64,000 nucleotides of DNA from a virus. Its lineage: Duplodnaviria; Caudoviricetes. The stretch covers positions 96,001 to 160,000 of the IMG/VR virus record IMGVR_UViG_3300031994_000011, one strand, 5' to 3'. Every line of letters begins with the position of its first letter. Within the stretch, counting starts at the first letter, position 1. Position numbers and translations under genes: made by a program. The notes beneath the pieces are model-generated. The model was not told the DNA's origin. It was given only the letters and a program-made list of their open reading frames with translations, and searched no databases. This document shows, in pieces, positions 1 to 64,000 of this stretch.

Positions 1-1029
1 GCTCGTGTATCTGTTCTAGATATTGATGTAGATATTGAAGGTTCAAAGCGTGGTCAGGTATTAGCGCATTTAAGAAAAGTATATGGTGCAAATCGTGTTT
101 CAAACGTAGCGACTTTTAGACTTGAAAAATCTAAATCAGCTGTTCAGACCGCAGCCCGTGGATTAGGAATTGATATTGATGAAGCACAGTATGTATCAAA
201 CTTAATCACCGCAGAACGTGGCGCAACATATACTTTATCTCAGATGTATTATGGAGACCCAGAAAATGGTATTGAACCTAACCAAGCCTTCATAAATGAA
301 ATTAGTAAATATGATAGATGGTGGGAAGTTGCGAGTAAAATTGAAGGATTGATTTGTGGGGTAGGTATTCACGCTGGCGGCGTAGTGTTTAAAGATAAAG
401 ATTTCACAGAATCTAGTGCTCTTATGCGCGCACCTGATGGAACCGTTATCACACAATTCGAACTTCATGATCTGGAAGCTGTTTCAGAAATTAAAATGGA
501 TTTGCTTTCAGTTGAAGCCGCTGATAAAATTCATACTTGTTTAGACTTGTTAGTAGAACAAGGATATGTTCCAGCAGGCAAGAATTTGCGTGAAACATAT
601 ATGAATGCGCTTGATGTGTATAAAATTGAGCGTAATGATAAAAAGATGTGGGATATGGTTCAAAATCATGAAATCGTATCATTATTTCAAATGGAACAAC
701 AGAGTGGAGTTCGTGGTATTGCCTTAACCCATCCAAGAAGTGTTGACGAACTAGCTACTTTAAACTCAGTTATCCGTCTAATGGCAACCGAAAAGGGTGC
801 TGAATCTCCACTAGATAAGTACACTCGTTTCAGAAATATTCCAGATGCTTGGGATAAAGAAATGAAATTATTTGGTTTAACTGATAAAGAAAGAGAAATT
901 CTTCATAAAGAACTAGATATATCAAATGGTTTATCAATTACTCAAGAGCAGTTCATGCAGTTAGTCCAACTGCCGGAATGTGGCGGCTGGGATTTACAAT
1001 TTGCTGATAAATTAAGAAAAAGTATCGCT
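1..1029 (+). CDS. dnaE: DNA polymerase III alpha (family C, DnaE-like), 5' exon, truncated by window start
   Basis: Frame 1 reads ARVSVLDIDVDIEG, GIHAGGVV, KMDLLSV and ends ADKLRKSIA. It joins KKNPKEY at 2267 after intron removal. No in-frame TAG. Confidence 0.93.
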
Positions 1030-2266
1030 AAATTTTTTGGTGCTTAAAAAAGAAATTTTTTATGAAACTCGGAGCAAAATAGGTGAAATCTAAGTAAGCT
1101 TAATCACATAATCTTTGAGGATAAATCAAGGAGGTATGTGGTATGAAAACAAAAATTACATAGGATATTTTAGATATCTGGAAAACAAGATATCTCAATG
1201 GTGAAACTGCGCGTAATATATGGCAAGATTATAAAGATTTATGCGCAGAATGTACCGTTGAAAGGCACATTAAACAAATGGGAATTTCTCGCGGAAGAGG
1301 AGTTAAATATAACATTGAACAAAATAAAAATAATATTATACAAGAATATTTAACTTCTAATTATACAAGTCAAGAATTGGGTGAAAAATATAATTGCAAT
1401 GAACGTACAATTTGTGAAATATTAAAACAAGCGGGAATAGAGTTACACTCTGGAAAACGTTCATCTTGTAATGAAAAATATTTTGAAGTAATAGATTCGC
1501 CCAACAAAGCATATCTTTTAGGTTTTATTACTGCGGATGGAGCGATTATAGGAAAATATAATAGTAGCTGTGTGATTGAAGTGCATGAAAAAGATAAAGC
1601 TTTAATTGAATTCGCGCAAGCAGAAATTAATCCTAATGCAACTATTACTAAATGTATTAGTGAAAAAAAACATAATTATAGGATTAATTTTTCTAGCAAA
1701 AAGATATGTCAAGACTTAGAGAAATATGGAATTGTTCCAAATAAAAGTAAAATTATTGAAACAATTCCAGAACATTTAATTCCTGATAATTTATTACGTT
1801 ATTATTTTCGCGGCTTGATAGATGGAGATGGATGTATTCATATGAACGGCGGCATTTCTATTTACTCAGGGAGTGAAATATTTATAAAAAACGTACAAAA
1901 TTGTTTAATTAAAAAATTAAATGTATCAAGACTAAAGATATATCATGGTACTACATATTTTGTAAGTTGGACCAAAAAATCAGATAGATAGAAATTTTAT
2001 AATTTTCTATATAAAGATTGTCTAAATGATACATTTTATTATCCTCGAAAATATCAAAGATTATATGATAGCTTATATGATAACACCTAGATAACTGAAT
2101 AAATTACGAATAGGTTATTCAGTATTGTAGAGCATAGGCAGTGAATAAATATAATCTGCCCACGAGTGTTCCGCATCTAAACGTAAAGTCGTAGATGAAA
2201 ATATATGCCGACCTTATAGGAAACTATAAGAAGTAAAGGATAAAAAGCCTTTACGGTAACAAAGTG
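1030..2266 (+). mobile_element. Group I intron in dnaE
   Basis: 5' exon ends in T (GCT) and the intron ends in G (AAAGTG). Removal restores RKSIA|KKNPK. P7-like GCATA/TATGC pairing and 3' hairpins at 2130-2260; carries a LAGLIDADG ORF. Confidence 0.88.
1143..2102 (+). CDS. Intron-encoded double-motif LAGLIDADG homing endonuclease (3 in-frame TAG)
   Basis: Motifs AYLLGFITADG and YFRGLIDGDG. RBS GGAGGT upstream of ATG 1143. Reading through TAG at codon 7, 1989 and 2088 gives one ORF ending TAA 2102. Confidence 0.85.
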
Positions 2267-3856
2267 AAGAAAAATCCGAAAGAGTATGAAGAGCTTGAAA
2301 AGAAATTTTTTGAACGTGTAAAAGAGCAAAAATTGAGTGAAAATTTCTGTAATTATGTATGGAAAGTAGAAATCGCGTTAAGTAGAGGATATGGTTTTAA
2401 TGCGGCCCATACTTATTCGTATTCTATGGTTGCTTTACAAGAAATGAATTTAGCATATAAATATCCAATAATCTTTTGGAATACCGCAAACTTAATTGTA
2501 GATAGTGGTGGCACCTCAGAAATTGAATATGATGAAGATGGTGAAGCATCTTATATTGTAGAAAATGAAAGAGAAGAGAATGAAGAGGATAATGAAGAGC
2601 TTGAAGATTGGGAAGAAGAAAATGAAACCGAAGAAGATGTAAAAGAAGAAAAGAAAAAAGAAAAAACTAAAACTGTAGATTATGGTAAGGTTGCCGCGGC
2701 AATAGGTAAATTCAGTAATTATGGTATTAAAGTTGCCGCACCAGATATTAATTCTTCTTCTTTTACTTTTACTCCAGTTGTAAAAGACAATACGATTCTT
2801 TATGGATTACGAGGAATTACAAGACTGTCAACTTCTACAATTAAAGATATTATGATAAATCGACCCTATACTTCAATAGAAGACTTTCTTACAAAAGTAA
2901 AAGTTAATAAAGTTCAAATGATAAATTTAATTAAATGCGGAGCTTTTGATAAGTTAGAAAATCAGCCAAGGGAAGAAATCATGAAAAAGTATCTTTCAAG
3001 TATAGCTGATAAGAAACAGCGTTTAACTCTTCAAAACATGCAGATGTTAATCACAAAAGAACTTATTCCTGATGAAATGAGTTATTATGCTAAGTTATTC
3101 TTATTTAATAAATTTTTAAAGTCTCAAAAAACAAAAATAGAATATCAATTAAATGATAGCGCAATTAACTTTATATCAGAAAACTTTTCTGCTGATTATA
3201 TTAGTAATGGAACAAGCATTAGTGTGAAAACTTGGGACAACTTATATAGTCGCGCCATGGAGCCAATGAGAGTATATTTAAAAGAACATAAAGATGAAAT
3301 GCTAGAAGCATTAAATAATTCATTGTACAAAGAAGTTGAAGATAAATATGCTCAAGGAAATATAAGCCATTGGGAAATGGAATCTGTTTCATTCTATTCT
3401 CACGAGCATGAACTTATGAATGCTAGTAGGTATTATGATGACTTTTTTGATTTGCCAGAAGAGCCTGAAATTGATAATGTTTTTATGACAAAATCTGGTG
3501 ATGAAATAAAGATGTATAAGTTATCAAAGATAGTTGGAACAGTAATTGATAAAAGTAAAATGAAAAATACTATTACACTGCTCACGCCGACTGGAGTAAT
3601 AAATGTGAAAATATATAAAAATCAATTTGCCTTGTATGATAAACAGATATCTCAAATTGGAGAAGACGGTAAGAAGCATGTGATTGAACCTTCTTGGTTT
3701 AAACGAGGAACATTATTAATGATTCAAGGAATCAGAAGAGGCGCAGATTTTATTCCTAAAAAATATAAATCATCAATTTCTCCAGTAATATCAAAGATAA
3801 CTGAAGTATCAAATAATGGACAATTAAAATTTCAATTAGAACGAAAGGAGGTTTAA
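2267..3856 (+). CDS. dnaE: DNA polymerase III alpha, 3' exon
   Basis: GYGFNAAHTYSYS, PDINSS, ILYGLRGI, LIKCGAFD, C-terminal OB fold; no in-frame TAG. Confidence 0.93.
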   Translation, partial: KKNPKEYEELEKKFFERVKEQKLSENFCNYVWKVEIALSRGYGFNAAHTYSYSMVALQEMNLAYKYPIIFWNTANLIVDSGGTSEIEYDEDGEASYIVENEREENEEDNEELEDWEEENETEEDVKEEKKKEKTKTVDYGKVAAAIGKFSNYGIKVAAPDINSSSFTFTPVVKDNTILYGLRGITRLSTSTIKDIMINRPYTSIEDFLTKVKVNKVQMINLIKCGAFDKLENQPREEIMKKYLSSIADKKQRLTLQNMQMLITKELIPDEMSYYAKLFLFNKFLKSQKTKIEYQLNDSAINFISENFSADYISNGTSISVKTWDNLYSRAMEPMRVYLKEHKDEMLEALNNSLYKEVEDKYAQGNISHWEMESVSFYSHEHELMNASRYYDDFFDLPEEPEIDNVFMTKSGDEIKMYKLSKIVGTVIDKSKMKNTITLLTPTGVINVKIYKNQFALYDKQISQIGEDGKKHVIEPSWFKRGTLLMIQGIRRGADFIPKKYKSSISPVISKITEVSNNGQLKFQLERKEV

Positions 3857-3858
3857 TT

Positions 3859-4941
3859 ATGATAGGATTAGTAGATTATGATTTTCAGACTAATACTTCC
3901 ATGCGATTATGTCCTCCAAATTTAGAAATAATGAAATTAGCTAATTATTATAAATCAGAATAGAATAAATATTGTAGACTTATAAATTTAAATTAGCAAT
4001 AGCTTTCTGGATATGAAAAAATTTATTTTTTTAGTTAGAAAGATGGTACCCCAAAAATTCCCGAAGCATTCTTGCGCGCCGATAATGTAATTTTTGGCGG
4101 CACCGCTTTCACAAATGGTGAATATATTCCATTTGAAAATTAGATTATTTAGTATACAATGCCAAAAATAAATATCTATACTGAACTACTTCATCAGAAA
4201 TATAATAATGGAGTAAAGTCAAAAGTAATTTCACATTTTTTAGATGATACTTATTATAGAATGTATGCTAAAAATAATAAATTACCAGTGCCGCCCGTTA
4301 TGATGAGAAAAAGAGTTTATTTATACGATATTGATTTTTTCTACCCAGATTGGAAAGATATAATAGAAGATATATCAGCTAGGAAACCAGCTTCTATATT
4401 AAGAATACACCCTATATATTGTAATACGGTAACTCAATTTGGAGAAATTAGAAGCATATCTAAACTATCTCATAGTAATGATGTGATACTTGATTTAAAT
4501 GTTCCATTGGATGAAATTTATTATTTATTTAAAGTATATAAAAAAATGTTTTTAGCAAATATAACTAAAAATGTAAATGTATATTTGCCACTTGGTGGAA
4601 ATTTTAAAACGCCAATACAATATAGAAAAGATTTAATTTATAAATTAAATTTGTTATATTCTTTCTGGAGCAATAATATCATGATAAAAGTTAAATATAA
4701 AGAAGCTAACATTGGTATTGTTAATCCATTATCTAATTTAATGAAAAGAATTTAGCTTTGGGCAAATAATGATACAAAAGATATAAAAAGTATTAAGGAT
4801 GTCATTGATAGAAAAAATAAGAAAAAGCAATCTATTTAGATGTTAGAACTTGAAGAGTTTTTAAAACTTTATCCAACTAGTAAAACATTGTTTGACCAAA
4901 CTCTTACTTCTATTAGAAAAGGAGGCATATGGAAAATATGA
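3859..4941 (+). CDS. Hypothetical protein; N-terminus resembles phage radical-SAM-associated IGLVD..PNL..MKL family (TAG-recoded)
   Basis: MIGLVDYD...PPNLEIMKLANYYK...FGGTAF, in frame with ORF 4159-4755 when TAG is read through; ends TGA 4941; no CxxxCxxC seen. Confidence 0.65.
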
Positions 4942-5141
4942 TTACTATAGATGATATTATATATAATCATGAGCAACTGGAAATGCGTTTAAAAAAAGCA
5001 CTTTCCACAATGGAATTAAGTAAAGAAGTTCGTAACATTCAAGCAGCTATTAAAGAAAATCAATAGCTGTGCCCGCACTTTAGTACAAAATATAATTGGG
5101 TACATGACGGAAAATGTCCCTATTGTGGAAAGAAGGAATAA
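4938..5141 (+). CDS. Small zinc-ribbon protein (1 in-frame TAG)
   Basis: ATGA overlap with previous stop; CPH...CPYCGK. Confidence 0.7.
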
Positions 5142-5142
5142 T

Positions 5143-5373
5143 ATGAAATTTGTTTTATATACATTACCAACTTGTGGTGTGTGCCACATGATTAAAACGA
5201 AATTAGAAAAAAAGAATATTAAATATGAAGAACACGATTTAACAGAAATCGCTGATTCATTAAATATAGACCATGCGCCGGTATTAAAAGTTATTAATGA
5301 TAATGATCCAGGTGCTTTCTTTATCACTAGTCCCGGGGAAATGGTAAAAATGATTAATAACTATATGGAGTGA
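5143..5373 (+). CDS. nrdH: Glutaredoxin/NrdH-like redoxin
   Basis: LYTLPTCGVC, HAPVL cis-Pro motif; directly upstream of nrdD. Confidence 0.8.
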   Translation: MKFVLYTLPTCGVCHMIKTKLEKKNIKYEEHDLTEIADSLNIDHAPVLKVINDNDPGAFFITSPGEMVKMINNYME

Positions 5374-5377
5374 TTGT

Positions 5378-7306
5378 ATGAATATCAATATACGATTAGG
5401 TAAAAATTTTACTACTCAATTAAATAAATTTCAAGAAAAATACGGTGAAGAGTTTATGGCTCTTCAAGGATTAGATGATAAAAAATTAAGTCTAACAGAT
5501 TTTATTGATAATTTTATTGATAGTGATAATGTAGCAAATGCTTCTGTAGATAGTAATGCTAATGTCGCGCATAAAGATATTGTTTCTTTGTTAAGTGAAA
5601 TGGCGAAGCCACATCAAAAGATACTTGCTTTAAATAAAATCTATTATGAAGTTCAAAAGAAATATGGTTTCAAAACAGCTAACGAATGGCTTGAAAATAC
5701 ATTAAATTATGCGCTATACATGCACGATTGTAATACAACTTCATTTTTTCATTACTGTTTCGCGTATGATTTAAAAGAGGTCGCTGAAAAAGGACTTTTC
5801 TTTATAGATGGATATTCCGCTGAGCCACCAAAGCATCTTGACAGCTTTGTTCAAATACTAATGGAGTGGGTATGTTTTTGTAGTCGTAGACAATCCGGCG
5901 CTGTAGGTATGCCGAATCTCATTCCTTATCTTTATTATTTCTGGAGTAGAGATGTAAAAAATGGATACTATACTGTATCGCCAGAACGATATGCTAGACA
6001 ACAAATTCAAGCTCTTATTTATAGATTAAATCAACCTTGGGTTAGGACAGAGCAAGCTGCTTTTACAAATACTTCTATTTTTGATCACCCCTACTTTGAA
6101 GCAATCTTCGGTAGCGCTCAATTTCCTGATGGAGAATATATGATTGAAGAGGAAGAAGAAATTATTGAATTTCAAAAACTATTTATGGAAGTTATGTCTG
6201 AATGCCGCAGTCATAATATGGCTACTTTCCCTGTAAATACTATTTCTCTTCTTTTTAAAGATGGTAAATTTGTAGATGAAGAATTTGCTAAATGGGCATG
6301 TAAACATAATATGAAATGGAACGATAGTAATTTCTTTACTGATAGTTCTGTAAATAGCTTATCAAATTGCTGCCGCTTAAAATCTGATATTCGAGACTTA
6401 TACTTTAATAGTATTGGTGGCGCCGCACTAAAGGTTGGTTCAGTAAAGGTATCAACTGTTAATCTTGCGCGCATAGCCTATAAGCATAAAAATGATGAAG
6501 AAGGATTTTTAAAGGAATTAAAAAATATTACAGAAATCAATTTAAAAGGACTTGATTGCGTAAGACACATTATTAAAAGAAATGTAGAAAAAGGATTGCT
6601 TCCTACTTTCTCTCATGGTCTTGTTGATTTTGAACATTTGTATAATACCTTAGGTATTAATGGTATCTTTGAGACAATGAAAACTTTCGGATACACATAT
6701 CAAGATACTTTAGGAAATACATACTATTCTAAAGAAGCAATGAGTTTTGGAGAACGAATTTTTAAAGTCTTTGATGAAACTATTGCTGAATTTAGTAAAG
6801 ATAAAGATTATAAGATTAATAAGGAACAAGTACCCGCTGAGCAGGCGGCTGTAAAGATGTTTAAAGCAGATAGCCTTCTTTATCCAGAATTAGTTGTTAA
6901 AGATTTACCGCTATATGGAAATCAGTGGATACCATTAGGTATTAAGACTACTTTAGCAGAGCGTGTAAGAATTTGTTCTACCTTTGATAAATATTGTAAT
7001 GGTGGTTCAATTCTACATTGTAATGTAGACGCTCCTTTTGATAGCTTTGACAAAGCTTGGAATATGCTTAATTGGATGGCCACTAGCGGCGTTACATATT
7101 TTGCTTTTACTGGAAAAATTTCTGCTTGTAAGCATAATCATGCCTTTTATGGAGATGTGTGTCCTCTTTGCGGCGGTCCAGTAGAAACTTATTACAGTCG
7201 TATCGTCGGGTTCTTCACGCCTGTTAAAGCTTATTCTAAAGAAAGAAAAGCAGAATGGGAATTAAGACAATGGGAGAATATCAATGAAGATAAAGGGGAT
7301 AATTGA
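5378..7306 (+). CDS. nrdD: Anaerobic (class III) ribonucleotide reductase, no ATP cone
   Basis: QSGAVG, finger loop SNCCRL, PAEQ, C-terminal CKHNH..CPLC Zn site and glycyl-radical SRIVGF. Confidence 0.95.
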   Translation: MNINIRLGKNFTTQLNKFQEKYGEEFMALQGLDDKKLSLTDFIDNFIDSDNVANASVDSNANVAHKDIVSLLSEMAKPHQKILALNKIYYEVQKKYGFKTANEWLENTLNYALYMHDCNTTSFFHYCFAYDLKEVAEKGLFFIDGYSAEPPKHLDSFVQILMEWVCFCSRRQSGAVGMPNLIPYLYYFWSRDVKNGYYTVSPERYARQQIQALIYRLNQPWVRTEQAAFTNTSIFDHPYFEAIFGSAQFPDGEYMIEEEEEIIEFQKLFMEVMSECRSHNMATFPVNTISLLFKDGKFVDEEFAKWACKHNMKWNDSNFFTDSSVNSLSNCCRLKSDIRDLYFNSIGGAALKVGSVKVSTVNLARIAYKHKNDEEGFLKELKNITEINLKGLDCVRHIIKRNVEKGLLPTFSHGLVDFEHLYNTLGINGIFETMKTFGYTYQDTLGNTYYSKEAMSFGERIFKVFDETIAEFSKDKDYKINKEQVPAEQAAVKMFKADSLLYPELVVKDLPLYGNQWIPLGIKTTLAERVRICSTFDKYCNGGSILHCNVDAPFDSFDKAWNMLNWMATSGVTYFAFTGKISACKHNHAFYGDVCPLCGGPVETYYSRIVGFFTPVKAYSKERKAEWELRQWENINEDKGDN

Positions 7307-7763
7307 TTGTGATTTTATAAATTACAAAGAACCAACATTAACTATAGAATTTCCATATTGTAGTTTTAAATGTGATGAACTTAATGGTGCGCCAGTATGT
7401 CAAAATAGCGCATTAAGAAAAGAACCAGACATAGAAATATCTGGTGAAGAAATATGGAATTTATATACAGCAAATCCAATTACAAAAGGCTTTTGTTTTC
7501 AGGGCTTAGAACCTTTTGATAGTTTAATGGATTTAGCAGAACTTTTACATTTTATTAGAGTAGATAAACAATGTAATGATGTGATAGTTATTTATACTGG
7601 CTATAATAAAAATGAAGATTTTCTTGTTGAAAACATGATAAGAAAATATCATAATATAATTATTAAATGGGGCCGCTACATAGTAGGTCATAAGCCTCAT
7701 TATGATGAAGCATTAGGAATTATGTTGGCTAGTGATAACCAATACGCGGAGGTAATAGAATGA
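7284..7763 (+). CDS. nrdG: Class III RNR activating radical-SAM enzyme
   Basis: CSFKC...CQN, GLEP, YTGY, ASDNQ; adjacent to nrdD. Confidence 0.9.
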   Translation: MKIKGIIDCDFINYKEPTLTIEFPYCSFKCDELNGAPVCQNSALRKEPDIEISGEEIWNLYTANPITKGFCFQGLEPFDSLMDLAELLHFIRVDKQCNDVIVIYTGYNKNEDFLVENMIRKYHNIIIKWGRYIVGHKPHYDEALGIMLASDNQYAEVIE

Positions 7764-7957
7764 AAATTCATGCGACTTCTGATGAAGAATTAAAAGCATA
7801 TGTGCGCGCAGGACTAAAAGAAAATGATGGTTTTTGTCCTTGCGTAGTAAATAGTAAAGGTAATGAAAAATTTAGATGTCTTTGTGAAGACTTTAGGTTA
7901 AATAAGAAAGTTGGAGAAACTTGTCATTGTGGTCTATATATTAAAGATGAAGAATAA
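7760..7957 (+). CDS. Ferredoxin-thioredoxin reductase catalytic-subunit-like protein
   Basis: GFCPC...CLC...CHCGLY motif spacing typical of FTR-c. Confidence 0.8.
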   Translation: MKIHATSDEELKAYVRAGLKENDGFCPCVVNSKGNEKFRCLCEDFRLNKKVGETCHCGLYIKDEE

Positions 7958-7988
7958 GTGGGCGTAAGCCCACTTATTTTTTTTATTT
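7953..7988 (+). terminator. Intrinsic terminator
   Basis: ATAAGTGGGC-GTAA-GCCCACTTAT followed by T run. Confidence 0.85.
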
Positions 7989-7990
7989 AT

Positions 7991-8019
7991 TTGACTTTGC
8001 TTAAAATTCATGCTATAAT
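7991..8019 (+). promoter_or_regulatory. Sigma-A/70 promoter
   Basis: TTGACT-17-TATAAT with TG extension. Confidence 0.8.
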
Positions 8020-8051
8020 TATTATAAGAAAAAGGAGAGTGATGTGATGCT

Positions 8052-9023
8052 GTGGTTTATGTAATCATATTTCTTATAGCAATAATTATATTCCTCGGTT
8101 ATAGCTTATCAAAGAAACAAAAATTTTAGAAAGAGGAAAGAAATGAATATTATGCCGAGAATTAGAGGCTCGCCGCATAGCACGCTAAATTATAGGCAGA
8201 AATTTTAGCAGATATAGAAAATTGTAATAGAATACGATAGTAGATAACTAGATGTAATAAAGAATTTTCTACTCGTAGTTCTGAATTATAGAATTATTTT
8301 TATAATTTGCGCGCACAACGTAATAAAGATTTAGAAGATTAGTTTTTAACAAAAAGAAGAGAACAGCAAGAAATTCTTAATTTATAGATTTAGAAAATGA
8401 AAACCGCTTCTAACAATAAAGTTATTTAGATTGAATAGGCTACAAATAAAGCCATTTAGACTTTAAATAATTATGTTGCCTAGACAAATGAAAAAGTAAT
8501 TGAATGGGAAACACAATATAATAATTTATTATAGCCACTTAAAAGATTGTAGCAATAGAAAATGTAGCATTTATTTTATACAATTCAAATTCCAGAATAG
8601 TATCAAAAAGATATGTAGTATCTTTTAACTACCGTCGCGCCGCATGTTAATCACCCAGATATTATTAGTAAATTGATTTGGCAATAGTATGTAAAACCCT
8701 ATTTAGACGATACATTTAAGCGAATTGGCATAAAAGATTAGCCTGGAATTTATAAAATAACTTATATTTAGAACAATAAATGTTATGTTGGTAAAAGCAC
8801 TAATGTTAAAAAACGAATAGCTGATCATTTTAAAAGCGTTGTTGGAATACAATCAATTGCTGATCAAGCTGTTCATCATTAGATAAAAAATACTGGATTA
8901 TGGAACTGGATGATAGAAGTGATTGGATACTTTCCAAAAGAAGAACTTAGTGAAAAGTAGAAATTTTATATAAAGTAGTTCCAAGCTATTTAGTATGGAT
9001 TTAATAAAAATAGTGGAGGATAA
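8052..9023 (+). CDS. N-terminal TM helix + coiled coil + GIY-YIG nuclease (about 27 in-frame TAG)
   Basis: Hydrophobic VVYVIIFLIAIIIFLGY; GIYKIT...YVGKS...KR..DH...LSEK[TAG]KFYI...YGFN; GTG start after AAGGAG; TAA 9023. Invisible in the ORF track. Confidence 0.85.
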
Positions 9024-9024
9024 A

Positions 9025-9309
9025 ATGAAACTTTTAGAAGGTAAATTTTTTAAAGATTGGTGTATCTTTTTAGCAGAGCAAGATAATAGATATTTTGTTC
9101 TTTATGGGAAAATAGGACAAATAGAGATTAAAGCACAAGTTGACTATAATGAATCATTGAAAGAATCAGTTTATTCTTGTTTTCCAACACGTACTGCTTA
9201 TGTTAATATTCCTTTTATAGACAAGAATAATAATTTATATACCTTACGTAATATTCATAATAAAGAAGAATACAATGCCATAGTAGAAGTTTTGGAGGAT
9301 ATACTATGA
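9025..9309 (+). CDS. Hypothetical protein
   Basis: ORF track; ATG 9025 follows GGAGGA. Confidence 0.7.
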   Translation: MKLLEGKFFKDWCIFLAEQDNRYFVLYGKIGQIEIKAQVDYNESLKESVYSCFPTRTAYVNIPFIDKNNNLYTLRNIHNKEEYNAIVEVLEDIL

Positions 9310-9596
9310 ACGAAGATAAACTACTGAAAGAAGCTACTTCACCGTAGCAATTAGAAGCAGTAGAAAAAATGATTAAAAGTGATATTTAGAAAAAAATCCC
9401 ACCTATGCCTATGAATCGCAAACAGCGTAGAGCGCTACAGAAAAAAATGGGGCGTAAAAATAAAGACTTAAGAGACGTCCAAAAAGTTCTTACAGAAACC
9501 ACAAAGAAAATTGATTATATTGATTTGATTGAAAAACTAAAAGCATTAAATGCTAAAAATGAAAAGGAGAATGAAGAAAATGAAGACACTAATTAA
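9306..9596 (+). CDS. Hypothetical protein (2 in-frame TAG)
   Basis: GGAGG RBS, ATG 9306 in frame with ORF 9405-9596; NRKQRR motif. Confidence 0.7.
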
Positions 9597-9792
9597 ACAG
9601 ACTTTTGTATATAATATTGACAACGAACCCGAATCTGCTGATACTATTCAGAAGTTTAAAGATGAACAGCTTGAAAAAGGATATACTGTTCTAAAGCATA
9701 AGACTGATTATAAGGTAAAGAAAGATAGAAAAACCGGTGAGATCGTTGATGAAAATTGGCTAACTGAAATCACAATTGGTTATGAAGCGTAA
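9580..9792 (+). CDS. Hypothetical protein
   Basis: ORF track, MKTLIKQTF start after AAGGAG. Confidence 0.7.
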   Translation: MKTLIKQTFVYNIDNEPESADTIQKFKDEQLEKGYTVLKHKTDYKVKKDRKTGEIVDENWLTEITIGYEA

Positions 9793-9807
9793 GGAGGTAA
9801 TAAAAAA

Positions 9808-10620
9808 ATGAGTGAAAACATTACTAATTTTATGGATGGACTAAATGAAAATGAGTCTACTAGAGCAATTGGCGATCTAATTGAGCAAGTCATGGCCATT
9901 CCTGATGATACTTTGAATGATACTACGGCTGATATGATGAGCGGCATTATTAGCGGCGCACTAACTAATGCTGTTAAGCAAGAAGCTGTTAGAAATATTA
10001 TGGCTAACTTCGAAGAAAATTCTTATACCAGATCTCAAGCTATTGCCCTTGTAGATAATATGAAGAACGAATTTACTGAGCTACTTAATGGATTACAGCC
10101 TTCTAAATATAAGAGAATGATTCTTGATAATCTATTTAATGAATTTTACTCTATGTTTGATAAGGCTCTTGAAACTTATCATAACTATAATTTCAAGCTT
10201 CCCGTAAAGCTAGACGAGGGCGCAAGAATACCGACTTACGCACATGATACTGATGTGGCTGCAGATCTATATGCTGCTGATGATATGATTATTCCTGCGC
10301 ATTCTCTAAGTAATATGGTTAGAACTGGTGTCCATATTAGACTACCAGAAGGCTGGTGCGCATTTGTAGTACCTCGTTCTAGTATTGGTTCAAAGACTGG
10401 GCTACGGCTAAGCAATAGTCAGGGTGTAATTGATAATGATTATACCGGGCCAATTGGCGTCCTTTACGATAACATTTCTGATTCACCTTATACTATTAAA
10501 GCCGGAGATAGAATCGCGCAAATGTATGTTCTTCCTGTTTATCACTTTAAAGGCGTTGAAGTTGATACACTTGAGGAAACTGAGCGCGGCGAAGGCGGCT
10601 TTGGTTCTAGTGGTAAGTAA
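9808..10620 (+). CDS. dut: Trimeric dUTPase with ~125-aa N-terminal extension
   Basis: AADL, PRSS, GVIDNDYTG, GDRIAQ, RGEGGFGSSG motifs. Confidence 0.93.
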   Translation: MSENITNFMDGLNENESTRAIGDLIEQVMAIPDDTLNDTTADMMSGIISGALTNAVKQEAVRNIMANFEENSYTRSQAIALVDNMKNEFTELLNGLQPSKYKRMILDNLFNEFYSMFDKALETYHNYNFKLPVKLDEGARIPTYAHDTDVAADLYAADDMIIPAHSLSNMVRTGVHIRLPEGWCAFVVPRSSIGSKTGLRLSNSQGVIDNDYTGPIGVLYDNISDSPYTIKAGDRIAQMYVLPVYHFKGVEVDTLEETERGEGGFGSSGK

Positions 10621-11357
10621 TGGCAATAAACATTTATGTGGTTTCTAACGCACTTGAATAGCAAGGCTGGAAACTGATAAGTGATACTTATAAAAACTTA
10701 AATACTGAATTAGAAATGTAGTGTCCATAGGGACACAGGCAAATGATAACATACGGGGATTGGCGAAAGCATCCCGTATGTTAGATTTGTTTAGCTGGTG
10801 ACCCTTATAAGGTCAAAAAAAATAAGGTGCCAATCAAAAAGATTGACACTCAAAGAGTTTTAGCACTTGACGCAGCTACTGTAATAACTGGTTATGCTAT
10901 TTATGATGATGGTGCTTTAGTTAGTTATGGAACTTATAAAGTTTAGAAAAATTTAAGCACCGAAGTTAGAATAAATAAAATGAAAAAGTGGCTTGCGGCC
11001 GCTATTGAATAGTGGTAGCCTGATTTTATTGGATTATAGAATATTCAATTACAAGGGTTCAATGGCTATCAAAATGTTGAAATATATCGCGCGCTTGCTA
11101 ATCTACAAGGAGTTTTAATTGATACTATTTTCTAGGCTAGTGTAGACCATGATTTAGTTTATTCTACCTCATGGAGAAAGTATTGTAATGTTGGAGACGA
11201 TAAAGGCCGTGAGAATAAAAAGCGTGCAGCACAAGAAAAAGTAAAGTTATGGTATGGACAAGATTGTACTCAAGATGAAGCTGATGCTATTTGTATAGGA
11301 AAATATTTTGTTCATTTATTAAAAAATAATAAAAGTTCATGGGGTGAAGATATATGA
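10620..11357 (+). CDS. ruvC: RuvC-like Holliday junction resolvase with N-terminal Zn finger (TAG-recoded)
   Basis: CP[TAG]GH..C[TAG]IC, VLALDAA..TGYAI, PDFIGL[TAG]NIQ, SWRK, QDEADAICIG; start overlaps dut stop, ends TGA. Confidence 0.88.
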
Positions 11358-11734
11358 TTGAGATTAACGTCTCTACTTTAGTTAATTGTACATAGGCGTT
11401 AAATGAACTAATTAAAAAACCATTGAAAATTAGAACTGCTTATAAAATTGCTAGACTCGCCAGAGAGGTTTCTAAAGAGCTAGAACTTTTTAATAATACG
11501 AAAAATTCTTTAATTTAGAAATATGGTGAACATGATGAGAATAATAATTTAATCACTGAAAATAATAGTTATAAAATTAGAGAAGATAAAAGAAAAGAAT
11601 TTGTAGAAGAGTATCAAGATATGATGCAGCAAACAATTCAATTAAATATTGAACCAATTACTTTAAAAGAATTGGAAAATGAAGAATTTACTCCTCAAGA
11701 AATTAGTAACATTATTGATTTTATTGAAGAATAA
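11354..11734 (+). CDS. Hypothetical phage protein (DUF1617-like), TAG-recoded
   Basis: ATGA overlap; LKIRTAYKIARL...KYGEHDENN; ends TAA before terminator. Confidence 0.7.
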
Positions 11735-11740
11735 ATAAAA

Positions 11741-11773
11741 AAATAAAGAGCGGTCAAAAGGCCGCTCTTTATT
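11741..11773. terminator. Bidirectional intrinsic terminator between convergent operons
   Basis: AATAAAGAGCGG-TCAAAAGG-CCGCTCTTTATT with A/T-rich flanks. Confidence 0.85.
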
Positions 11774-14700
11774 ATTTATTGTACATTGAAATATTAAAAC
11801 TTGTAAATTTTAGTGTTCCCTCATCTGCTATTTGCAACATTAACATTACTTTATTTATATTTTGGGTACTCGTCGCTGTAAAAGAATGAATTTTTGTAGT
11901 AACGCCACTACGTATAGCTATTGATTCACTTCCAACACTTTTACGTAGAGTATTATTATAATATAATAATATTTTATATTTTAAAAATCCTTGATAGCCA
12001 CTTTGTTGATTAAAATCTATCTATATTGTATATTCTGTATCTTGTATTAAATTTTTCTCAATAGAAAGAGTTTCTGATAAGTTTCTAGTAGGATCTGCTT
12101 TATTTAATGTAACAATTCCTTCAAAATTTATATCAAATATTGTATTTAATTGTACCGTAGGAATCTATGATTCTGTAGCAGTTTCTACTGCTCCATTTTT
12201 AGTTTTTAAAGTATTACATAATACATTTCCTTCAGAATCAACCTTAAAAACAGTATCGCCAAATACATTAGTAAATTCTAGCTACCCTTTATTAGCTTTT
12301 ACTTTAAATTCTCCACCTGCAAGAGTTATAGCTCCTTGAGATCCAATACTAATTGAACCGCCACCTAAGTACATTGAAGAATCATCAGCCGTTAAGTAAA
12401 TAGAGTTCCCATTTAACGCTATTCCACTACTATCAAGTACTATTGCAGCATTATCATTCATTGCCTTTAATCCAGTAATATCTGACTAATTCACCCAATC
12501 AGATGTACCATTTATTCTATATTGAACATTATTCCCATTTTCTTGCTTTTCTACATAAGTCATTCCATTATCATCGATCCAATATATTTCAGTATTGTTT
12601 GCAATTGTAATACCAGAATTTGATCCAATGAGCATTGGATAATTACTGTCATTTCCCAACACAAGTCCATAAGTTTTTCCCTTCCATACTGTTAATCCAG
12701 TAAGTCCGTATGTTTTAATTGGAGCAAAATCTCTAACTATGTCTGCAGCATCTTCAGAAGCAGAGGTCGCATTAGCATTAGCAACTGTTAAACCATAATT
12801 AGCAATAGGTTCTGTATACTAAGTTGTTTGCTGATTTGTTGAAGGATCTTTCCAAACTTGTTTAAAACTAGTATAATATGTATAGTCACTAATATAAGTA
12901 GGAACTGAAGTTGACCACTAGCTCTAAGTGTTAGCAGTTGGTTTATTTGGCTTACTTGTAGCTAGCTTATATAGCTATGTTGAAGAAATTAAAGATATGC
13001 CTTGTGATCCTTGTGTAACAGCTCCTTGCTAACCATCATTAGGATAATATTCACAGCTATATTCAGTTTTTGTACTATTATTTTTATAAGTTATAGTTTT
13101 TTCAATCCATAAATATTTTCCTTTCTAAGGATTTCGTGTAAGGCTCCATCCACTGCTTGGCGGATTGGTAGAATTAGTAGAAACAGCATACCTATATGTT
13201 GGATCACCAACGGGTGTAATCGCATTTATATCACTTAAATCATAATTGCCATTAGTAGTAGTTATTTGTGTGCCAGATAATTGGAAGCTATTAGCAACAA
13301 TATCTCCAGCTATTGTTAATTTTCCAGGAGAATATTTTAAATTATTACCTAATCTAAAGGCATATTTCTAATTTGTATAAACAGGTGTCCAATGATTAGA
13401 AACAAAATCTAAATCGCCGCTATAATCATCATTACTTTTATACATCTTATGATCATAAAATACTATATCATCTGTATTGTAACTAGTGTTTGGTTGAAAA
13501 GAAGGAATGCCTGCTATCTATGTATCTAATATAAAATTATTAGTATTAATCCACATATTTGAATTTGAACCAATTATTATCCCATCATTACTAATTTTAA
13601 CAAAGCTACCATTACTTAATGAATCATTCATCGTTGTTGTACCAATCATTATACCAGCCTAATCCATCAAAATCAAATTTCTTTGTCCATTTACTTGTGT
13701 GGCTAAACCAATCGAATCTTTGGTAATGACAACGCCAGAAATAGAAGAACTATTTTTTAGCGTATTATAATTTATATTAGAAGTATAATTTTGAGTACTA
13801 TTACTAATTGTTCCAATATTTTGACCTACTGCTAAAACAATTTTATCAGAAGTAATCTAAACCGCTCCATTGTTAGAGTTACTATTAGATATATTTGATA
13901 CTCCTAATAAAATTTGATTTTTATCTATTGCAACAGTCGCGCCATCTAACGTTTCATATTCACCAGTATTATCATCTCTACTCATTTTTTTTGAATTTCC
14001 AGAATAAAAAACAATTTTACCTGTAGAGCCCATCCAAATACCTTGAGTAGGATGAAGTATTAAAGCAGAAGCTGTATTATCTCCATTACCAGTTACCAAC
14101 TAAATCGGCTAATGTGGTAACTATTTTGCTTTTTCTAAAAATCCATTTAAAATTTCTGCATTCTAAATATTATTGCCATTTAAAGTTGTTAAACTACTCC
14201 AAGCTCTGATTAAAATATCTCCTGCTATGTTAAAAACTCGTTCTAAATTTTGACTTTTTTTAACATTATCTTCAAATTTAAATGTCATATAATCATCTAA
14301 AGTTACTGGAGATATATCTTCATCATTTAATTCAGCTTTACTATTTAAAACTTTAAAAGAATCTGCAAAAATAGTTCCAGTAATATATAAATCACCACTA
14401 TTTGGATCGGCCCAAAATACTTCATCATTATTCCAGTTTCTTAATTTTAAACCATCCCAGCTTACCTAAACTCTAGTTACACTAGCTGGTAATACTTGAT
14501 ATGAATTATTTATATAAACATTTGCATCTTTTTCAGCAATTAAGAATAATCCATTTTCATTAAATTTTACATACTATAATTCGGTATATCCATCAGAATT
14601 ATTAAAAGAATTAAGATAATCATCAAAGTTATTATATTCATTTTCACTTTCATTTTCATTTTCATTATTACTAACTATACTATTCCATTTATTCTAAAGA

Positions 14701-17700
14701 TCTTTAATTCGCTACAAGGCAGAAGAATCATTAAAATCTTCTAAGAAAGATTTATATCCAAATAATCCCTATTGATTTAATTGAAATCTTAGTCTATCTC
14801 CAGCAAAAATTTTAACTAAATTGGTATCTAATTGTCCAGTAGTAATTAAATCAGCATTTATTCCATTTGGCGTGATCGCGGTATTCCAAATCCAATCTTC
14901 GTTTTCATTTTTCTGAGAAGCAGTAAAAATTCCATCACATCTAAAATTCACAATACCACTTTCGCTAGTGCCAACAATGCCATCTTTCTAATTAATAGTT
15001 AATTTTCCATTATTAAAATTATAGACAATTCCACGCTATGCTAAGGCTTGCTATATTGATTCAATTGATAAATTTCCAGTAGAATCAAATGCACCAGCGG
15101 CCAATCCTATTGTATACGCATTTTTTTTCATATCCTAAGAAGATGCTACTATCGTTGAAAATAAATTTTCAAAATCAGTCTTGTAATTTTTAATAACAAT
15201 CTAATCCTCCCAGGGTTTATCAAGATGCATAGTAATTTCAGAAATATATCCTAAAACTTCTTCAAATTTTAACTAGTTATCATTTATATGAGCAATATAT
15301 CCCATTTTATTGTATATAGTTCTTATAAAATCTGGATTAACCATATTAACATCAATTTCATAAGATACCTTAGGAAATGCGTTCTATTTTAAAACTTGTA
15401 CAGCATCTAAATAAATTGAAGTATCTGCATTAGATAAACAATAATATAAATTTATTTTAGGAATTATCATGCTATTATTTTCTAAAGTTAATTTAGAAGA
15501 ATTTTGTGACTCATCATTATATTTTCCAACTTCTAATAACTCTTCAAGTTTTAAACATAAATAATATTTATCATTTCTAGTTAATAAACGATAATCCTCA
15601 TATTTTTTTAATACTCTATCATTATATAATATAGATAATTGAGTATCAGTCTATTTTAATTTCAAAGAATTTATCTAAATTCTTGGAAACACAGAAATAT
15701 AATACTAATTAGATTGAGAATTATCAAAATTCTAGCCATAGTTATCATTTGATAAAGATAACCAATCACTAGTAGATAGAGACTAAGTATATTCATAACT
15801 AATTTTATGTGTTACTGGATCAATACTTGCTGTTCTTTCCCAATTAGGACTGATCGATATTTTTTCTTTTATCTATGGCTTATCATTATTATAAGTAAAT
15901 TTTCCCAAACAAGCTTGTGTATCGACTGAGCTATCAAAAAAAGTATATTTATCAATTATTATATCAAATAATTGAATAATTTGTCCGCTCTATTCAGAAC
16001 CATTATCCTACAAATTAGTTTCATTTTGCTGTTCTTGTGAAGATAAAGATTCTTCTGAATTTTCAGAAGTTTTTCTTAAAGTTTTAGTAATATAACTCTC
16101 TGTAAGAGGCAACTTTCTAGTATCTTCTATAGTGGTGGTTCTCTATTGCGTAGTTACTTCACTGTAAAGATACTAATTATCATTATTCATTTTTATAGTT
16201 CTAGAATTTAATAAATATTTTTTATTATTATAATCTATTGTATAATTCTAAGTTATTATATAATTATTATCTTCTATAAATTCCTCAGAAAAAGAATAAG
16301 ATGCGTTATTATTCTCTACCTCAGTTCCGTTAAAATAAGCAATAACATTCTCTGAATTATTATCTCCATATGTAATATTAAAAATAAACTATATTGGATT
16401 CTAATGAAATAAATTCTTTTCTTGAATTATAACCTATTTTAATAACTATTCTTCTTCCGTGTCAGTCTTCTACTACGTAATTTGATATTCACTACTTATA
16501 GTATTTTTTCCAGAAAGAGTAATAATCATATTAATATTATTAATTAACAAACTATAATAATCTTCTTTTAATGTAATTTCAATTGAAATATCATTAATAT
16601 TCTATATATTATATAAATTATTACAATCAATTCTATTCGTTCCTTGAGATAAGTATTGATTAGAATTGGTATAAATAATTGTATTTTTATTTTTTATAAC
16701 TATTCTAGTATAAGCCCAATAACCAGAAGCAACTATTATTTCAAAAGATATTTTATTATTATTACTATTAATGGCTTCATTTCCGCCTTTAATTAAAGCA
16801 GTAAGAGTGCTTCTTCCCAATCTCCTAGAACTTTTACTTATTAAAAATACTTGTTGAAATGTTGACTCTTGTTGTTCAGGGATGACCTGTTGCTACCCCT
16901 ACTGTTTCTATTCAGTTATTATTTCATACTTTTTAATAACTGTTTTTTCATTAATTTTTTCATCTTCTGCATTAGTTGTAACTATTAATTGTTTTACCGT
17001 TTTTTCACTAAGCTAACTATTAATTTTTACAATAGTTTCTGAAGAAGGATATGTGGTTTCTTTTTCAAAAGAAGTTAATTGTGAATAAACAATATTATTA
17101 TCTCCGCCAGTTTGCATATTTTTAATTTGCTGTTTTGTCATATCTTTTGCGCCCAATACTATCAAAATTGGGAAGACATTTCCGTCCTTATCTTTTAAAA
17201 GTCCTAATTGACATTCAGAACCAATTGCAAAAGAGCGATAATTTTTCTATGTTTGATTATTTTTTAAATCATAAAAAATTAAACTTATATTATCATTATT
17301 TTGTATGCACTCTAACTGTTCAGAAGTTAATTTAATGCATGGATAAAATTCTTTATCTCTATTTATTCCAGACTCGTAATAAGGAAGTTGTTCACCATCA
17401 AATGGAACAGCATCCCAAATTGGAATAGCATATTTATTTTCATCTAAAAAATTCTAATCATAAGAATAACAATAATTTCCCTATGAATCCTATACGGGCT
17501 ATTCTTCAGAATCAATTATTAACTATCCAGTAGAAAATCCATTCTAAAACGTTGCTTTTAATTTATCACCATAATCATTATACTAGTCTGGAAGCCAATA
17601 TCCCTATCGTAAAGCGGGGCCCATCATCATCTAAAAATTTTGTATCTATTTTTGTTTTTCTAATAATAACTATTCATATCTCTACTTTTTATCTTTTAAA

Positions 17701-19409
17701 GAATCATCAATTTTTTCAATTTTTGCAGTAGCCTTTTCATACTAACTTTCATCAGATGCCATTTTTCTACTCCAAACACTTTTTACACGTTTAATATACT
17801 ATAATGGCTAATAATCATAAGTTAGATAAACCGAACGAGAGAAAGTAGAAGACTATGAATTAGAAGAATTATTTAAAACTATATTATTTACCTTAATTAA
17901 ATTATTAAACTAATCGAACTAAAAAGTTCCAAAAATCTAATCTGCAACCCTATCTTTTCCAGTTGCAGTATAAGAATATTTTCTATATATATGAAAACTT
18001 TCTGGTATAATACCAGTTTGACTTATATTTATAAAATAATTATTATTTTCTCCAGTATTTTGTAACAATATTCCATTTGTCGGCCGCTCTGCAGTAACAT
18101 GCAAAATTCCAGTATCCTCAGTAATACTATTTAATAAAGCACTCGCCTAAGTATATCTCTATTCTGCTAATTTTCTTCCTCTGTCATAAGTTGCTAAGTC
18201 GGCCTATACATTTAAACGAATCTATTCTAATTTTAAAATTTCTTCGCTTAATGGACCTAACTATTCATTTATTGTAGCAATTTTTCGCTAAAACTCAAAA
18301 ACTCCATTATATTGTTCATCCGTTATTGAACCAACAGTATGCATATAATCAAAATTTAATAAATAGTCTTCACCACTTTTATTTGCGGCAGTATCTAAAA
18401 TTGTAATAAAGCCATCTCTACTAGTATCACTATTTACTGGTTTTATATACATTTTTGTTATTAAATTTGTACTATCAGCTTCTCTACTAATAGAAGAAGT
18501 ATTATATGGATATGTAAAATCTAATGCTCCATATGTCTAATTTAAAAAATTATTATAATAAACTACTTTTTTACCTATTATATTATAATTATTATCATGT
18601 TCATATACATATTTACAATGAACACCAAAGGTCTAAGCAATAGTTTGTGTTAAATTATAAACATTACTTTCAGTAACATCTAATAATCTCTATTTTTCTT
18701 TTGCGGCCTAAATTTTTTTAGGTAATCCAGTTGTTCTATCCCATGAAGAAACATAAGTATCCTAATATACTTTATCACTACTTCTTCCTTTATAGCCATC
18801 CCAATTCATATTTACCTAATAAGTCCAATATTTTATACGATCAAAAATTTTATTATTCCAATATTGAATTGTCGCCCGTGGCTAAGAAATATTAAGCTAC
18901 TATCTTTCTGTTTCTGTCGAATTAGACCAAATTCCATATTCATTCATAAATTCGTCTTGAGATAAATCAATTTTATAGCCAATTTTCCCTAACTAATGAA
19001 AAGCAAGCCCTTCACAAGAAACTTCACAAGTTAATACGCCATTCTAATGTGTCTATGTAACCTTAGTTATAATAAACTAAAAAACTTCTTCATCCTATGT
19101 TGCGCGCTACTATGATACTTGTCTAACTGCATCTTTTTTATTGATAATAACTTTTATTTTTCTTGTACTCGCTACAATAACACCATTTGTAGTATTGTAC
19201 CAAATAGGATTCTAAATTCTTTTACCATCCTATAATATATACATCGGAATTTTAAAAGTAAATTCCTGAGTTCCGTCATCAACTATTTTTAACTCGGGTT
19301 CTTGAATCTGTCCTTTATTCTCTAAAGTGGCATACTTCAAGACGGATATAAATCCGTCTTGAAGCGTCCAAATAGAGACTTCATAATTACGAATATCACT
19401 TGAAACCAT
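11772..19409 (-). CDS. Giant tail tip / baseplate hub (Tal-like) plus fibre protein, ~2,545 aa, TAG-recoded
   Basis: ATG 19409 after AAGGAGGAG; TAA 11772; length divisible by 3. ORF fragments 13857, 14769 and 16602 are all in this frame. WNTAITPNGINADLITTGQL and fibre-type KGKYLWI.KTITY segments; follows Dit. Confidence 0.8.
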
Positions 19410-19433
19410 TAATCAGTCTCCTCCTTTTTACCC

Positions 19434-21272
19434 TTAATAATACATATTTTTATATTCTATACCAAAATTAGTTAATGGTGCCTCAATAGGTAAATCTGTA
19501 TAAATGATATGAGCACAATGTTTACTTTCTTCATTGTTTTCATCCCATTCAACAATTACGCCACTATCAATTAATGGATAGTTTGTCTCCTATAAAAATA
19601 AGTAAGTTGATCTAACCATATCTCCAACATTTTCTACTTGTATAGAATATTCACCATTAAGTTGATACTCTATTTTTCCAACACAAATTCCAGTTTTTGA
19701 GTTTATAGAAAAAGAACCAGAACACATACTCTATTCATTATCAACAGTCTTCATAATAAAATTTTTCATATCATTACATACAGACATTAATGTTGTTTCA
19801 TCTAGTACATCCAAACCACTTAAACGCTGCTAAACGATATTTAAAGCATATGCTCGCGCGCCATTATGTGTAACTTTATCCCTTATATAAGTTTTTACAT
19901 CCTGCCATGAACTTCCTATTATACTTTCACCAGTTTGATCTTTAACATGTGCTAATTTATCAAACCAATATAAAACTTGATTATATCCATTCCAAGCCCC
20001 TGGTGTAGTAAAACGAAATTCATGTTTATGCTAACTTTCAATAATAATAGAATTATAAGTTTTTCCATCTTCATCTGGCGCATATTTATTTAACGGATAC
20101 TTAATATATGGAATCTTATTCTAACCAGTCTATAGTATCGGTTTCATTGTAAAATATAGAGTTGGATAACTTGGTGCATTGCCAGCATAATATAAATAAG
20201 CTATATTATTACTATCTTTACCACCACTTAATATAACATTAGTACCCTATCCGTCTTCAATAAAACTATAACTACCAATCGCTGGAGCATATGTAACGCC
20301 AACTCTTGAAATCATTACTGCTGCATATGGTGGATTTGTTCCATCCTATGGACTAGCTAATGCCGCTACAGTTCTAATATTACCAAGAGCATTCTTATAC
20401 TAAGTACCCTAAATTTTTATATCTCCACCAATAAATAAATTAGAATAAATTCTAACCATATTCGCAGTAAGAATATTATCCTATAAAATAATTTTTAATG
20501 CATCATTATTACTCATTATAGGATTATTATTATCATTCGCATCAGCCCATCTATATTGATAAAATTCATCTTCTTCTAAATCCTATCCAGTGCCACTCGA
20601 ACTCTAACCACGCTATACTATTTCGCCATCCACTAATGCAACCTTATATCTTTTTCCTAATAAATTCTATAAAGTATACCATAATGGATCATCACATATA
20701 AAACTTATTTTAATATCGCCTTTATATAACGTAGTTGGTATATTATAAATGGTCCCGGCAATAACTTTTTGCTATCTCCCCTAAAATACTAACATATTCA
20801 TAGCTGGCGGCGCCTAAACTCTTGCTAAAATTCCGCGATTGGGATGCTATGCTCTTACTAATTGTCTAATTTTTCCAGGAGCAAACCATGCTTTAAATTT
20901 ATCTAATTGTGTTTGAGTCATACCATCTGTAGATAATAAATACTAAAAAACTAATGGTTTTAAATGCGTTCCCCAATAGAATTGGCCATTTAAAACATTA
21001 TATTCCTATGTTAAATCTTCAAAATCACTATATAAATTATTTTGCATTCGCTAACCTTCTGTCACGCGAATAATTCCAAAATCCTAAATATATTGCCCGC
21101 CAAAACTAAAACTTATAAAAGAACGATACATGAAGGGGAGCCGAAGCTCCCCATCATGTGTTGCCTAATAAACTTGTCCTCGACCTGAAAAACTCTATTC
21201 TGGTATGTATTCTATATTCTATGGCATTTGAGAATTTCCAGGTCTTAGATATCCAACATTATTACCATACAT
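19434..21272 (-). CDS. Distal tail protein (Dit-like), 612 aa, TAG-recoded
   Basis: RBS AAAGGAGG; RSFISFSFGG..I[TAG]DFGI..GQFYWGT..STDGMTQ..WFAPG; lies between TMP and Tal. Confidence 0.75.
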
Positions 21273-21297
21273 TTTGCTATTTCCTCCTTTACCTCCA

Positions 21298-24200
21298 TTA
21301 AACTTGACGATATCCACTACGGAATCCTTGTCTAACCAATACGTTCTAAATTTCTCTTGCTACATTTTTAGCATCGTTAGATTGAATATTAAAGTTAATT
21401 GTAGTATCTTGCACCATGTTTCTTTGATTATTATTAACAACATCATTTTCAATAGTACCTTTAATATTATCAGTTAAATTACTAATATCATTCAATGTCT
21501 AAGTCAACGTATCCGCACCTCTAAGAGATCTCTTAAATGACTACTTCATATTTTCAGGTATGATTGCTGCTTTATCCTCTAATGAAGTATCTACAGTAGG
21601 AGTTTGAGTGGTTCCAGCCCTAGTTCCCTAAGTTCTACTTCCTCTAAGAACAGTAGTCCTACCACTACCACCACTACCACCGCCACCAGTAATAGGCTGT
21701 GTAGACTCTTGAGACTATTTTTTCTATTTTTTAGGCATAAGATCTTTGATAGTTTGCTATTGAGCTTTTGCATCATCGCCAGTTCCCTTAACATATTCAT
21801 CAAAGCGATCTTTAACAGTTGGGTCTTGTTTATCCCAATTTTCTCCGAAAATAGACTACATTGCAGCATCTGTTGTGCGCCATCCAATATCTGCGCTACC
21901 TTCAATAGCTTCTTTAATAGTATCATTCATTTTGCTCCAGAAAGGCTATAAATCTTTTCTATAACTTACCCATTGCTATGCTTCTTTTTGTATCTAAAGT
22001 TTTTGTTCTTCAAGTTGTAATGCAGAATAACTTTGATAATCTTTTGTGTTTGTTAATAAGAAACTTACAATGTCCTATGCATCTTGACTCATAATACTAG
22101 TAACTTCTTCCCATAATAAACCATGCTCTTTTTGATACTATAAAGTTTCATTCATTACATCTAATTGAGCATCTAATCTCTAAAGCTGTGCATCAGAAGC
22201 TTGTTGCATAGCATCAATGGCCTATTGTTGCATATTAAAATAAGAATCACGCTATTTTTCATCTAATTGCTGCTGTAAAGAAGAAATCTCAGAAGCTGAA
22301 CCACCAGTACGCTGTAATATTAAAATTTGTCTACGAAGTTTATCTATCTATTTGTTTTCTTTTTGATCCTAATACATTTGTTGTTCACGGTCAAGCTGAT
22401 CCTGCAGTCCCTTTAAATATTTCTAAGAACTCTTTTCAATGGCATCTCTCTAATCTTGTAACTTATCAATAATTTCTTTCTATCTATCTTCTATTGCCTT
22501 TACTACTGCATCTTCAACTTTGCGCTGATTATCTACTATCTATTCTAATATTCCATTTATATCAGATTCTAAAGATAAGATATTCTCAGTAGACTAACGA
22601 TAGCTATCATATAAACTATCTAATGTTTCTTTCCATCCATCTACACTATCCCAGAAATTCTGCATCATCTACATATATAATTCATTATCAGATTTATCAC
22701 CTTTATTTTTAAAATCAATAACTGTACCATCATCATTATATTTAAGAACTTCTGTATCAAATCCTATAGATTTCAAATATTGTATTTGTTTATCCGCGCT
22801 TTCTGCCCAACCAGTAATTTTACCATTAACATCTCTAGTAGTTAATTTTTCAAGTACATCTAAGCCTTTTCCTAAACCAGAAGTATATTGTTGTAAGCCA
22901 TTTTCATCATAAGTAAATATATTACTATAAGTAGAAGCAGCAAGCTAAGCACGTTTTCTATCATACCAACTCTTTTGTAGATAAATCAATTCTTTTGTGG
23001 CAGTAATTTGTTCCATTAAATTTTCTAACTACTTTCTACGACTATTGTAAATGGCTTGTCCATTGGCAATTCTATCTGATTCCAGCTTATCTCTTAATGT
23101 TTGTTGATGTGTAATATCTTGTTCTAATTTATCAATTTGTCTTGTTAAATTGTACCAACGTTCGATTTCAGCAGTAGTGGTTTTAACTTCTTTATCTTTA
23201 TTTCCACCACCACCGCCTCCGCCGCCACCGCCACCAGCGGCCTATTTACCGGCAAGAGAACCAAGATCTTGAGCAGAAGCATTAAGTATTGTCTACCACA
23301 TTGCTCTTATTTGCTTCAATGCTGCTAATGCCGCAGAAGCGCTAGCAAAAGCAGGGCCAACAGTTCCAGTAGCAAGAGATACAGCTACGCGCTAATTAGT
23401 TACAGGTTTACCATGTCCACCTTTTCTACCACTAAGTAATCTACGAGTCTGTAAATGATTAAATACAATAGCATCTGGCGGAAGGTCTACCATTTCAGCT
23501 CCATTTTGACCTACGACATTATATTTACCATTAGCAACAACTAATTCAGGTCCAAGCTAGCCCATAAGAGTCTTTTGATTACCACCAGCTAAAGCAACGT
23601 TACCTTTCGCGGCAATAGTTATCTATTTATCTTTTGCAGGACTTTGACCTTTTACAGTAGCAGGAGAATTTTCACCGCCACCGGCCATTTTAACCTATAT
23701 AGTAGCAACTATTTGAATTAATTTTTTATATGGAATTGAATTTATTGCACTAATTAAACTATAAATTTTCCCAGATCCACTAGATGGAATACTATTCATA
23801 GCAGAAGCAAGCGTTCCTATTGACCCAGTCGCATTACTAACTCCTTGAGCTACTGCTTGTGCCATTGCTGCAGCACTTTGACTTGCATTATTCGCAGCAT
23901 CAACAACTTGTTGAGCACCACTAATAGCTGACTAAAAATCAAAACCAGTTTGGGTTTGGCCATTCGTCACTTGCCCCATACTTGAATTTTTAAAAGCAGC
24001 AGCAATATTATTTATAATATCTGCAGGAGAAGAGGTATCGGAAACAACAGCACTGTCTTTTTTATTGCCAGCCTTATAAATATCTTTCTAAGAAATTTTA
24101 TTATTTAAACTATCTATTGCCTATGCTATTTCATTACCTGTATCTGCTATTTTCTTTGCTGTAGTCTGATCACCATTTCCAGTAGAAGGTGGCTATCTTA

Positions 24201-27200
24201 ATTGTGAACCGCCCATTTCACTATCTTTTTTTCCTTTTACGACAAAACTAGCTTTACTTTCTGTCTCTTTATCTTTAACTTGCTAATTTAAATTAGCAAC
24301 TATAGTATTAACTCCTTCTGACATCTATGCTAATGGAGCATTACTCTTTTCTATTTGTTGTGTATCCTTAGGCGAATTTACTGGCTCATTATTATTAGTA
24401 GAAGTATCAGAAGTTACATTAGAAGGATTTTCATTATCACTTTGTTGATATAAATGTGTGATCATTTCTTCTACTGAATGATATATCTAGGTATTAGCTT
24501 GTCCATTCATCCCAAGAACTTGTAAAAAGCTTTGTAACTCAGCAATACTTTTATCTCGTGTAACAGTAGAACCGGTAAAAGACCCATCAGCATTTTGTTT
24601 AAAGCCCCATACAGGAACTTCACCTTCAGTAATAAAATCATTTCTATCATTTTTTTGTATAATAATACTACCATCTGATAAATATGCACTTGTATAAAAA
24701 ACCCCTTCTTTAGCCTTATCAGGGAGAACTTTTATATCTGTGGGATTATCGCCTTGTAAAATATCTGACATATTACCTTGTTTATATTCATAATCATAGG
24801 TAGGTGATTTAACCTAAGGCTACTACTTATTATCACTGTCATTTTTAGTAGGCGGCCCATCTTTTTTATTTGCAAAATATCTTGCATCTGCTGCCCTACG
24901 TGCTGCTCGTAACGCAGCCTATCTTTCAAGTAAACTTTTATTATACTCACTTTGAAATAAGGCTTCCTATCTATCATATCCATTATTACTACCAACTACT
25001 ACACCATTATTAGGTAGAGTTGGATTATCTTCAGAGCCACCGCCATTTTCATCTGATCCATTGCCATTTTCATTTGATTTACCAAAAGCTTGTATGGCTT
25101 CTTCTGCGGCAGCACCTAAATTTAAAATTGCAGCAGCTGTTTCATTAGAAGCCTACGCTAATGTTTTTTCTTGATCACTTACTTGTTTCGCGGCTTCAGT
25201 GATTCCCTAACCAGCATTTTTTGCTCCATCAGCTACGTTATTAAGACCACTATTAGCATCATCCGCGGCATCACCAGTTCCTGCAACTGCATTTTCGGCA
25301 CCAGCAGCTGCTTCTGCCATTGCCTTCTATGCTGCTTCTTTTTCTTTTTGCGCCTCTTCTGCATTTTTACCATCTAATAAAGCCTAAATATAAGCCATAG
25401 CTCCTTCTACTTTAATATTAAACTAAGAAAGCTAAGCATCTGAATAGATCTCTTTAGCCTAATTAATTTGTGTTTTCCATTCTTTTAATGCTATTAATTG
25501 AGATTCAAGTTGCCAATTTTCTGCTTTAATCGCAGCTTGATATGTCTGATCAATAAGAGGATTTATAAGCTTTAAATCATATGGTTGAGGAATTTTCTTT
25601 GGTGGCTATGATGGACTTGATGGTGATGACGGTGAATCATCAACTGTTTTATCGGTAAAGATGTTCGCTCTTGGAACTCCAGTTGGGTTTCTTGGATCAT
25701 AAAATTCACCGGGTAATTCAGAATCTTCACCAAACTTAGGACCTGTAGAAGAATTACCTCCACTATTTTTATCATCATTTTTAAATGCCCATTCTCCAGC
25801 TTCATCTAATTTAGTGTGTATATTAATTGTAAGTTCAGAACTTCCTTTAGCAAGACTCTATATTAACTTTGCATATTTTGCATCTGATTCATCTTTTACA
25901 TGTAATTTTAAATTCCATTCTTTTGTCTCTACACCAGTAAGTCCCTATTTTGCTTTTTCAAACTATTGTTGCGTCATTGGGCTTTTACCATCTTCAACAA
26001 ATTTAAAACCATATTTAACCTAAAAATCTAAATGTTCTTGAGTGGTTTCTCCCCATTGTTTTTCTGCTTCTTCATAAGTTAAATCTTTAATATCTTTTAT
26101 TTGTTTTGATGTCAATGATGCAGCAGAAGTTTTATCTAGTGTATATATAGTCTTAATCCCTGTCTTTATAAGCCATATTTGATAATCATGTTCATTAAAT
26201 TCTGGTACTTTTCCTTCTCCATATTGCTCTAACATTGCTTTATCATATAATTGTCTCCAAGTATCATTTATATCGGAACTATAATTTTTTCCATCTGCGC
26301 TATATTGTACACCATTTTTAGGGTCTACACGCATATTATATTGAATACCAGTTTTCGTTGTTAAAGTTATAGTAGTAGCTTGTGTTTTTATATCATAATG
26401 ATAACCATATTTTTCTAAATCTTTAATAAAGGGATATTGCTATACTATCATCTGAGCATTTATAGCCGCCTGCACTTCATCTTTATTACTATAAGAAAAA
26501 GTCTTCCCACCAATAGTAACTTTACCATCTTTACCAAATAAAACTGTTGTACCTTCATGAATAACAAGAGTCCTTCCATCACCAAGATTAATATCAGCAG
26601 TTAATTTACTTTCTTTAGCAATTTGTTTAATTGTCCTTATTAAATTCTCTGTACTATAATCACCAGATATTGCCATCTGATATAAACTATTAACAAAAGC
26701 AGTATATGTTTCAGGAGATAAATTACCTTTTTCAAAAACTTCTTCATAAGCACTTTGAAGTTTATCAGCATCTCCACCCGCTGCTTCTATCATCTTATAT
26801 AATGAAACACCCTAAATTGATAAAGCCTTTAAACTTTTTTCCAAATCTTTATTTGTTTTTGCCATTGCTATAATTTCTTGCGCAGCATCTTTATATGGCT
26901 GTTGAAATTGATATTTACCATCAAGTTTAATAGGATTACCGTTATCATCAGTCATAAAAATCTCTGGCAATTCAATTATAACATCATCTGTAGTAACACT
27001 TCCTAATTTTTCCATAGCAACAACAGATTCCAATAGAAGTATCATACCATCAATCATTTCTATTTGAGAAGTCGCCATTGCTTTAAGTGCTTCATGGAAA
27101 TTGGTACTCATATCTGCGGCTCCACCCTACATTTGAAGACCAATTTTACCCATATTAACCATAGCGCCCTAACCATCAATATTTATTAAATTGCTAAAAG

Positions 27201-30200
27201 CCTAATTTATTAGTCGCGCGGCACCATCAGTATCCTTAGCAATCTAATATCCATAAAACATTAATGGCTAACCAGTAATAGTAGCTAAATTTTGGAACTA
27301 ATTAACTAAATTATAAAAGTCATCAACTGCCATTAAATGATAGCCAGTAGCATTTACTAAATCTTCTGGTTTAGTCGAAGTAATTTTTTTACCAGTAGCA
27401 TTATCAAAATATGTAAGCGTCATAGCCTAGTTCATTACTTTATAAGCTTTTCCAATAGAATTTATATAATTTAAAGGCCCTTGTAAATATTCAGGCAATT
27501 TTCTATTCATAAAATCATATTGTTCGGCCTATTGCATTTGAGCCTAAGCAATCTCTTTATAAATACTAAGTCTTTCTCTTAATGCTTGATTATCAGGACC
27601 ATTACTTAATTGCTATTGTAGCGCAGCTATATTAGCCATAGTCTTAGAAATATTCTAGCAGTCCTATCCAGCACCCTATAATGAATCTTTTAATGCTTCA
27701 AATGTTATTTCTGCGGCAACAGTGTCAACATCTTTTAATGCGGTATATAAAGCAATTGCTGCCTAAGTATTTAATTTAATACCATCGAGCGTCATAGAAA
27801 ATGCTGCCTAATTTAGCTATATACCAAGAACATTTTTAGCGAAATCTTGTAATTTTAATTTACCAACATTATCTAAACTACCTTTCAATCCATTAGCTAT
27901 AATATCTGCAAAATTTTTAAATAACTAACTAATTGCATCAGCTAATTCTGCAAGATCTTCTGAAAGCATTAAACTTCCCTATTCAGCAGCATTATAAATT
28001 GTTTGCATTATACCAACAATATTAGCGCCTTCTACTGTTTTTAATATACCATTCTATACATAACCACCATATTGTTTTAATTGATCATTTAATTGTTTTA
28101 TTGAACCTGGTATACTTTGAAGTCCTTTTAATTCTTGTGTATATTGATTCATCCATTTTTGATATTCAACAGAGTCTACTTTATCTTTATTCTCCTCTAA
28201 TGCAGCTATCATTTTAATAAGTTTTTGCTATCTCTAAGTAGTATAATCACTTTCTTTTCTTCCTAGTTCGCTCCATAAATCCGTAACATCAAGCCATTCT
28301 CCGCCAGTTAAGCCACTTAATCCTTCAACTTCCTATCCAATATTTCTCGTTATTTTATTATTTAAATCAACCATGGCTTGATTATATGTTTTCAATGCAT
28401 CAATATATTGTGGACTTCCTGCCTTCCAACCCATCATATTCGCAAAGGCGTTAAAATCAGTTATTCTTAATTTATCTCCGCCTAATAATTCTATAATATT
28501 GGATGCATCTAAAGCATCAACTAATTCCTCAGAAAGCATTATTCCTTGTTTTGTAAGTATCTAAGCAAAAGTATCAAAAGTCATATTAGAAGCATCGCCT
28601 AAAGCATCAATAACAACTTGCTATTTATCTCTTACACTTAAAGTTTTTGCAGCAACACTATTTATTTCTTCTAAAGTCGCATGACCGCTTGTAGTAATTT
28701 TATCTAATGCATAAGCATAAGCTTCATATAAATTATTTATTGATGTAACTACATATTGCCCTTCAGCAATAAGACTAACCGCGCCCGCGCCAGAAACACT
28801 TATTATTTCTGCAGTCGTAGCGTCAATGATACTTCCTGGTGCTGAACCTAATTGCTATAAAGCATTTATATATCTGTCAACCGAACTACGATATAAAGTA
28901 GTTATATTTTCAGCAGTTAAATCAACGCCACCATAATCAGCAATCATTTGCATCATTGCTATTGCATCTGCACCGCCAGATGTAATAATATCAAAAAATT
29001 CACTAAAAGAATCAAATTCGTTAGGAAGTTTTCCTCCTAAAGATTCAACATTTTTCTAAAAATCTTCATATGCTTTTTTTAGAGTTTTATATTGCTAAGA
29101 ACTCCTATCTATAATAGCAGTGCCATCTCCTTTTAATACATAAGGAATATTATCTGCCCATGCCATTACAGCATCTATAAAAGTAGATGAAATTTCTTTA
29201 TATCTTTCTTCAAGTATTTTTTTAATTTGAGCGGTAGAGCGTTGTCCAGAAGTTAATAAATTCATCAAGCCCTATGTTCCACGATATGTTCCATCATCAT
29301 TCTTCTATAAAAGTTCAATAACTTGATCCATTGTTTTTCCATAATGAAGCGCAATTGAAGCAATAGCTTGCTCGTCTAAAGCATTCATATTTGGAATTAA
29401 ATCAGTCATAAAACTATCATAAGAATTTGTTCTCTGATTAGCTAAATAATTAGCATAATAATCCATATATTCTTTACTGTCTTTAGCAAGATTAGAACCA
29501 AAATTGCTCATAAATTCATTCCAATCAGTAATAATATATGAATCTACTCCAGTTCTCTTTAAAAATTTACTTCCTTCCTAAGTTAAATTACCAGCTTCTG
29601 TTAAATAATCACTTAATTGTTTATTTTGAGCAGTAACAAAAGTAGAAATAGCATCTAAATTTAAAGAATCTGCATAACTTAAAAATTCTAATGAACTACT
29701 ATCTTGTAGATTATTATTTTTTATTAAATTAGCATAACTATCATTTAATGTACTTAATCCAATAGTTCCATTATTAAATGCTTCTTCTACTGTATAATAT
29801 ATATAACTTGCTGCCTGTATAAACTCTTCAGCATCATCAATAACAATTTGCCCATTAGTATTTAATTCATTCGCCCAATCTTGATTAAGAGTGGCTAATA
29901 TATTAGCAGTATCACCAGCAATAGTCATTTTACCAGAAAAAGAAGATAAATCACTAACTGCATTTGTCATAATAGAATTAAGCTGTTGATTAATTGCACT
30001 ATTTATTATACGGTAAGTGTTATCATCTATTTTTTCATCTTCATGTTGTTTACTATAAAAAGATTGTAATGTTGTTAATACACCAATAATATTATTACCA
30101 GCAACTGTTAAAACACCATTTTGTATTGTTGCCATAGACCCCATTAATTGAGCATTTAAACTATTTAAGTCTTCATTACTTAATTTAGAAGTTAAATAAC

Positions 30201-33200
30201 TAAGATTAAATTGTTTTCCCACAGAAAAATCTTTTAAAGACTCAATTTCACTTTGAATATTAGATTGAACATTTTCACGAAATTCAATCATAGAGCTTCT
30301 ATAGGAACTAATTTCATTTAAATACGCATCTGAAGTTTTATCCCAACCAAAAGAATCAGCTAATACATTCTAATCTAAGAAACGAATCTAACCATTTCCA
30401 GTTATCTAAGCATAGCCACCAGCAATCCATTGTTCGACAGTACTAACAAACTATTCTGCATGCCCATAAGTCTCAAATAAACCAGATAAATCTGTTAAAG
30501 ACATAGAACTCATTTTTCCAACATATGCCTAACCAATTTTTCCAACATCTCTAACATACGCAGACTGTAAATATTCTACACCAGTATTTAAAATATCTTC
30601 TGGAGCAGCGATACCTTTTACAAGACTATCATGATAAGCTTTAAGTGCTGCAGTAGTATCTCCAACTTTTAAAAGAATATTATTATTATCAACTATATAA
30701 CCAAGATCGCTATGCGCTTTTAAAAATGCTGCTGCATCAGCGTCAAGAAGCTGACCCTAAAAACCACGAATTGCCTAAAGCATTCCTTCTGTTGAAGCAT
30801 ATAAATATTTTTTTCTTTGCTAACTTGTTAAAGTAATTCCTTGACGTTTAGCCCATTTCTATGCTAAATTTAATTTTTCAATTCCATTTTCACCTTGAAG
30901 TATTTTTAACTATTCTTCTACAGTACTATTTATCTACTAAGACGACATTGTAGTAACCTTACGATAATACTACGTCATTGCCTACTTTAAAACTTTAACA
31001 TCTTTTTGAGTTCTATCAGAATCCATAAATCCTTCTATATCTACTTTTTGAGCTAAAGTTTGTTTTGTTAAATTATCAAAAATAATTGCAGTCTAACTCG
31101 TCCAAAGTCCGGCTTCTCTTAATTGATTCTATTGAGCTTCTAAATAATTTAAATATGCTTCTTGTTTTAATTGAAAACTATTGGTTAAACTGTCCCATTC
31201 AAACAAATCGCCAAAATTACTTGCTTCTTCTTTACCACTAAGTTTCATTAATTTATTATATTTCAACATAAAATCTGACATTTCAGAAGTTTCCATTGTA
31301 CCCTAGGTTAATAATGAGGTTGCAGAGCTTACATCAGATAAAAGCTAATCAACTTGTGAAAAAATACTTTCTTGGGCTTCTTTTGTAATACTTATACCAT
31401 ATTTTTCTTTTAATGCTTTTATTTTTTCTAAAGTAATTGAAAAATTTCCATTACCTTCATCAGTAAAATACTACGCAACTTCTTCTTCTGAAAGATTAAA
31501 AATCTTCATTATATTGCCAATATCATCGACAGTTAAATTATTTCTATTTTCTATTAATCCCTAAAGAAGAGTTTCTTTTGATTTCTAAAATTTATTTTTT
31601 TGACTGGCGACCCAAGCATCAATATACTAAGAAGTTTGTTTATCTACATCTCGGACCATTGTACTAACAAAATGTTCAAAATTGTTTATTTCATAAGTTC
31701 TATATCCAGTTCTTGTAAAGTATTGTTGTCCTAATTCAGTTAATTCACCAGTTTCAGTATTTATATAATCTTCTACTTTTGCACCAATTGTAGTTAAAAA
31801 TTCATTTATATTATCTATTGTAATATCAGATGTAGAGACTAAATTTAGCGCTGCAATAGGACGATTATTGTTAGCTTTTATTTTTGACACGGCGAAATCA
31901 TTTAATGATTTTAAACTAACAGTTCCCTATTTATAGCCTTCTTGGGCAGATTTATATAAGCCATTAACTGCATCTAAATAATCTTGTGCAGTTCTAAGAG
32001 TAACTTGACCAGTTTGTTTATATTCATTTGAAAATTTAGTATTAATTTGAGATAAAAGTCCAGCTTGTTCATCTGTAAAAACTTTTGTCTATCCAGTATA
32101 CTATCCAATTTCTCCAAACAAAGATGAATAAATATTTGTTATTTGTTCATCAATAATTCTTACAACATTCATCCAAGTAGCTTTATCTTCAGTAATAATA
32201 CCAGCATCCATTGCATCTAAAATTACATTCCTTAAACCGCCTAGACTTTCAACTAAACTATCACCAGTATAGGTAAGAATACCATCCTTTATTGAAATGC
32301 CATATGATTCTAAATATTCATTAATTGTACTTAATGCATCAGTTCCATCAGTAAAATCAATATTCCTAAAAGCGGCTTCCATAAAAGCAACATTAGCTTT
32401 ACCTTTTGTGGCTAAATCTTTAAGCCCATTAGCCTATTGCTATAATTGAGTTTGTACTGTAGTTGCCGTTTGAATTTCAGAATCAATAAAATTAGAAAGA
32501 GCCAAATTATATTCATTTGATGTGGTATCCCAATTAAATTTAGACGCTAAATCAGAAATCGCTTCAGCAGAAAAATTTAAGTTATCGTTTGGATTAATTG
32601 TAATGCCACTGTTACTTATTTGATTATTAATCCATTTTGTAGCTTCATTCTCATCCCAACCAGCTTCTATGAACATCGCAGATACATCTTCAGCACTAAT
32701 ATCATTTAATTGAGATATATAATTAGCACCCTTTTTAGTAAAAGGATTATTTTCAGCAATTATAGCTTTCATAGCTACAGAATACTTCTAAGTTACTGAA
32801 GCTTCCATATTCATTAATTGCTCATGATAAGCTTTCGCCGCGGCCGCTGTATTTCCGATACCTTTAATTACATTACCTTCAATTGTATATCCATAATCTT
32901 TTAAAAATTTTGCCGCCTAATCAGTAACTACGTCTCCAACATGAGCGTCAAGAGCATCTAATAAGCCATTAATATTTTTAAAATATAAACTTTCTATATC
33001 TTCAACCGTAAAAGTAACTCCGCGTCTATTTGCCCAATCTCTACCAACTCTAACTGCATCAGCTCCGCCCTTTTTAATAGCATCTATATCAGCTTGTACT
33101 GCCGCACGAGCAGCACTTTCAGTATAACCCAGTGCGCCAATATAATACTAATACATGGCATCAGTTAAAATTGTCTAATCTTTTGTTGTTTTTGCAGATT

Positions 33201-36200
33201 CCAAATATGCCTCTATATCTACTCTACTTGCTAAATATTTTTGTTTCTATGCTAATAACATTTTTGTAACAAGTTCTTTAGAATAACCCAATGTATATAA
33301 ATAGTCTTGTAAAGTACTCATATATGAAGAAAAAACTTCAGGAGATAATTGTAAAGATTTAGTATTTTGATCAAAAATGAAAACTTGATCAAAACTTTTA
33401 GTCTCGCTTTCTTTTCCCATCTATTCCATTATAGTTTTATATTTTTCATAAAAATTTCTAGCCTATGAAAAATCAGTAGTACCTTCTGAGACTAATGACA
33501 TAGCATCTGAAGCAGACTCCATTGAAGCATCTATAATATCATATATTAAATTTTCAGTTTTCTAAGACAAATCTTTTTTATATCTTCTAATTAAATCAAC
33601 TAATGAAGATGTTTTTATTGTATAAGTTCCATCACCATTATTTATAAAAGCGTTTTCTGGTACTTCTAAAACATTTTTTAAATATTCAACTTGCTATTCA
33701 GATAATGAATCATAATTTTGAATTGCTTCGGCAATAGCTTTTTCTTTACTTTGTTCATATTTATTTGTTTTAAAAGAAGCAATAACTTTTGATCGTTGCT
33801 AATCGGTAAGTGTTATCTTCCATTGTTTTTCCATCTACGCAATAAAAGCATTCCAATCCTATCCAATAAACTCATAAAGCCCGGTAATTTCATCCATTTT
33901 AAAATAGCTTGGAAATTCTTTCATAAATGTCTCTACGTCTTTTCCAAGTGTTTTAGCTAAATCAGACATAGTGGCTCTAGAAATTTCTTTATAATTATTT
34001 CCAATGGTAGAAAGAATATCTGGTTTAGAAACTTGAAATTCTTTATTATGTAAATCATCTAATAACTTTCGTTTATCACCTAATAATAAATTTGATCCAC
34101 TAATTTTATTTCTTAACCATTCATAATCCCTATTAAGTTTATTCCAATCTATAAGCATAGACTATCCACTAGTTAATTTATCTAATGGAATATTTGTTAA
34201 TTTATGAATAAGATCTTTATTATCTTCACTAATTGTAATTAATTGTGGTCCTTCATCAATAGATTTTATCGCGGCATCATATACAGAAGTCTAAGTCTTC
34301 TTATAGGCTTCCCATATCGCTACAGCCCAACCTTTAAGCTAATCTGGAAGATCAGAGAAATTGCCTTGTTTAATTTGGGCTAAATATTCTTTTTCAGATT
34401 TTCCCCAATCATCAATTGATTTAGGATCAATTGTCTTAGCTATATCTTTTAATGCTGATATTGCCTCTAAATAATTTCCTACGTTAATTAAGCTAGTAAC
34501 ATATGGAGTTAATAAACTATTTAATACTTCTTTAGCATTCTAATTCTGAAGCTATAATTGTTTTATTGCGTATTCAACAAAACTATTGTCATAACTAGCT
34601 TTTTCAGTAGTACTCAATCTTTCCCAAGCATCAAAATATGTCTCATAATATTGAACCATTAGTAAAGCAGTAGATTCGTCAAGTTCTTTTTGAGTTTTCT
34701 ATTTATATTCTTTTTGTAATATTTTTACTTTTTCAGTATTAGAAGCAGTTTTCCATGTAACCTATTTTCCTTTTTCAAACGTATATTTTTGATCTTTAGG
34801 TAAATTAAATTTATCAAAATTTCCTATAGCGGTTTTAGCATCTTCAAAATCTTCATTTAATTCAGCTAAAAAATCTTGTCTATAAGTAATATATTTTTCT
34901 TTTAATTTGCTCCAATCATTAATATAATATTTTCCACCAATATTAGTAAAATCTTCTTTTAAACTTAATCCTAAAGTCTAAGCTAATTTAGAAGCATCCT
35001 AAATCTACATGCCTTTTTCGACTTTAGACATAATATCCTAAAAATCTTCTAGCTGCTTTAATGTTTTTGTAGTCAACGAAGAAAATTCAGTTATTAAATT
35101 CATAGGCATCCTATCAATTATTGCAAGAATCTCTGATTCGCAACTAAAACCTAAATCAGATAGATTATCTCCTAACTAATATAACCCAGAAATAGTTCCA
35201 TCCCAACCATAAAAATATGACTATGCTTGCTATCTTTTAGCTAAATCAGTCTATGCAGATAATTTTTTACCAATTGATAAATAAAGTTTCAATATCTATG
35301 AACCAGTCTTCTAAGTAATATTACCTGAATTTATTAAATTCTATAACATATCATAAAATTCATTTATAGCATTTAATTCATTTGAACCTAAATTTTGTAA
35401 AAAGGTACCAGATTTATCTGCTATTTGTGCCTTTATTGTTCCTAATAATGTATCAGCTCCTTTTATTGTAGTATTATATCCATCTTTATTTCTATATCTA
35501 TTAATAAAAGAAGCCTTTACAGTATCTTCTATGGTTCCATAACTATATTGATTACTATATAATGCATTTAATACAGCTGCTTGATTTTCTCCAACAATTC
35601 CAATAGATTCTAATTCCTTACCGAACTGTTGTCTACTTAAAATATTTACTTTTTTTGTTAAAGAATTAAAATTATTTTTTTGGCTGGGAGTGAAATTTGT
35701 CCAAGTAGTCGTCCAAAAATTTTTTATCGTTTCAAGCTATCGTGAAAGATCTTTATCAACAAATTCATTAAACTATTTTGTAGTTATCATTCCATCATCA
35801 TTATATTTTTCTTTTATCCTAGCTATTATTTGTTCACTAATTATATTCTAAACATTACTAAATCCTTCTAAAGTAGTATTTTTTACACCAATTAAAGAAG
35901 AACCAACAACAGTACTAACACCACTTCGTAATCCAGACTAAGATAAAACTTTAGAATTTAAATAATCTTTATATTCTTTAATATAATTATTTACTTGTTC
36001 TAGAAAAAATTTACCTAACGAAGTATCCTAATTTTGTTTAAGCCAATCATATATTTCTACTATCTCATGATCATTTGTTACATCTTTATCTGACATTAAT
36101 TCAATCATTCGAGCATATAACGTTTCATATCTTCCACCATATTTTTTATAGAATAGTAAAGAATTATTAAAATTGCTATCCAGACCGCCATATGCTAAAT

Positions 36201-39200
36201 CACGAAAGTCATTAGAACCAAAAAAAGATGGACTAGTTCCATCTAATAAATTTGCTTTTATAGTACCTTCTAACTATGGTGTATATACTCCTGCTAATTG
36301 TGCGGCTTCTAATGCTTTCCGTATAATAAGTTGCTAATAATTAGGAATTGCACCTCGTAAAACTGCAGAAGCATTAAGTTCATAAAACTATTTTTGATCT
36401 TTACCAGCCAACCCTTTAAACTATTTAAATGAAGCTATTCCCATATATTGTTCTATAAATTTTTCTCTTTCAACACCAGTGAATCCACTAGCATCAGCAA
36501 CTCTCTAGGCGATTATACGTAATTTAGTATCATCTGTAAATTTTGGTACAGTGCCCTACATTTCTTTCTATTCATGCTATTCAGAAGCTCTTAATTTTTC
36601 ATACTATTTTTTAGCTGCCTATTTTGCCTTATCTACACTCTATTGTCTTACATTATTTAATTGTGCCTAAGCAGCAATTAAATCAACAGTAACATTTCCA
36701 GCTGAATCCATATAAGATATTAATTCAGGATAAGTTTGCGCTAATTTATTCGCGGCTGTATAATACTGCTACTAAGCCTAAACACTATCATATCTAGCTG
36801 CCTATAATTTTTTAAGAGAAGCTATTTGATCTGCTAAACTTTTAGCCTAATTTTTCTTTTGTAAAGATTCATTATTTGCTTGAGCAGCCTACTATGATAA
36901 ACGTTTCATTTTTTCTGTATACGGCTAAACAATTTTAGTCCAATTAGAAACAACACCAGTAATAAGACCTAATCCAGCGCCAATCGCTGCACCCCATGGT
37001 CCTCCCATTGCCAATCCCATCGAAGCATATGTCGCAGTAGAAGCAGCAATACTAAGTCCTGCTTGTGCCTTAGGATTTTTTACCATAGTACTCGCAGCAG
37101 AGAGCGCTAGACCAGCTACACTTAATCCAGTACGCCAGCCAACTTCATGCTGCGTCATATTTTGACCAATTCGACTATTATTAACTTTATTACGAGCTCT
37201 ACTAAGAATACCTCCACTTGCACGAGTAGCACTTCCACCGGTAGCTGCCGAATTCATTTGCCCCTATGCCTGTTGTCGGCTTGCTACTATTTCTCTATCT
37301 TGTGCTTTATATTGCTCAGTTTCTTGCTGACGTCCTGCAACTCTTTCTTGCACACCAGCTTGAGAAACTGCTCTTAAATATGCTCTAATTTCCTATATAA
37401 ATGAATGAATTTTAACTTTTATACCATTAAAAACTAAATTTACAATATTAGCAACATTATAAAAAGCTTTACCCATAGCTGCAATTGCAGATACAGGAAG
37501 ACCAAATACTGTAGTCATACTAGATAAAGATTTTACAATAGAATTTTCAAAATCTAAAAATCCTTTATATAAATTTTGTACTCCGCTTTCAGTATAAAGT
37601 GACTGTAAACTAGTTTGTAATTGCTGTACTTTTGCATCCACACTATCTAATGTTTTAAGATATTGTAACTGAGAAGCATCCTAACTATTATTTGCTATCT
37701 AAGTCAATTCTTTTAATCTGTCATAACTAGAAACCAATGCCAAGAAACGAGATTGCTGTCTATTACCAGCCATAATAGTAGCAATATAACGTTGCGTATT
37801 GGTATCAATAGTATCCCACTTTTCAGCTAATTCCATAATGACATCATCAAAATCACGAAATTGACCCTATGTATCATGAATAGTAATACCAACACTTTGT
37901 AATGCCTTATCAACTCTATTAAGACTCATTTCCTATCCTTCACTATCTTTTAATAAAGTAGGATCACTGGTCATTTCACCATAACGAGAAATAATAGATT
38001 TCATAGCACTACCAATGTTTTCAGCAGACTCACGGGTAGCTTCAATCATAACCGCCATCATAGCAGTAGTATTTTGGAAACTAGAACCTACCGCTTGAGC
38101 AGAAGAAGCTGTTTTACTCATAGCAGTAGCTAATTCTGAAACACTTGTAGCAGAACTTGCGGCGACGGCAGAGTAAGCATCTACGACTTGCTGTGCATCT
38201 GTCATTTCCATTTTAAATGAGCGCACAGCATTAGTCATATAATTAGTTGCAGCAGTATAATCTAAACCAGAAATACGAGACATCTTTAAAGTTTGCTCAG
38301 TTAAAGCCATAACATCAGCCATTTGCAAACCTTGCTGATAATATAACTGAGAAACTTTATATACACCAGATATAGAGGCCGCATATTTTGTCGCCATATC
38401 TGTATATTTATCCATTTGGCCCCATAAATCATTCTGATCCATATCAGTGACAATAGCAATTTCTGTTATTGTCTTATCTAACTATTTTACCGTAGAAATT
38501 ACACTTCTAATAGCTTGTCCAATTTTTCTAACAACAGTATATACACTAAACCATCTCTGAACAACACCTTGGATTTTTCCAACCATTTGTTCAGCTGCCT
38601 GAGCTCTTGCTAACTAAGCATTATATTCTCTAACTCGTTCGACAGGTATTGATGAATTAGCTGGATTATTTCCTCCACTTTTACCTAAACCTTTTGTTGA
38701 GTTTAATCCTTTATCTTGTGCTGCTTTTAATGCACTCTATAATTGAGTAACTCTATTATTTAAATCATTATTTTTACCTTGAAGAATTGTAATTTGATCT
38801 TGTAAAGCTTTTGTTGCATTTTCAATATCTGTTGCCGTTTGTTTCTCGGCTGCTAAATTATTTTGTGCTACATTTTGCCCTTGAGTTGCGGCAGCAAGCT
38901 ATGATTTACGTTTATTAACAACTGCAGTTATTTCATTATAAGCAGACTATAAACGTGTAATAACAACTTGTGCAGCTTGCTAAATATTACCAACATCTAG
39001 AAAATTTAAAGCATTTGTAGCCATTGTAGAAGTCAATCCAAATTTACTATCTGTTACGCTATTTTGTATTGCTTCTCTTAAATTATATATTATATTCTCT
39101 AAATCAAAATTTTTTAAAAGAGCGTCTCCAGTTAAATTAAAAGATCCTTTTCCAAACTATCCAAATAACGTACTATAAATATTTTGTGCAGATCCTTGAC

Positions 39201-40032
39201 CTGTTCCTTTTAACTAAGTTTGTAAAGTATTTTTTAAAATCTATATATGTGATTTTAACGTCTATGGTGTTAATCCACCCATAAAATTAGTTAATAACTA
39301 TTGCTGCCTATCAGTATTTCCAACTAATAATTTACTTAATCCAGATCCAACCATCGTCTGAATTTCTTCCATAGCTTTTTTATAACTGGCAGCAGCTCTT
39401 TCTACATTTTCTTGTAATGCCAAATTATTATCTTGTTTGGCTACTGCTGCGGCTTCAGCTTTCTATCGTCTATTTACATCAGCTTCAGCTTGCTTTAATT
39501 CTTTTTCTAAATTAGCAATTTTTTGCGCGGACTACTCAGCTTTAGTTCCTAATGCTGCGAGCATTTCTTGTGCAGTAGTAGTATCACCAATATTAAAGTT
39601 AATTTTCTTAAAACTATCAGCTAAATCTCCACCTGACTGAACGCCCTCTCTAATTGTCTTATCTATAAATTCATCAGCTTTTACTTTAGCTTCTTCTAAA
39701 TCTTTAACTATTGTTTTAAGGCCTTCACCAAAAGCAGACTATTTTAAATCCGGTAATTTCAATTGTTGGAATAACTAACCAATATTTGCAAGTCTTTGTC
39801 CCATTAAATCATATTTTTGAACAATACTCTATATTTGACTATTACTAGAAGCTTTCGGCATGGGATTTTTAGCTAATCGTTTTAAATCTCCTTCTGCTCC
39901 TTGAATTGCTTTAGTTAATTTTTTACCAATAATTGATCCTGCATCAACATTCTATAATGCACTTTTAAATTTCTATATACTAGCCTAATATCCACTTATT
40001 TTAGCAGTCATATCTAAAGTAATATTAGCCAT
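21298..40032 (-). CDS. Tape measure protein, ~6,244 aa, TAG-recoded
   Basis: TP901-type TMP core (AMSKTASSA, ESAENIGSAMKSIISR, GQFRDFDDV, AGNRQQSRF) and C-terminal G[TAG]LGPEL. 14 ORF-track fragments from 24487 to 38442 share the frame of ATG 40032 and TAA 21298. Confidence 0.85.
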
Positions 40033-40057
40033 TTATTCTCACACTCCTTTTACACAT

Positions 40058-40094
40058 AAAAAAAAGAGCCGCCTCCAATTACCTTGGAAGCGGC
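40058..40094 (-). terminator. Intrinsic terminator upstream of TMP
   Basis: GCCGCTTCCAAG..TTGGAGGCGGC hairpin followed by T run on minus strand. Confidence 0.7.
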
Positions 40095-40095
40095 A

Positions 40096-40974
40096 TTATA
40101 TTTCATCGTCTATATTTTCATTAAGACGAGTAATCTCCAATATTAAACCCTTTCTACTATTCACCGTATTCTACGGCATTCCAATAATATTAAATGTAGC
40201 GACAGATGGGTCAGCCCTTTCTCCCAAGCGTAAGTTTATATCACTTACAACTCTTACTTTTGGCATGTAAATTAAATTTGTATAATTTATGCCATCGTTT
40301 TCATCCTTTGTATAAAATTTACCTTCAAGGGTGAATAATCCATTAAAACGTTCCTTCTATACAGAATAAATTAAAGCTTCGTCTGTATACTAATAATAAT
40401 AATCAACAATATATTCTTTTGTCTAGTCTGCAAGGTCTTTATGATTTTTATCTTTATAAACCCTTAGACAAGGACGCTCCACTGAATCATCAAAAGGATC
40501 TGATTCATTATGTATTATTTCTTCATACATTCTTCTCTGCACTACATCTCTCTAATATTCATAGACAAAAATTTTTTTCATATCATTACTGATTGGCTGA
40601 TGTTGTAAATGAAATAAACTTCCACCAGTCAAAACATTAGGCCCCTATCTCTTATGTATTAAAAGCGGTTCATCTTTTTTTCTCTAAATAACAGAAGCAC
40701 TAAGTAAAATTCCCATACTTATTGCAGACATTATACCCTCAGATAACTGAAATTGCACCTAAGATCTGTCCTACCAAATAACATGAGGAAAATTACCCCA
40801 GCCACCTCGCGCCATTATAGGAGAATTTCGTTCTGTTAAACTAGCAAAATTTATATTCTCAAAATACAACACAGGCTACTGAGCTTCAAGATACCGTGAA
40901 CCAAATTGCATAGGAACCTTCGCGCGCAAAACAACTTCATAAAGCTATTTTACTCCAAAATATTGATCAATCAA
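40096..40974 (-). CDS. Tail-tube-like paralog / minor tail protein, TAG-recoded
   Basis: FGVK[TAG]LYEV, ARGGWGN..VIW, TLEGKFY and GERADPS resemble the tail tube motifs YGIKEV, GGWGNP..WD, EGDPS. Confidence 0.7.
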
Positions 40975-40991
40975 AATGATTCACCAACCTT

Positions 40992-41020
40992 AAAAAGGAG
41001 GGTGATTACTCACCCTCCTT
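40992..41020 (-). terminator. Intrinsic terminator after major tail gene
   Basis: AAGGAGGGTGA-GTAA-TCACCCTCCTT + T run. Confidence 0.75.
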
Positions 41021-41033
41021 ATATAACAAATTA

Positions 41034-41813
41034 TTAAGAACCAGCGGTTAAGTCGCCTTCGTCATCGCCAGCAGTAGCAGCACTAGAAGCAGCACCACCA
41101 TAACGAATTAGTTTCATCATTTCATCGCCGTCATCACCAGAAGAACGTAAAACCTGAAGCTGCATTTCAAAAGTAGAAGGATCACCCTCAGCTTCTAGAG
41201 TGAAGGTAACTTCAGACTGAACCTTAGCTTTGTTGATTACGAACTGGAAGGCTTCATCTTTACCAGTCTTTTCAGAACGAATAAAGGTATCGCCAACAAC
41301 ACGATATGTTCCAGGGAAGGTGCTAGGAGAAATGGTTACTTCAACAGCGGCATCATCAGTAGTAATTAAGTCTTCCCAGAAAATACGAATATGATCGCCA
41401 GCAACAGGAGCAACCTCAGAAACACCGGCAGCTGTATTGCTGAAAGTAAGAGTATTTCCACTAGCAGACATTACAGCAGTAGGAACAGTCGCTGTACTTA
41501 CTACTTGAGTCCTTGTACCAGCACTTGCACTAGTGGTACCTGCAGTATTACCAAGATTGATAAAACGAACAGGATGCCCAACCCAAGCTTTGGGTAGAAG
41601 GGTTTCTTTGGTAAGATGATCTTTAGGAGCAGGAATCTTACCATCAGAACCAACAACAACTTCTTCAGTATATCTTACTAGAACAGCTTCGCCACTCTTA
41701 GAACGCTTAATAGCGCCACCAAGCATGAAACGTAGAGACTCTAGAGACATTAGAGCATCTTCTAGAGTAATGTTAATTTCTTTACCGTAGTCCCAACTGA
41801 TTAAACGAGGATT
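41034..41813 (-). CDS. Major tail (tube) protein, exon 2
   Basis: NPRLISWDYGKEINITLEDAL...FPGTYRVVGDT...AEGDPSTF. Confidence 0.85.
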   Translation of the reverse strand, partial: NPRLISWDYGKEINITLEDALMSLESLRFMLGGAIKRSKSGEAVLVRYTEEVVVGSDGKIPAPKDHLTKETLLPKAWVGHPVRFINLGNTAGTTSASAGTRTQVVSTATVPTAVMSASGNTLTFSNTAAGVSEVAPVAGDHIRIFWEDLITTDDAAVEVTISPSTFPGTYRVVGDTFIRSEKTGKDEAFQFVINKAKVQSEVTFTLEAEGDPSTFEMQLQVLRSSGDDGDEMMKLIRYGGAASSAATAGDDEGDLTAGS

Positions 41814-41905
41814 CATTTTATTCCATTTAGTTCGTTAAGCTAAATGCGTTCTCTTATGAACTGCTTTAATTTTCATTAAAGTTTAGACTATATCTTCATC
41901 CGTAA

Positions 41906-42448
41906 TTATACGGAGCCTCCCTTTTCATGACACTTGTCATTACAATTAGTCGTTGAACCTTCAAAATATTTCCATTTAAAGCCTCCAGTGGTACGCCGTT
42001 TACCTTGACATACTTCACTAATATGTCTATGATTACAGCCAGTTTTTTTCCATGCTTCATAAGCAGATGAAAAAACTTCTAACTATTCTTCCTATAATGT
42101 CATTTGAACTATAGGACGAGCAATAAATTGCGTACTACTTTTTAATTTTTCAGGTGGTATATATTTTATATTTTCCTAATGAGTAACCCATTTTAAATTA
42201 TTTAACTAATTATTTTGTGGATTACCGTCAATATGATGAACTTCTAGCTATTCTTCATTTTCTCTCGGATCAAAAGCATGTAAAATTAAACGATGAACGC
42301 CAGTATTTATTACTTTTCCATTATCTGTAATTTTTACTCTTCTATACCCATCTCTGTCAATATAAGTTTTCATCATATGTATTTTTCTAACCAACCCCGT
42401 ATCAGAGACTTCATATTCAGAATCAGTATTTATAGCTTTCCATTGCAT
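41906..42448 (-). CDS. Intron-encoded NUMOD4-HNH-NUMOD1 homing endonuclease (TAG-recoded)
   Basis: WKAI..YEVSDTG..VHRLI..VHHIDGNPQNN.LNNLKWVT..EN..CQGKRRTTGGFKWKY; continuous only if TAG is sense. Confidence 0.88.
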
Positions 42449-42505
42449 AATCCTTACTCCTTTTATAATATTTTGCTTGGCTGCTGATTGCCTATTCTAT
42501 GTTAA

Positions 42506-42534
42506 ATTATAACATAAATCTTATTCGTTGTCAA
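42506..42534 (-). promoter_or_regulatory. Consensus sigma-A promoter inside intron, upstream of HNH gene
   Basis: TTGACA-17-TATAAT with TG extension. Confidence 0.75.
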
Positions 42535-42632
42535 ACATTCATAGTGCTTCCCCTATTGTAGTGAATAAGCTTTAAGGTGTTCCAGCAATTAAAGAGGTTT
42601 TTTTATGTTGGAGCCATCCATCCCGATTACAG

Positions 42633-42815
42633 ACCCCAACCGCCCTGGGCTGCGGTATTTTCAGCAGTAGTTTCAATAGTAGAAACTTTTAGAGTATCTA
42701 GGAATAGCACAATGTCTCCAGCATAAACGCCAGCTGCAGCGTCTGCTTCAAGAGCTTCAAAATATACATTGGCAACCTATTTAATACCATATTTATCAAA
42801 AATATTTACAGCCAT
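42633..42815 (-). CDS. Major tail (tube) protein, exon 1 (single TAG at codon 13)
   Basis: MAVNIFDKYGIK[TAG]VANVYF...LFLDTLKVSTIE...AQGGWG; RBS GGAGGT. Confidence 0.85.
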
Positions 42816-42836
42816 AATAAAATACCTCCAAATAAA

Positions 42837-43616
42837 TCATGATTTATTAGAATCCACAATTGATCGCATCCAATGCTTCAATTGATTCTTTTTCATTTTT
42901 GCCCCAGCAAGAGCAGCACGATTATTAATATCAAACTGGTCTCGCCAACCCATACGTCTGAGCTGATCATGAAAGGCATAGTAAGTTATATTCCATATAT
43001 TATCCATGTTTAAGCCACAGTTATTTATAGTAATGCTTCCGATGAGGTCAGAAAACTTTAAGTCGCTCTTCTCCCTCGCGGCTTGTTTAGCCTTCGCCTT
43101 ACGTACCTTCTACCTATTTTGTTTCATTCTTTCTTTAAGCCGAACTACTTCAGGAGGGTCATCTTTATTGATGATTATCTACTCCTCATCAACGTCTAGA
43201 AAATAGGCACGGCTAATAAGCCGTCGAAGGTCGTAAAATTTTTCCTCTGTTAATATGTGTTTTTCTTCTATGGGTCCAACTATAATTTGTGCGGGATCTA
43301 AAGAAAAATTTACATCCTAATGTATAAAAAATTTAAAAGCCTATTTTAAAGTTTCATTAGACATTTTATCCATTGCCGTTAACATAAGTAAATACTGAAA
43401 ATCAGTAACCTAACTTAATATTTTAGCCATCTATGGCTATTTATTCCAATCTGGGATTGGCTTTGTAGCTGTAATTGCGCCAAGTAATAATTGAAATTTA
43501 CTATAACCTAAATCCACTATCTAACCCAATGTAGCGGAATAAACAGCACAAATATCGTCTAATAAAACAGGCGAACCTTTTTGAAACTTTAAAATCATAT
43601 CATCAGTTAAATTCAT
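42837..43616 (-). CDS. Putative tail assembly chaperone, TAG-recoded
   Basis: 259-aa ORF with C-terminal IWNITYYAFHDQL..AALAGAK; position in tail module. Confidence 0.6.
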
Positions 43617-44118
43617 TGATTTTATACCTCATAGTATAGCCGCCAATCCAAGGAGAAAGAGCTAAATTATCTGCTCTATAAAATTGTAAATTACCTATAC
43701 CGGATAATTTAGCTTGATTAAACATTATATCAATCTATTGCATTATTAAATAAGGTCGTAATGACCTAGCATTTAATAGCCACTCATCATAAGGACAAGC
43801 AATATCAAATCTTACTGTAGAAACCTTAAACTATGGATTGATTTGATTAACGACAAAATCATCAAAAATAGCCGTAACATACGACATTTTTTCTGTACTA
43901 TCATCAAATATTTTAGGAACGATTAAAATTTGTTTATTTATAAGTTCGGCACCATCAACATTAGGTTGCTACTTACCATTACACATTTCTTTTAATGGAT
44001 CTCTTGTTTGATACTTTAATAGCCTACATAATGTTTGATTTGACATTAATTTATCAGCTATTTTAAAAGTATTATCACCCATTACAGCAAATCTTCTTTG
44101 CCCACTTACATCTCCCAT
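43603..44118 (-). CDS. Putative tail terminator/completion protein, TAG-recoded
   Basis: LCRLLKY..INP[TAG]FK..FDIAC..LRPYLIMQ[TAG]ID..GIGNLQF. Confidence 0.65.
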
Positions 44119-44134
44119 ATTTTAATCACCCCTT

Positions 44135-45370
44135 TTACCACAATGGAATAATAGAAATAACTTTCGTATAAGTATTTCCATTATATTCCGCAATTAATGT
44201 TATATCTCCAAGCTAATTTTCATCATTAGCTTGAATTTTACAGGCATGTTTTATCTATTCAGTTGATACATTATCTTTAGTCTAAATAGAAACAAATTTT
44301 GCTAATGCAGTATTTTCTAATGAGAAAGTAACTATTGAATTTTCATCTATAGCTGGCTTTCCAACCAATTTATAAATAGCGGTTCTATTCAATCTAATTG
44401 AATTATTTCCCTAAATATGTCCAAAAAATTCTTCGGTTGGCGCGCCAACTTTTACTGTAATAGTATTTTTAATAGATGGAAAATCTTTTAATTGAACTGT
44501 AATAGTAGTAGTCCCCTATCTCAATGCCTTTAATTTATCATTCTCGATAGTAATGATACTTTTATCATCAGGAATAAACTAATATTCTCCCGAATAAACT
44601 TGTCCATTCTTCATTAGTGTAAAAGAAGGAATGACAAACTAGCCAATCTAAAAAACTTGAGGTTCCTATGAAGTAATTATCTCATAAGAAGCAATATTAT
44701 TGGTATCTGCTAAATTATTCTATACATCATCATAGATACTATTAATCTTACCCTCTGTTAGAGAAAGATAAATAATTCCAGGCACACTAGTATGATCATA
44801 CTACACAACAGTCCAAGATTCTTCTTCGACAATAAAATTTGTAGCTCTATTTATAGGATAACGCGGCATTAAAATCTAAGCATATTTGTTTGGTTGTGGT
44901 GTAATCAGCGAGTTCCACGTTCTGAAATTTCCTTTAATTTTAGAATCTAAAGAGCTAACAAAATAGCTCCAGGATTGTTGAACGTGACCATCACCATCAA
45001 CCCATTTCATTAGATAATTACATCTTACTATCCAAAAAGTTCTATAAGTCCCATTAACTTTTTTTTCTTCTTGGACAAGTATCCATTTCTAAATCTATCC
45101 ATTATCTAATTTCCAATTCATAATGTCTCCAACATTAATAGGAATCTAATTACTAACATTTAGAAACATTATTTTCTAATGCTATTTATCCTTATTAGTT
45201 AATATTATTCCATCAAAATATATTCCACGCTACACAGACAAATGACGAACGGTGTGAGGAGATTCGCTCATCCATTTTATAAATGAACGAATTCCGCCAT
45301 TACGTATTCTTTCAGCTGTAGTAGTTCCTAAATGATTTATCCTAGAATAATAAGCATCAAGATAGTTCAT
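44135..45370 (-). CDS. Putative head closure/neck protein with Ig-like C-terminus, TAG-recoded
   Basis: 411-aa ORF, FWIVRCNYLMKW..YDHTSVPGIIYLSL; position between adaptor and tail terminator. Confidence 0.6.
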
Positions 45371-45632
45371 CTGGAACAGATAGACTTCCTATCAGATTCA
45401 TACACTAAAAAATAGTCTTTCTAAAATATTCATAAGATAAATGTTTTAACGAACTTAATTTACCTATTAGCGGCCAATAGTTAATACAATTGGCCCCTAA
45501 TCCCTACAACTAAATGATGATAGAATCTAAAAATTTCTACCATTCTCCGCCCTTCTACTTCTCACAAAGAAGGCCGTAAAGTCTTCCTTTCAATTTATTT
45601 TTATAGCCATCAAAAGTAACATCAGACGACAT
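45357..45632 (-). CDS. Small conserved virion-module protein (5 TAG in 91 codons)
   Basis: LYGLLCEK[TAG]KGGEW[TAG]KFLDSIII[TAG]L..RKTIF[TAG]CMNLI; overlaps both neighbours. Confidence 0.7.
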
Positions 45633-46107
45633 TCTTTTTCCCTGCCAATTTTTTAAATAATTCAGCGGGTGTCTTATTTCTGGAACGATCATAAATACCC
45701 TACGCTTTATGAACCTCTAATGCCACTGCCGCCTCTAATTTATTTAATTTATCTAAATGATTTGCTTGTGAGAAGTCTTTGTCTGCGTATAATTGTCTAA
45801 TATTCTCCCAGCTTGCTATACAACGTTTAATCCACTCATGCTTCATATATAATGATAATAATTGAATTTCATCGTTTGTTAAATCGCCAGCAAACTGAAA
45901 AGTAGAAACTTCGCTTCCATAAGGGTCTACATTTATAGTCTATTCAACTTCAAGACTAACTCTTGGATATTTAAATCTAAAAATCGCGGCCTTTAGAAGC
46001 TATTGCCAATCCCGCTCAACAATGGCCATATCTTCTTCAAGAGTCCACTAATCTGCGGTAATGCGCGCTAAAAAAGCGTCATACACTTTAAAAAAAGATG
46101 TTGCCAT
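45622..46107 (-). CDS. Head-tail adaptor protein, TAG-recoded
   Basis: MATSFFKVYDAFLARIT..DLTNDEIQLLSLYMKHEW..DFSQANHLDKL. Confidence 0.7.
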
Positions 46108-46547
46108 TATTCTTCTTCTTGATGTCTCATATTAATGAGATCAATTACATCACGGCCGCAATACTTCTTAATTAACTGAACGATCGCGGAATGCGTGATA
46201 CCTTTTTCCACAGCTAAATCAACAACTGTTTCTTTTTCTGCGGGAGCGGCAGTAGGAATAAATTTAGCAAAAGCTGTAATATCTAATTCGTCTAGCATTT
46301 TACTAATATCAGCTTTAGAATATGTTGGTAGTTCTACTTCAACCTTTTCATCCTCTTCAAGACCTTCAACTTTTAGATAATGTCCACTAACAAGAGAATT
46401 AAAGCCGGTATCAAAAACTAGATCATTATACATATCTTTTTCAATCACAATAGACCTTCCGGGTACAAGTTCACGATTAAGTCTAATTTCAGGTACGAAT
46501 AAAGATACAGTCGCATTGCTAATATTTGTAATAGTTACCTTTTCCAT
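46107..46547 (-). CDS. Hypothetical protein downstream of capsid gene
   Basis: ORF track, strong RBS AAGGAGG. Confidence 0.75.
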   Translation of the reverse strand: MEKVTITNISNATVSLFVPEIRLNRELVPGRSIVIEKDMYNDLVFDTGFNSLVSGHYLKVEGLEEDEKVEVELPTYSKADISKMLDELDITAFAKFIPTAAPAEKETVVDLAVEKGITHSAIVQLIKKYCGRDVIDLINMRHQEEE

Positions 46548-46569
46548 AAAAAGTTCCTCCTTTTATCTC

Positions 46570-46607
46570 AAAAAAATAAGTGGGGTGGGGCAAGCCCACC
46601 CCACTTA
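46570..46607 (-). terminator. Intrinsic terminator after major capsid gene
   Basis: TAAGTGGGGTGGG hairpin + T run. Confidence 0.8.
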
Positions 46608-46623
46608 CATAATTATTATATTA

Positions 46624-47688
46624 TTAAGCAGTTAGATTTGCGTTATAAGTAGCCCAATTTGTATTAGTACTAAGAGCACTATTATAATAAATTCCCCAGA
46701 AATTGAGAGGAGATACAACGGCTAGACCAACCTTGGTATAAGCCTGAATGGTAATAGAATTATCGCCCTCGTGGTCATTCCACTCACGGAAATAAGAATT
46801 ACCTTCAAAGATTAGCTTAATCATCTTTTCCTTGCCAGTAGGAATTACATAAGCAAAGGCAGGATTCATAACAAGATTTTCATTAGTTTCATCGGTGAAA
46901 GACTGAGGCATTACAACAACGGGAACGCCCTGGAATTTTCCGATATAACCGCGCTCACGAATATCAATCATATCCTGATCAGAAATCTTAGTGGTATTGT
47001 TGTAAACAATAGCATTAACCATTTCAGCAGCAAATTCAGGAGAGCAATAGATAACTGGGGAACCATAAGCAGCAACAACATTACAAAGTTTCTTCATAGA
47101 AGTAGGATTGAAGTTATTAGCAACAACCTTATTCTTAGGAAGCATCTTTTTCCAAGAAGATAGAAGCATTTCTTGAACTAATTCAAAAATTCTATCAACC
47201 ATGCCTTCATTGATTACTTCGTAAATATCAGTAATGCTTTCAACGCCATCAAGATAACGCTCAAAATCAACATATCCAGCGCCACCAAGAGCGAAAGGAT
47301 ACACATCAAAACGATCCCTATCAAGACGGAAGGTCTCGTAATTACCAGATTCAGTAGCACGGGTTACAAACTGCTTACCACGTTGCTTACCACGGGTAAC
47401 ATAAAATTCAGGACGAGAGCCCTGAGGAACACGAACGATTTCAGTGAACATATCTAGAGCAGAAGTTAAACTCTGAGGAAGAACTTCGTCAAGATTTTGA
47501 GAAAGTAGTTCAAATAGATCGATCTTGTTTCTTTCATATTTATAGCGATTAATACGTCCATTTTCATCGCATAGAAGCTTCTTTAGCTCATCACGTAGAG
47601 CAGCTTCATAATCGTAATCGGCGGCTGCGAACTCAGCAGGAACTTTACGACCGAAAACGCCATTCATTAAAACTTGTAGACTATTCAT
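46624..47688 (-). CDS. Major capsid protein (HK97 fold inferred); no in-frame TAG
   Basis: 354 aa; follows protease/scaffold and decoration genes; GYIGKFQGVPVVVMPQSF; biased codon usage; followed by terminator. Confidence 0.85.
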   Translation of the reverse strand: MNSLQVLMNGVFGRKVPAEFAAADYDYEAALRDELKKLLCDENGRINRYKYERNKIDLFELLSQNLDEVLPQSLTSALDMFTEIVRVPQGSRPEFYVTRGKQRGKQFVTRATESGNYETFRLDRDRFDVYPFALGGAGYVDFERYLDGVESITDIYEVINEGMVDRIFELVQEMLLSSWKKMLPKNKVVANNFNPTSMKKLCNVVAAYGSPVIYCSPEFAAEMVNAIVYNNTTKISDQDMIDIRERGYIGKFQGVPVVVMPQSFTDETNENLVMNPAFAYVIPTGKEKMIKLIFEGNSYFREWNDHEGDNSITIQAYTKVGLAVVSPLNFWGIYYNSALSTNTNWATYNANLTA

Positions 47689-47702
47689 AGTTCGCACCTC
47701 CA

Positions 47703-48284
47703 TTATACTCTAATCATCTGATACTTAACGCCCTTTTCGCCGTTAGGTACAGTATAATATTTTACTACTTTGCCGTAAGCTACATTAGCAGCAGGAGTAG
47801 TTTTAGTTAGCTTTGGAACTGGAGAACCAGCTACTGGAACAACATATACAGCAGTGGTCGCGCAAGCGGCTAGAGTAGCCTCTAGAGCCTCAGCAGTAGT
47901 GAAACCAGTTTCAGAGTCATCATACTGTAAGCAATTAGCAGTTACGGTATCACCAATACTAAAAATGCCTACGCGAGGATAATCGCCCGCAACCTTGCGG
48001 CCGAAAGTCTTTAGACCATAATGGAAAACATCATATTCTTTCTCAGCGGTATATACAATACCAATTGGCTTGTCAGTGGCAGCCCCAGGAGCATCAATAA
48101 CGCCCTTAGCTTTATCAGCAACAACCCACATACCGTTTTCGCAAACGCCATAATTACCGTTTCCGCCCTCGACAAATTTCTCGCCAAGGGGAGTCTGAGA
48201 AACTACCATGCCAGTCTTTGGGAAAGCTACCTGATTTAGCTCTAGAGTGGCATACTGTTCAACAGGAAATCTTTTCATAGCCAT
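47703..48284 (-). CDS. Putative capsid decoration/cement protein; no in-frame TAG
   Basis: LELNQVAFPKTG..CENGM..YPRVG..GDT..VVKYYTVPNG; immediately upstream of MCP. Confidence 0.7.
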   Translation of the reverse strand: MAMKRFPVEQYATLELNQVAFPKTGMVVSQTPLGEKFVEGGNGNYGVCENGMWVVADKAKGVIDAPGAATDKPIGIVYTAEKEYDVFHYGLKTFGRKVAGDYPRVGIFSIGDTVTANCLQYDDSETGFTTAEALEATLAACATTAVYVVPVAGSPVPKLTKTTPAANVAYGKVVKYYTVPNGEKGVKYQMIRV

Positions 48285-48298
48285 AGTTTATTCACTCC

Positions 48299-49597
48299 TT
48301 AGTTTTTACGATATTTTTTCATGAGTAAAGAAAATTGAGATTCTTCGGGTGTAAGAACGGGAACTTGCTTTACTTCAGATTTTTTATTATTAATTTGCCG
48401 ATGGGCAAAAATAATAGCTAATTTATTTTCTAATTCTTCGTAAGAAAATTCATCAACCTTTTCTTTAACTGGACTAATTTCTTCTTCAGAGAGAATATTA
48501 TTATAATCTTCAATTAAACTATTCTTACGATCTTTCTAAGCAACAGCCGCTGCAGCCTCATAAGACTGTAAGCTGTTCTATAGTTCAGTAATTTTGTTGC
48601 GAAGAGATTCTAGTTCTTTATTCGTATCTTGCTAAAATTTTGAAGCATTTTGGATTTGCTCTTGCGCTTCATTAAATTTAACTTGTAATTCATTATAGGA
48701 AGTTTGTAACTCATTATATTGCTGTTGTAGTTTTTCAAATTCAGAAGGAGCAGCTTCTTCAACAGGAGCGGGCTCTTCAACAGCTTCTTCTACTTGCGCG
48801 CCGTCGGCAGAAAATTCAGTTACTTCTTCTTCTTTCTTTTCTTCATTAACTTCAAATTCTGTTACGGTTTCAGTAGTTTCATTTACTTCGGGAGTTACTT
48901 CAGTTTCAACAACTTCCTGATTTTCATTCTCATTCATTGGTTGTTCTCCTCCCTCTTTGTTTTGTTCAGCTTCTTCTACTTTTGCTTTTAAATCAAACAA
49001 GAGTGAAGAAAACTTCTAATATTGATTATCATATTTTTCATCATTTTTAGAGAAAAAAGATGAAACAGAAAAACATGGTTCATGCTCTCCAATAATACAA
49101 AAACCTAACATTTTTGCGGTCGTATAAACAAAGTATTCTTCGTTCTAAATTAAAGTCCAATCACCCTGAATAGAAGAAGGATCTAATTCCATACTTTGAT
49201 TTTGTCCCATAATTTTTTGTGCCTATTCATAGTAATCTGTAAAAAGAATTACTGAAAACACAGCATATTCACGGGTCACGCCGTCAGTGTCCTAAAAAGG
49301 TTCCCACCCAATAAAATTCTCTACATAGCCATACCCTTTGGCTAAGTTAGGACCGCTATGACTAGCCCAACTTTTTGTAGAGGGATCGAAGAATCCTACT
49401 ACTGGAGTGTTGCCTTTTGTAGCGCTTTCAATGAGTTGCTAAGCAACACTCTCAGTAATATAAGATCCATTACGATTCGCATATTTGGTAAAAACCCTAA
49501 CTTTTAAGCGCCCAATGTTAGGTGTTTCTTCTGAAATACCTTGAAATGGAGAAGACACAATAACGCTATCAAAATATATTGGAATTTGTTTTTCCAT
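48299..49597 (-). CDS. Prohead protease fused to acidic coiled-coil scaffold, TAG-recoded
   Basis: NRNGSYIT..PVVG..QSMEL..GFCIIG..EPCF then E/Q-rich coiled coil; in frame with ORF 48632-49000. Confidence 0.8.
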
Positions 49598-49611
49598 TAT
49601 AATCTCCTCCT

Positions 49612-51159
49612 TTATCCAGCTGATTCTATATTAGTTTGAGTTTTTTCACTTTTCTACTAATCAGAAAGCTATGGTCGTCCACCTTTATCATCAGATGATT
49701 GTTTTGCGACTACTGTTGTTTTTTGTCCCTGGTTACTCTTTTCTTCATCAGCAATAGTATTACCAGAAGTAGTATAAGAAGATTGCAAAGGTACCATTTT
49801 TAAAGACATTTCAAGGAACTCATTTTCAAAATTCATCAAACTTAATTGATCTCTCTGTTTCATTCCTAAAGCAACACCAGCGAACATTTTAGAATAACCA
49901 TATTGCGCACCGCGGAAATAAGAAGATTGTAACTAATCTCTATTAAATACTGTTATAGGAAGTATCTAAAAATCAAATGATAAATTAGTTCTTGCGAACT
50001 TATCATTTATATGAAATTTTATCCAACTTTCATAAATATTTAAATAAGCAGACATTAAAGTCTAATCTTTCTTTATGGCATAAGCAAGAGAAGAGCTTCC
50101 ATCTGGATTAAATAAAATTCTACCTCTTCCTAAAGCATCCCATGTATTCGTTTTATACTTTTCTATTCTATTTGTCGATTGCGTTGCCGCGCTACTATCC
50201 TGTAAACTCTATAAATTTGTTTCTCCAAAAGTAGTTAAAACATCTACGGTATCCTAATCTGCTAGCATCTAAGCAACAGAAGCATGTATTTCAGTTACTT
50301 CTTCAAGAGGAAAAACAAGCTAACCATCACCATCAACTGGCATTCTTTGAATTAGTAATTTCCTTAATTCATTTTCATCTCTTGTTTCTTCTCTTTTAAC
50401 TGCGTCATCTAATTTTTTTAAAGCAGGTAGACTAGCAATAAGTAAAGGAGTCTGATCATTGGTAAAGCTAAAGCTGATTCCGCCACTAGCCGCGGGCAAC
50501 ATAACCCATGGGTCTATTAGTTTATTTCCTTTTTTCTTCCAAGCTTTCCATGCTTTTTGAATTTCTTCTGGAAAAGAAGCAATTGCTTCTGCTCTTGCTT
50601 TTTCATCAGTAATAGTTTCAAAGTATAATATATTAAATTCAAGAATATTTAAGTTATTAAAATCCTTAAATCTTGTCCGACAATATTGAAGAGGTAAATC
50701 TTGAATTGTAACTTTATCGCCATCTGTTCTTAAAATTCCATTATAAATACCATTTTTCAACCACTATTTAGTAATTCTTGTAAAAGTATTCGGAACATCA
50801 AGTTTATCAACAAAATTACAAGCGTTATAGAAAGCTTTGGTTATTTGTGTCTTAGATCCTTTCCCTTCCTAATATAGTGGAATAACCACAGTATCATAGG
50901 TTGGTAAACATGCTAAAAAATCTATATTATTTCTATATAAGCTATTTGTTCTATAATAATATCTAGATAATTCTCTTAAAGAATCTAAATCGCCAGAGCG
51001 AATAATTTCTTGAATTTCCTATAATGTAAAGTCAGAGTGAACAGGATCTGCTCTATGATATCCCCATCTACTATATGCTCCAGGACTAATCGGCGCACGG
51101 CTAACCCTCAGACGAGAGCGAAAATTAGCAAAATCGTGTGAGGGTTTCTCTTTACCCAT
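49612..51159 (-). CDS. Portal protein, 515 aa, TAG-recoded
   Basis: Between TerL and protease; fragments 49669 and 50320 in the same frame; PLQSSYTTSG..GGRP tail. Confidence 0.82.
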
Positions 51160-51164
51160 AACAA

Positions 51165-51942
51165 TCACCCCCTTCTTTCTTTTTTATTTTTCTTTGGTGT
51201 ATAAAACGTATATTCACTATAGTTTTTCTTCTTCGACATCTTTAGTGCCTTATCTTCATAGTACTTTACCCTATAAAGAGCATACTATAACGCTGAGAAG
51301 CGGTCCTTTTCTACGGAACGTGAAATACGTTCTATTTTAAATTGGTTCTGCGCACCAGTTGGTTTAAGTTTCAAATTATTTAATTCATCCATTAGTCGTG
51401 ATGTCATTATATAAGGCATTAAAAAAATATGTCTATCTACACTAGTCATATTTTTACCTTTTTTTGTCTTTAATAATTTATCTTTTATTACATTTTCATT
51501 CGCTAAGAAAGCGACCGAACCGTTATTTATTTGGGAGAAGAAGTTCGAATGTATTAAGTCATCATTACTTGAACCAGCTTTTATGTCATAGATTATTCCA
51601 TTTAAAGAAGGCCAAGGCTCATTGCTCTAGACTTTTTTCTAAGGTGGTAAATGATGATCATTATTAAAGGCATAATATGATGGAAATTGCTATCCAGTTT
51701 TAAAATCTATAGATGGCAGAACCATAGCATCTAATAGACCAATACCGGGACCGTTACCGTCAATCACGATTTCGCGCGGATTATATAGTTGAATAAGTTT
51801 TTTTAGCCTTGGAGCTTGTTCCGTAATATAGTTCGCGCCATGAATAACTTCAGTATAAATAACTTTCTTCTTAAAGCTGGTTTTTTCGGGCATTACTTTA
51901 ATAACCATAACAGCGGTATTCGCAGCGTATCTCGCAACGTCT
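51165..51942 (-). CDS. terL: Terminase large subunit, exon 2 (nuclease domain)
   Basis: DVAR..VIDGNGPG..KDRFSAL[TAG]YAL. Confidence 0.9.
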
Positions 51943-52218
51943 CATTTATATTCCATTAAATTCGCTACATTTAATGCGTTCTTTTATGAACTGCTATATG
52001 TTTCCATATAGATTAGACTATATCTTCATCTTATTAAAAGATGCTCCCTTTTTCAGACACCAAACGCTTGTATCTTACATAATAGTCGTTGAACCTTTTC
52101 GTAAAGAAAAATCTATAAAATTCTTTACAAACTTGGCTGCGGATTACCTTTTAATACGGCTTCCCGCAATTTAAGGAGTTATTGCCCTGTCATCACTGGC
52201 AGGCGGGGCAAGCTGTTC
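51943..52218 (-). mobile_element. ORF-less group I intron (276 nt) in terL
   Basis: Exon GGGGU pairs with GCCCC; AAATTGCGGGAA, AATCCGCAGCCAAG, GTTCAACGACTA and AAGATATAGTCT core elements; ends in G; splicing restores YLIGV|DVAR. Confidence 0.92.
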
Positions 52219-53237
52219 ACCCCTATCAGATAAAATGTGTTTTTATTAACAGGATTCTCTTGTGCTTTTTTTTCACATTTTAATAAAGTTCTTCTTTTTG
52301 CTAATTTTTTAGAGTCAAGCCAAGCCTATTTATTATTACCAGTCCATAGACTTAAACTTTCACGAGAAAAGCTTTCATCAGACACGGTAGCTGAATAACG
52401 CTGGTCCATCATGGTTGCTCTATCCAAAAGACCATAATGAAGAGGAACTTCATAACTTAAACCCCATACAAAATACTATCTTGGGCGCAAAACAGCATTT
52501 ACAGCACACTAAATTAACTTACTATACATGAATACTGTCTTTTCGCGCGCGGTAGTAATAAAAATTTGAGGAGAAGTAGGTTCTTCTGGATTAAGTGTTC
52601 CATCAACCTATCTACGAGCAACGTTCATTTGAGGAAGCAAAACTTCCGTGTAATCTGTTTCTTCTATTGTCGCGGCCTACTCTAAAATACCGCATGTCGC
52701 GCGCAAACCACGGCTCGTGTCTTTTGAAACAACCGTTATATTACTACCATTTTTAAAATGTAATTCATAATAGTTACCACTCTTTTTCTAACCAGTTTTA
52801 CCATCATCAAGGCGAGTAGTAAGCTATTTTCTTAATAAAGGCCAATGACGAAAAATTTCTTCAAATTTAGCTTCAGCAATTTTTATTACTGTACCTTTTA
52901 CGTCAGAGGCGATGAATATGTTAGAGTTAGGAAGTAGGACGGCGCGCACAACAGCACTAAGATAAGCGGTAAAAGACTTGGATGTCGCGCGTGTAGCAGT
53001 CCAAAAATGGTATCTGTAACGCATTGATGCGCGCAAAGCAATTCGTTGAAAAAGAAACAAATGAAAATGCTTAGCATCACTAGAATCTTGAATTTCATCA
53101 AGAAAGCAATCAGGATAAAGAAGCCAATAGTTTAAATATTTTGTAAATAACTATTTATTAGCATCTAAAAAAGATTTCGTTAATACTACGCCTTTCTAAA
53201 TTGGTATTCCATTTCTGTAAGCTACTTCTTCAGCCAT
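52219..53237 (-). CDS. terL: Terminase large subunit, exon 1 (ATPase domain)
   Basis: FQRIALR, Walker-A-like TRATSKS, SRGLRATCGILE[TAG] Walker B, IFITTA coupling motif; exons sum to 599 codons. Confidence 0.9.
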
Positions 53238-54166
53238 TATACCAATTCACCTGCCAACTCATCCTATCCCTAATAATCAACATCGGCAGTACTGTCAAAC
53301 TAGACAGCTTCGTTCTCAATTTCTTCAAGGCGCTAAGTAATGTTGAAGCGTTCTTTTCTATCCTCAACTTGCTATGCGAAATTACCTTCATTTACTACTA
53401 ATCTCTTTAAATAATTCTGTATATTCTGCATACAAAAATCAATATCATCTTTAGGCTAAGAAACCCATTTAGGATGCCAACCAAGTTTTCCATAATAAAC
53501 CATTAGTTCACCTACTGACTCAAAGTCAGCGGCATTTTTCGCGTTAGAGGCTTCAAACTTGGCTATTTTAATAATGTTATCGCGGGCATCCATATCCTTT
53601 TTTATATCATGCCCCTCCCGCAAGCCTCTCTTTATGCGTAACTAAATTTCGCATAGGTCGCGCGCGTACTATTGTAAAATAGGAGTAGAAACGTTTTGCG
53701 TAGCAATAATCTTATTATAGTAATCCTAAAGAAAAAGCAATTCTTCCTTTGTATATGTGGAGGACCAAGTTTTTTTTAGTCGCGCAATTTTAGCACTTGA
53801 AAGAGCTTCAATTTCTTCATCTATTGTACCTTCTTCGCGCGCTAAGCGCCAACGCTAATTTTCATCGCTCCATTGTAGGGCTTGATAATGCTAATCTAGT
53901 AACGTATTAAAGTAGGCCGTTAAGGTATGATCTTTATGTATTTTATAAAGTGATGTCCATTTATTTAAATCAAATGGCACATCAAGATATCTGCATAACC
54001 TATCTACCTATCCTAAGTTTTCTTGGTCTATCATTACTTCTAAGCAGGAAGTACAAATTAACGATCTATGGGAAGGAAAAAATTTGGAAGGCGTATATTG
54101 AAATTCACTTTCTGGCTTCTATGACTTGCATCGCATGCAACGTCGGGTCTTTGGAACGTTTGTCAT
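53237..54166 (-). CDS. Putative terminase small subunit with N-terminal Zn finger, TAG-recoded
   Basis: CMRC..CTSC, YLDVPF, LKKTW..LLFL[TAG]DYY; stop overlaps terL start. Confidence 0.6.
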
Positions 54167-55424
54167 ACTTGTTCTGCACCCCCCGTTCTATTCTTCTCTT
54201 CTTCTCGCATTCCTTACACACAGAAGAGAAGTGGTCTTTTCTACTATTATTTACACCAAAGAAGACAGTATCGCGTGGAAACACGCGGCCGCATCGAATA
54301 CAAGCTTTCTGCTCTTCTATTGGTGTTTCTATAAGTAAGCGATTCTTCTTTGCCGTAATAGCAATTGCGTTTGGTATTTCGCGCGCAAATATGTTACTTA
54401 AGTAGTTTTCGTTGTACTTTAGGCCAAAGCGCGCGAGCAGTTCCTCTATTATTTCTGGATATACCATTTTTTTAATTTTCATATCAAGCAAGGCATTACG
54501 TATAGGCGAGAAATTACACATCTAGCGGTAGCGCTAAAAGTCAAAAATTAGGGTGCGGCCGTAGGTCTAAAATTTTTCATGCATGTATTCATAAAGTGCC
54601 TGATAATTATTTATCAAGGCTCTTATGTGGGCTGGGTTCTCCCAGTCAAATGTATGTTGGCGCACTACCCATTTTATCATCCCGTCCTACCTTACCTCAT
54701 AGTCCTTTAAATTTTTTGAAATTGAGCTAAGTAGCGCGTCATCTACTTTTTGCTGCCACTACTATTGTGTTACCCAATAAAAGGAATCAGCGGTCCAATC
54801 TACGAATTGGGCGCGAGGCTTGTCAGCCGCCATAAAGTGTATGGTGGGCTTGTAGGCATCTTTAAGATAGTATTGGTGCTTACGCAGGTCCGCTAACTGA
54901 TGTTTTAATTGATAAAGGCGATAGGAGTCAGGTAGAAAGTAGGTGTTCTCGTCAGGCGGCAGCTTCCCTTCATTTATGGCTACTAACTTTTCTATGCGCT
55001 CAATAGATTGCCAAAGGTCGCGCATACCGGGGATGTCGCTGTCGCCCGGATCTAGTAACTCGCCTGTCTTCTTATCAAATTTGGGATGATTTATTACGGG
55101 CTTGGGATTGGTGTAGGGCCGCCGTATGTTCGCCGGATGTAGGTCTTGCTGGTTTGTTGAAGGATTCTAAAGGAGCTAATCTAGGGAAAGGTTTTTGTCG
55201 TCTTTTTTCTTGAAGGTTGCGTAACGTTTATGGCCATCTGTTACCTATCCTCGTTGGACAGCATTATAACCTTCTTCATCTTTTCCGTATAGTATGTAGG
55301 ACCCCATTTGGTCTAACTAGTCTGGGGTGGGCGGTTTTTCTAATTGACTTAAAATTTGTTTTACAGCAGCCACGCGGTCGGTGTCTCGCTGGATGCTGTA
55401 ATCCAGGGTGTATGCTTTTTTCAA
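54105..55424 (-). CDS. First gene of virion operon, hypothetical protein with C-terminal Zn finger, TAG-recoded
   Basis: TTG start after GGAGG; fragments 54762 and 54105 in frame; CIRC..CKEC. Confidence 0.7.
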
Positions 55425-55462
55425 TATCTACGCCTCCATTTTAAATCCTTACTTATAGCTTA

Positions 55463-55491
55463 ATTTTAACATATTTTGGAGAAATTGTCAA
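55463..55491 (-). promoter_or_regulatory. Sigma-A-type promoter heading the virion operon
   Basis: TTGACA-17-TAAAAT with TG extension, about 40 bp upstream of first gene. Confidence 0.7.
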
Positions 55492-55502
55492 ATATTGGGC
55501 TT

Positions 55503-55541
55503 AAAGTTCATTTTTAAAAAGGTAAAGTTCATTTTTAAAAA
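55503..55541. repeat. Tandem 18-bp direct repeat AAAGTTCATTTTTAAAAA
   Basis: Two copies 21 bp apart at the low-GC/high-GC junction. Confidence 0.75.
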
Positions 55542-55632
55542 AGTTGGTGGAATTTGGACACCCGCGGGTGACGGAGCAGTTAGAAGTCCCTAACCGCCTG
55601 AATGTAACCGGGGCGGTTACACTAAAAGCTAC

Positions 55633-55669
55633 AAAAAAGCGGGGACGGCTTTTTATCCGTTCCCGCTTT
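55633..55669 (-). terminator. Intrinsic terminator
   Basis: AAAGCGGGAACGG..CCGTCCCCGCTTT + T run. Confidence 0.75.
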
Positions 55670-55688
55670 GCTGTTTTCGCACTGCTTT

Positions 55689-56483
55689 TTACTTTTTCAA
55701 AACGTCTGAGAGAGTAACAAAGCGTCCGTTTTCGATGGCCTGTTGAAAAGCGTTATATTTTCCCGCATTGTATTGCGACATAACCTTGCCCGCTTTGATG
55801 GTTAAACCTTTTCCCGATGTAAGGCCGTCAATATCGGATTGAAATTGTCTTTTATCAGTCCATACACAAACATAATTTTTTACATAATTGATAGCGCCGT
55901 CAATGTCGAATTTTTCGCAAAGTTTATAAATGTTCTCTTTGTCAATGTCATCAAACATTCCATAAACAACGGTATCAAAGTTTCCCGCCATAAAGTCAAA
56001 AACCGTCGCTTGTGTCCATGTCTTGCCGTTGTGCCCGCATTCGATAACACCAAACCGTTTAGAGATAATGTCGTTATGCAAAGCGTCTTTTACATAAAGC
56101 ATAGACGGGCGAATAAAGGCGAATTTACAAACAAGCGCGCAACGGACGAGAACTTCAAGTAAATCACCAAACGCGCCTTTGTCGTTGTCCATTTTATAGC
56201 CTTCTCTTTTACAAACAGCTACGAACGCAATATAATCAATAACGGTTATTTTCCCTTTTTCCATTGCGTAGCGCGTAACTGCGGAATAAGTAAAGGCGTT
56301 CAATGCGCTTTCGCTTTCGGACGGGAAAACTGCAGGGAATTTATCCATGCAATCATTGATAATTGCGTCTGACTCAGTTTCACAATTCAGGAAGGAACAC
56401 AGAGCCTCCGGATTAATTTTTTCAATCATTGCGCGGACGGTGTTTTTTTGCAGGGTAGAGAGGGTATAACGTTCGGTATTCAT
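55689..56483 (-). CDS. Hypothetical protein, 264 aa, no TAG
   Basis: ORF track; own promoter (TTGCAA-17-TAGAAT at about 56538-56566) and terminator. Confidence 0.8.
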   Translation of the reverse strand: MNTERYTLSTLQKNTVRAMIEKINPEALCSFLNCETESDAIINDCMDKFPAVFPSESESALNAFTYSAVTRYAMEKGKITVIDYIAFVAVCKREGYKMDNDKGAFGDLLEVLVRCALVCKFAFIRPSMLYVKDALHNDIISKRFGVIECGHNGKTWTQATVFDFMAGNFDTVVYGMFDDIDKENIYKLCEKFDIDGAINYVKNYVCVWTDKRQFQSDIDGLTSGKGLTIKAGKVMSQYNAGKYNAFQQAIENGRFVTLSDVLKK

Positions 56484-56634
56484 AGGATACCTTCTTTCCG
56501 GGCTTTTGCCCTAAAATTGCCTTTTCGGCTATAAGTATTCTATCATAGATAAAAACAGATTGCAAGCTTTTTTTTGAAATTCCATATGTTAACACTTTTC
56601 CATTAATTGACATTTACATATATTGACAATCATT

Positions 56635-56698
56635 TTAGCACTCACTTAAAAAGAGTGCTAACAATTTTTTGTTAGCACTCTCTACCAGTGAGTGCTAA
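56635..56698. promoter_or_regulatory. Two perfect CIRCE elements (HrcA operators)
   Basis: TTAGCACTC-N9-GAGTGCTAA at 56635-56661 and 56672-56698. Confidence 0.93.
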
Positions 56699-56704
56699 TA
56701 TTTC

Positions 56705-56788
56705 ATGAAACGTTTCATCATTTCATTATTTTCATGAAACGTTTCATAGAGCATTTCATCATTTCATCGTTTTCATGAAACGTTTCAC
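56705..56788. promoter_or_regulatory. Three LacI/GalR-family operator-like palindromes ATGAAACGTTTCA(T/C)
   Basis: Copies at 56705, 56734, 56775. Confidence 0.65.
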
Positions 56789-56812
56789 GCGGTTACCACC
56801 ATAAAATGAAAA

Positions 56813-57018
56813 TATTACGAAAATGTTACGATTGTAATACTTTTGTAACAATTTTTTTGTACTTTTTGGCCATTTTTTGACCATAAACGCCTTGGATGTA
56901 ATACATCCAAAGCTGAAGGTTGCATTTTTGAGTCAAAAATGCTATAATTAGATGATGGAAGGAGCTTCCAGAGTCTGTAAATGTTACGGAAATGTTACAA
57001 TTGTAACAGAATCGTAAC
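56813..57018. promoter_or_regulatory. WalR/OmpR-family direct-repeat boxes (TGTWAH-N5-TGTWAH)
   Basis: TGTAAT-acttt-TGTAAC 56833-56849 and TGTTAC-ggaaa-TGTTAC 56982-56998; one-mismatch copies at 56813 and 57002. Confidence 0.6.
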
Positions 57019-57110
57019 AATTCCAGAAACTGGTGGATCCGCCCACCAGAGGCAGGCGCCAGCGGCGCCGCCGCTCTCCCGTCTCCCGCCTGGTCCCTAA
57101 TATATACGAA

Positions 57111-57173
57111 GGAGCTGGAGCTGGAAGCTGGAGCTGGAAAACGGAGCTGGAGCTGGAGCTGAAGAAAGGAGCT
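57111..57173 (+). repeat. GGAGCT hexamer repeat tract in 5' leader
   Basis: Seven exact GGAGCT plus variants, ending in the RBS of gene 57180. Confidence 0.85.
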
Positions 57174-57179
57174 ACAACA

Positions 57180-57344
57180 ATGAAGAGCTACGAAATCATC
57201 TACAACAGGGCGCGGAAAGAATTTAATGTCTGGGCGATCGGAAGCAACGGCAACGCGGAGATCGTCAAGCGGGCCACCACAAAAAGGAGTTATGAATTGT
57301 GGCTCATGCGTAAGGGCGTGAGCAATTGGACCGATAGAACGTGA
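57180..57344 (+). CDS. Small early protein (distant paralog of 58867/60168)
   Basis: RBS AAAGGAG; YNRARKEFNVW..IVKRATT. Confidence 0.75.
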   Translation: MKSYEIIYNRARKEFNVWAIGSNGNAEIVKRATTKRSYELWLMRKGVSNWTDRT

Positions 57345-57499
57345 ACCTTGCTCATGGTCCGGCCGAAGGCGACAAGCCTTCGGCCTTTCACAATTTGGAT
57401 GTAATACATCCAAAGTTACTCGTTGACACCCGATGGACATCGGGTGTATAATAAGACCATAGAAAGAGGTCAACCTCTTACCGAAAGGAGATCACCACA

Positions 57500-57655
57500 A
57501 TGAAAACCACCACCACTTACGCCGTTATCACTTGCGACACCTTCCGCACGATCAAGTCCGGCTTCAAGACTTGGGAAGGCGCGTATGAATGGATGCTCGC
57601 GCATGACTGGGGCCAGTACGAACTTGAGGGCGGCCTTTACGTGATCAAGTGCTAA
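57500..57655 (+). CDS. Small early protein, 51 aa
   Basis: Promoter, RBS GAAAGGAG, MKTTTTYAVITCD.. Confidence 0.75.
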   Translation: MKTTTTYAVITCDTFRTIKSGFKTWEGAYEWMLAHDWGQYELEGGLYVIKC

Positions 57656-57831
57656 GCGCGCCGATCACGCAAAATCCGGGCACCGTGAGAAATCACGATG
57701 TCCAAAGTAATTGGATGTAATACATCCAAGTTTTCAGAGCATTTGAGAAAAAAATTTCTTGATATTATTGTCATGCTATAATATAATATAATTGTCCTAA
57801 GGGACAGAATAAAAGAAAGAAGGAAAAAATC

Positions 57832-58035
57832 ATGTTTAATGAACTGAATGTCGAACTCGCCGTTGTTTTTGCCCATTATGCGGAACACAGGGATTCTCGC
57901 GTTGCTTTCCTCGGCAGGAAGGCCGATCATGAAGAACTGACCGATGTGGAAATGACCGAATACATCAACCGCCTTGAGCGTCTATACAAGCAATTTCGCG
58001 CTGAACGCGCCGCCCTCCTCGGGGAAAAGGGCTAA
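57832..58035 (+). CDS. Small early protein
   Basis: ORF track; RBS and terminator. Confidence 0.78.
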   Translation: MFNELNVELAVVFAHYAEHRDSRVAFLGRKADHEELTDVEMTEYINRLERLYKQFRAERAALLGEKG

Positions 58036-58173
58036 GGCCCTTTTTCTTTTTTCACGAAAGTTGGATGTAATACATCCAAAAAGCGACCGTTGACAACCGT
58101 TCCCGGTTGTGGTATAATGGGCGTAGCCCGAGAGGGAAAGGGGAACACCACCACCAAAGGAGGATTATTAAAC

Positions 58174-58419
58174 ATGTCTAAAAACACTTTTGATTGCATT
58201 GACTTCCGCACCGCTCGCCGCCTTGCTGCTCACGGCTGGACTATTTTTTCACGCGATACCGGTGAAGGCTGGCAATGGAACACGGCGGCCTGCTCTGCGC
58301 GTCACATCCGTCGCGGCATGAGCGGACAGCCGGACGAGATTCGCGCTTGTCTCGCGTGGCTTGGGAAGAGCCAACCGAAGGTCTTGACTTTTAAGGCTAA
58401 AAAAGAAAAATGGGAATAA
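58174..58419 (+). CDS. Small early protein
   Basis: RBS AAAGGAGG, MSKNTFDC start. Confidence 0.78.
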   Translation: MSKNTFDCIDFRTARRLAAHGWTIFSRDTGEGWQWNTAACSARHIRRGMSGQPDEIRACLAWLGKSQPKVLTFKAKKEKWE

Positions 58420-58531
58420 TCCCATTTTTCTTTTTTCAATAACTTTGGATGTAATACATCCAAAGTGCTCTCTTGCATAATCCAAAGGATTATGCTAAAA
58501 TAAGACATAATCAGAAAGGAGGTCAGTAAAA

Positions 58532-58705
58532 ATGACCGAACAAGTTTACTACTACATGAATAAAGAACACGGTTACTTGGTTACAGGATGGGAACTTTAC
58601 AGTGACGCATTATCTATGCACTATGATGATATCACAGATCCGACAAGTGTCGAATACCTTAACTTTTCTCTTCACTATACTAAAACAAGGTATGTGGCAA
58701 AGTGA
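58532..58705 (+). CDS. Small early protein, 57 aa
   Basis: RBS GAAAGGAGGT, MTEQVYYY.. Confidence 0.72.
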   Translation: MTEQVYYYMNKEHGYLVTGWELYSDALSMHYDDITDPTSVEYLNFSLHYTKTRYVAK

Positions 58706-58866
58706 TCACAAGTAAAAAGTAAATAAAGACAATGAATAAGAGAGAATACAATAAGTATTCTCTCTTTTATATATACCATAATTGGATGTAATACATCCAA
58801 AAAGAGTAGTTGACAACGTTGTTGTCAACTGTTATAATGGTATCATCAAAGAAGGAGGTAAGTACA

Positions 58867-59001
58867 ATGACTTACACAAAACAGTACAACAAAGTAAGGA
58901 ATGAATGGTGGATATTCAAGGTAACAGCAACAGGTTCCGAACTGATCAAGGTGTTCAAGACTGAAGGTTCCGCAGACAAGTGGATTGCAAAGCATATGTA
59001 A
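58867..59001 (+). CDS. Small early protein, 44 aa (paralog of 60168)
   Basis: RBS AAGGAGGT; KQYNKVRNEWWIFKVT..KVFKTE. Confidence 0.8.
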   Translation: MTYTKQYNKVRNEWWIFKVTATGSELIKVFKTEGSADKWIAKHM

Positions 59002-59140
59002 TACGCAGGCCTTCGGGCCTTGCGAAAGTTGGATGTAATACATCCAAAATGAAAATGATCGAAGGGGTTGACATTCTCTATTGATAGGTGTATAATGAGT
59101 GTAGTTCCAAGAGGGACACAAAAAGAAGGAGGACACAAAA

Positions 59141-59308
59141 ATGTTGAAAGTTTACAATAAGGCCACCTACCGCTTCGGCGAAATCATCGACGGTGAGACC
59201 ACCGAACAGGGTGAGAGCTGGATCCTCGTCCGCTGGGATTGCAGTCCTTTGTATCCCGACTGGATCGACGCGGCCGACGATCGTTACACTATCATTGATC
59301 GCCGTTAA
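59141..59308 (+). CDS. Small early protein, 55 aa
   Basis: RBS AAGGAGG; terminator follows. Confidence 0.75.
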   Translation: MLKVYNKATYRFGEIIDGETTEQGESWILVRWDCSPLYPDWIDAADDRYTIIDRR

Positions 59309-59437
59309 AAAAAGCAAGGCGAAAGCCTTGCTTTTTTCTACGCATAATTGGATGTAATACATCCAAAAAGCGTACTTGCAATCTTGTCTTGTTTGTGCTA
59401 TACTTGTACCATAAAGAAAGCAAGGGAGGCCATCACA

Positions 59438-59740
59438 ATGTTGGAAATGCTCAAGTCTCTGAAAAACTCTGACGGCGCAACTCTGAAAAATTACAAGTCT
59501 GTTTCTTACAAGACTGGTTGGCAAGTAGCCGATCACGGGCTGGAATGCCGCACCGCGGAGGAAGCTGCTGCCGCGATTGACTCTTTCAATGGGAGCTGCG
59601 GGATCTGGTACGAAAACGGCGTGTATTACATCGATCACAGCTTCCGCGTCAAGACGAAAAAGGAAGCTCTTTCCATCGGCCGCGCGCACAATCAAATTTC
59701 CATCTTGAAATGGTCCGATATGTCTCTGGTGTACTGCTAA
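59438..59740 (+). CDS. Early protein, 100 aa
   Basis: RBS GGGAGG; GIWYENGVYYID..GRAHNQISILKW. Confidence 0.8.
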   Translation: MLEMLKSLKNSDGATLKNYKSVSYKTGWQVADHGLECRTAEEAAAAIDSFNGSCGIWYENGVYYIDHSFRVKTKKEALSIGRAHNQISILKWSDMSLVYC

Positions 59741-59866
59741 GGCAGTACCCAGTTTCAGCATTTGGATGTATTACATCCAAAAACTCCTCTTGACTTTATG
59801 TGGTGGTTGTAGTATTATATACTTGTCCGAAGGGAAAAAACAGATTTTCAAGGAGGTTTATTAACT

Positions 59867-60067
59867 ATGTCTTATTCTTACGAACTGACCGCCCGTTTCC
59901 CCGTCATGGTCCGCGTGTACACCAGCGCCGGCGAGATCGTCGAACATTGCGCGCGCTCTCTCCGCGCCGCGCATGGGTGGTTTGCGCATTGCGCGGCCGA
60001 AGAATACTTTGAAGGACACCCCGTGCGGGTGGAATATGAATTTTACGAAGGGTACAGGTGGGGATAA
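59867..60067 (+). CDS. Small early protein
   Basis: RBS AAGGAGGT; ORF track. Confidence 0.75.
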   Translation: MSYSYELTARFPVMVRVYTSAGEIVEHCARSLRAAHGWFAHCAAEEYFEGHPVRVEYEFYEGYRWG

Positions 60068-60167
60068 CCCACCTGTTGTTTTTTGGATGTAATACATCCA
60101 AAAAGGACTCTTGACTGTATTTCCCCTTTATGCTATAATGATACCATCAAAGAAGGAGGTAACAGCA

Positions 60168-60302
60168 ATGAGGTATGTGAAGCAGTTTAACAAGGCGCGC
60201 AAGGAATGGTGGATTTTCCGCGTGACGATGGACGGCGCCGAACTGACGAAGGTTTTTAAGACGGAAAAAGCTGCCGACAGCTGGATCCGCAAAAACACTT
60301 AA
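60168..60302 (+). CDS. Small early protein, 44 aa (paralog of 58867)
   Basis: KQFNKARKEWWIFRVT..KVFKTE; near-identical leader. Confidence 0.8.
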   Translation: MRYVKQFNKARKEWWIFRVTMDGAELTKVFKTEKAADSWIRKNT

Positions 60303-60545
60303 GAGCTGGGCGGTATAACCGCCCAATTTCATTTTATTTTTGTTTTAATGATATTAAAAAAATTGTATATATAAAAATTATAAAATAAAACCCCACTCAA
60401 TTTCATTTTTAAATATAATAAAAATTTTCAAAAATGAAAATTGGATGTAATACATCCAAAACCACCCCTTGACTTTATAGACCGGTTATGCTATTATATA
60501 CTTGTCCGAAGGGACAAGAGATAAAAAAGAAAGAAGGACACAAAA

Positions 60546-60824
60546 ATGAAGAAATCTGTTAACGGTCACAATTACGCGCAGGCGAAAGAAATCATCTATG
60601 AAGACGGACGGCGTGAGCTGGTGAGCTACACCACAACCGTGATCGAAATCACGGCGGACGGCTGGATGACCGTACACGGGCTGTACAGCCGCACTACGAT
60701 CAAACACATCGGGTGGTTTATGCGTGAGATCGGCCTTACGTACCAACACGCGAAAAGAGCATACGAACGGCGCGACATTGAACAATTCAACGTTTACACC
60801 GGGGAGGTGAAGGAGGTGGCGTAA
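60546..60824 (+). CDS. Early protein, 92 aa
   Basis: LVSYTTTV..GLYSRTTIKHIGWF; promoter and terminator. Confidence 0.8.
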   Translation: MKKSVNGHNYAQAKEIIYEDGRRELVSYTTTVIEITADGWMTVHGLYSRTTIKHIGWFMREIGLTYQHAKRAYERRDIEQFNVYTGEVKEVA

Positions 60825-60948
60825 GCCACCTCTTTTTTTCATCTTCTAATTGGATGTAATACATCCAAAACGTCCACTTGCTTTTTCAGGCATTCTGTGG
60901 TATACTTATATCATCAAGTGAGGGGTTGATCCCCAGAGGGAGGCCACT

Positions 60949-61095
60949 ATGTGGTATGTTTGTGATGAGTTCGGGTTCGCGTGGAGCAAGGGCATAGAAA
61001 CTCTTGAGGAGGCGCAGCTGCAGCTGGAAGAGCTGCGCGCCGATGCCCGCAAAAAGGGCTGGGACTGGGGCTTTGAGATTGAAAAGCGGGGCTGA
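60949..61095 (+). CDS. Small early protein, 48 aa
   Basis: RBS GGGAGG; terminator overlaps stop. Confidence 0.72.
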   Translation: MWYVCDEFGFAWSKGIETLEEAQLQLEELRADARKKGWDWGFEIEKRG

Positions 61096-61226
61096 CCCGC
61101 TTTTCTTTTTATCACGCAGATTGGATGTAATACATCCAAAATGAATAGTTGACTTTCTTAAGATACTATGATATACTTATACCATCAAGTGAAGGACAAC
61201 ACTTAAAAACCAGAGAGGAAACTACA

Positions 61227-61400
61227 ATGTATCAGATTGTCAGGGTTTATGATGATGGCGCCACCGCAGCAGAGACCGCCCCTTCCTTCGTTTCCGCGCT
61301 GACCGCTTGCACGATCTACCTTGAGGATCCGAGCTGCATCGCAATAAAAATCAAGGATCTCCGGGACAACAAAACCGTCATGGAATACTGGGCGGATTAA
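61227..61400 (+). CDS. Small early protein
   Basis: RBS GAGGA; ORF track. Confidence 0.75.
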   Translation: MYQIVRVYDDGATAAETAPSFVSALTACTIYLEDPSCIAIKIKDLRDNKTVMEYWAD

Positions 61401-61514
61401 CCGCCCTTTTCTCGTTTGGATGTAATACATCCAAAATCCGAGATTGACTTTTCTATGATTATATGTTATCATATACTTGTCCGAAGGGATAACAAATGAA
61501 AGGGGATTGAAACT

Positions 61515-61754
61515 ATGTGGCTTTTCTACTCTTACACTGATGGCTATATTCCTATGGGATCTGATGGACAAATGAAAGTGCCTTCTTCTATGCGTTCAAT
61601 GAAAAGCATCCAGAAGCTGGCAACGGCCTTCCTCGGCAAGCGAGCTGGGAGCGTGTACCTCATGACCAGCTGGACGCAGGCGATGAGCGAGCTGGGACCG
61701 CGCGCGTTTGAAGAATATATCTTTCGCAATGGAAAGAAGGTTGCTCACTCATGA
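61515..61754 (+). CDS. Small early protein
   Basis: ORF track; terminator overlaps stop. Confidence 0.75.
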   Translation: MWLFYSYTDGYIPMGSDGQMKVPSSMRSMKSIQKLATAFLGKRAGSVYLMTSWTQAMSELGPRAFEEYIFRNGKKVAHS

Positions 61755-62110
61755 GCAACCTTTCTTTTTTAGTTAATATTGGATGTATTACATCCAAAAT
61801 ACCTTATTGACTTATTTCATTTTTCATGCTATACTATATTTGTCGAAAGGAAGAAAGGAGAGATGAAAAAATGACTCCCCCGCATTAAAGTAAGCCAGCG
61901 CATAAGATGCTTTATGCGGCGGCACTATTAAACGGAGAGCATCCTCCCGTTCCAGAAAGTGGCGGAGCTGGAGCGATTGAGCCAAACTGGACGATCAGCG
62001 CAATCGTCCAGTTTATTTATATTGGATGTATTACATCCAAAAACGACCGTTGACTTTCTCACCCCTTTATGGTATACTTAAACCATCAAAGGAAAGGAAG
62101 GTAACAAACT

Positions 62111-62437
62111 ATGACGGAAAATATGACCTATCATTGCAGGGTTGAACGTGCTGACCGCGTGAACTGGATTATCAATGAAATCGGTTTGGGGCAGATTGTC
62201 AAGGAAAAGTATGGCAACATCAACGGCAAAGCTGCAACCTACACTTGCATCACCGATACTGGCGTGACCATCATCAAGACGGGCGACAAGAAAGCAATCA
62301 TCACTATGTATATCACCACCGCGCGGGAGCTGGTAGCTGTATACGGCGGGCAGAAAAAAATCCCTCTCGCCCTTCGGAAAAAGGTTGACCACAATCAGAG
62401 CAAATACATCAGGAACGGGAAAACAGTTTGGGCCTAA
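62111..62437 (+). CDS. Early protein, 108 aa
   Basis: MTYHCRVERADR..ITDTGV..IITMY; RelE/toxin-like fold possible but unverified. Confidence 0.78.
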   Translation: MTENMTYHCRVERADRVNWIINEIGLGQIVKEKYGNINGKAATYTCITDTGVTIIKTGDKKAIITMYITTARELVAVYGGQKKIPLALRKKVDHNQSKYIRNGKTVWA

Positions 62438-62533
62438 CGGCCCAAATTTTATTTGGATGTAATACATCCAAAAACCCCTCTTGCATTTCTCATAAAAATA
62501 TGATATTATATAACCATGAAAGGGGTGTGTGAA

Positions 62534-62740
62534 ATGACTACAACGTGGCACTTTGAAGTATGGGGCGAGGACAGCGACCTTTTTGGTGAGCAGTTCTTTG
62601 TAGAGGTCGAAGGCAACCTTGACACGGCGAAGGCGAGGGCTATGGCGATCGCGCAAGAAAATTTTCCCGGCGAGCTGCTGAAATGCTGGGGACGTGTTTC
62701 TAAGCTGACAGCTGAAATGGCTGGATATGATACCTACTAA
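62534..62740 (+). CDS. Small early protein
   Basis: GEQFFVE..AEMAGYDTY; terminator follows. Confidence 0.75.
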   Translation: MTTTWHFEVWGEDSDLFGEQFFVEVEGNLDTAKARAMAIAQENFPGELLKCWGRVSKLTAEMAGYDTY

Positions 62741-62867
62741 GGCGCGAAAGCGCCTTTTAGAGTTTGGATGTATTACATCCAAATTCTCTTCTTGCATAAA
62801 TCCACCTTCTATGTTATAATGTTTGTGAAAAGAGGAAGGATACCTCACAAACCAGAAAGGCACTACT

Positions 62868-63305
62868 ATGACTATTTGGTTCGATATGGATGGCACAATT
62901 GCGAATCTGTACGCTGTTGAAGGCTGGCTTGACTATCTCATTAACGAAAATGTTTATCCTTATGCGAAAGCTGAAACCATGCTTAATTTTTCTTCCTTCG
63001 CAAAGCTGCTGAACAAGCTCCAGAAAAAGGGCTACAAAATTGGCATTATCTCGTGGATGAGCAAATGCGGCTCTGAAAACTATAATCTCGCCGTTGAGAC
63101 CGCAAAACGCGCTTGGCTCGCTCGGCACCTTCCTTCGGTTGAATGGGACGAAATTAAAATTGTCCGTTATGGCACCGATAAATACATCACTTGTGGCGGC
63201 GGCATTCTGTTCGATGATGAACAGGGAAACCGTGATGGTTGGAAGGATAGAGCATATGAACCTTGCAAAATTATGGAAGTATTAAAAGAACTGCTTAACA
63301 GTTAA
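62868..63305 (+). CDS. HAD-superfamily phosphatase / 5'(3')-nucleotidase-like
   Basis: FDMDGT motif I, IIS motif II, K, LFDD motif IV. Confidence 0.82.
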   Translation: MTIWFDMDGTIANLYAVEGWLDYLINENVYPYAKAETMLNFSSFAKLLNKLQKKGYKIGIISWMSKCGSENYNLAVETAKRAWLARHLPSVEWDEIKIVRYGTDKYITCGGGILFDDEQGNRDGWKDRAYEPCKIMEVLKELLNS

Positions 63306-63447
63306 TGCAATGAGCGCGGCGAGCGCTCCCGTATTGGATGTAATACATCCAAATCACATTTCAAAAAAAGACTTGACTTTTCCTTTTTACGTGATAAAAT
63401 ATATATGAAAGCGGAAGGAAAACCGCCCAAACCAGAAAGGTTATGAA

Positions 63448-64000
63448 ATGGCCAAAACTCTCAAGTTCCTTGTAGTTGATACTGAAACCGCCACCCTGCC
63501 CATGTGCTCTGAAATTGCGTATGATGCTGAAAGCAAGAAAAAGCTCGCAATCGCTAAGCCCCTCATTTATGATATTGGCTGGAACATCACTAACCGCAAG
63601 GGCGAAATTCTCGGTCATAAGCAGTTCCTCATCGCAGAGACTTTCTGTGTTCCTCAGGTTTTTAATACTGCCTATTATGCAGAGAAGCGGCCCATCTATC
63701 TGAAAATGCTTGAACGTGGTGAAACCGTCATTAAAACTTGGGACGAAGTTATGACTATCTTCCTTCAAGACATGCGGTCCGTTGATGCCGTGGGCGCGTT
63801 TAATTCCATGTTTGATTTTAAGAAGGCTATCCCCTTCACCGAACTGTATATCCGCAATCTATATAGCCCCCGTTATAGCGATTGGGAAAAAATTCAGTAT
63901 GATTCTTGTATGAGAATTTTGAGCAACAACAGACCCGAAAGAAACCCGAATTTTGATGCCGATAATTTTTCCTTCCGTGGCGAAAGCTTCCCCCTGTTCG
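63448..64000 (+). CDS. DEDD (DnaQ-like) 3'-5' exonuclease, truncated by window end
   Basis: LVVDTET ExoI, IYDIGW, AFNSMFD ExoII. Confidence 0.85.
   Translation, partial: MAKTLKFLVVDTETATLPMCSEIAYDAESKKKLAIAKPLIYDIGWNITNRKGEILGHKQFLIAETFCVPQVFNTAYYAEKRPIYLKMLERGETVIKTWDEVMTIFLQDMRSVDAVGAFNSMFDFKKAIPFTELYIRNLYSPRYSDWEKIQYDSCMRILSNNRPERNPNFDADNFSFRGESFPLF

Follow-up and report, generated by a model that had tools for sequence, protein, structure and literature searches.

Which amino acid is placed at the in-frame amber (TAG) codons that interrupt so many genes in this stretch of viral DNA? The window analyzed here, 64,000 nt in its full length, sits inside a complete phage genome of 171,958 bp with direct terminal repeats, recovered from the gut of sheep and cattle. 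The original prediction held that TAG encodes glutamate (Glu, E) and not glutamine (Gln, Q), in ORFs broken by in-frame TAG and ended by TAA or TGA. Our comparisons support this claim; in the absence of peptide evidence we consider it highly probable that the phage reads UAG as glutamate, a genetic code undescribed so far for any virus. No report of TAG=Glu in a phage was found in the literature.

The whole genome contains 727 in-frame TAG codons spread over 82 of 166 ORFs; in the window, 41 ORFs carry 446 of them, and with TAG read through the window has 38 open ORFs of at least 150 aa, versus 19 without it. Breaks and gene ends proved to be as predicted: every ORF terminates in TAA or TGA, TAA being the terminator of 119 of the 166, and TAG closes 0/61 orthologous gene ends in this phage versus 6/61 in a standard-code relative. 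In late genes TAG represents ~39% of the Glu-type codons, while in early genes it is ~100 times rarer; its density reaches 3-8% within virion genes and is close to zero in early blocks, the ~7,000 codons of the early region at 76.8-99.9 kb of the genome including only 2 TAG outside a homing endonuclease, versus 3.4% in late genes. The edge of the recoded late block falls within the window, at 55689..64000 (no strand assigned), a region of higher GC (0.44) whose small genes are nearly devoid of TAG. As TAG climbs to 4.5% the Glu fraction drops from 7.5% to 4.9%, with Gln steady near 3%. Two features that define stop-recoded phages are thus met, namely in-frame stop copies in intact genes with enrichment in late genes, and a recoded codon that does not terminate genes. 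Moreover, contigs from a metatranscriptome run are letter-identical to the genome over TAG-bearing genes, which argues against RNA editing of UAG.

On the + strand of the window, a LAGLIDADG homing-endonuclease-like gene at 1143..2102 (Pfam LAGLIDADG_3, E=2.3e-11; 3 in-frame TAG) is open only if TAG is a sense codon. For single-site comparisons we used G006, a complete standard-code relative, genome-wide; it has E4, D2, S1 and A1 at the 8 in-frame TAG of a 360-aa gene at 3859..4941 (+ strand). A GIY-YIG homing-endonuclease-like gene at 8052..9023 (+ strand; Pfam GIY-YIG, E=2.5e-6; PHROG homing endonuclease) carries 27 TAG, 8.4% of its codons, 26 of which could be compared with G006 (E9, K4, D3, N3, Q2), and a RuvC-like Holliday junction resolvase gene at 10620..11357 (+ strand; PHROG 827/159) carries 9, with E in G006 at 6 of them. 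The metal-binding and catalytic sites of these two enzymes had been said to require Glu, and the standard-code relative indeed has E at both: the TAG at 8958-8960 pairs with E in the site alignment, and that at 11037-11039 aligns with E where G006 reads G-V-E-N-I-Q.

On the - strand, reading through TAG opens a late gene of 2545 aa at 11772..19409, with 96 in-frame TAG (59 sites compared with G006, E being the top residue with 25 and Q having 6), and a giant virion or tail gene of 6244 aa at 21298..40032, with 195. The latter encodes a poorly conserved protein, and its 149 comparable sites are distributed as E32, D19, N18, K13 and Q11. Translation of this 195-TAG ORF needs release factor 1 to compete hardly at all, and nothing encoded by the phage was found that could bring this about. 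The in-frame TAG of G-TAG-LGPEL at 23557-23559 is real; its description as a conserved tape-measure motif remains unproven, the site not being alignable to the standard-code relative. YGIK-TAG-V at 42777-42779 was confirmed in frame, as were GILE-TAG, PDFIGL-TAG-NIQ and LSEK-TAG-KFYI, cited for the terminase, RuvC-like and GIY-YIG sites, each in its predicted context. Also on the - strand are a virion structural protein gene at 40096..40974 (PHROG 2729; 11 TAG, E in G006 at 9/11 sites) and virion genes at 42837-43616, 43603-44118 and 44135-45370 with 8, 3 and 18 TAG, for which column tallies were mostly E. At higher coordinates on this strand are a 432-aa head-module gene at 48299..49597 (8 TAG), the portal protein gene at 49612..51168 (13 TAG; PHROG 2739 portal, E=1.6e-68), which was the query by which relatives were retrieved, and, as last recoded gene of the block, a 444-aa gene at 54105..55439 (11 TAG) matching a sigma-factor-like PHROG and having an HNH-like C-terminus.

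The putative large terminase is encoded in two halves on the - strand. The ATPase half (52179..53237; 9 TAG) was recognized through tblastn matches with terminase large/ATPase subunits annotated in cultured phages, and the downstream half (51165..51908) has 4 TAG including FSAL-TAG-YAL at 51285-51287; at sites 73, 94 and 208 of this half, 17-23 relatives have E. Between them a 276-nt insert (51943..52218, - strand) is probably an intron: the joint 51942/52219 occurs in DNA contigs from other strains, and likewise in one metatranscriptome contig with 100% identity elsewhere. The name TerL given to this ORF in the original prediction holds insofar as cultured Bacillota phages carry annotated large terminase/ATPase subunits that match it; no Pfam or PDB match was obtained. 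Two motifs assigned to it, INP-TAG-FK (43831) and RKTIF-TAG-CMN (45405), contain real TAGs and sit in virion genes instead. The Walker B TAG at 52677-52679, a position argued to be necessarily Glu, corresponds to E in 23/23 relatives and in 3/3 cultured standard-code phages (Geobacillus E3, Enterococcus H1 and Bacillus BcoS-136). Similarly, the Walker B TAG of PhoH corresponds to the glutamate within DEAQN of PDB 3b85; this residue is E in the standard-code relative and in 119 of 120 homologs, the sole Q being a mis-translated TAG.

To evaluate all sites we used 23 relatives from IMG/VR. Their residues in the TAG columns were E 933 times, D 193 and Q 80; of the 88 sites at which 5 or more relatives could be compared, 61 had a majority of E, 11 of D and 5 of Q, and wherever agreement among the 23 relatives was at least 80% it was on E (34/34), the Walker B positions of the terminase and PhoH among them. 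Compared with G006, 416 TAG sites showed E 40.3%, D 10.3% and Q 6.7%, closely resembling the phage's own E sites (E 50.9%, D 9.7%, Q 4.9%), while its own Q sites aligned with Q in 41.8%. The log-likelihood at TAG sites favored E over Q by 208 units and over D by 239, and in conserved context TAG aligned with E as often (63.6%) as true E did (61.5%). Gln-dominated columns, or Q at the catalytic sites of non-recoded homologs, would have refuted the Glu assignment; neither was observed, nor is the code 15 expectation that TAG aligns with glutamine in homologs met. As judged from these alignments, TAG is under the same selective constraint as GAA/GAG, catalytic glutamates included. An evolutionary E/Q mixture estimate gave 0.92 E (interval 0.85-0.98); since alignments reveal the residue that selection requires and not what the ribosome inserts, a minor Gln share at TAG cannot be excluded.

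The genome holds one tRNA with a CUA anticodon, at genome positions 50570-50643 (ARAGORN; Rfam tRNA score 55.3 bits), so that the third feature of stop-recoded phages, a phage tRNA with the anticodon for the recoded stop, is also met. Its gene heads a tRNA operon that is preceded by a consensus sigma-70-type promoter and lies in the early region, which is free of TAG. The original prediction had envisaged a glutamylated CUA tRNA, and the 1-72 pair and identity elements of the one found are of Glu type, not Gln type. Its features are U11-A24, U13·G22, A46, no nucleotide 47, a 4-nt variable loop, G1·U72 and A73, and, by the identity rules of PMC9976931, its cloverleaf shows the augmented D-helix of bacterial tRNA-Glu. 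All 153 bacterial tRNAs retrieved that share its D arm and UAAC variable loop have Glu anticodons (TTC or CTC); the nearest are tRNA-Glu(CUC), and G1·U72 together with A73 also occurs in 32 of the 153. The anticodon is not YUC, U35 and A37 being kept with C36 replaced by A; the molecule is thus a tRNA-Glu derivative and not an ordinary member, and it looks like a tRNA-Glu(CUC) with a C36 to A change. The glutamine identity U1-A72, G73 expected of a code 15 suppressor is missing, while it is carried by the phage's own tRNA-Gln(UUG) and, in two TAG=Gln relatives, by the CUA tRNA; no CUA tRNA was found in the standard-code relative. According to the identity rules for tRNA-Glu and tRNA-Gln, GluRS of E. 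coli depends strongly on U34, U35, C36 and A37 (PMC9976931). The CUA tRNA differs at positions 34 and 36, hence its charging by GluRS is not guaranteed. A phage GluRS or release factor was also looked for, and neither was found in the genome.

Sequence comparison shows three code states in the family to which this phage belongs: most members use TAG=Gln, others the standard code, and the third state is TAG=Glu. The last is represented by this phage and at least 5 further contig groups, with contigs from other samples (L021, L228 and L274-L278). In a portal-module tree this phage and L021 were not sisters, and the AU test did not reject sisterhood (p = 0.10); a single origin of TAG=Glu is likely, not proven. 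A Bacillota host is supported only indirectly, by the fact that all related cultured phages infect Bacillota.

Taken together, we assign a probability of roughly 0.7 to the reading that a ruminant-gut phage clade has its own UAG=Glu code by means of a phage-borne suppressor derived from tRNA-Glu(CUC), which hijacks GluRS of the host and evades the route to Gln, with sister clades being independently UAG=Gln or unrecoded. The code would have arisen within a family otherwise using TAG=Gln or the standard code. We infer that the host is on the standard code and that early expression of the tRNA would switch the cell to TAG=Glu; a comparable switch has been proposed for TAG=Gln phages. Host GluRS may charge the CUA tRNA with Glu through its augmented D-helix and missing nucleotide 47, and G1·U72 plus an extra D-loop nucleotide, in place of U1-A72, may be the reason why GatCAB (or GlnRS) does not yield Gln-tRNA; both charging and non-amidation are inferred.

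Phages with codes 4 and 25 use host-matched codes, and it could be argued that TAG is Glu here only because the host reads it so, without any phage-driven switch. A 195-TAG ORF would be easier to translate without RF1 competition, and the lack of a detectable phage release factor or aminoacyl-tRNA synthetase fits as well. However, early blocks almost lack TAG, as they should if the codon is unreadable in the uninfected host; a CUA tRNA under a strong promoter is supplied by the phage itself, and sister phages in the family have TAG=Gln or keep the standard code. We therefore regard a host-matched code as unlikely. The absence of TAG terminators does not point to the host, since a TAG=Gln relative also lacks them (0/55), and no Glu-type CUA tRNA was present in 401 sampled Bacillota genomes, weak evidence given the small sample.

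Less plausible still is ambiguous decoding, in which GatCAB would amidate, or host GlnRS would charge, only part of the tRNA, giving a Glu/Gln mix tolerated at most sites. Host GlnRS is prone to accept tRNAs with a CUA anticodon, U35 and A37 remain unchanged, and G1·U72, being a weak pair, could open in the way that GlnRS needs; Q stands opposite ~5-7% of TAG sites, a share which nevertheless equals that at true E sites. Substitution of E by Q at Walker B abolishes hydrolysis, and TAG occupies precisely such catalytic glutamates. According to work cited by Borges et al. (bioRxiv 10.1101/2021.08.26.457843), E. coli often attaches Gln to amber suppressors, yet the CUA tRNA of this phage lacks the Gln determinants U1-A72, G73, G3-C70 and G10 (PMC9976931). 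An ordinary code 15, with the Glu signal as an alignment artefact, can hardly be sustained. Database entries for proteins of this phage group show Q wherever the gene has TAG, which is no evidence for code 15, since gene callers translated TAG as Q ('with_TAG=Q'). Most relatives are genuinely TAG=Gln, and the same pipeline, applied identically, recovered Q for their in-frame TAG (281 Q vs 61 E) and E for this phage, besides the 208 units by which Q fits worse.

To our knowledge, the only stop recodings recognized in phages are TAG=Gln and TGA=Trp (TGA=Gly if the host has code 25), a limit that has been attributed to how readily GlnRS and TrpRS take on suppressor tRNAs. A TAG=Glu phage departs from this Gln/Trp rule and points to a second route via GluRS and a tRNA-Glu scaffold; if true, a captured stop codon in phages need not stand for Gln or Trp. 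One family with three code states offers a natural experiment on code change and amino-acid choice. Gene callers known to us provide only code 15 for TAG recoding, so public proteins of TAG=Glu phages show Gln for Glu, catalytic residues included. Pipelines would thus mistranslate ~1.5% of residues in such genomes, misleading annotation, structure prediction and metaproteomic searches. The CUA tRNA may also serve as a natural Glu-inserting amber suppressor tool.

Among the closest known systems are the sister phages from IMG/VR and rumen metagenomes (such as L025 and L027, TAG=Gln; L010, standard), which have genomes of 140-190 kb, the same gene order as this phage, a portal identity of 57-71%, and tRNA clusters and a ruminant gut origin in common with it; they differ in that TAG is aligned with Gln or absent in frame, and in CUA tRNAs bearing U1-A72/G73. 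TAG-recoded code 15 gut phages, such as crAss-like, Lak, Garnet and Agate phages, have been described by Borges et al. 2021/22 (bioRxiv 10.1101/2021.08.26.457843) and Peters et al. 2022 (PMC9523058), the former stating that no change other than TAG to Gln or TGA to Trp was observed among phages with a code unlike that of the host. Like them, this phage crowds TAG into late, structural and lysis genes, keeps early genes compatible with the standard code, has no TAG terminators, encodes a CUA suppressor and inhabits the animal gut; unlike them, it uses Glu and not Gln, and its suppressor is built on a tRNA-Glu body instead of a tRNA-Gln body. Outside viruses, UAG means Glu in nuclear codes including that of peritrich ciliates (NCBI table 30). 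Blastocrithidia nonstop reads UAR as Glu (PMC12153298), and Oligohymenophorea sp. PL0344 has UAG=Glu with UAA=Lys (PMC10553269). These eukaryotic codes share with this phage the reading of UAG by a cognate tRNA-Glu with an altered anticodon. However, they are cellular and the majority also reassign UAA; the chief terminator of this phage is TAA, so that the UAR=Glu pattern of NCBI tables 30/31, with UAA also Glu, is not met; the code of this phage is viral and, unlike theirs, probably turned on during infection.

The window covers bases 96,001-160,000 of a single 171,958-bp contig that IMG/VR classes as a complete phage genome with direct terminal repeats. Under the bacterial code it holds 19 ORFs of at least 150 aa, versus 38 when TAG is read through, the latter including minus-strand ORFs of 2545 aa (96 TAG) and 6244 aa (195 TAG). 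Genome-wide, 727 in-frame TAG codons are spread over 82 of 166 ORFs, 446 of them lying in the window's 41 ORFs, and all 166 ORFs terminate in TAA (119) or TGA (47). TAG density is bimodal across genes: virion and packaging genes and some nuclease genes have 2-8% of their codons as TAG, and the long early blocks have almost none. Five in-frame TAGs located by coordinate in the original prediction were all found in the sequence context described, and the in-frame TAG observation is confirmed; three further motifs ascribed to the terminase gene also exist, although two of them sit in virion genes. At window positions 56000-64000, GC content climbs from ~0.31 to 0.44 across many small, nearly TAG-free genes.

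Searches of the recoded proteins against Pfam and PDB gave no match for most of them, so that a Codetta-style tally on Pfam columns was not feasible and family-internal and whole-genome comparisons were used instead. The portal protein as query retrieved 23 relatives in IMG/VR (57-71% identity) and 37 metagenome contigs, and all ORFs were aligned to the relatives' loci with TAG written as X. Opposite the phage TAGs these relatives have E 933 times, D 193 times and Q 80 times, and the substitution profile of TAG is that of the phage's own Glu codons. For the 88 TAG sites covered by at least five relatives the majority residue was E at 61, D at 11 and Q at 5, and wherever at least 80% of the relatives agreed the residue was E (34 of 34 sites); Gln-dominated columns would have spoken against the predicted glutamate, and the columns are dominated by E instead. 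The relatives also provide a built-in control, as their own in-frame TAGs lie opposite a phage Q in 281 cases versus a phage E in 61. Since the relatives' TAGs fall mostly opposite Q, each relative can be code-typed: six without in-frame TAG use the standard code, most read TAG as Gln, and two (L021 and L228) read it as Glu, as in this phage.

Moreover, every ORF was aligned to a complete 181-kb standard-code relative (G006). The G006 residue at 416 phage TAG codons was E in 40.3%, D in 10.3%, N in 7.2%, K in 6.7% and Q in 6.7%; at 1763 true E codons it was E in 50.9%, D in 9.7% and Q in 4.9%, and at 857 true Q codons Q in 41.8% and E in 11.0%. In conserved context E lies opposite TAG at 63.6% of sites, versus 61.5% for real E. 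Both strands and every gene class show the Glu signal, with E opposite TAG at 9 of 17 sites in the PhoH-like gene, 6 of 9 in the RuvC-like gene and mostly in virion genes. Composition behaves in the same way: with TAG increasing to 4.5% of codons, the Glu share declines from 7.5% to 4.9% while that of Gln holds near 3%. In TAG-rich genes TAG accounts for ~39% of GAA+GAG+TAG.

Log-likelihoods computed with substitution frequencies from the same G006 alignments favor Glu over Asp by 239 and over Gln by 208 natural-log units, the latter margin and the E-dominated columns excluding code 15 (TAG=Gln), the code of most of the relatives. A mixture of Glu and Gln at TAG cannot be excluded without peptides, although nothing calls for it, since Q is equally frequent at TAG sites and at real E sites.

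Reading TAG as Glu also fits individual catalytic sites. ORF 52179-53237 resembles proteins annotated as terminase large/ATPase subunits in cultured Bacillota phages, and the TAG in its Walker B motif (52677-52679) corresponds to E in 23 of 23 relatives as well as in Geobacillus virus E3, Enterococcus phage H1 and Bacillus phage vB_BcoS-136. In the PhoH-like protein, whose gene lies outside the window, TAG occupies the E of the DEAQN Walker B motif (PDB 3b85), and of its 17 TAG columns, 6 show E without exception or almost so across 120 database homologs. The RuvC-like and GIY-YIG sites at which Glu had been predicted to be required are both E in G006; for the tape-measure site proposed with them no alignment was obtainable. 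Replacement of the Walker B catalytic Glu by Gln inactivates ATP hydrolysis, and TAG at Walker B glutamates thus argues for real Glu insertion and not mere tolerance.

The terminase gene is split by a 276-nt insert (51943-52218), probably a mobile group I intron, that both an otherwise identical RNA-run contig and DNA contigs from other strains skip. Short matches to bases 51941-52000, at 85-92% identity, occur in Clostridioides phages and in the Bacillus jumbo phages AR9/PBS1, where they lie inside or close to the terminase gene. Elsewhere, a 69-aa fragment (42627-42836) whose beginning resembles a tail tube or sheath gene precedes an HNH endonuclease ORF (41906-42448), an arrangement (41906-42836) suggesting that a homing element has interrupted a second virion gene.

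The genome contains a single copy of a CUA tRNA, outside the window at genome coordinates 50570-50643 (Rfam 55.3 bits), which is the first gene after a TTGACT-17-TATAAT promoter in a TAG-free region. It displays G1·U72, A73, U11-A24, U13·G22, A46, a 9-nt D loop and a 4-nt variable loop, UAAC, without nucleotide 47. Amidotransferases depend on U1-A72, with G1-C72 and an extra D-loop base acting as antideterminants (PMC9976931). U1-A72/G73 is found instead in the tRNA-Gln(UUG) that the phage encodes within this operon and in the CUA tRNAs of two TAG=Gln relatives; a CUA tRNA is absent from the standard-code relative. When bacterial genomes were scanned for the D arm of the CUA tRNA plus UAAC, with any anticodon allowed, the yield was 153 tRNAs, all with Glu anticodons (TTC 101, CTC 52) and 32 of them with G1·U72 and A73; tRNA-Glu(CUC) was the closest. 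Judging by sequence, the suppressor would be obtainable from such a tRNA-Glu(CUC) by one change, C36 to A. No class Ic synthetase or release factor encoded by the phage was found, so that charging of this tRNA-Glu-derived molecule is inferred to fall to a host enzyme. A mechanism carried by the CUA tRNA is plausible, its charging being an inference.

ARAGORN in intron mode detected several tRNA genes with 27-75-nt inserts in or beside the anticodon loop (genome positions 50648-50902, 55952-56101, 60816-60933 and 62101-62234), one of them the tRNA-Gln(UUG) directly downstream of the CUA tRNA, whose insert is 69 nt; a tRNA-like gene with an odd anticodon loop lies at 57724-57796. The CUA tRNAs of the two TAG=Gln relatives mentioned above (L061:1158-1243 and L062:1547-1631) are 85-86 nt long, and the unusually long segment after their anticodon stem may represent either an insert or an extended variable arm. 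The suppressor tRNA operon is surrounded by an RNA-repair-type cluster (genome 45.6-52 kb; L003:7642-14017) encoding a cREC_REC receiver, a metallophosphoesterase, an RNA ligase, DUF2828/DUF7788 (Ro-like) and a PTH2 peptidyl-tRNA hydrolase, all TAG-free. Also outside the window (genome 54168-55244; L003:16168-17244), a 358-aa PurZ-like protein gives a partial match to Pfam Adenylsucc_synt and matches PHROG 1211, "2-aminooxy adenylosuccinate synthetase" (E=2e-36); from this similarity, adenine in the phage DNA may be replaced by 2-aminoadenine.

Cultured phages with a related portal or terminase all infect Bacillota, and many studies include sheep and cattle gut runs that contain DNA of this phage. 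A serious rival is that the host itself might read TAG as Glu, the phage simply following its code; against this, early genes contain hardly any TAG, the phage supplies a CUA tRNA of its own behind a strong promoter, and sister phages use TAG=Gln or the standard code. That no gene ends in TAG was rejected as a clue to the host's code, since a TAG=Gln relative likewise has no such ends (0/55). Among 401 Bacillota genomes scanned by pattern, no CUA tRNA turned up and the matches were at chance level; the sample is small and uninformative on absence. In a sheep metatranscriptome run, contigs were letter-identical over TAG-bearing genes, which argues against UAG editing, with DNA carry-over not excludable; artefact or RNA editing was rejected on these contigs together with the dedicated tRNA, the TAG-free early genes and contigs from other samples.

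The reading of TAG as Glu extends to further contigs. Three database proteins, P0001 (94% identical), P0002 and P0005, have Q exactly at invariant-E PhoH columns, and their contigs encode TAG at those positions; as the products match only when TAG is translated as Q, gene callers applied code 15. Public databases thus contain code-15 translations of TAG=Glu phage genes in which each TAG appears as Gln, also at the PhoH Walker B glutamate. The contigs encoding these proteins (L274-L278), which come from other samples, have in-frame TAGs opposite E in G006, and contig comparisons indicate that TAG exchanges mainly with GAA/GAG within the group. No tRNA was found on L021, L228 or L274-L278, all of which are fragments. 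The four TAG=Glu sequences in the PhoH tree form one clade (SH-aLRT 81), whereas the portal-module tree does not join this phage and L021 as sisters, although constraining them to group together is not rejected (AU p = 0.10); on these trees a single origin of the code appears likely but is unproven. The TAG positions shared with L021 (12/45) were rejected as proof of common descent, as this share is that expected for independent placement on Glu sites. A second TAG=Glu lineage is not claimed for a 429-kb IMG/VR phage, which has no clear TAG recoding in 400 kb despite a similar tRNA. This 24% GC megaphage (IMGVR_UViG_3300025030_000039) encodes a 69-nt CUA tRNA of Glu-type build (L064:7768-7836; G1·U72, A73, UAAC loop).

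In phages coded unlike their hosts, Borges et al. saw only TAG to Gln and TGA to Trp (bioRxiv 10.1101/2021.08.26.457843), TAG=Gln was validated by proteomics by Peters et al. (PMC9523058), and a Lak-phage paper noted that TAG aligned with E on occasion yet concluded Q. In the literature searched, which did not cover subscription-only papers, TAG=Glu is described for no phage and no bacterium, UAG=Glu being known there only from some protists. The interpretation of TAG as Glu is supported, with proteomic and biochemical proof still needed. Phages with recoded stop codons are a known kind of system; the assignment of TAG to Glu is new.

Follow-up and report, generated by a model that had tools for sequence, protein, structure and literature searches.

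Tandem perfect CIRCE operators, predicted sites for the host heat-shock repressor HrcA, in the early/late control region of a large TAG-recoded phage

What might operators of the bacterial heat-shock response be doing in a phage that has no heat-shock gene beside them? This question is raised by a locus in a 64,000-nucleotide stretch of viral DNA, hereafter the window (the whole stretch analyzed, bases 96001-160000 of a 171,958-bp IMG/VR virus record). An earlier note had described two exact CIRCE elements there, 10 bp apart in a non-coding gap, and had proposed that they serve as a DNA decoy for host HrcA. Both elements were recovered as exact matches at the expected coordinates (Table 1), where none was expected by chance. 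Each agreed with the CIRCE inverted repeat at 18/18 arm positions; the gap between them is 10 bp (56662-56671) and the start-to-start distance 37 bp. In 100 dinucleotide-preserving shuffles, the expected number of matches was 0.00, even at ≤3 mismatches. No further CIRCE was found elsewhere in the 64-kb window at ≤3 mismatches or in the whole 171,958-bp genome at ≤4 mismatches, and both spacers were unique among all fetched loci. Judged by their sequence, the window elements are genuine CIRCE-type operators. For both, the predicted binder is the heat-shock repressor HrcA of the host, whose sites the phage lineage appears to have co-opted.

Table 1. Features of the control region and its flanking genes (window coordinates; a dot marks features given without strand)
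Feature	Position	Strand	Remarks
444-aa conserved protein gene	54105-55439	-	opens late operon; in-frame TAG codons; C-terminal Cys4 motif
264-aa protein gene	55689-56483	-	first late-side gene of hub; no assigned function
Leftward promoter TTGCAA-17-TAGAAT with TG	56537-56565	-	serves 264-aa gene; consensus scan
Rightward promoter-like TTTCCA-16-TATATT	56597-56624	+	early direction; consensus match 9/12
Two perfect TTGACA -35 hexamers	56607-56612, 56623-56628	+	without good -10 hexamers
Candidate leftward promoter TTAGCA-18-TG-n-TAAAAT	56632-56661	-	inside CIRCE-1; consensus scan, predicted function
CIRCE-1	56635-56661	.	perfect TTAGCACTC-N9-GAGTGCTAA; spacer ACTTAAAAA
CIRCE-2	56672-56698	.	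perfect TTAGCACTC-N9-GAGTGCTAA; spacer TCTACCAGT
Three ATGAAACGTTTCAT/C palindromes	56705-56788 (at 56705, 56734, 56775)	.	LacI/GalR-type core AAACGTTT
TGTTAC/GTAACA block A	56813-56853	.	four half-sites; upstream of first early promoter
First 19-bp cassette palindrome (GGATGTAnTACATCC core) and first early promoter	56892-56948	+	sequence
First early promoter TTGCAT-17-TGcTATAAT	56920-56948	+	sequence
TGTTAC/GTAACA block B	56982-57022	.	within leader of first early gene
First early cassette gene, 54 aa	57180-57344	+	no assigned function; preceded by GGAGCT repeats

The genome has the features of a large recoded phage. Under the standard code, the segment 10.6-46 kb is nearly devoid of long ORFs. 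With TAG read as glutamine, an unbroken minus-strand operon appears, whose products include proteins of 2,546 and 6,244 residues, a portal protein, and members of further phage structural families. The plus-strand part encodes DNA polymerase, anaerobic ribonucleotide reductase, and dUTPase. The capsid-like protein shares 34% identity with that of phAss-1 and 25-30% with those of large Enterococcus and Clostridioides phages. phAss-1 is a member of the "code 15 clade," for which Clostridia are the predicted hosts (PMC10607447). Such phAss-1-like "code 15" human gut phages resemble the window phage in being large and in having TAG-recoded late genes and giant tail proteins, and the paper that describes phAss-1 does not discuss promoters or heat shock (PMC10607447). 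Neither an integrase above the cut-off nor a resolvase was found in the phage genome, so the phage looks virulent, and a prophage-induction switch, which would belong to a temperate life-style, is unlikely for the same reason. The record carries a 127-bp terminal repeat whose size matches an assembler k-mer overlap, which it probably is; the ends of the record were therefore treated as arbitrary. Among 50,697 GenBank phage records, no relevant DNA match to the CIRCE gap and the surrounding 18 kb was found, the only match being a group I intron.

The CIRCE pair lies in a 696-bp gap (56484-57179), hereafter the hub, that contains no credible ORF. Extension of the left-hand gene to 56585 by reading TAG as glutamine needs two TAG codons and would overrun the gene's own promoter. 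A whole-genome strand map with GC skew revealed one point of convergence, near 107.7 kb, and one point of divergence, which is the hub: late genes run leftward from it and early/middle genes rightward. Since this is the single transcription divergence point, the CIRCE pair sits in the phage's master control region. The two TTGACA hexamers that the earlier note had placed upstream of CIRCE were present, as were the other operator-like repeats that it had described directly after the pair, namely three ATGAAACGTTTCAT-type palindromes and two TGTTAC/GTAACA blocks. The 19-bp palindrome occurs in 19 copies from 56894 to 63336, each ahead of a small plus-strand early gene cassette, and most early genes have no assigned function. 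No consensus sites for DnaA, Rex, CtsR, LexA, CodY, or Fur were found in the hub, with the DnaA box absent even at one mismatch, and the CcpA cre consensus had a single hub match, at one mismatch (56762). Rfam gave no RNA family within the hub.

Two genes border the hub on the late side. The 444-aa gene is the syntenic anchor of the hub and has a sigma-factor annotation in PHROG (phrog_5767, E 4.7e-19). This annotation is the sole source of its putative sigma name; no PDB match was obtained by sequence profile or by Foldseek search of an AlphaFold model (pLDDT 70, pTM 0.40). For the 264-aa protein, there was no lead in Pfam, PHROG, or the Atlas, the IMG/VR search returned no relatives, and a single homologue was present among the related phages, in L076. 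The 264-aa protein is not the conserved partner of CIRCE because the gene at that position varies among relatives.

The earlier note had also stated that no heat-shock gene accompanies the pair, and this held for the whole genome. A six-frame Pfam profile search of the complete genome detected no HrcA, HSP20, or Cpn10, and tblastn with five GroEL and six GroES queries from other loci gave no match. No chaperone families were found among the ORFs beside CIRCE in the window or in its relatives, and thus no class I heat-shock gene is associated with the window sites. HrcA/CIRCE control is established in Clostridia. Because the phage lacks hrcA and chaperone genes, any protein that binds CIRCE would have to be the host's. 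Neither a LacI-family gene nor an OmpR-type regulator was found in the phage.

Tandem CIRCE also occur in bacteria, with a different setting. Two perfect CIRCE in tandem were found in 22 of 185,579 prokaryote species (one genome each), distributed among Acidimicrobiia, Saccharibacteria, Kangiella, and Acholeplasma-like bacteria. The neighboring gene, where identifiable, was groES/EL or dnaK. Spacing in these bacteria was 31-61 bp, mostly 31-35, and two CIRCE 31-61 bp apart are a natural configuration. Among the findings that would undo its proposal, the earlier note had named that the segment is a non-conserved fragment of a host groES upstream region; this is not so, for the flanks of the hub resemble no heat-shock locus. 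A captured host fragment was rejected, as none of the 22 bacterial tandem loci resembles the hub and both spacers are unique. A 30-bp similarity to L077, L095, L096, and L153 was merely CIRCE plus a similar AT-rich spacer in unrelated flanks.

On viral contigs, at least 112 loci with a single perfect CIRCE were found by an IMG/VR scan. We analyzed by Pfam 150 ORFs flanking perfect CIRCE at ~100 viral loci among the matches listed; these included 19 HSP20, 17 Cpn10, five HSP90, one HrcA, and one Clp_N ORF. About 40% of the census loci among the matches listed thus had the canonical combination of operator and chaperone, and the window's phage family belongs to the remainder. The chaperone-bearing loci include host flanks as well as small rolling-circle replicons that carry Hsp20.

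Conservation in related phages, which the earlier note had suggested checking, was informative. Proteins of the window genome matched 12-14 loci among the matches listed (L083, L076, L001, L165, L171, L084, L087, L089, L121, L129, L161, and L160; more weakly L100), on contigs that reach 141-176 kb; L162, which has a similar style of hub and no detected shared protein, was added to the CIRCE count. CIRCE was kept, with at least 26 sites in at least 15 related phage contigs, though some close relatives lack it. This sample of related loci is small and includes close kin (L129/L160 and L165/L171/L084). Twenty-one of the 26 sites are perfect, with arms at 18/18 consensus and no compensatory changes, while 25 different spacers occur and the surrounding non-coding DNA cannot be aligned between relatives. 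Invariant arms with free spacers therefore argue for selection by a sequence-specific binder and not for descent of a fragment or for RNA pairing, and the pattern points to recognition of the arms by one conserved protein.

The position of the sites was also conserved. In ten mappable loci, the sigma-like homologue of the 444-aa gene is 0.7-2.8 kb away from CIRCE, and the intervening genes differ. Complete or near-complete relatives carry CIRCE solely at this spot, and in fragmentary contigs all copies fall within 800 bp; the copy number is 1-4 per genome. Tandem perfect CIRCE were found by the IMG/VR scan in one other contig, L001, which has four CIRCE with a 49-bp period, flanked by a TGTTAC/GTAACA block as in the window. 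Nine relatives fetched via the sigma-like protein (41-56% identity) had no CIRCE within 10 kb, a complete 181-kb relative had none anywhere, and phAss-1 had none at ≤2 mismatches. The relatives without CIRCE had other palindromes at the corresponding spot. Given these nine close relatives and two complete genomes, the function of CIRCE must be dispensable or replaceable. CIRCE is the most widely recurring module of the family's control regions.

Promoter geometry gave a further indication of how the sites may act. Promoter calls were consensus matches, and the rightward candidates of the window are mediocre. The distance from the end of the last CIRCE to the -35 element of the first late-side promoter is 69 bp in the window, 76 bp in L083, 81 bp in both L129 and L160, 84 bp in L076, and 85 bp in L161; in L001 it is 42 bp. 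An interval of 69-85 bp leaves room for a back-to-back promoter facing the opposite way. With respect to the strong promoter on the late side, CIRCE lies at about -118 to -134, which is not a repressor position. On the early side, a promoter whose -10 element ends 0-20 bp before CIRCE was present in 4-5 of 10 oriented loci, compared with ~0.065 expected per site (the chance rate at random positions in the same regions). These were TTGACA-17-TAGAAT with TG, then 8 bp to CIRCE (L129); TTGATT-17-TATTAT, then 17 bp (L076); TTCATA-16-TATTAT, which abuts CIRCE (L161); and TTTCCA-16-TATATT, then 11 bp to CIRCE-1 (window), with L001 counted as the fifth via its neighboring CIRCE. A position just 3' of a sigma-A promoter is the classical one for an HrcA operator (Zuber and Schumann 1994, as cited in PMC10602874). 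Late-facing promoters firing into CIRCE were found in one of the ten loci, about as expected. At the threshold used, L083, L089, L121, L160, and L087 had no promoter firing into CIRCE, and the extra CIRCE in L001, L129, and L160 had no recognizable promoter attached. In the window, the consensus scan gave promoter-like sites on both strands that either overlap CIRCE-1 or come before it. The enrichment is modest and appears supportive, not conclusive, because the sample is small and some of the loci are close kin.

The palindromes around CIRCE differ from phage to phage. The earlier note had combined CIRCE with LacI-type and WalR-type boxes into a multi-regulator sponge. One part of this idea gained from the comparison, in that the TGTTAC block is shared with the closest relatives, being common to L001 and L083 only; the LacI-like palindrome, with three copies in the window hub, was absent from the hubs of relatives and is thus peculiar to the window phage. 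Direct repeats arranged as an inverted pair make up the TGTTAC/GTAACA block, which fits a WalR-type consensus as well, and the two window blocks bracket the first early promoter, 169 bp apart, resembling a looping operator pair. Other relatives carry other sites. TTGTGAA-N4-TTCACAA, which we take to be the textbook Rex box, has ten perfect copies in L129 and four in L160, so that Rex-type sites and CIRCE occur together in L129, a contig of 176,419 bp. In L087, GAAC-N4-GTTC occurs sixteen times: one site is a perfect CGAAC-N4-GTTCG, matching the LexA consensus of Gram-positive bacteria, and abuts a degenerate CIRCE-like half-site at 1798; another lies ~20 bp upstream of a perfect CIRCE at 2723. 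The control regions of the family thus look like modular panels of palindromes, several of which equal well-known host-repressor operators. Such panels support the involvement of host regulators but do not tell reading from soaking up.

Known systems offer several comparisons. In class I heat-shock operons (groESL and hrcA-grpE-dnaK-dnaJ of Bacillota and other phyla), the 9-N9-9 repeat is identical to that of the phage, and sigma-A-type promoter elements adjoin the sites, as candidate ones do here; in several of the phage relatives CIRCE lies directly 3' of a predicted -10 element. Those operons control chaperones, whereas the phage CIRCE have no chaperone gene, sit in an early/late hub among unrelated palindromes, and are sites for which HrcA binding is predicted. 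A closer parallel is provided by the lytic Bacillus phages phi29 and Nf, whose early/late promoter region contains boxes for host Spo0A that repress transcription (PMC2731898). They too are phages without lysogeny genes that carry operators of an unencoded host global regulator at divergent early/late promoters, so that the physiological state of the host can gate transcription of the phage. The window has the same arrangement, with CIRCE between late- and early-side promoters at the sole divergence point and no hrcA. However, Spo0A reports sporulation, whereas HrcA at the phage hub would report the protein-folding state; phi29 has a genome of 19 kb, and the window phage is an unrelated, uncultured 172-kb TAG-recoded siphovirus-like phage; and no second way of life, such as entrapment in spores, is known for the window phage. 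Phages GIL01 and CTXphi use host LexA directly. They are similar in reading a host stress repressor through host-type operators, and L087 with its GAAC-N4-GTTC sites is a case in point, but in the LexA phages this serves lysogeny and induction, and the window phage has no integrase or resolvase.

We favor the reading that host HrcA would control phage hub promoters via CIRCE, and give it about an even chance of being correct. It is favored because the sites have a fixed position and geometry, because candidate promoters fire into CIRCE at some loci, and because phi29 and Nf offer a precedent. In an unstressed cell, HrcA would already be present, held in its DNA-binding form by free GroEL. It would bind the tandem CIRCE on the incoming genome and block promoters that overlap or fire into the sites, namely the rightward TTTCCA-16-TATATT, together with both TTGACA boxes, and perhaps also the leftward TTAGCA-18-TAAAAT in CIRCE-1. 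Relief would follow when HrcA is inactivated by heat, by folding stress, or by occupation of GroEL with phage proteins, and also once replication lifts the number of sites above a small HrcA pool. This part of hub transcription would thus report both host folding capacity and phage copy number. Any derepression of host groESL/dnaK through this titration would be useful to the phage but not the primary function. That HrcA binds, which promoter it would control, in which direction it would act, and whether titration occurs are all inferred. The earlier note had offered control of flanking promoters as its alternative; this fits the fixed place and the geometry better than a decoy does, with the reservation that half of the loci have no promoter firing into CIRCE. 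A further point against promoter control by HrcA is that the advantage of host repression to a virulent phage is not obvious.

The decoy itself, in which CIRCE would mainly sequester HrcA as the genome replicates and derepress groESL/dnaK with promoter effects incidental, seems to us unlikely. Its benefit would be a supply of chaperones for capsid and tail proteins, the latter of 2,546 and 6,244 residues, and the phage does encode these giant structural proteins while having no chaperone genes of its own. The sites are perfect-consensus, tandem, and presumably of maximum affinity, and relatives hold up to four arrayed copies, some of them away from recognizable promoters. From established knowledge, the chromosomal targets of HrcA are few enough that a few hundred phage genomes could exceed them in number. 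The presence of Hsp20, GroES, or HtpG at ~40% of the other CIRCE viral loci among the matches listed suggests that chaperone supply matters to mobile elements, though some of those loci may be host flanks or plasmids. There is also a chromosomal analogue, since E. coli datA is a titration locus for DnaA: clustered high-affinity sites could in like manner lower the free level of a low-abundance DNA-binding protein with DNA copy number. Unlike datA, however, the window phage has only two sites, tied to promoters and fixed in position. A decoy works by number and independently of position, so that sites serving purely as a sponge need no particular location and should become numerous, like the 19-bp palindrome with its 19 window copies; what was found is 1-4 copies per genome at one syntenic spot, 69-85 bp from the late promoter in six loci. 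The decoy mechanism that the earlier note put first therefore gained no direct support from the copy number, the single fixed place, and the constant distance to the late promoter. Chaperonin genes were not found in the CIRCE-less relatives either, giving no complementary distribution. Moreover, according to the established model, HrcA should in any case lose activity once massive synthesis of phage proteins titrates GroEL, and autoregulation of hrcA would buffer titration of HrcA. Literature searches yielded no such phage decoy.

A combination of sensing and sequestration can be conceived for the large TAG-recoded phage clade as a whole, and we regard it as a speculative proposal with a low chance of being right. 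Perfect operators for low-abundance repressors of the host (for HrcA, and of Rex and LexA type in relatives) would then form a replication-coupled titration switch. Repressors would shut the hub promoters on a single incoming genome, and hundreds of copies would exhaust the pool. Phage promoters would then fire while host regulons, including the chaperones on which the giant virion proteins depend, are derepressed, and the hub would be sensor and sponge at once.

Use of CIRCE as a docking site for a host protein in a DNA transaction other than transcription (origin marking, a pause or handle in DNA entry, or genome anchoring, with HrcA as an architectural protein) is improbable. In its favor, varied palindromes are densely packed in the gene-free hub at the divergence point, the cumulative GC skew has a local minimum there, and the other palindromes vary from phage to phage like fast-evolving origin or iteron regions. 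Against this, GC skew at the hub simply tracks the coding strand, and the hub has no DnaA box even at one mismatch. The position of the hub relative to the physical genome ends is not interpretable because the 127-bp repeat is probably an assembly overlap. We know of no architectural role for HrcA.

That CIRCE is used by something other than HrcA, either a phage protein of the same specificity or RNA hairpins in a long structured leader, is very improbable. There are many early genes without assigned function from which such a protein could come, and transcription of the hub would turn each palindrome into a hairpin. The 18/18 match of the arms to the host consensus in 21 sites, without compensatory changes, is a signature of protein recognition, however; the six-frame profile search gave no HrcA-like gene, and convergence of a phage protein on the exact CIRCE in several lineages is unlikely. 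Hardly credible is a neutral relic that now does nothing, left behind by a captured heat-shock promoter of the host or by a chaperone gene that the phage once had: CIRCE beside Hsp20, GroES, or HtpG is common on viral contigs, so that an ancestor could have had one, and several close relatives lack CIRCE, but two perfect copies would not persist neutrally in non-coding DNA that has diverged past alignment, 25 distinct spacers stand against invariant arms, and nothing like the flanks is seen at bacterial or viral heat-shock loci.

Literature searches returned no paper on CIRCE/HrcA sites in phage genomes, on HrcA titration, or on phage DNA decoys for host transcription factors. Operators of the host heat-shock repressor at the control region of a lytic phage, without any chaperone gene, thus appear to be newly described here. 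That phages read the state of their host is already known through Spo0A, for phi29, and through LexA, for several temperate phages. If HrcA binds the hub, the early/late decision or the host's supply of chaperones would be coupled to folding capacity via a few dozen non-coding bases. Judging by the Rex-type and LexA-type boxes in the hubs of relatives, a general, modular "host-state panel" may be a feature of these large gut and rumen phages. Such a panel would affect the annotation of non-coding phage DNA and the prediction of hosts, as the operators betray the host's regulators, and it would matter for the behavior of phages in stressed gut communities.

The early cassette array is interspersed with 19 copies of the palindrome GGATGTAnTACATCC. 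The multi-copy palindrome that takes the same role differs among relatives: the viral locus L183 has TTTAGGTG-N5-CACCTAAA, L129 has Rex-type boxes, and L087 has GAAC-N4-GTTC. Perfect TTGTGAA-N4-TTCACAA sites, which are Rex-type boxes, were found in the hub (the gene-free gap between late and early genes) and early region of the CIRCE-bearing relatives L129 (10 sites) and L160 (four sites); the same region of L087, a third such relative, contains 16 GAAC-N4-GTTC sites. CIRCE, the operator-type inverted repeat of the host heat-shock repressor HrcA, is interspersed with the Rex-type boxes in L129 and L160 and with the GAAC-N4-GTTC sites in L087. Some LexA-type sites also lie near CIRCE-type sites, and in L087 a perfect CGAAC-N4-GTTCG adjoins a degenerate CIRCE-like site at 1798.

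Coordinates of features in the window and, where indicated, in L129
Feature	Position	Strand	Remark
Late/structural operon	11772-55439	minus	frames open only with TAG=Q
2,546-aa ORF	11772-19412	minus	late operon, TAG=Q
6,244-aa ORF	21298-40032	minus	late operon, TAG=Q
Late-operon ORF	51165-51908		flanks intron
Group I intron	51994-52228	minus	Rfam RF00028, 95 bits
Late-operon ORF	52179-53237		flanks intron
Putative late sigma factor	54105-55439	minus	444 aa
Palindrome copies in the early cassette array	56894-63336
GC-rich stretch	57040-57100		upstream of GGAGCT repeats
GGAGCT leader	57111-57173		first early gene
Operator-like array	L129 3354-5171

Upstream of the first early gene, the leader is made up of approximately nine GGAGCT repeats, that is, repeated Shine-Dalgarno-like GGAG units, and may serve for ribosome loading or standby.

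The late operon is recoded, and no tRNA genes were found within the 64-kb window; any suppressor tRNA must therefore be encoded in another part of the genome or come from a different source. The group I intron, which probably interrupts a packaging or structural gene, was similar by DNA comparison to introns of Clostridioides, Staphylococcus, and Lactococcus phages. Near the hub, the conserved late-side gene encodes a putative sigma factor, named from its PHROG annotation only. Cys380, Cys383, Cys408, and Cys411 of this protein are invariant (alignment A2), and it had no PDB match by sequence or by fold (AlphaFold model, pLDDT 70, pTM 0.40).

The putative direct terminal repeat of the whole record is exactly 127 bp (G000:C1:1-127 and 171832-171958). 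Because assemblers commonly leave k-mer overlaps of this size, the repeat is probably an assembly overlap, and the record ends are treated as arbitrary, also as regards order of entry.

Perfect CIRCE elements also occur in other IMG/VR contigs. Among the matches listed are small "viral" contigs of about 5-7 kb (L074, L082, L088, L101, L113, L122, L125, and L139) in which CIRCE separates ORFs of 146 and 415 aa, and a Pfam tally of CIRCE-flanking ORFs gave at least seven rolling-circle Rep proteins and many HSP20 proteins. These small contigs are probably Hsp20 plasmids misclassed as viruses. In about ten contigs among the matches listed, some of them 136-139 kb long, a perfect CIRCE lies at a near-constant offset of 55-61 or 79-86 bp from one contig end (L077, L095, L153, L086, L150, L111, L092, L144, L110, and L078, at contig starts), which suggests a recurrent junction or terminus beside CIRCE.

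Follow-up and report, generated by a model that had tools for sequence, protein, structure and literature searches.

Organization of the palindrome array

The window analysed here is a 64,000 bp stretch of the genome of a rumen phage (G000; 171,958 bp), and it contains 19 exact copies of a 19-bp palindrome, TTGGATGTAWTACATCCAA, at coordinates 56892–63352, whereas none occur in 100 shuffles of the window. The palindrome consensus is TTRGATGT-NWN-ACATCYAA, and conservation is ~2 bits at each position except the centre, a level above that of the −35 and −10 boxes; at the centre, A and T both occur, without strand preference. There are no further copies of TTGGATGTAWTACATCCAA in the rest of the window, and an earlier sequence-only reading of this DNA was thus correct in describing 19 copies that vary only at the centre, with none in the first 56 kb. 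That reading placed the array at 56892–63352, which holds for the copies in the window, but the array runs past the window end with 19 more copies after the one at 63334–63352. In total there are 38 copies, of which 33 are exact and 5 carry one mismatch, running from genome coordinate 152,892 past the end of the record and on to coordinate 425, and all are confined to one ~19.5-kb standard-code early block (0 expected). Degenerate copies outside the block are not evident in the G000 genome, where matches with up to five mismatches number 45 compared with ~50 by chance.

Each module has the order palindrome, spacer, −35 box (TTGACw), 16–18 bp that usually include an extended −10 TG, −10 box (TATAaT), leader, Shine-Dalgarno site and small ORF, and every module has its own −35 and −10 boxes and terminator. 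The arrangement of usually one small gene per module described previously is seen here, with the exception of the module at 61779–62022, which has no ORF of 30 aa or longer. The features are listed below in window coordinates, giving for each palindrome (not assigned to a strand) the distance to the −35 box, the −35 box, the −35 to −10 distance and the −10 box; L099, L119 and L141 are relatives in which particular modules are missing.

56892..56910, palindrome copy 1, left array edge; N9, TTGCAT, N17, TATAAT
57395..57413, palindrome copy 2; N9, TTGACA, N18, TATAAT; 51-aa ORF
57711..57729, palindrome copy 3; N29, TTGATA, N17, TATAAT; 67-aa ORF; whole module missing in L099, with the junction at copy 3
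58061..58079, palindrome copy 4; N10, TTGACA, N17, TATAAT
58445..58463, palindrome copy 5; N9, TTGCAT, N17, TAAAAT; 57-aa ORF (cluster 5, conserved backbone)
58782..58800, palindrome copy 6; N9, TTGACA, N17, TATAAT; 44-aa ORF, paralogous to the one in module 60083
59029..59047, palindrome copy 7; N20, TTGACA, N17, TATAAT; 55-aa ORF; module missing in L141 and L119; junction within ±2 bp of the palindrome
59348..59366, palindrome copy 8; N9, TTGCAA, N17, TATACT; 100-aa ORF (cluster 6, backbone)
59762..59780, palindrome copy 9; N9, TTGACT, N17, TATTAT; 66-aa ORF; module missing in L099, with the junction at the palindrome plus 15 bp
60083..60101, palindrome copy 10; N9, TTGACT, N17, TATAAT
60441..60459, palindrome copy 11; N9, TTGACT, N17, TATTAT; start of the DUF8033 module
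60546..60824, plus strand, DUF8033 (PF26096) gene, 92 aa, in the module of palindrome copy 11
60850..60868, palindrome copy 12; N9, TTGCTT, N17, TATACT
61121..61139, palindrome copy 13; N9, TTGACT, N17, TATACT
61416..61434, palindrome copy 14; N9, TTGACT, N17, TATCAT; 79-aa ORF (cluster 7, backbone)
61779..61797, palindrome copy 15; N9, TTGACT, N17, TATACT; module with no ORF of 30 aa or longer
62022..62040, palindrome copy 16; N9, TTGACT, N17, TATACT; 108-aa ORF (cluster 8, backbone)
62453..62471, palindrome copy 17; N9, TTGCAT, N17, TATTAT
62764..62782, palindrome copy 18; N9, TTGCAT, N17, TATAAT; 145-aa NT5C/HAD-like deoxyribonucleotidase
63334..63352, palindrome copy 19; N20, TTGACT, N16, TAAAAT; 328-aa phrog_20187 protein, continuing beyond the window end

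At least seven related phage records contain 26–40 palindrome copies, each again in one block, as seen in the genomes G001, G003, G004, G005 and G006 (26–40 copies, one block per genome). The clade is one of large, uncultivated, TAG-recoded (stop-codon-recoded) rumen phages, and the palindrome provides a simple sequence handle with which their full complement of early, host-takeover genes can be found.

Promoter geometry

In the window the palindrome is separated from the −35 box by 9 bp in 15 copies, 10 bp in one, 20 bp in two and 29 bp in one. The spacings reported from the sequence alone therefore hold for the 9–10 bp class (16 copies) and the 20 bp class (two copies), but the copy at 57711 lies at 29 bp and not at about 20 bp. 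Over six arrays, spacings of 8–10 bp (n=154), 18–21 bp (n=8), 29–30 bp (n=3) and 39–40 bp (n=2) are observed, and the sole two spacings outside these classes (23 bp) have an additional half-site at N9. The classes correspond to whole helical turns, such that the palindrome stays on one face of the helix, and the 9-bp spacer is fixed in length but variable in sequence, indicating that the spacing is under selection and does not merely reflect shared ancestry.

The early promoters have the form TTGACw, N17, TRTGnTATAaT and are near-consensus sigma-A promoters matching 9–12 of the 12 consensus positions; these extended −10 promoters and the strong Shine-Dalgarno sites suggest a Gram-positive-like host. 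Nearly all early promoters of G000 are preceded by the palindrome. A promoter is associated with 35 of the 38 copies in G000, and likewise in the five relatives. The palindrome is used in both orientations, with a single copy serving promoters that point away from each other on the two strands at genome coordinates 161880, 168690 and 425, and the three promoter-less copies in G000 are at convergent junctions. Terminator-like hairpins are located 1–19 bp upstream of the palindrome at 20 of the 38 G000 copies, and at proportions ranging from 14/26 to 25/30 in the relatives.

The palindrome as a predicted operator

We propose that one dimeric, sequence-specific DNA-binding protein uses the palindrome as its operator and that the palindrome is also a preferred crossover point of ordinary recombination, a reading to which we assign a probability of roughly 0.6. 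An operator at a helically phased position was one of two options raised by the sequence-only reading, and it gains strong support from the 9, ~20, ~29 and ~40 bp classes, the use of both orientations and the independent half-sites; the binder and the sign of the regulation are what we infer. The protein would bind on one helix face, just ahead of early promoters of the host type (sigma-A with extended −10), with its site centred either near −54 or farther upstream by one, two or three helical turns, and would touch RNA polymerase, probably via the alpha C-terminal domain. The whole early gene set, comprising 30–40 single-gene transcription units, would be controlled together, such that one short site could coordinate ~38 promoters and also shape the evolution of the region.

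The two halves of the palindrome vary independently in G006, where the half-site combinations are GG (14), AA (6), AG (13) and GA (6), with mismatched halves in 17–19 of the 40 sites and no compensatory covariation between halves; together with the geometry, this fits a dimeric DNA-binding protein and not a hairpin. The same variation counts against the palindrome acting as a nucleic-acid structure, either an N4-type promoter in cruciform or hairpin form, read by a phage RNA polymerase, or an insulating or terminating hairpin, even though, as a perfect inverted repeat, it could fold into an 8-bp stem with a 3-nt loop and always has a terminator on one side and the next promoter on the other. 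The hairpin is weak (−6 kcal/mol, or −4.6 for the A variant) with no T-run following it, the loop base has no strand bias, separate and stronger terminators are already present upstream of the site, and no sigma factor was found. The largest ORF (6244 aa) encodes the tape measure protein and not a virion polymerase; a search for T7-like RNA polymerase (PF00940) gave no match, but the control likewise had no match anywhere. An N4-type hairpin promoter is not supported, given half-sites that vary independently in G006 and a central base that is A or T on either strand, and a structural role of any of these kinds is highly improbable.

The palindrome might instead be the operator of a host global regulator, exploited for early-gene timing or titrated as a decoy, like CIRCE. 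Two perfect CIRCE elements (HrcA operators) at 56636–56698, just upstream of the array, show that the phage does carry host operators, and the site is kept across divergent phages, with no DNA-binding protein common to all the compared phages having been identified. However, there are just 7 single exact matches in 185,579 prokaryote species (one genome each), compared with ~4 by chance, and their flanks look coding and not promoter-proximal; the core 13-mer is also absent from the literature searched. Comparison of whole arrays shows the G or A variant to be used array-wide, which is more easily explained by co-evolution with a phage protein, and we regard a host regulator as distinctly unlikely.

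The geometry of the proposed operator is similar to that of upstream face-of-helix regulators that contact RNA polymerase alpha, including Ogr/B of P2/186 (with sites near −55), CAP at class I promoters and phi29 p4, all of which use dyad-symmetric sites at ~−54/−55 or integral turns upstream. Those sites let regulator and polymerase bind together, and the geometry here is equivalent, with displacement upstream of the −35 box only by integral turns (the four classes above), as at class I promoters. Promoters activated by these regulators have a weak −35, whereas the −35 and extended −10 here are near-consensus, and intrinsically weak, activator-dependent promoters of the class I type are not found among them. 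An activator thus looks unnecessary, and activation is no more likely than repression by over-stabilisation of the kind exerted by p4 at A2c; on balance, our analysis would slightly favour shut-off of already strong early promoters in this manner over activation.

Several observations sit uneasily with an operator. A repressor site upstream of the −35 box is atypical, three copies are at promoter-less convergent junctions, and the presence of 33 near-perfect copies among 38, with no degenerate sites, is unusual for a transcription-factor regulon. The uniformity of the copies could reflect recombinational homogenisation, or recognition by a nuclease or recombinase.

Near-identical short sites in 12 to >30 copies, through which one protein acts on many transcription units as predicted here, are characteristic of multi-operator regulons, including the P1 C1 operators, the phiC31 conserved inverted repeats and the RK2 KorB OB sites. 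The stoperators of mycobacteriophage Cluster A are a further such regulon, but they are asymmetric, monomer-bound and orientation-dependent, and act by blocking elongation (PMC6550527, PMC9283540), unlike the perfect palindrome here, which lies close to promoters in helical phase and is independent of orientation, in a genome in which no integrase was found.

Candidate binding proteins

The binder is probably phage-encoded, and structural models point to two or three coiled-helix plus winged-helix paralogs encoded inside the array as the best candidates. The model of the cluster-1 candidate (pLDDT 92.7) has a C-terminal winged helix similar to the DNA-binding domains of PerR, Fur, MarR, IclR and ArsR (Z 7–9.4, rmsd 1.5–2.5 Å), and two or three copies are present inside the arrays of five genomes. 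G005 has only a marginal match to this family, yet contains 26 palindromes. Two HTH_3 proteins encoded outside the array are further candidates. With its single invariant 19-mer and fixed geometry, the array is well suited to binder pull-down and to synthetic promoter control.

Recombination at the palindrome

The order of the backbone is conserved among the relatives, with heavy turnover of modules. When cassette order and breakpoints were compared with close relatives, as the sequence-only reading had suggested, four of six rearrangements join at the palindrome, three of them being clean gains or losses of a module, but the other two have junctions elsewhere. G000 has two extra modules relative to L099 with joins exactly at the palindrome (HSP overlaps of 19 and 35 bp), a third module indel separates it from L141 and L119, and the breakpoint in L138 is located at the edge of the palindrome. 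G003 and G004 differ by palindrome-bounded indels and one replacement, and modules 36 and 37, each bounded by flanking palindromes, are swapped between G004 and G006 (26, 36, 37, 27 compared with 26, 27, 37, 36) with their orientation unchanged. Three G000 modules are on the minus strand. Each of them has a single shared palindrome where transcription diverges and a palindrome lacking a promoter where it converges, a layout that would be expected if crossover within palindromes had inverted the modules.

No perfect repeat in the array is longer than the palindrome with its adjoining AA and −35 box, which would make the palindrome the preferred crossover for ordinary homologous recombination, which would delete, insert, swap and invert whole promoter-gene-terminator modules and so give rise to cassette-like plasticity. 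Recombination is also seen between repeated leaders, and a share of the intergenic breakpoints is to be expected in any case, given that conservation peaks in islands formed by the palindrome and promoter.

A dedicated recombination site for an unrecognised phage recombinase or nuclease, forming an integrase-free counterpart of an integron in which the promoter distance is fixed because both travel together, would also account for junctions exactly at the 19 bp, for module order that is permuted with orientation unchanged, for one palindrome at each module boundary (promoter-less convergent junctions included), and for a 19-mer that is extremely uniform within a genome and lacks degenerate copies. 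However, the best match in the genome to a tyrosine recombinase (PF00589) is 11.8 bits (cut-off 27.1) at genome 63.4 kb, and there are no genomic matches to serine recombinases (PF00239) or Y1 (RAYT) transposases (PF01797). Conservation of the length but not the sequence of the spacer, and the whole-turn spacings, point to selection on promoter geometry; recombination between leaders is as general homologous recombination predicts, and a 19-bp repeat with ~15 bp of similar sequence may suffice for phage recombination. We therefore consider a dedicated site distinctly unlikely.

A recombination junction in an integron-like array was the second option put forward previously, and it is borne out insofar as the palindrome is where indels, swaps and inverted modules are joined, but not as regards integrons. 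Integron arrays are similarly linear rows of small, unrelated, exchangeable genes between palindromic sites, but have variable attC sites, an IntI-type integrase and promoter-less cassettes on one common promoter, whereas here there are identical perfect palindromes, no integrase was found, and each module has a promoter and terminator. We reject an integron-like array, since there is no recombinase or transposase of the types searched for, every module has its own promoter, and leaders recombine. A REP/RAYT repeat is likewise rejected, the associated Y1 transposase not having been found in the genome.

Among known systems, the array most resembles a combination of a multi-operator regulon with the PeSL (promoter-early stem-loop) cassettes of T4-type phages (Arbiol et al. 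2010, PMC2839356; Comeau et al. 2014, PMC4122927). The likeness to PeSL modules with a different element, recognised from the sequence at the outset, is apt, with breakpoints in cassettes and repeated early promoters beside ORFans; both systems have dozens of repeated cassettes with strong host-type early promoters and small ORFans in a plastic region, and indels and replacements between related phages that join at cassettes. The PeSL stem-loop is a G/C-rich terminator, variable in sequence and in its position in or around the promoter, and recombination between neighbouring PeSL cassettes yields mini-circles (PMC2839356, PMC4122927). In contrast, the repeat here is an invariant 19-bp palindrome distinct from the terminators, a weak hairpin without a T-run at a fixed, phased position whole turns upstream of the −35 box. 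The expression signals are also of Gram-positive type, unlike those of T4-like phages of Gram-negative hosts, and the PeSL idea is thus extended to an unrelated phage group. It is possible, although unlikely, that the palindrome both serves a phage winged-helix master regulator as its operator and is an active exchange site for cassettes between co-infecting phages, constituting an integrase-free, self-regulating capture platform for host-takeover and anti-defence genes.

Cargo genes

The cargo of each genome consists of 30–40 mostly ORFan microproteins with high turnover, nearly all of them without a family assignment, and the anti-defence role put forward for them in the sequence-only reading is a prediction. 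DUF8033 and a 135-aa cluster-2 family are the only two small early proteins common to all five complete or near-complete genomes compared, and the model of the DUF8033 protein (pLDDT 89) has no match among PDB folds. A 252-aa paralog of the 328-aa phrog_20187 protein has a weak match to a DNA-polymerase exonuclease subunit.

The palindromic repeat and its genomic setting

The 19-bp palindrome TTGGATGTAWTACATCCAA is present in 19 copies within the window, all of them exact and all located between 56892 and 63352, with none elsewhere in the 64 kb; the module array described from sequence alone, in which no copy was seen in the first 56 kb, is borne out. The palindrome did not occur in 100 dinucleotide-preserving shuffles. 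The phage record is 171,958 bp with a 127-bp terminal overlap (the window being its bases 96,001–160,000), and the genome as a whole contains 38 copies, 33 exact and five with one mismatch, in a single block that starts at 152,892, runs over the end of the record, and finishes at 425. Outside this block there are 45 matches with five or fewer mismatches, as compared to ~50 in shuffled sequence, and only one site has three or fewer. With off-block matches at the shuffle level, the copies are sharply bimodal, either perfect or absent. Within each genome the 19-mer is almost perfectly uniform, which may be due to strong selection, to homogenisation by recombination, or to both.

The block reads in the standard code and has a G+C content of 0.41, against 0.33 in the remainder of the genome. 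The genes on either side of it are on the minus strand and have many in-frame TAG codons; one of them codes for a 6244-aa tape measure protein. Within the window, G+C rises from ~0.30 in the TAG-recoded late region (1–56600) to ~0.44 in the standard-code early array (56900–64000), a contrast that is weaker in the related phage records G003, G004, and G006 and absent in G005.

Five large related records (G001 and G003–G006) contain 26–40 copies each, in every case within a single 14–22-kb block. Scans of IMG/VR identified TTRGATGTAWTACATCYAA in 33 DNA stretches from 19 viral contigs, and the G-form of the palindrome alone is present in 73 stretches of metagenome DNA. A blastn search of the array against public phage records gave no match, and the core 13-mer was not found in a literature search. 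The palindrome array is genuine and conserved across a phage clade.

Module anatomy and promoter geometry

The modules share a common order, in which a terminator-like hairpin is followed by the palindrome, AA plus seven variable bases, TTGACw, a 17-bp spacer (mostly ending in TRTGn), and TATAaT; downstream of these a typical module has a leader, a Shine-Dalgarno site, and one small ORF, and some modules in the right half of the array contain two to six ORFs. The hairpin ends 1–20 bp upstream of the palindrome at 20 of the 38 copies, and at between 14 of 26 and 25 of 30 in the relatives. Conservation reaches ~2 bits at 18 of the 19 palindrome positions, exceeding that of the promoter hexamers, and the 9-bp spacer leading to the −35 box is fixed in length with almost no conservation of sequence.

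We tallied this spacing in six phage arrays, counting only cases in which a good promoter has a ribosome-binding site and start codon downstream. The distance is 9 bp in 140 instances, with ten at 8 bp and four at 10 bp, and longer spacings fall at 18–21 bp (n = 8), 29–30 bp (n = 3), and 39–40 bp (n = 2); both instances of a 23-bp spacing have an additional right half-site positioned exactly 9 bp from the −35 box, and nothing lies between the classes. The palindrome is centred near −54, −64, −74, or −84 (taking the −10 box as −12 to −7), and where it is displaced by one turn the gap is filled with A-tracts. Judged by promoter placement it functions in either orientation: the copy at genome position 168690 has a minus-strand promoter at 9 bp and a plus-strand one at 18 bp, that at 161880 has divergent promoters at 39 and 40 bp, and that at 425 heads a minus-strand gene. 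The central base is A or T without strand preference (15 to 10 in this genome; 69 to 62 in the relatives). Three orthologous modules (array coordinates G003 9336, G004 10080, and G006 17668) have the main palindrome 20–21 bp from the −35 box, and the gap holds a second, distinct palindrome, TGTATAC-A-GTATACA, adjoining the −35 box.

By analogy, this is the geometry of a putative protein that would occupy the promoter alongside RNA polymerase, always on one side of the helix. P2 Ogr sites near −55, CAP class I sites, and phi29 p4 all act from a fixed helix face beside polymerase. Because the promoters are near-consensus, a co-ordinated shut-off of the early promoters is slightly favoured over activation, which is possible. 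In a shut-off, the putative binder would either trap polymerase, as phi29 p4 does at A2c, or displace the alpha subunit.

Half-site variation in relatives

Position 3 of the palindrome and its mirror position are G/C in 76 of 76 half-sites of the genome studied, A/T in every half-site of G003, G004, and G005, and mixed in G001 and G006. The G006 pairs (GG 14, AA 6, AG 13, GA 6) match the expectation under independence, such that stem pairing is not preserved. In G005 and G006 conservation is looser at the three central positions as well. The palindrome forms only a weak single-strand hairpin (−6 kcal/mol) and lacks a T-run. Independence of the halves, the weak hairpin, and the missing T-run speak against a structure-based role and argue for two half-sites that would be recognised by a dimer. 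The G and A blocks of G001 led us to consider a crossover inside the palindrome as the origin of hybrid sites; the hybrids at the block boundary are not oriented as this would require.

Module turnover

Clustering of the early proteins from the six arrays into numbered families reveals a common backbone order of 5-6-4-7-(14-15)-8-(10)-9, then clusters 1, 2, and 3, with about half of the modules unique to one genome. Several single modules have relocated with their orientation kept; for example, the order is 26|36|37|27 in G004 vs 26|27|37|36 in G006, and homology of the swapped modules 36 and 37 starts −2 and −14 bp at the upstream palindrome and ends +14 and +19 bp past the downstream one. 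Cluster 20, which G003 and G004 encode on the plus strand, lies at the end of the G006 array on the minus strand, and clusters 9, 16, 19, and 30 also differ in position. Between G003 and G004 (~80% identity), one extra module is bounded by HSPs overlapping solely within the 19 bp, and a replaced module has its limits at +14 and −4 bp relative to the flanking palindromes. Overall, 13 of 32 HSP ends in this comparison are within 25 bp of a palindrome vs ~12% expected, a count to be read, like the other junctions described here, with the bias of alignment ends towards the palindrome and promoter as the best-conserved islands of the region.

Contigs of closer relatives provide six further events. 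L099 (4.5 kb; 84–91% identity) is missing the modules at window 57711–58061 and 59762–60083, with the flanking alignments overlapping by exactly the palindrome (19 bp) at the first and by the palindrome plus 15 bp at the second. The module at window 59029 is missing from L141 and L119 (~95% identity), with its junction at the palindrome ±2 bp. In L138 there is a breakpoint at a palindrome edge and also a deletion between two copies of a repeated 5′ leader, and in L129 the coding part alone of one module is replaced. In the genome studied, about half of the early leaders (L056, genome 152001–171958) have a small hairpin whose loop is AAGGA, with AAACCAGAAAGG after it (e.g. window 63405–63440); the L138 deletion joins two such leaders, which are thus recombination substrates too. 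In the comparison that the sequence-only reading proposed as a check on mobility, breakpoints fall at the palindrome in four of the six events; a fifth joins at a different repeat and the sixth at neither, although gene-sized events must in any case break in short intergenic DNA; the backbone order is shared. The 93-aa module is missing from the gene list of P0121 (97% identity), a list that by itself suggests one more module indel.

Each of the three minus-strand modules of the genome ends, on its 3′ (convergent) side, in a promoter-less palindrome; on its 5′ side there is one palindrome, which the adjacent plus-strand promoter uses too. This pattern would fit inversion by crossover inside two flanking palindromes, rather than independent insertion of a module with its own operator.

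The genome contains no serine recombinase, no Y1 transposase, and no tyrosine recombinase over the cut-off. This, together with recombination at leader repeats and the presence of a promoter in each module, speaks for module exchange by general homologous recombination rather than by an integron-like mechanism. The repeated palindrome nonetheless also structures the evolution of the region, as has been reported for the PeSL cassettes of T4-type phages (PMC2839356; PMC4122927), with which the array shares recombination junctions at a repeated regulatory site. The two alternatives raised from sequence alone, an operator for a dimeric regulator and the recombination junction of an integron-like cassette array, are therefore not exclusive: the operator is the likely function from geometry, and the junction is an evolutionary consequence shown by the breakpoints, without the integron machinery. 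The array combines two known kinds of organization, the multi-operator regulon and PeSL-type regulatory cassettes.

Candidate binders and early proteins

Most of the early proteins belong to no family, and only two small ones were found in every one of the five genomes compared: a DUF8033 protein of 92 aa and a 135-aa family whose tail is rich in Lys and Glu. The best candidate for the binder is cluster 1, with the following paralogs in the genome studied.

Cluster 1 (winged-helix) paralogs, genome coordinates
160985–161314
163966–164403
167890–168228

Two or three paralogs are present within the arrays of G001, G003, G004, and G006, and G005 has a marginal match adjoining its array. The predicted structure (pLDDT 92.7) has a long helix and then a C-terminal winged helix that matches the DNA-binding domains of PerR, Fur, MarR, IclR, ArsR, and PadR, and also cullin WHB (Z 7–9.4, rmsd 1.5–2.5 Å, 55–74 residues); a sequence profile of the family found nothing in the PDB at E<0.1. 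The candidacy comes from the modelled fold, and fold is not function. For DUF8033, a confident model without a PDB fold match gives no support for or against a role as binder.

The tailed proteins are encoded by three early genes.

Tailed-protein paralogs, genome coordinates (L056 coordinates), strand
161424–161759 (9424–9759), minus, early protein, paralog 1
162327–162734 (10327–10734), plus, early protein, paralog 2
170123–170485 (18123–18485), plus, early protein, paralog 3

Each consists of a globular head of ~65 aa and a long tail rich in Lys, Glu, and Ala, and members of the family occur in all of the related arrays. They look like a histone-like or nucleoid-binding protein, of no known family.

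Two Cro/CI-type HTH_3 proteins are encoded outside the array (genome 8437–8652 and 75413–75592) and were rejected as binders, being located in duplicated three-gene modules and not found in all relatives (tblastn E<1e-4). This module, at 8437–9193 and 75413–76165 (L057 8437–9193; L060 15413–16165), encodes the small HTH_3 protein, a ~62-aa protein, and a 125–144-aa protein. Sigma-70 region 2 was not found in the genome, and a search for a T7-type RNA polymerase gave no match, as did its control search.

A host regulon as the origin of the site was also considered. An exact scan of 185,579 prokaryote species (one genome each) gave seven single matches vs ~4 expected by chance, with flanks that look coding rather than like promoter regions; these bacterial and archaeal matches, at chance level, lend no support to a host regulator, in a scan restricted to exact sites while operators are usually degenerate. 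Two perfect CIRCE (HrcA operator) elements, TTAGCACTC-N9-GAGTGCTAA, are present 10 bp apart at window 56636–56698, in the non-coding gap directly upstream of the array and with no chaperone gene close by.

Other elements in and near the array

The module at window 61779–62022 has a complete palindrome, promoter, and terminator and no ORF of at least 30 aa. Its 181-nt transcript region folds well (−56.9 kcal/mol, z = −3.4) and matched no Rfam family, and the cargo of this module may be a small RNA; across the array, Rfam gave sub-threshold matches only. The stretch that separates the late operon from the first palindrome (window 56700–57030) is dense in other repeats, including three copies of ATGAAACGTTTCAT and several of GTTAC/GTAAC type, and could be a control region or replication origin. 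The long leader of the first module contains a tandem GGAGCTGGAGCTGGA repeat (window 57100–57180), 5′ of a 54-aa ORF.
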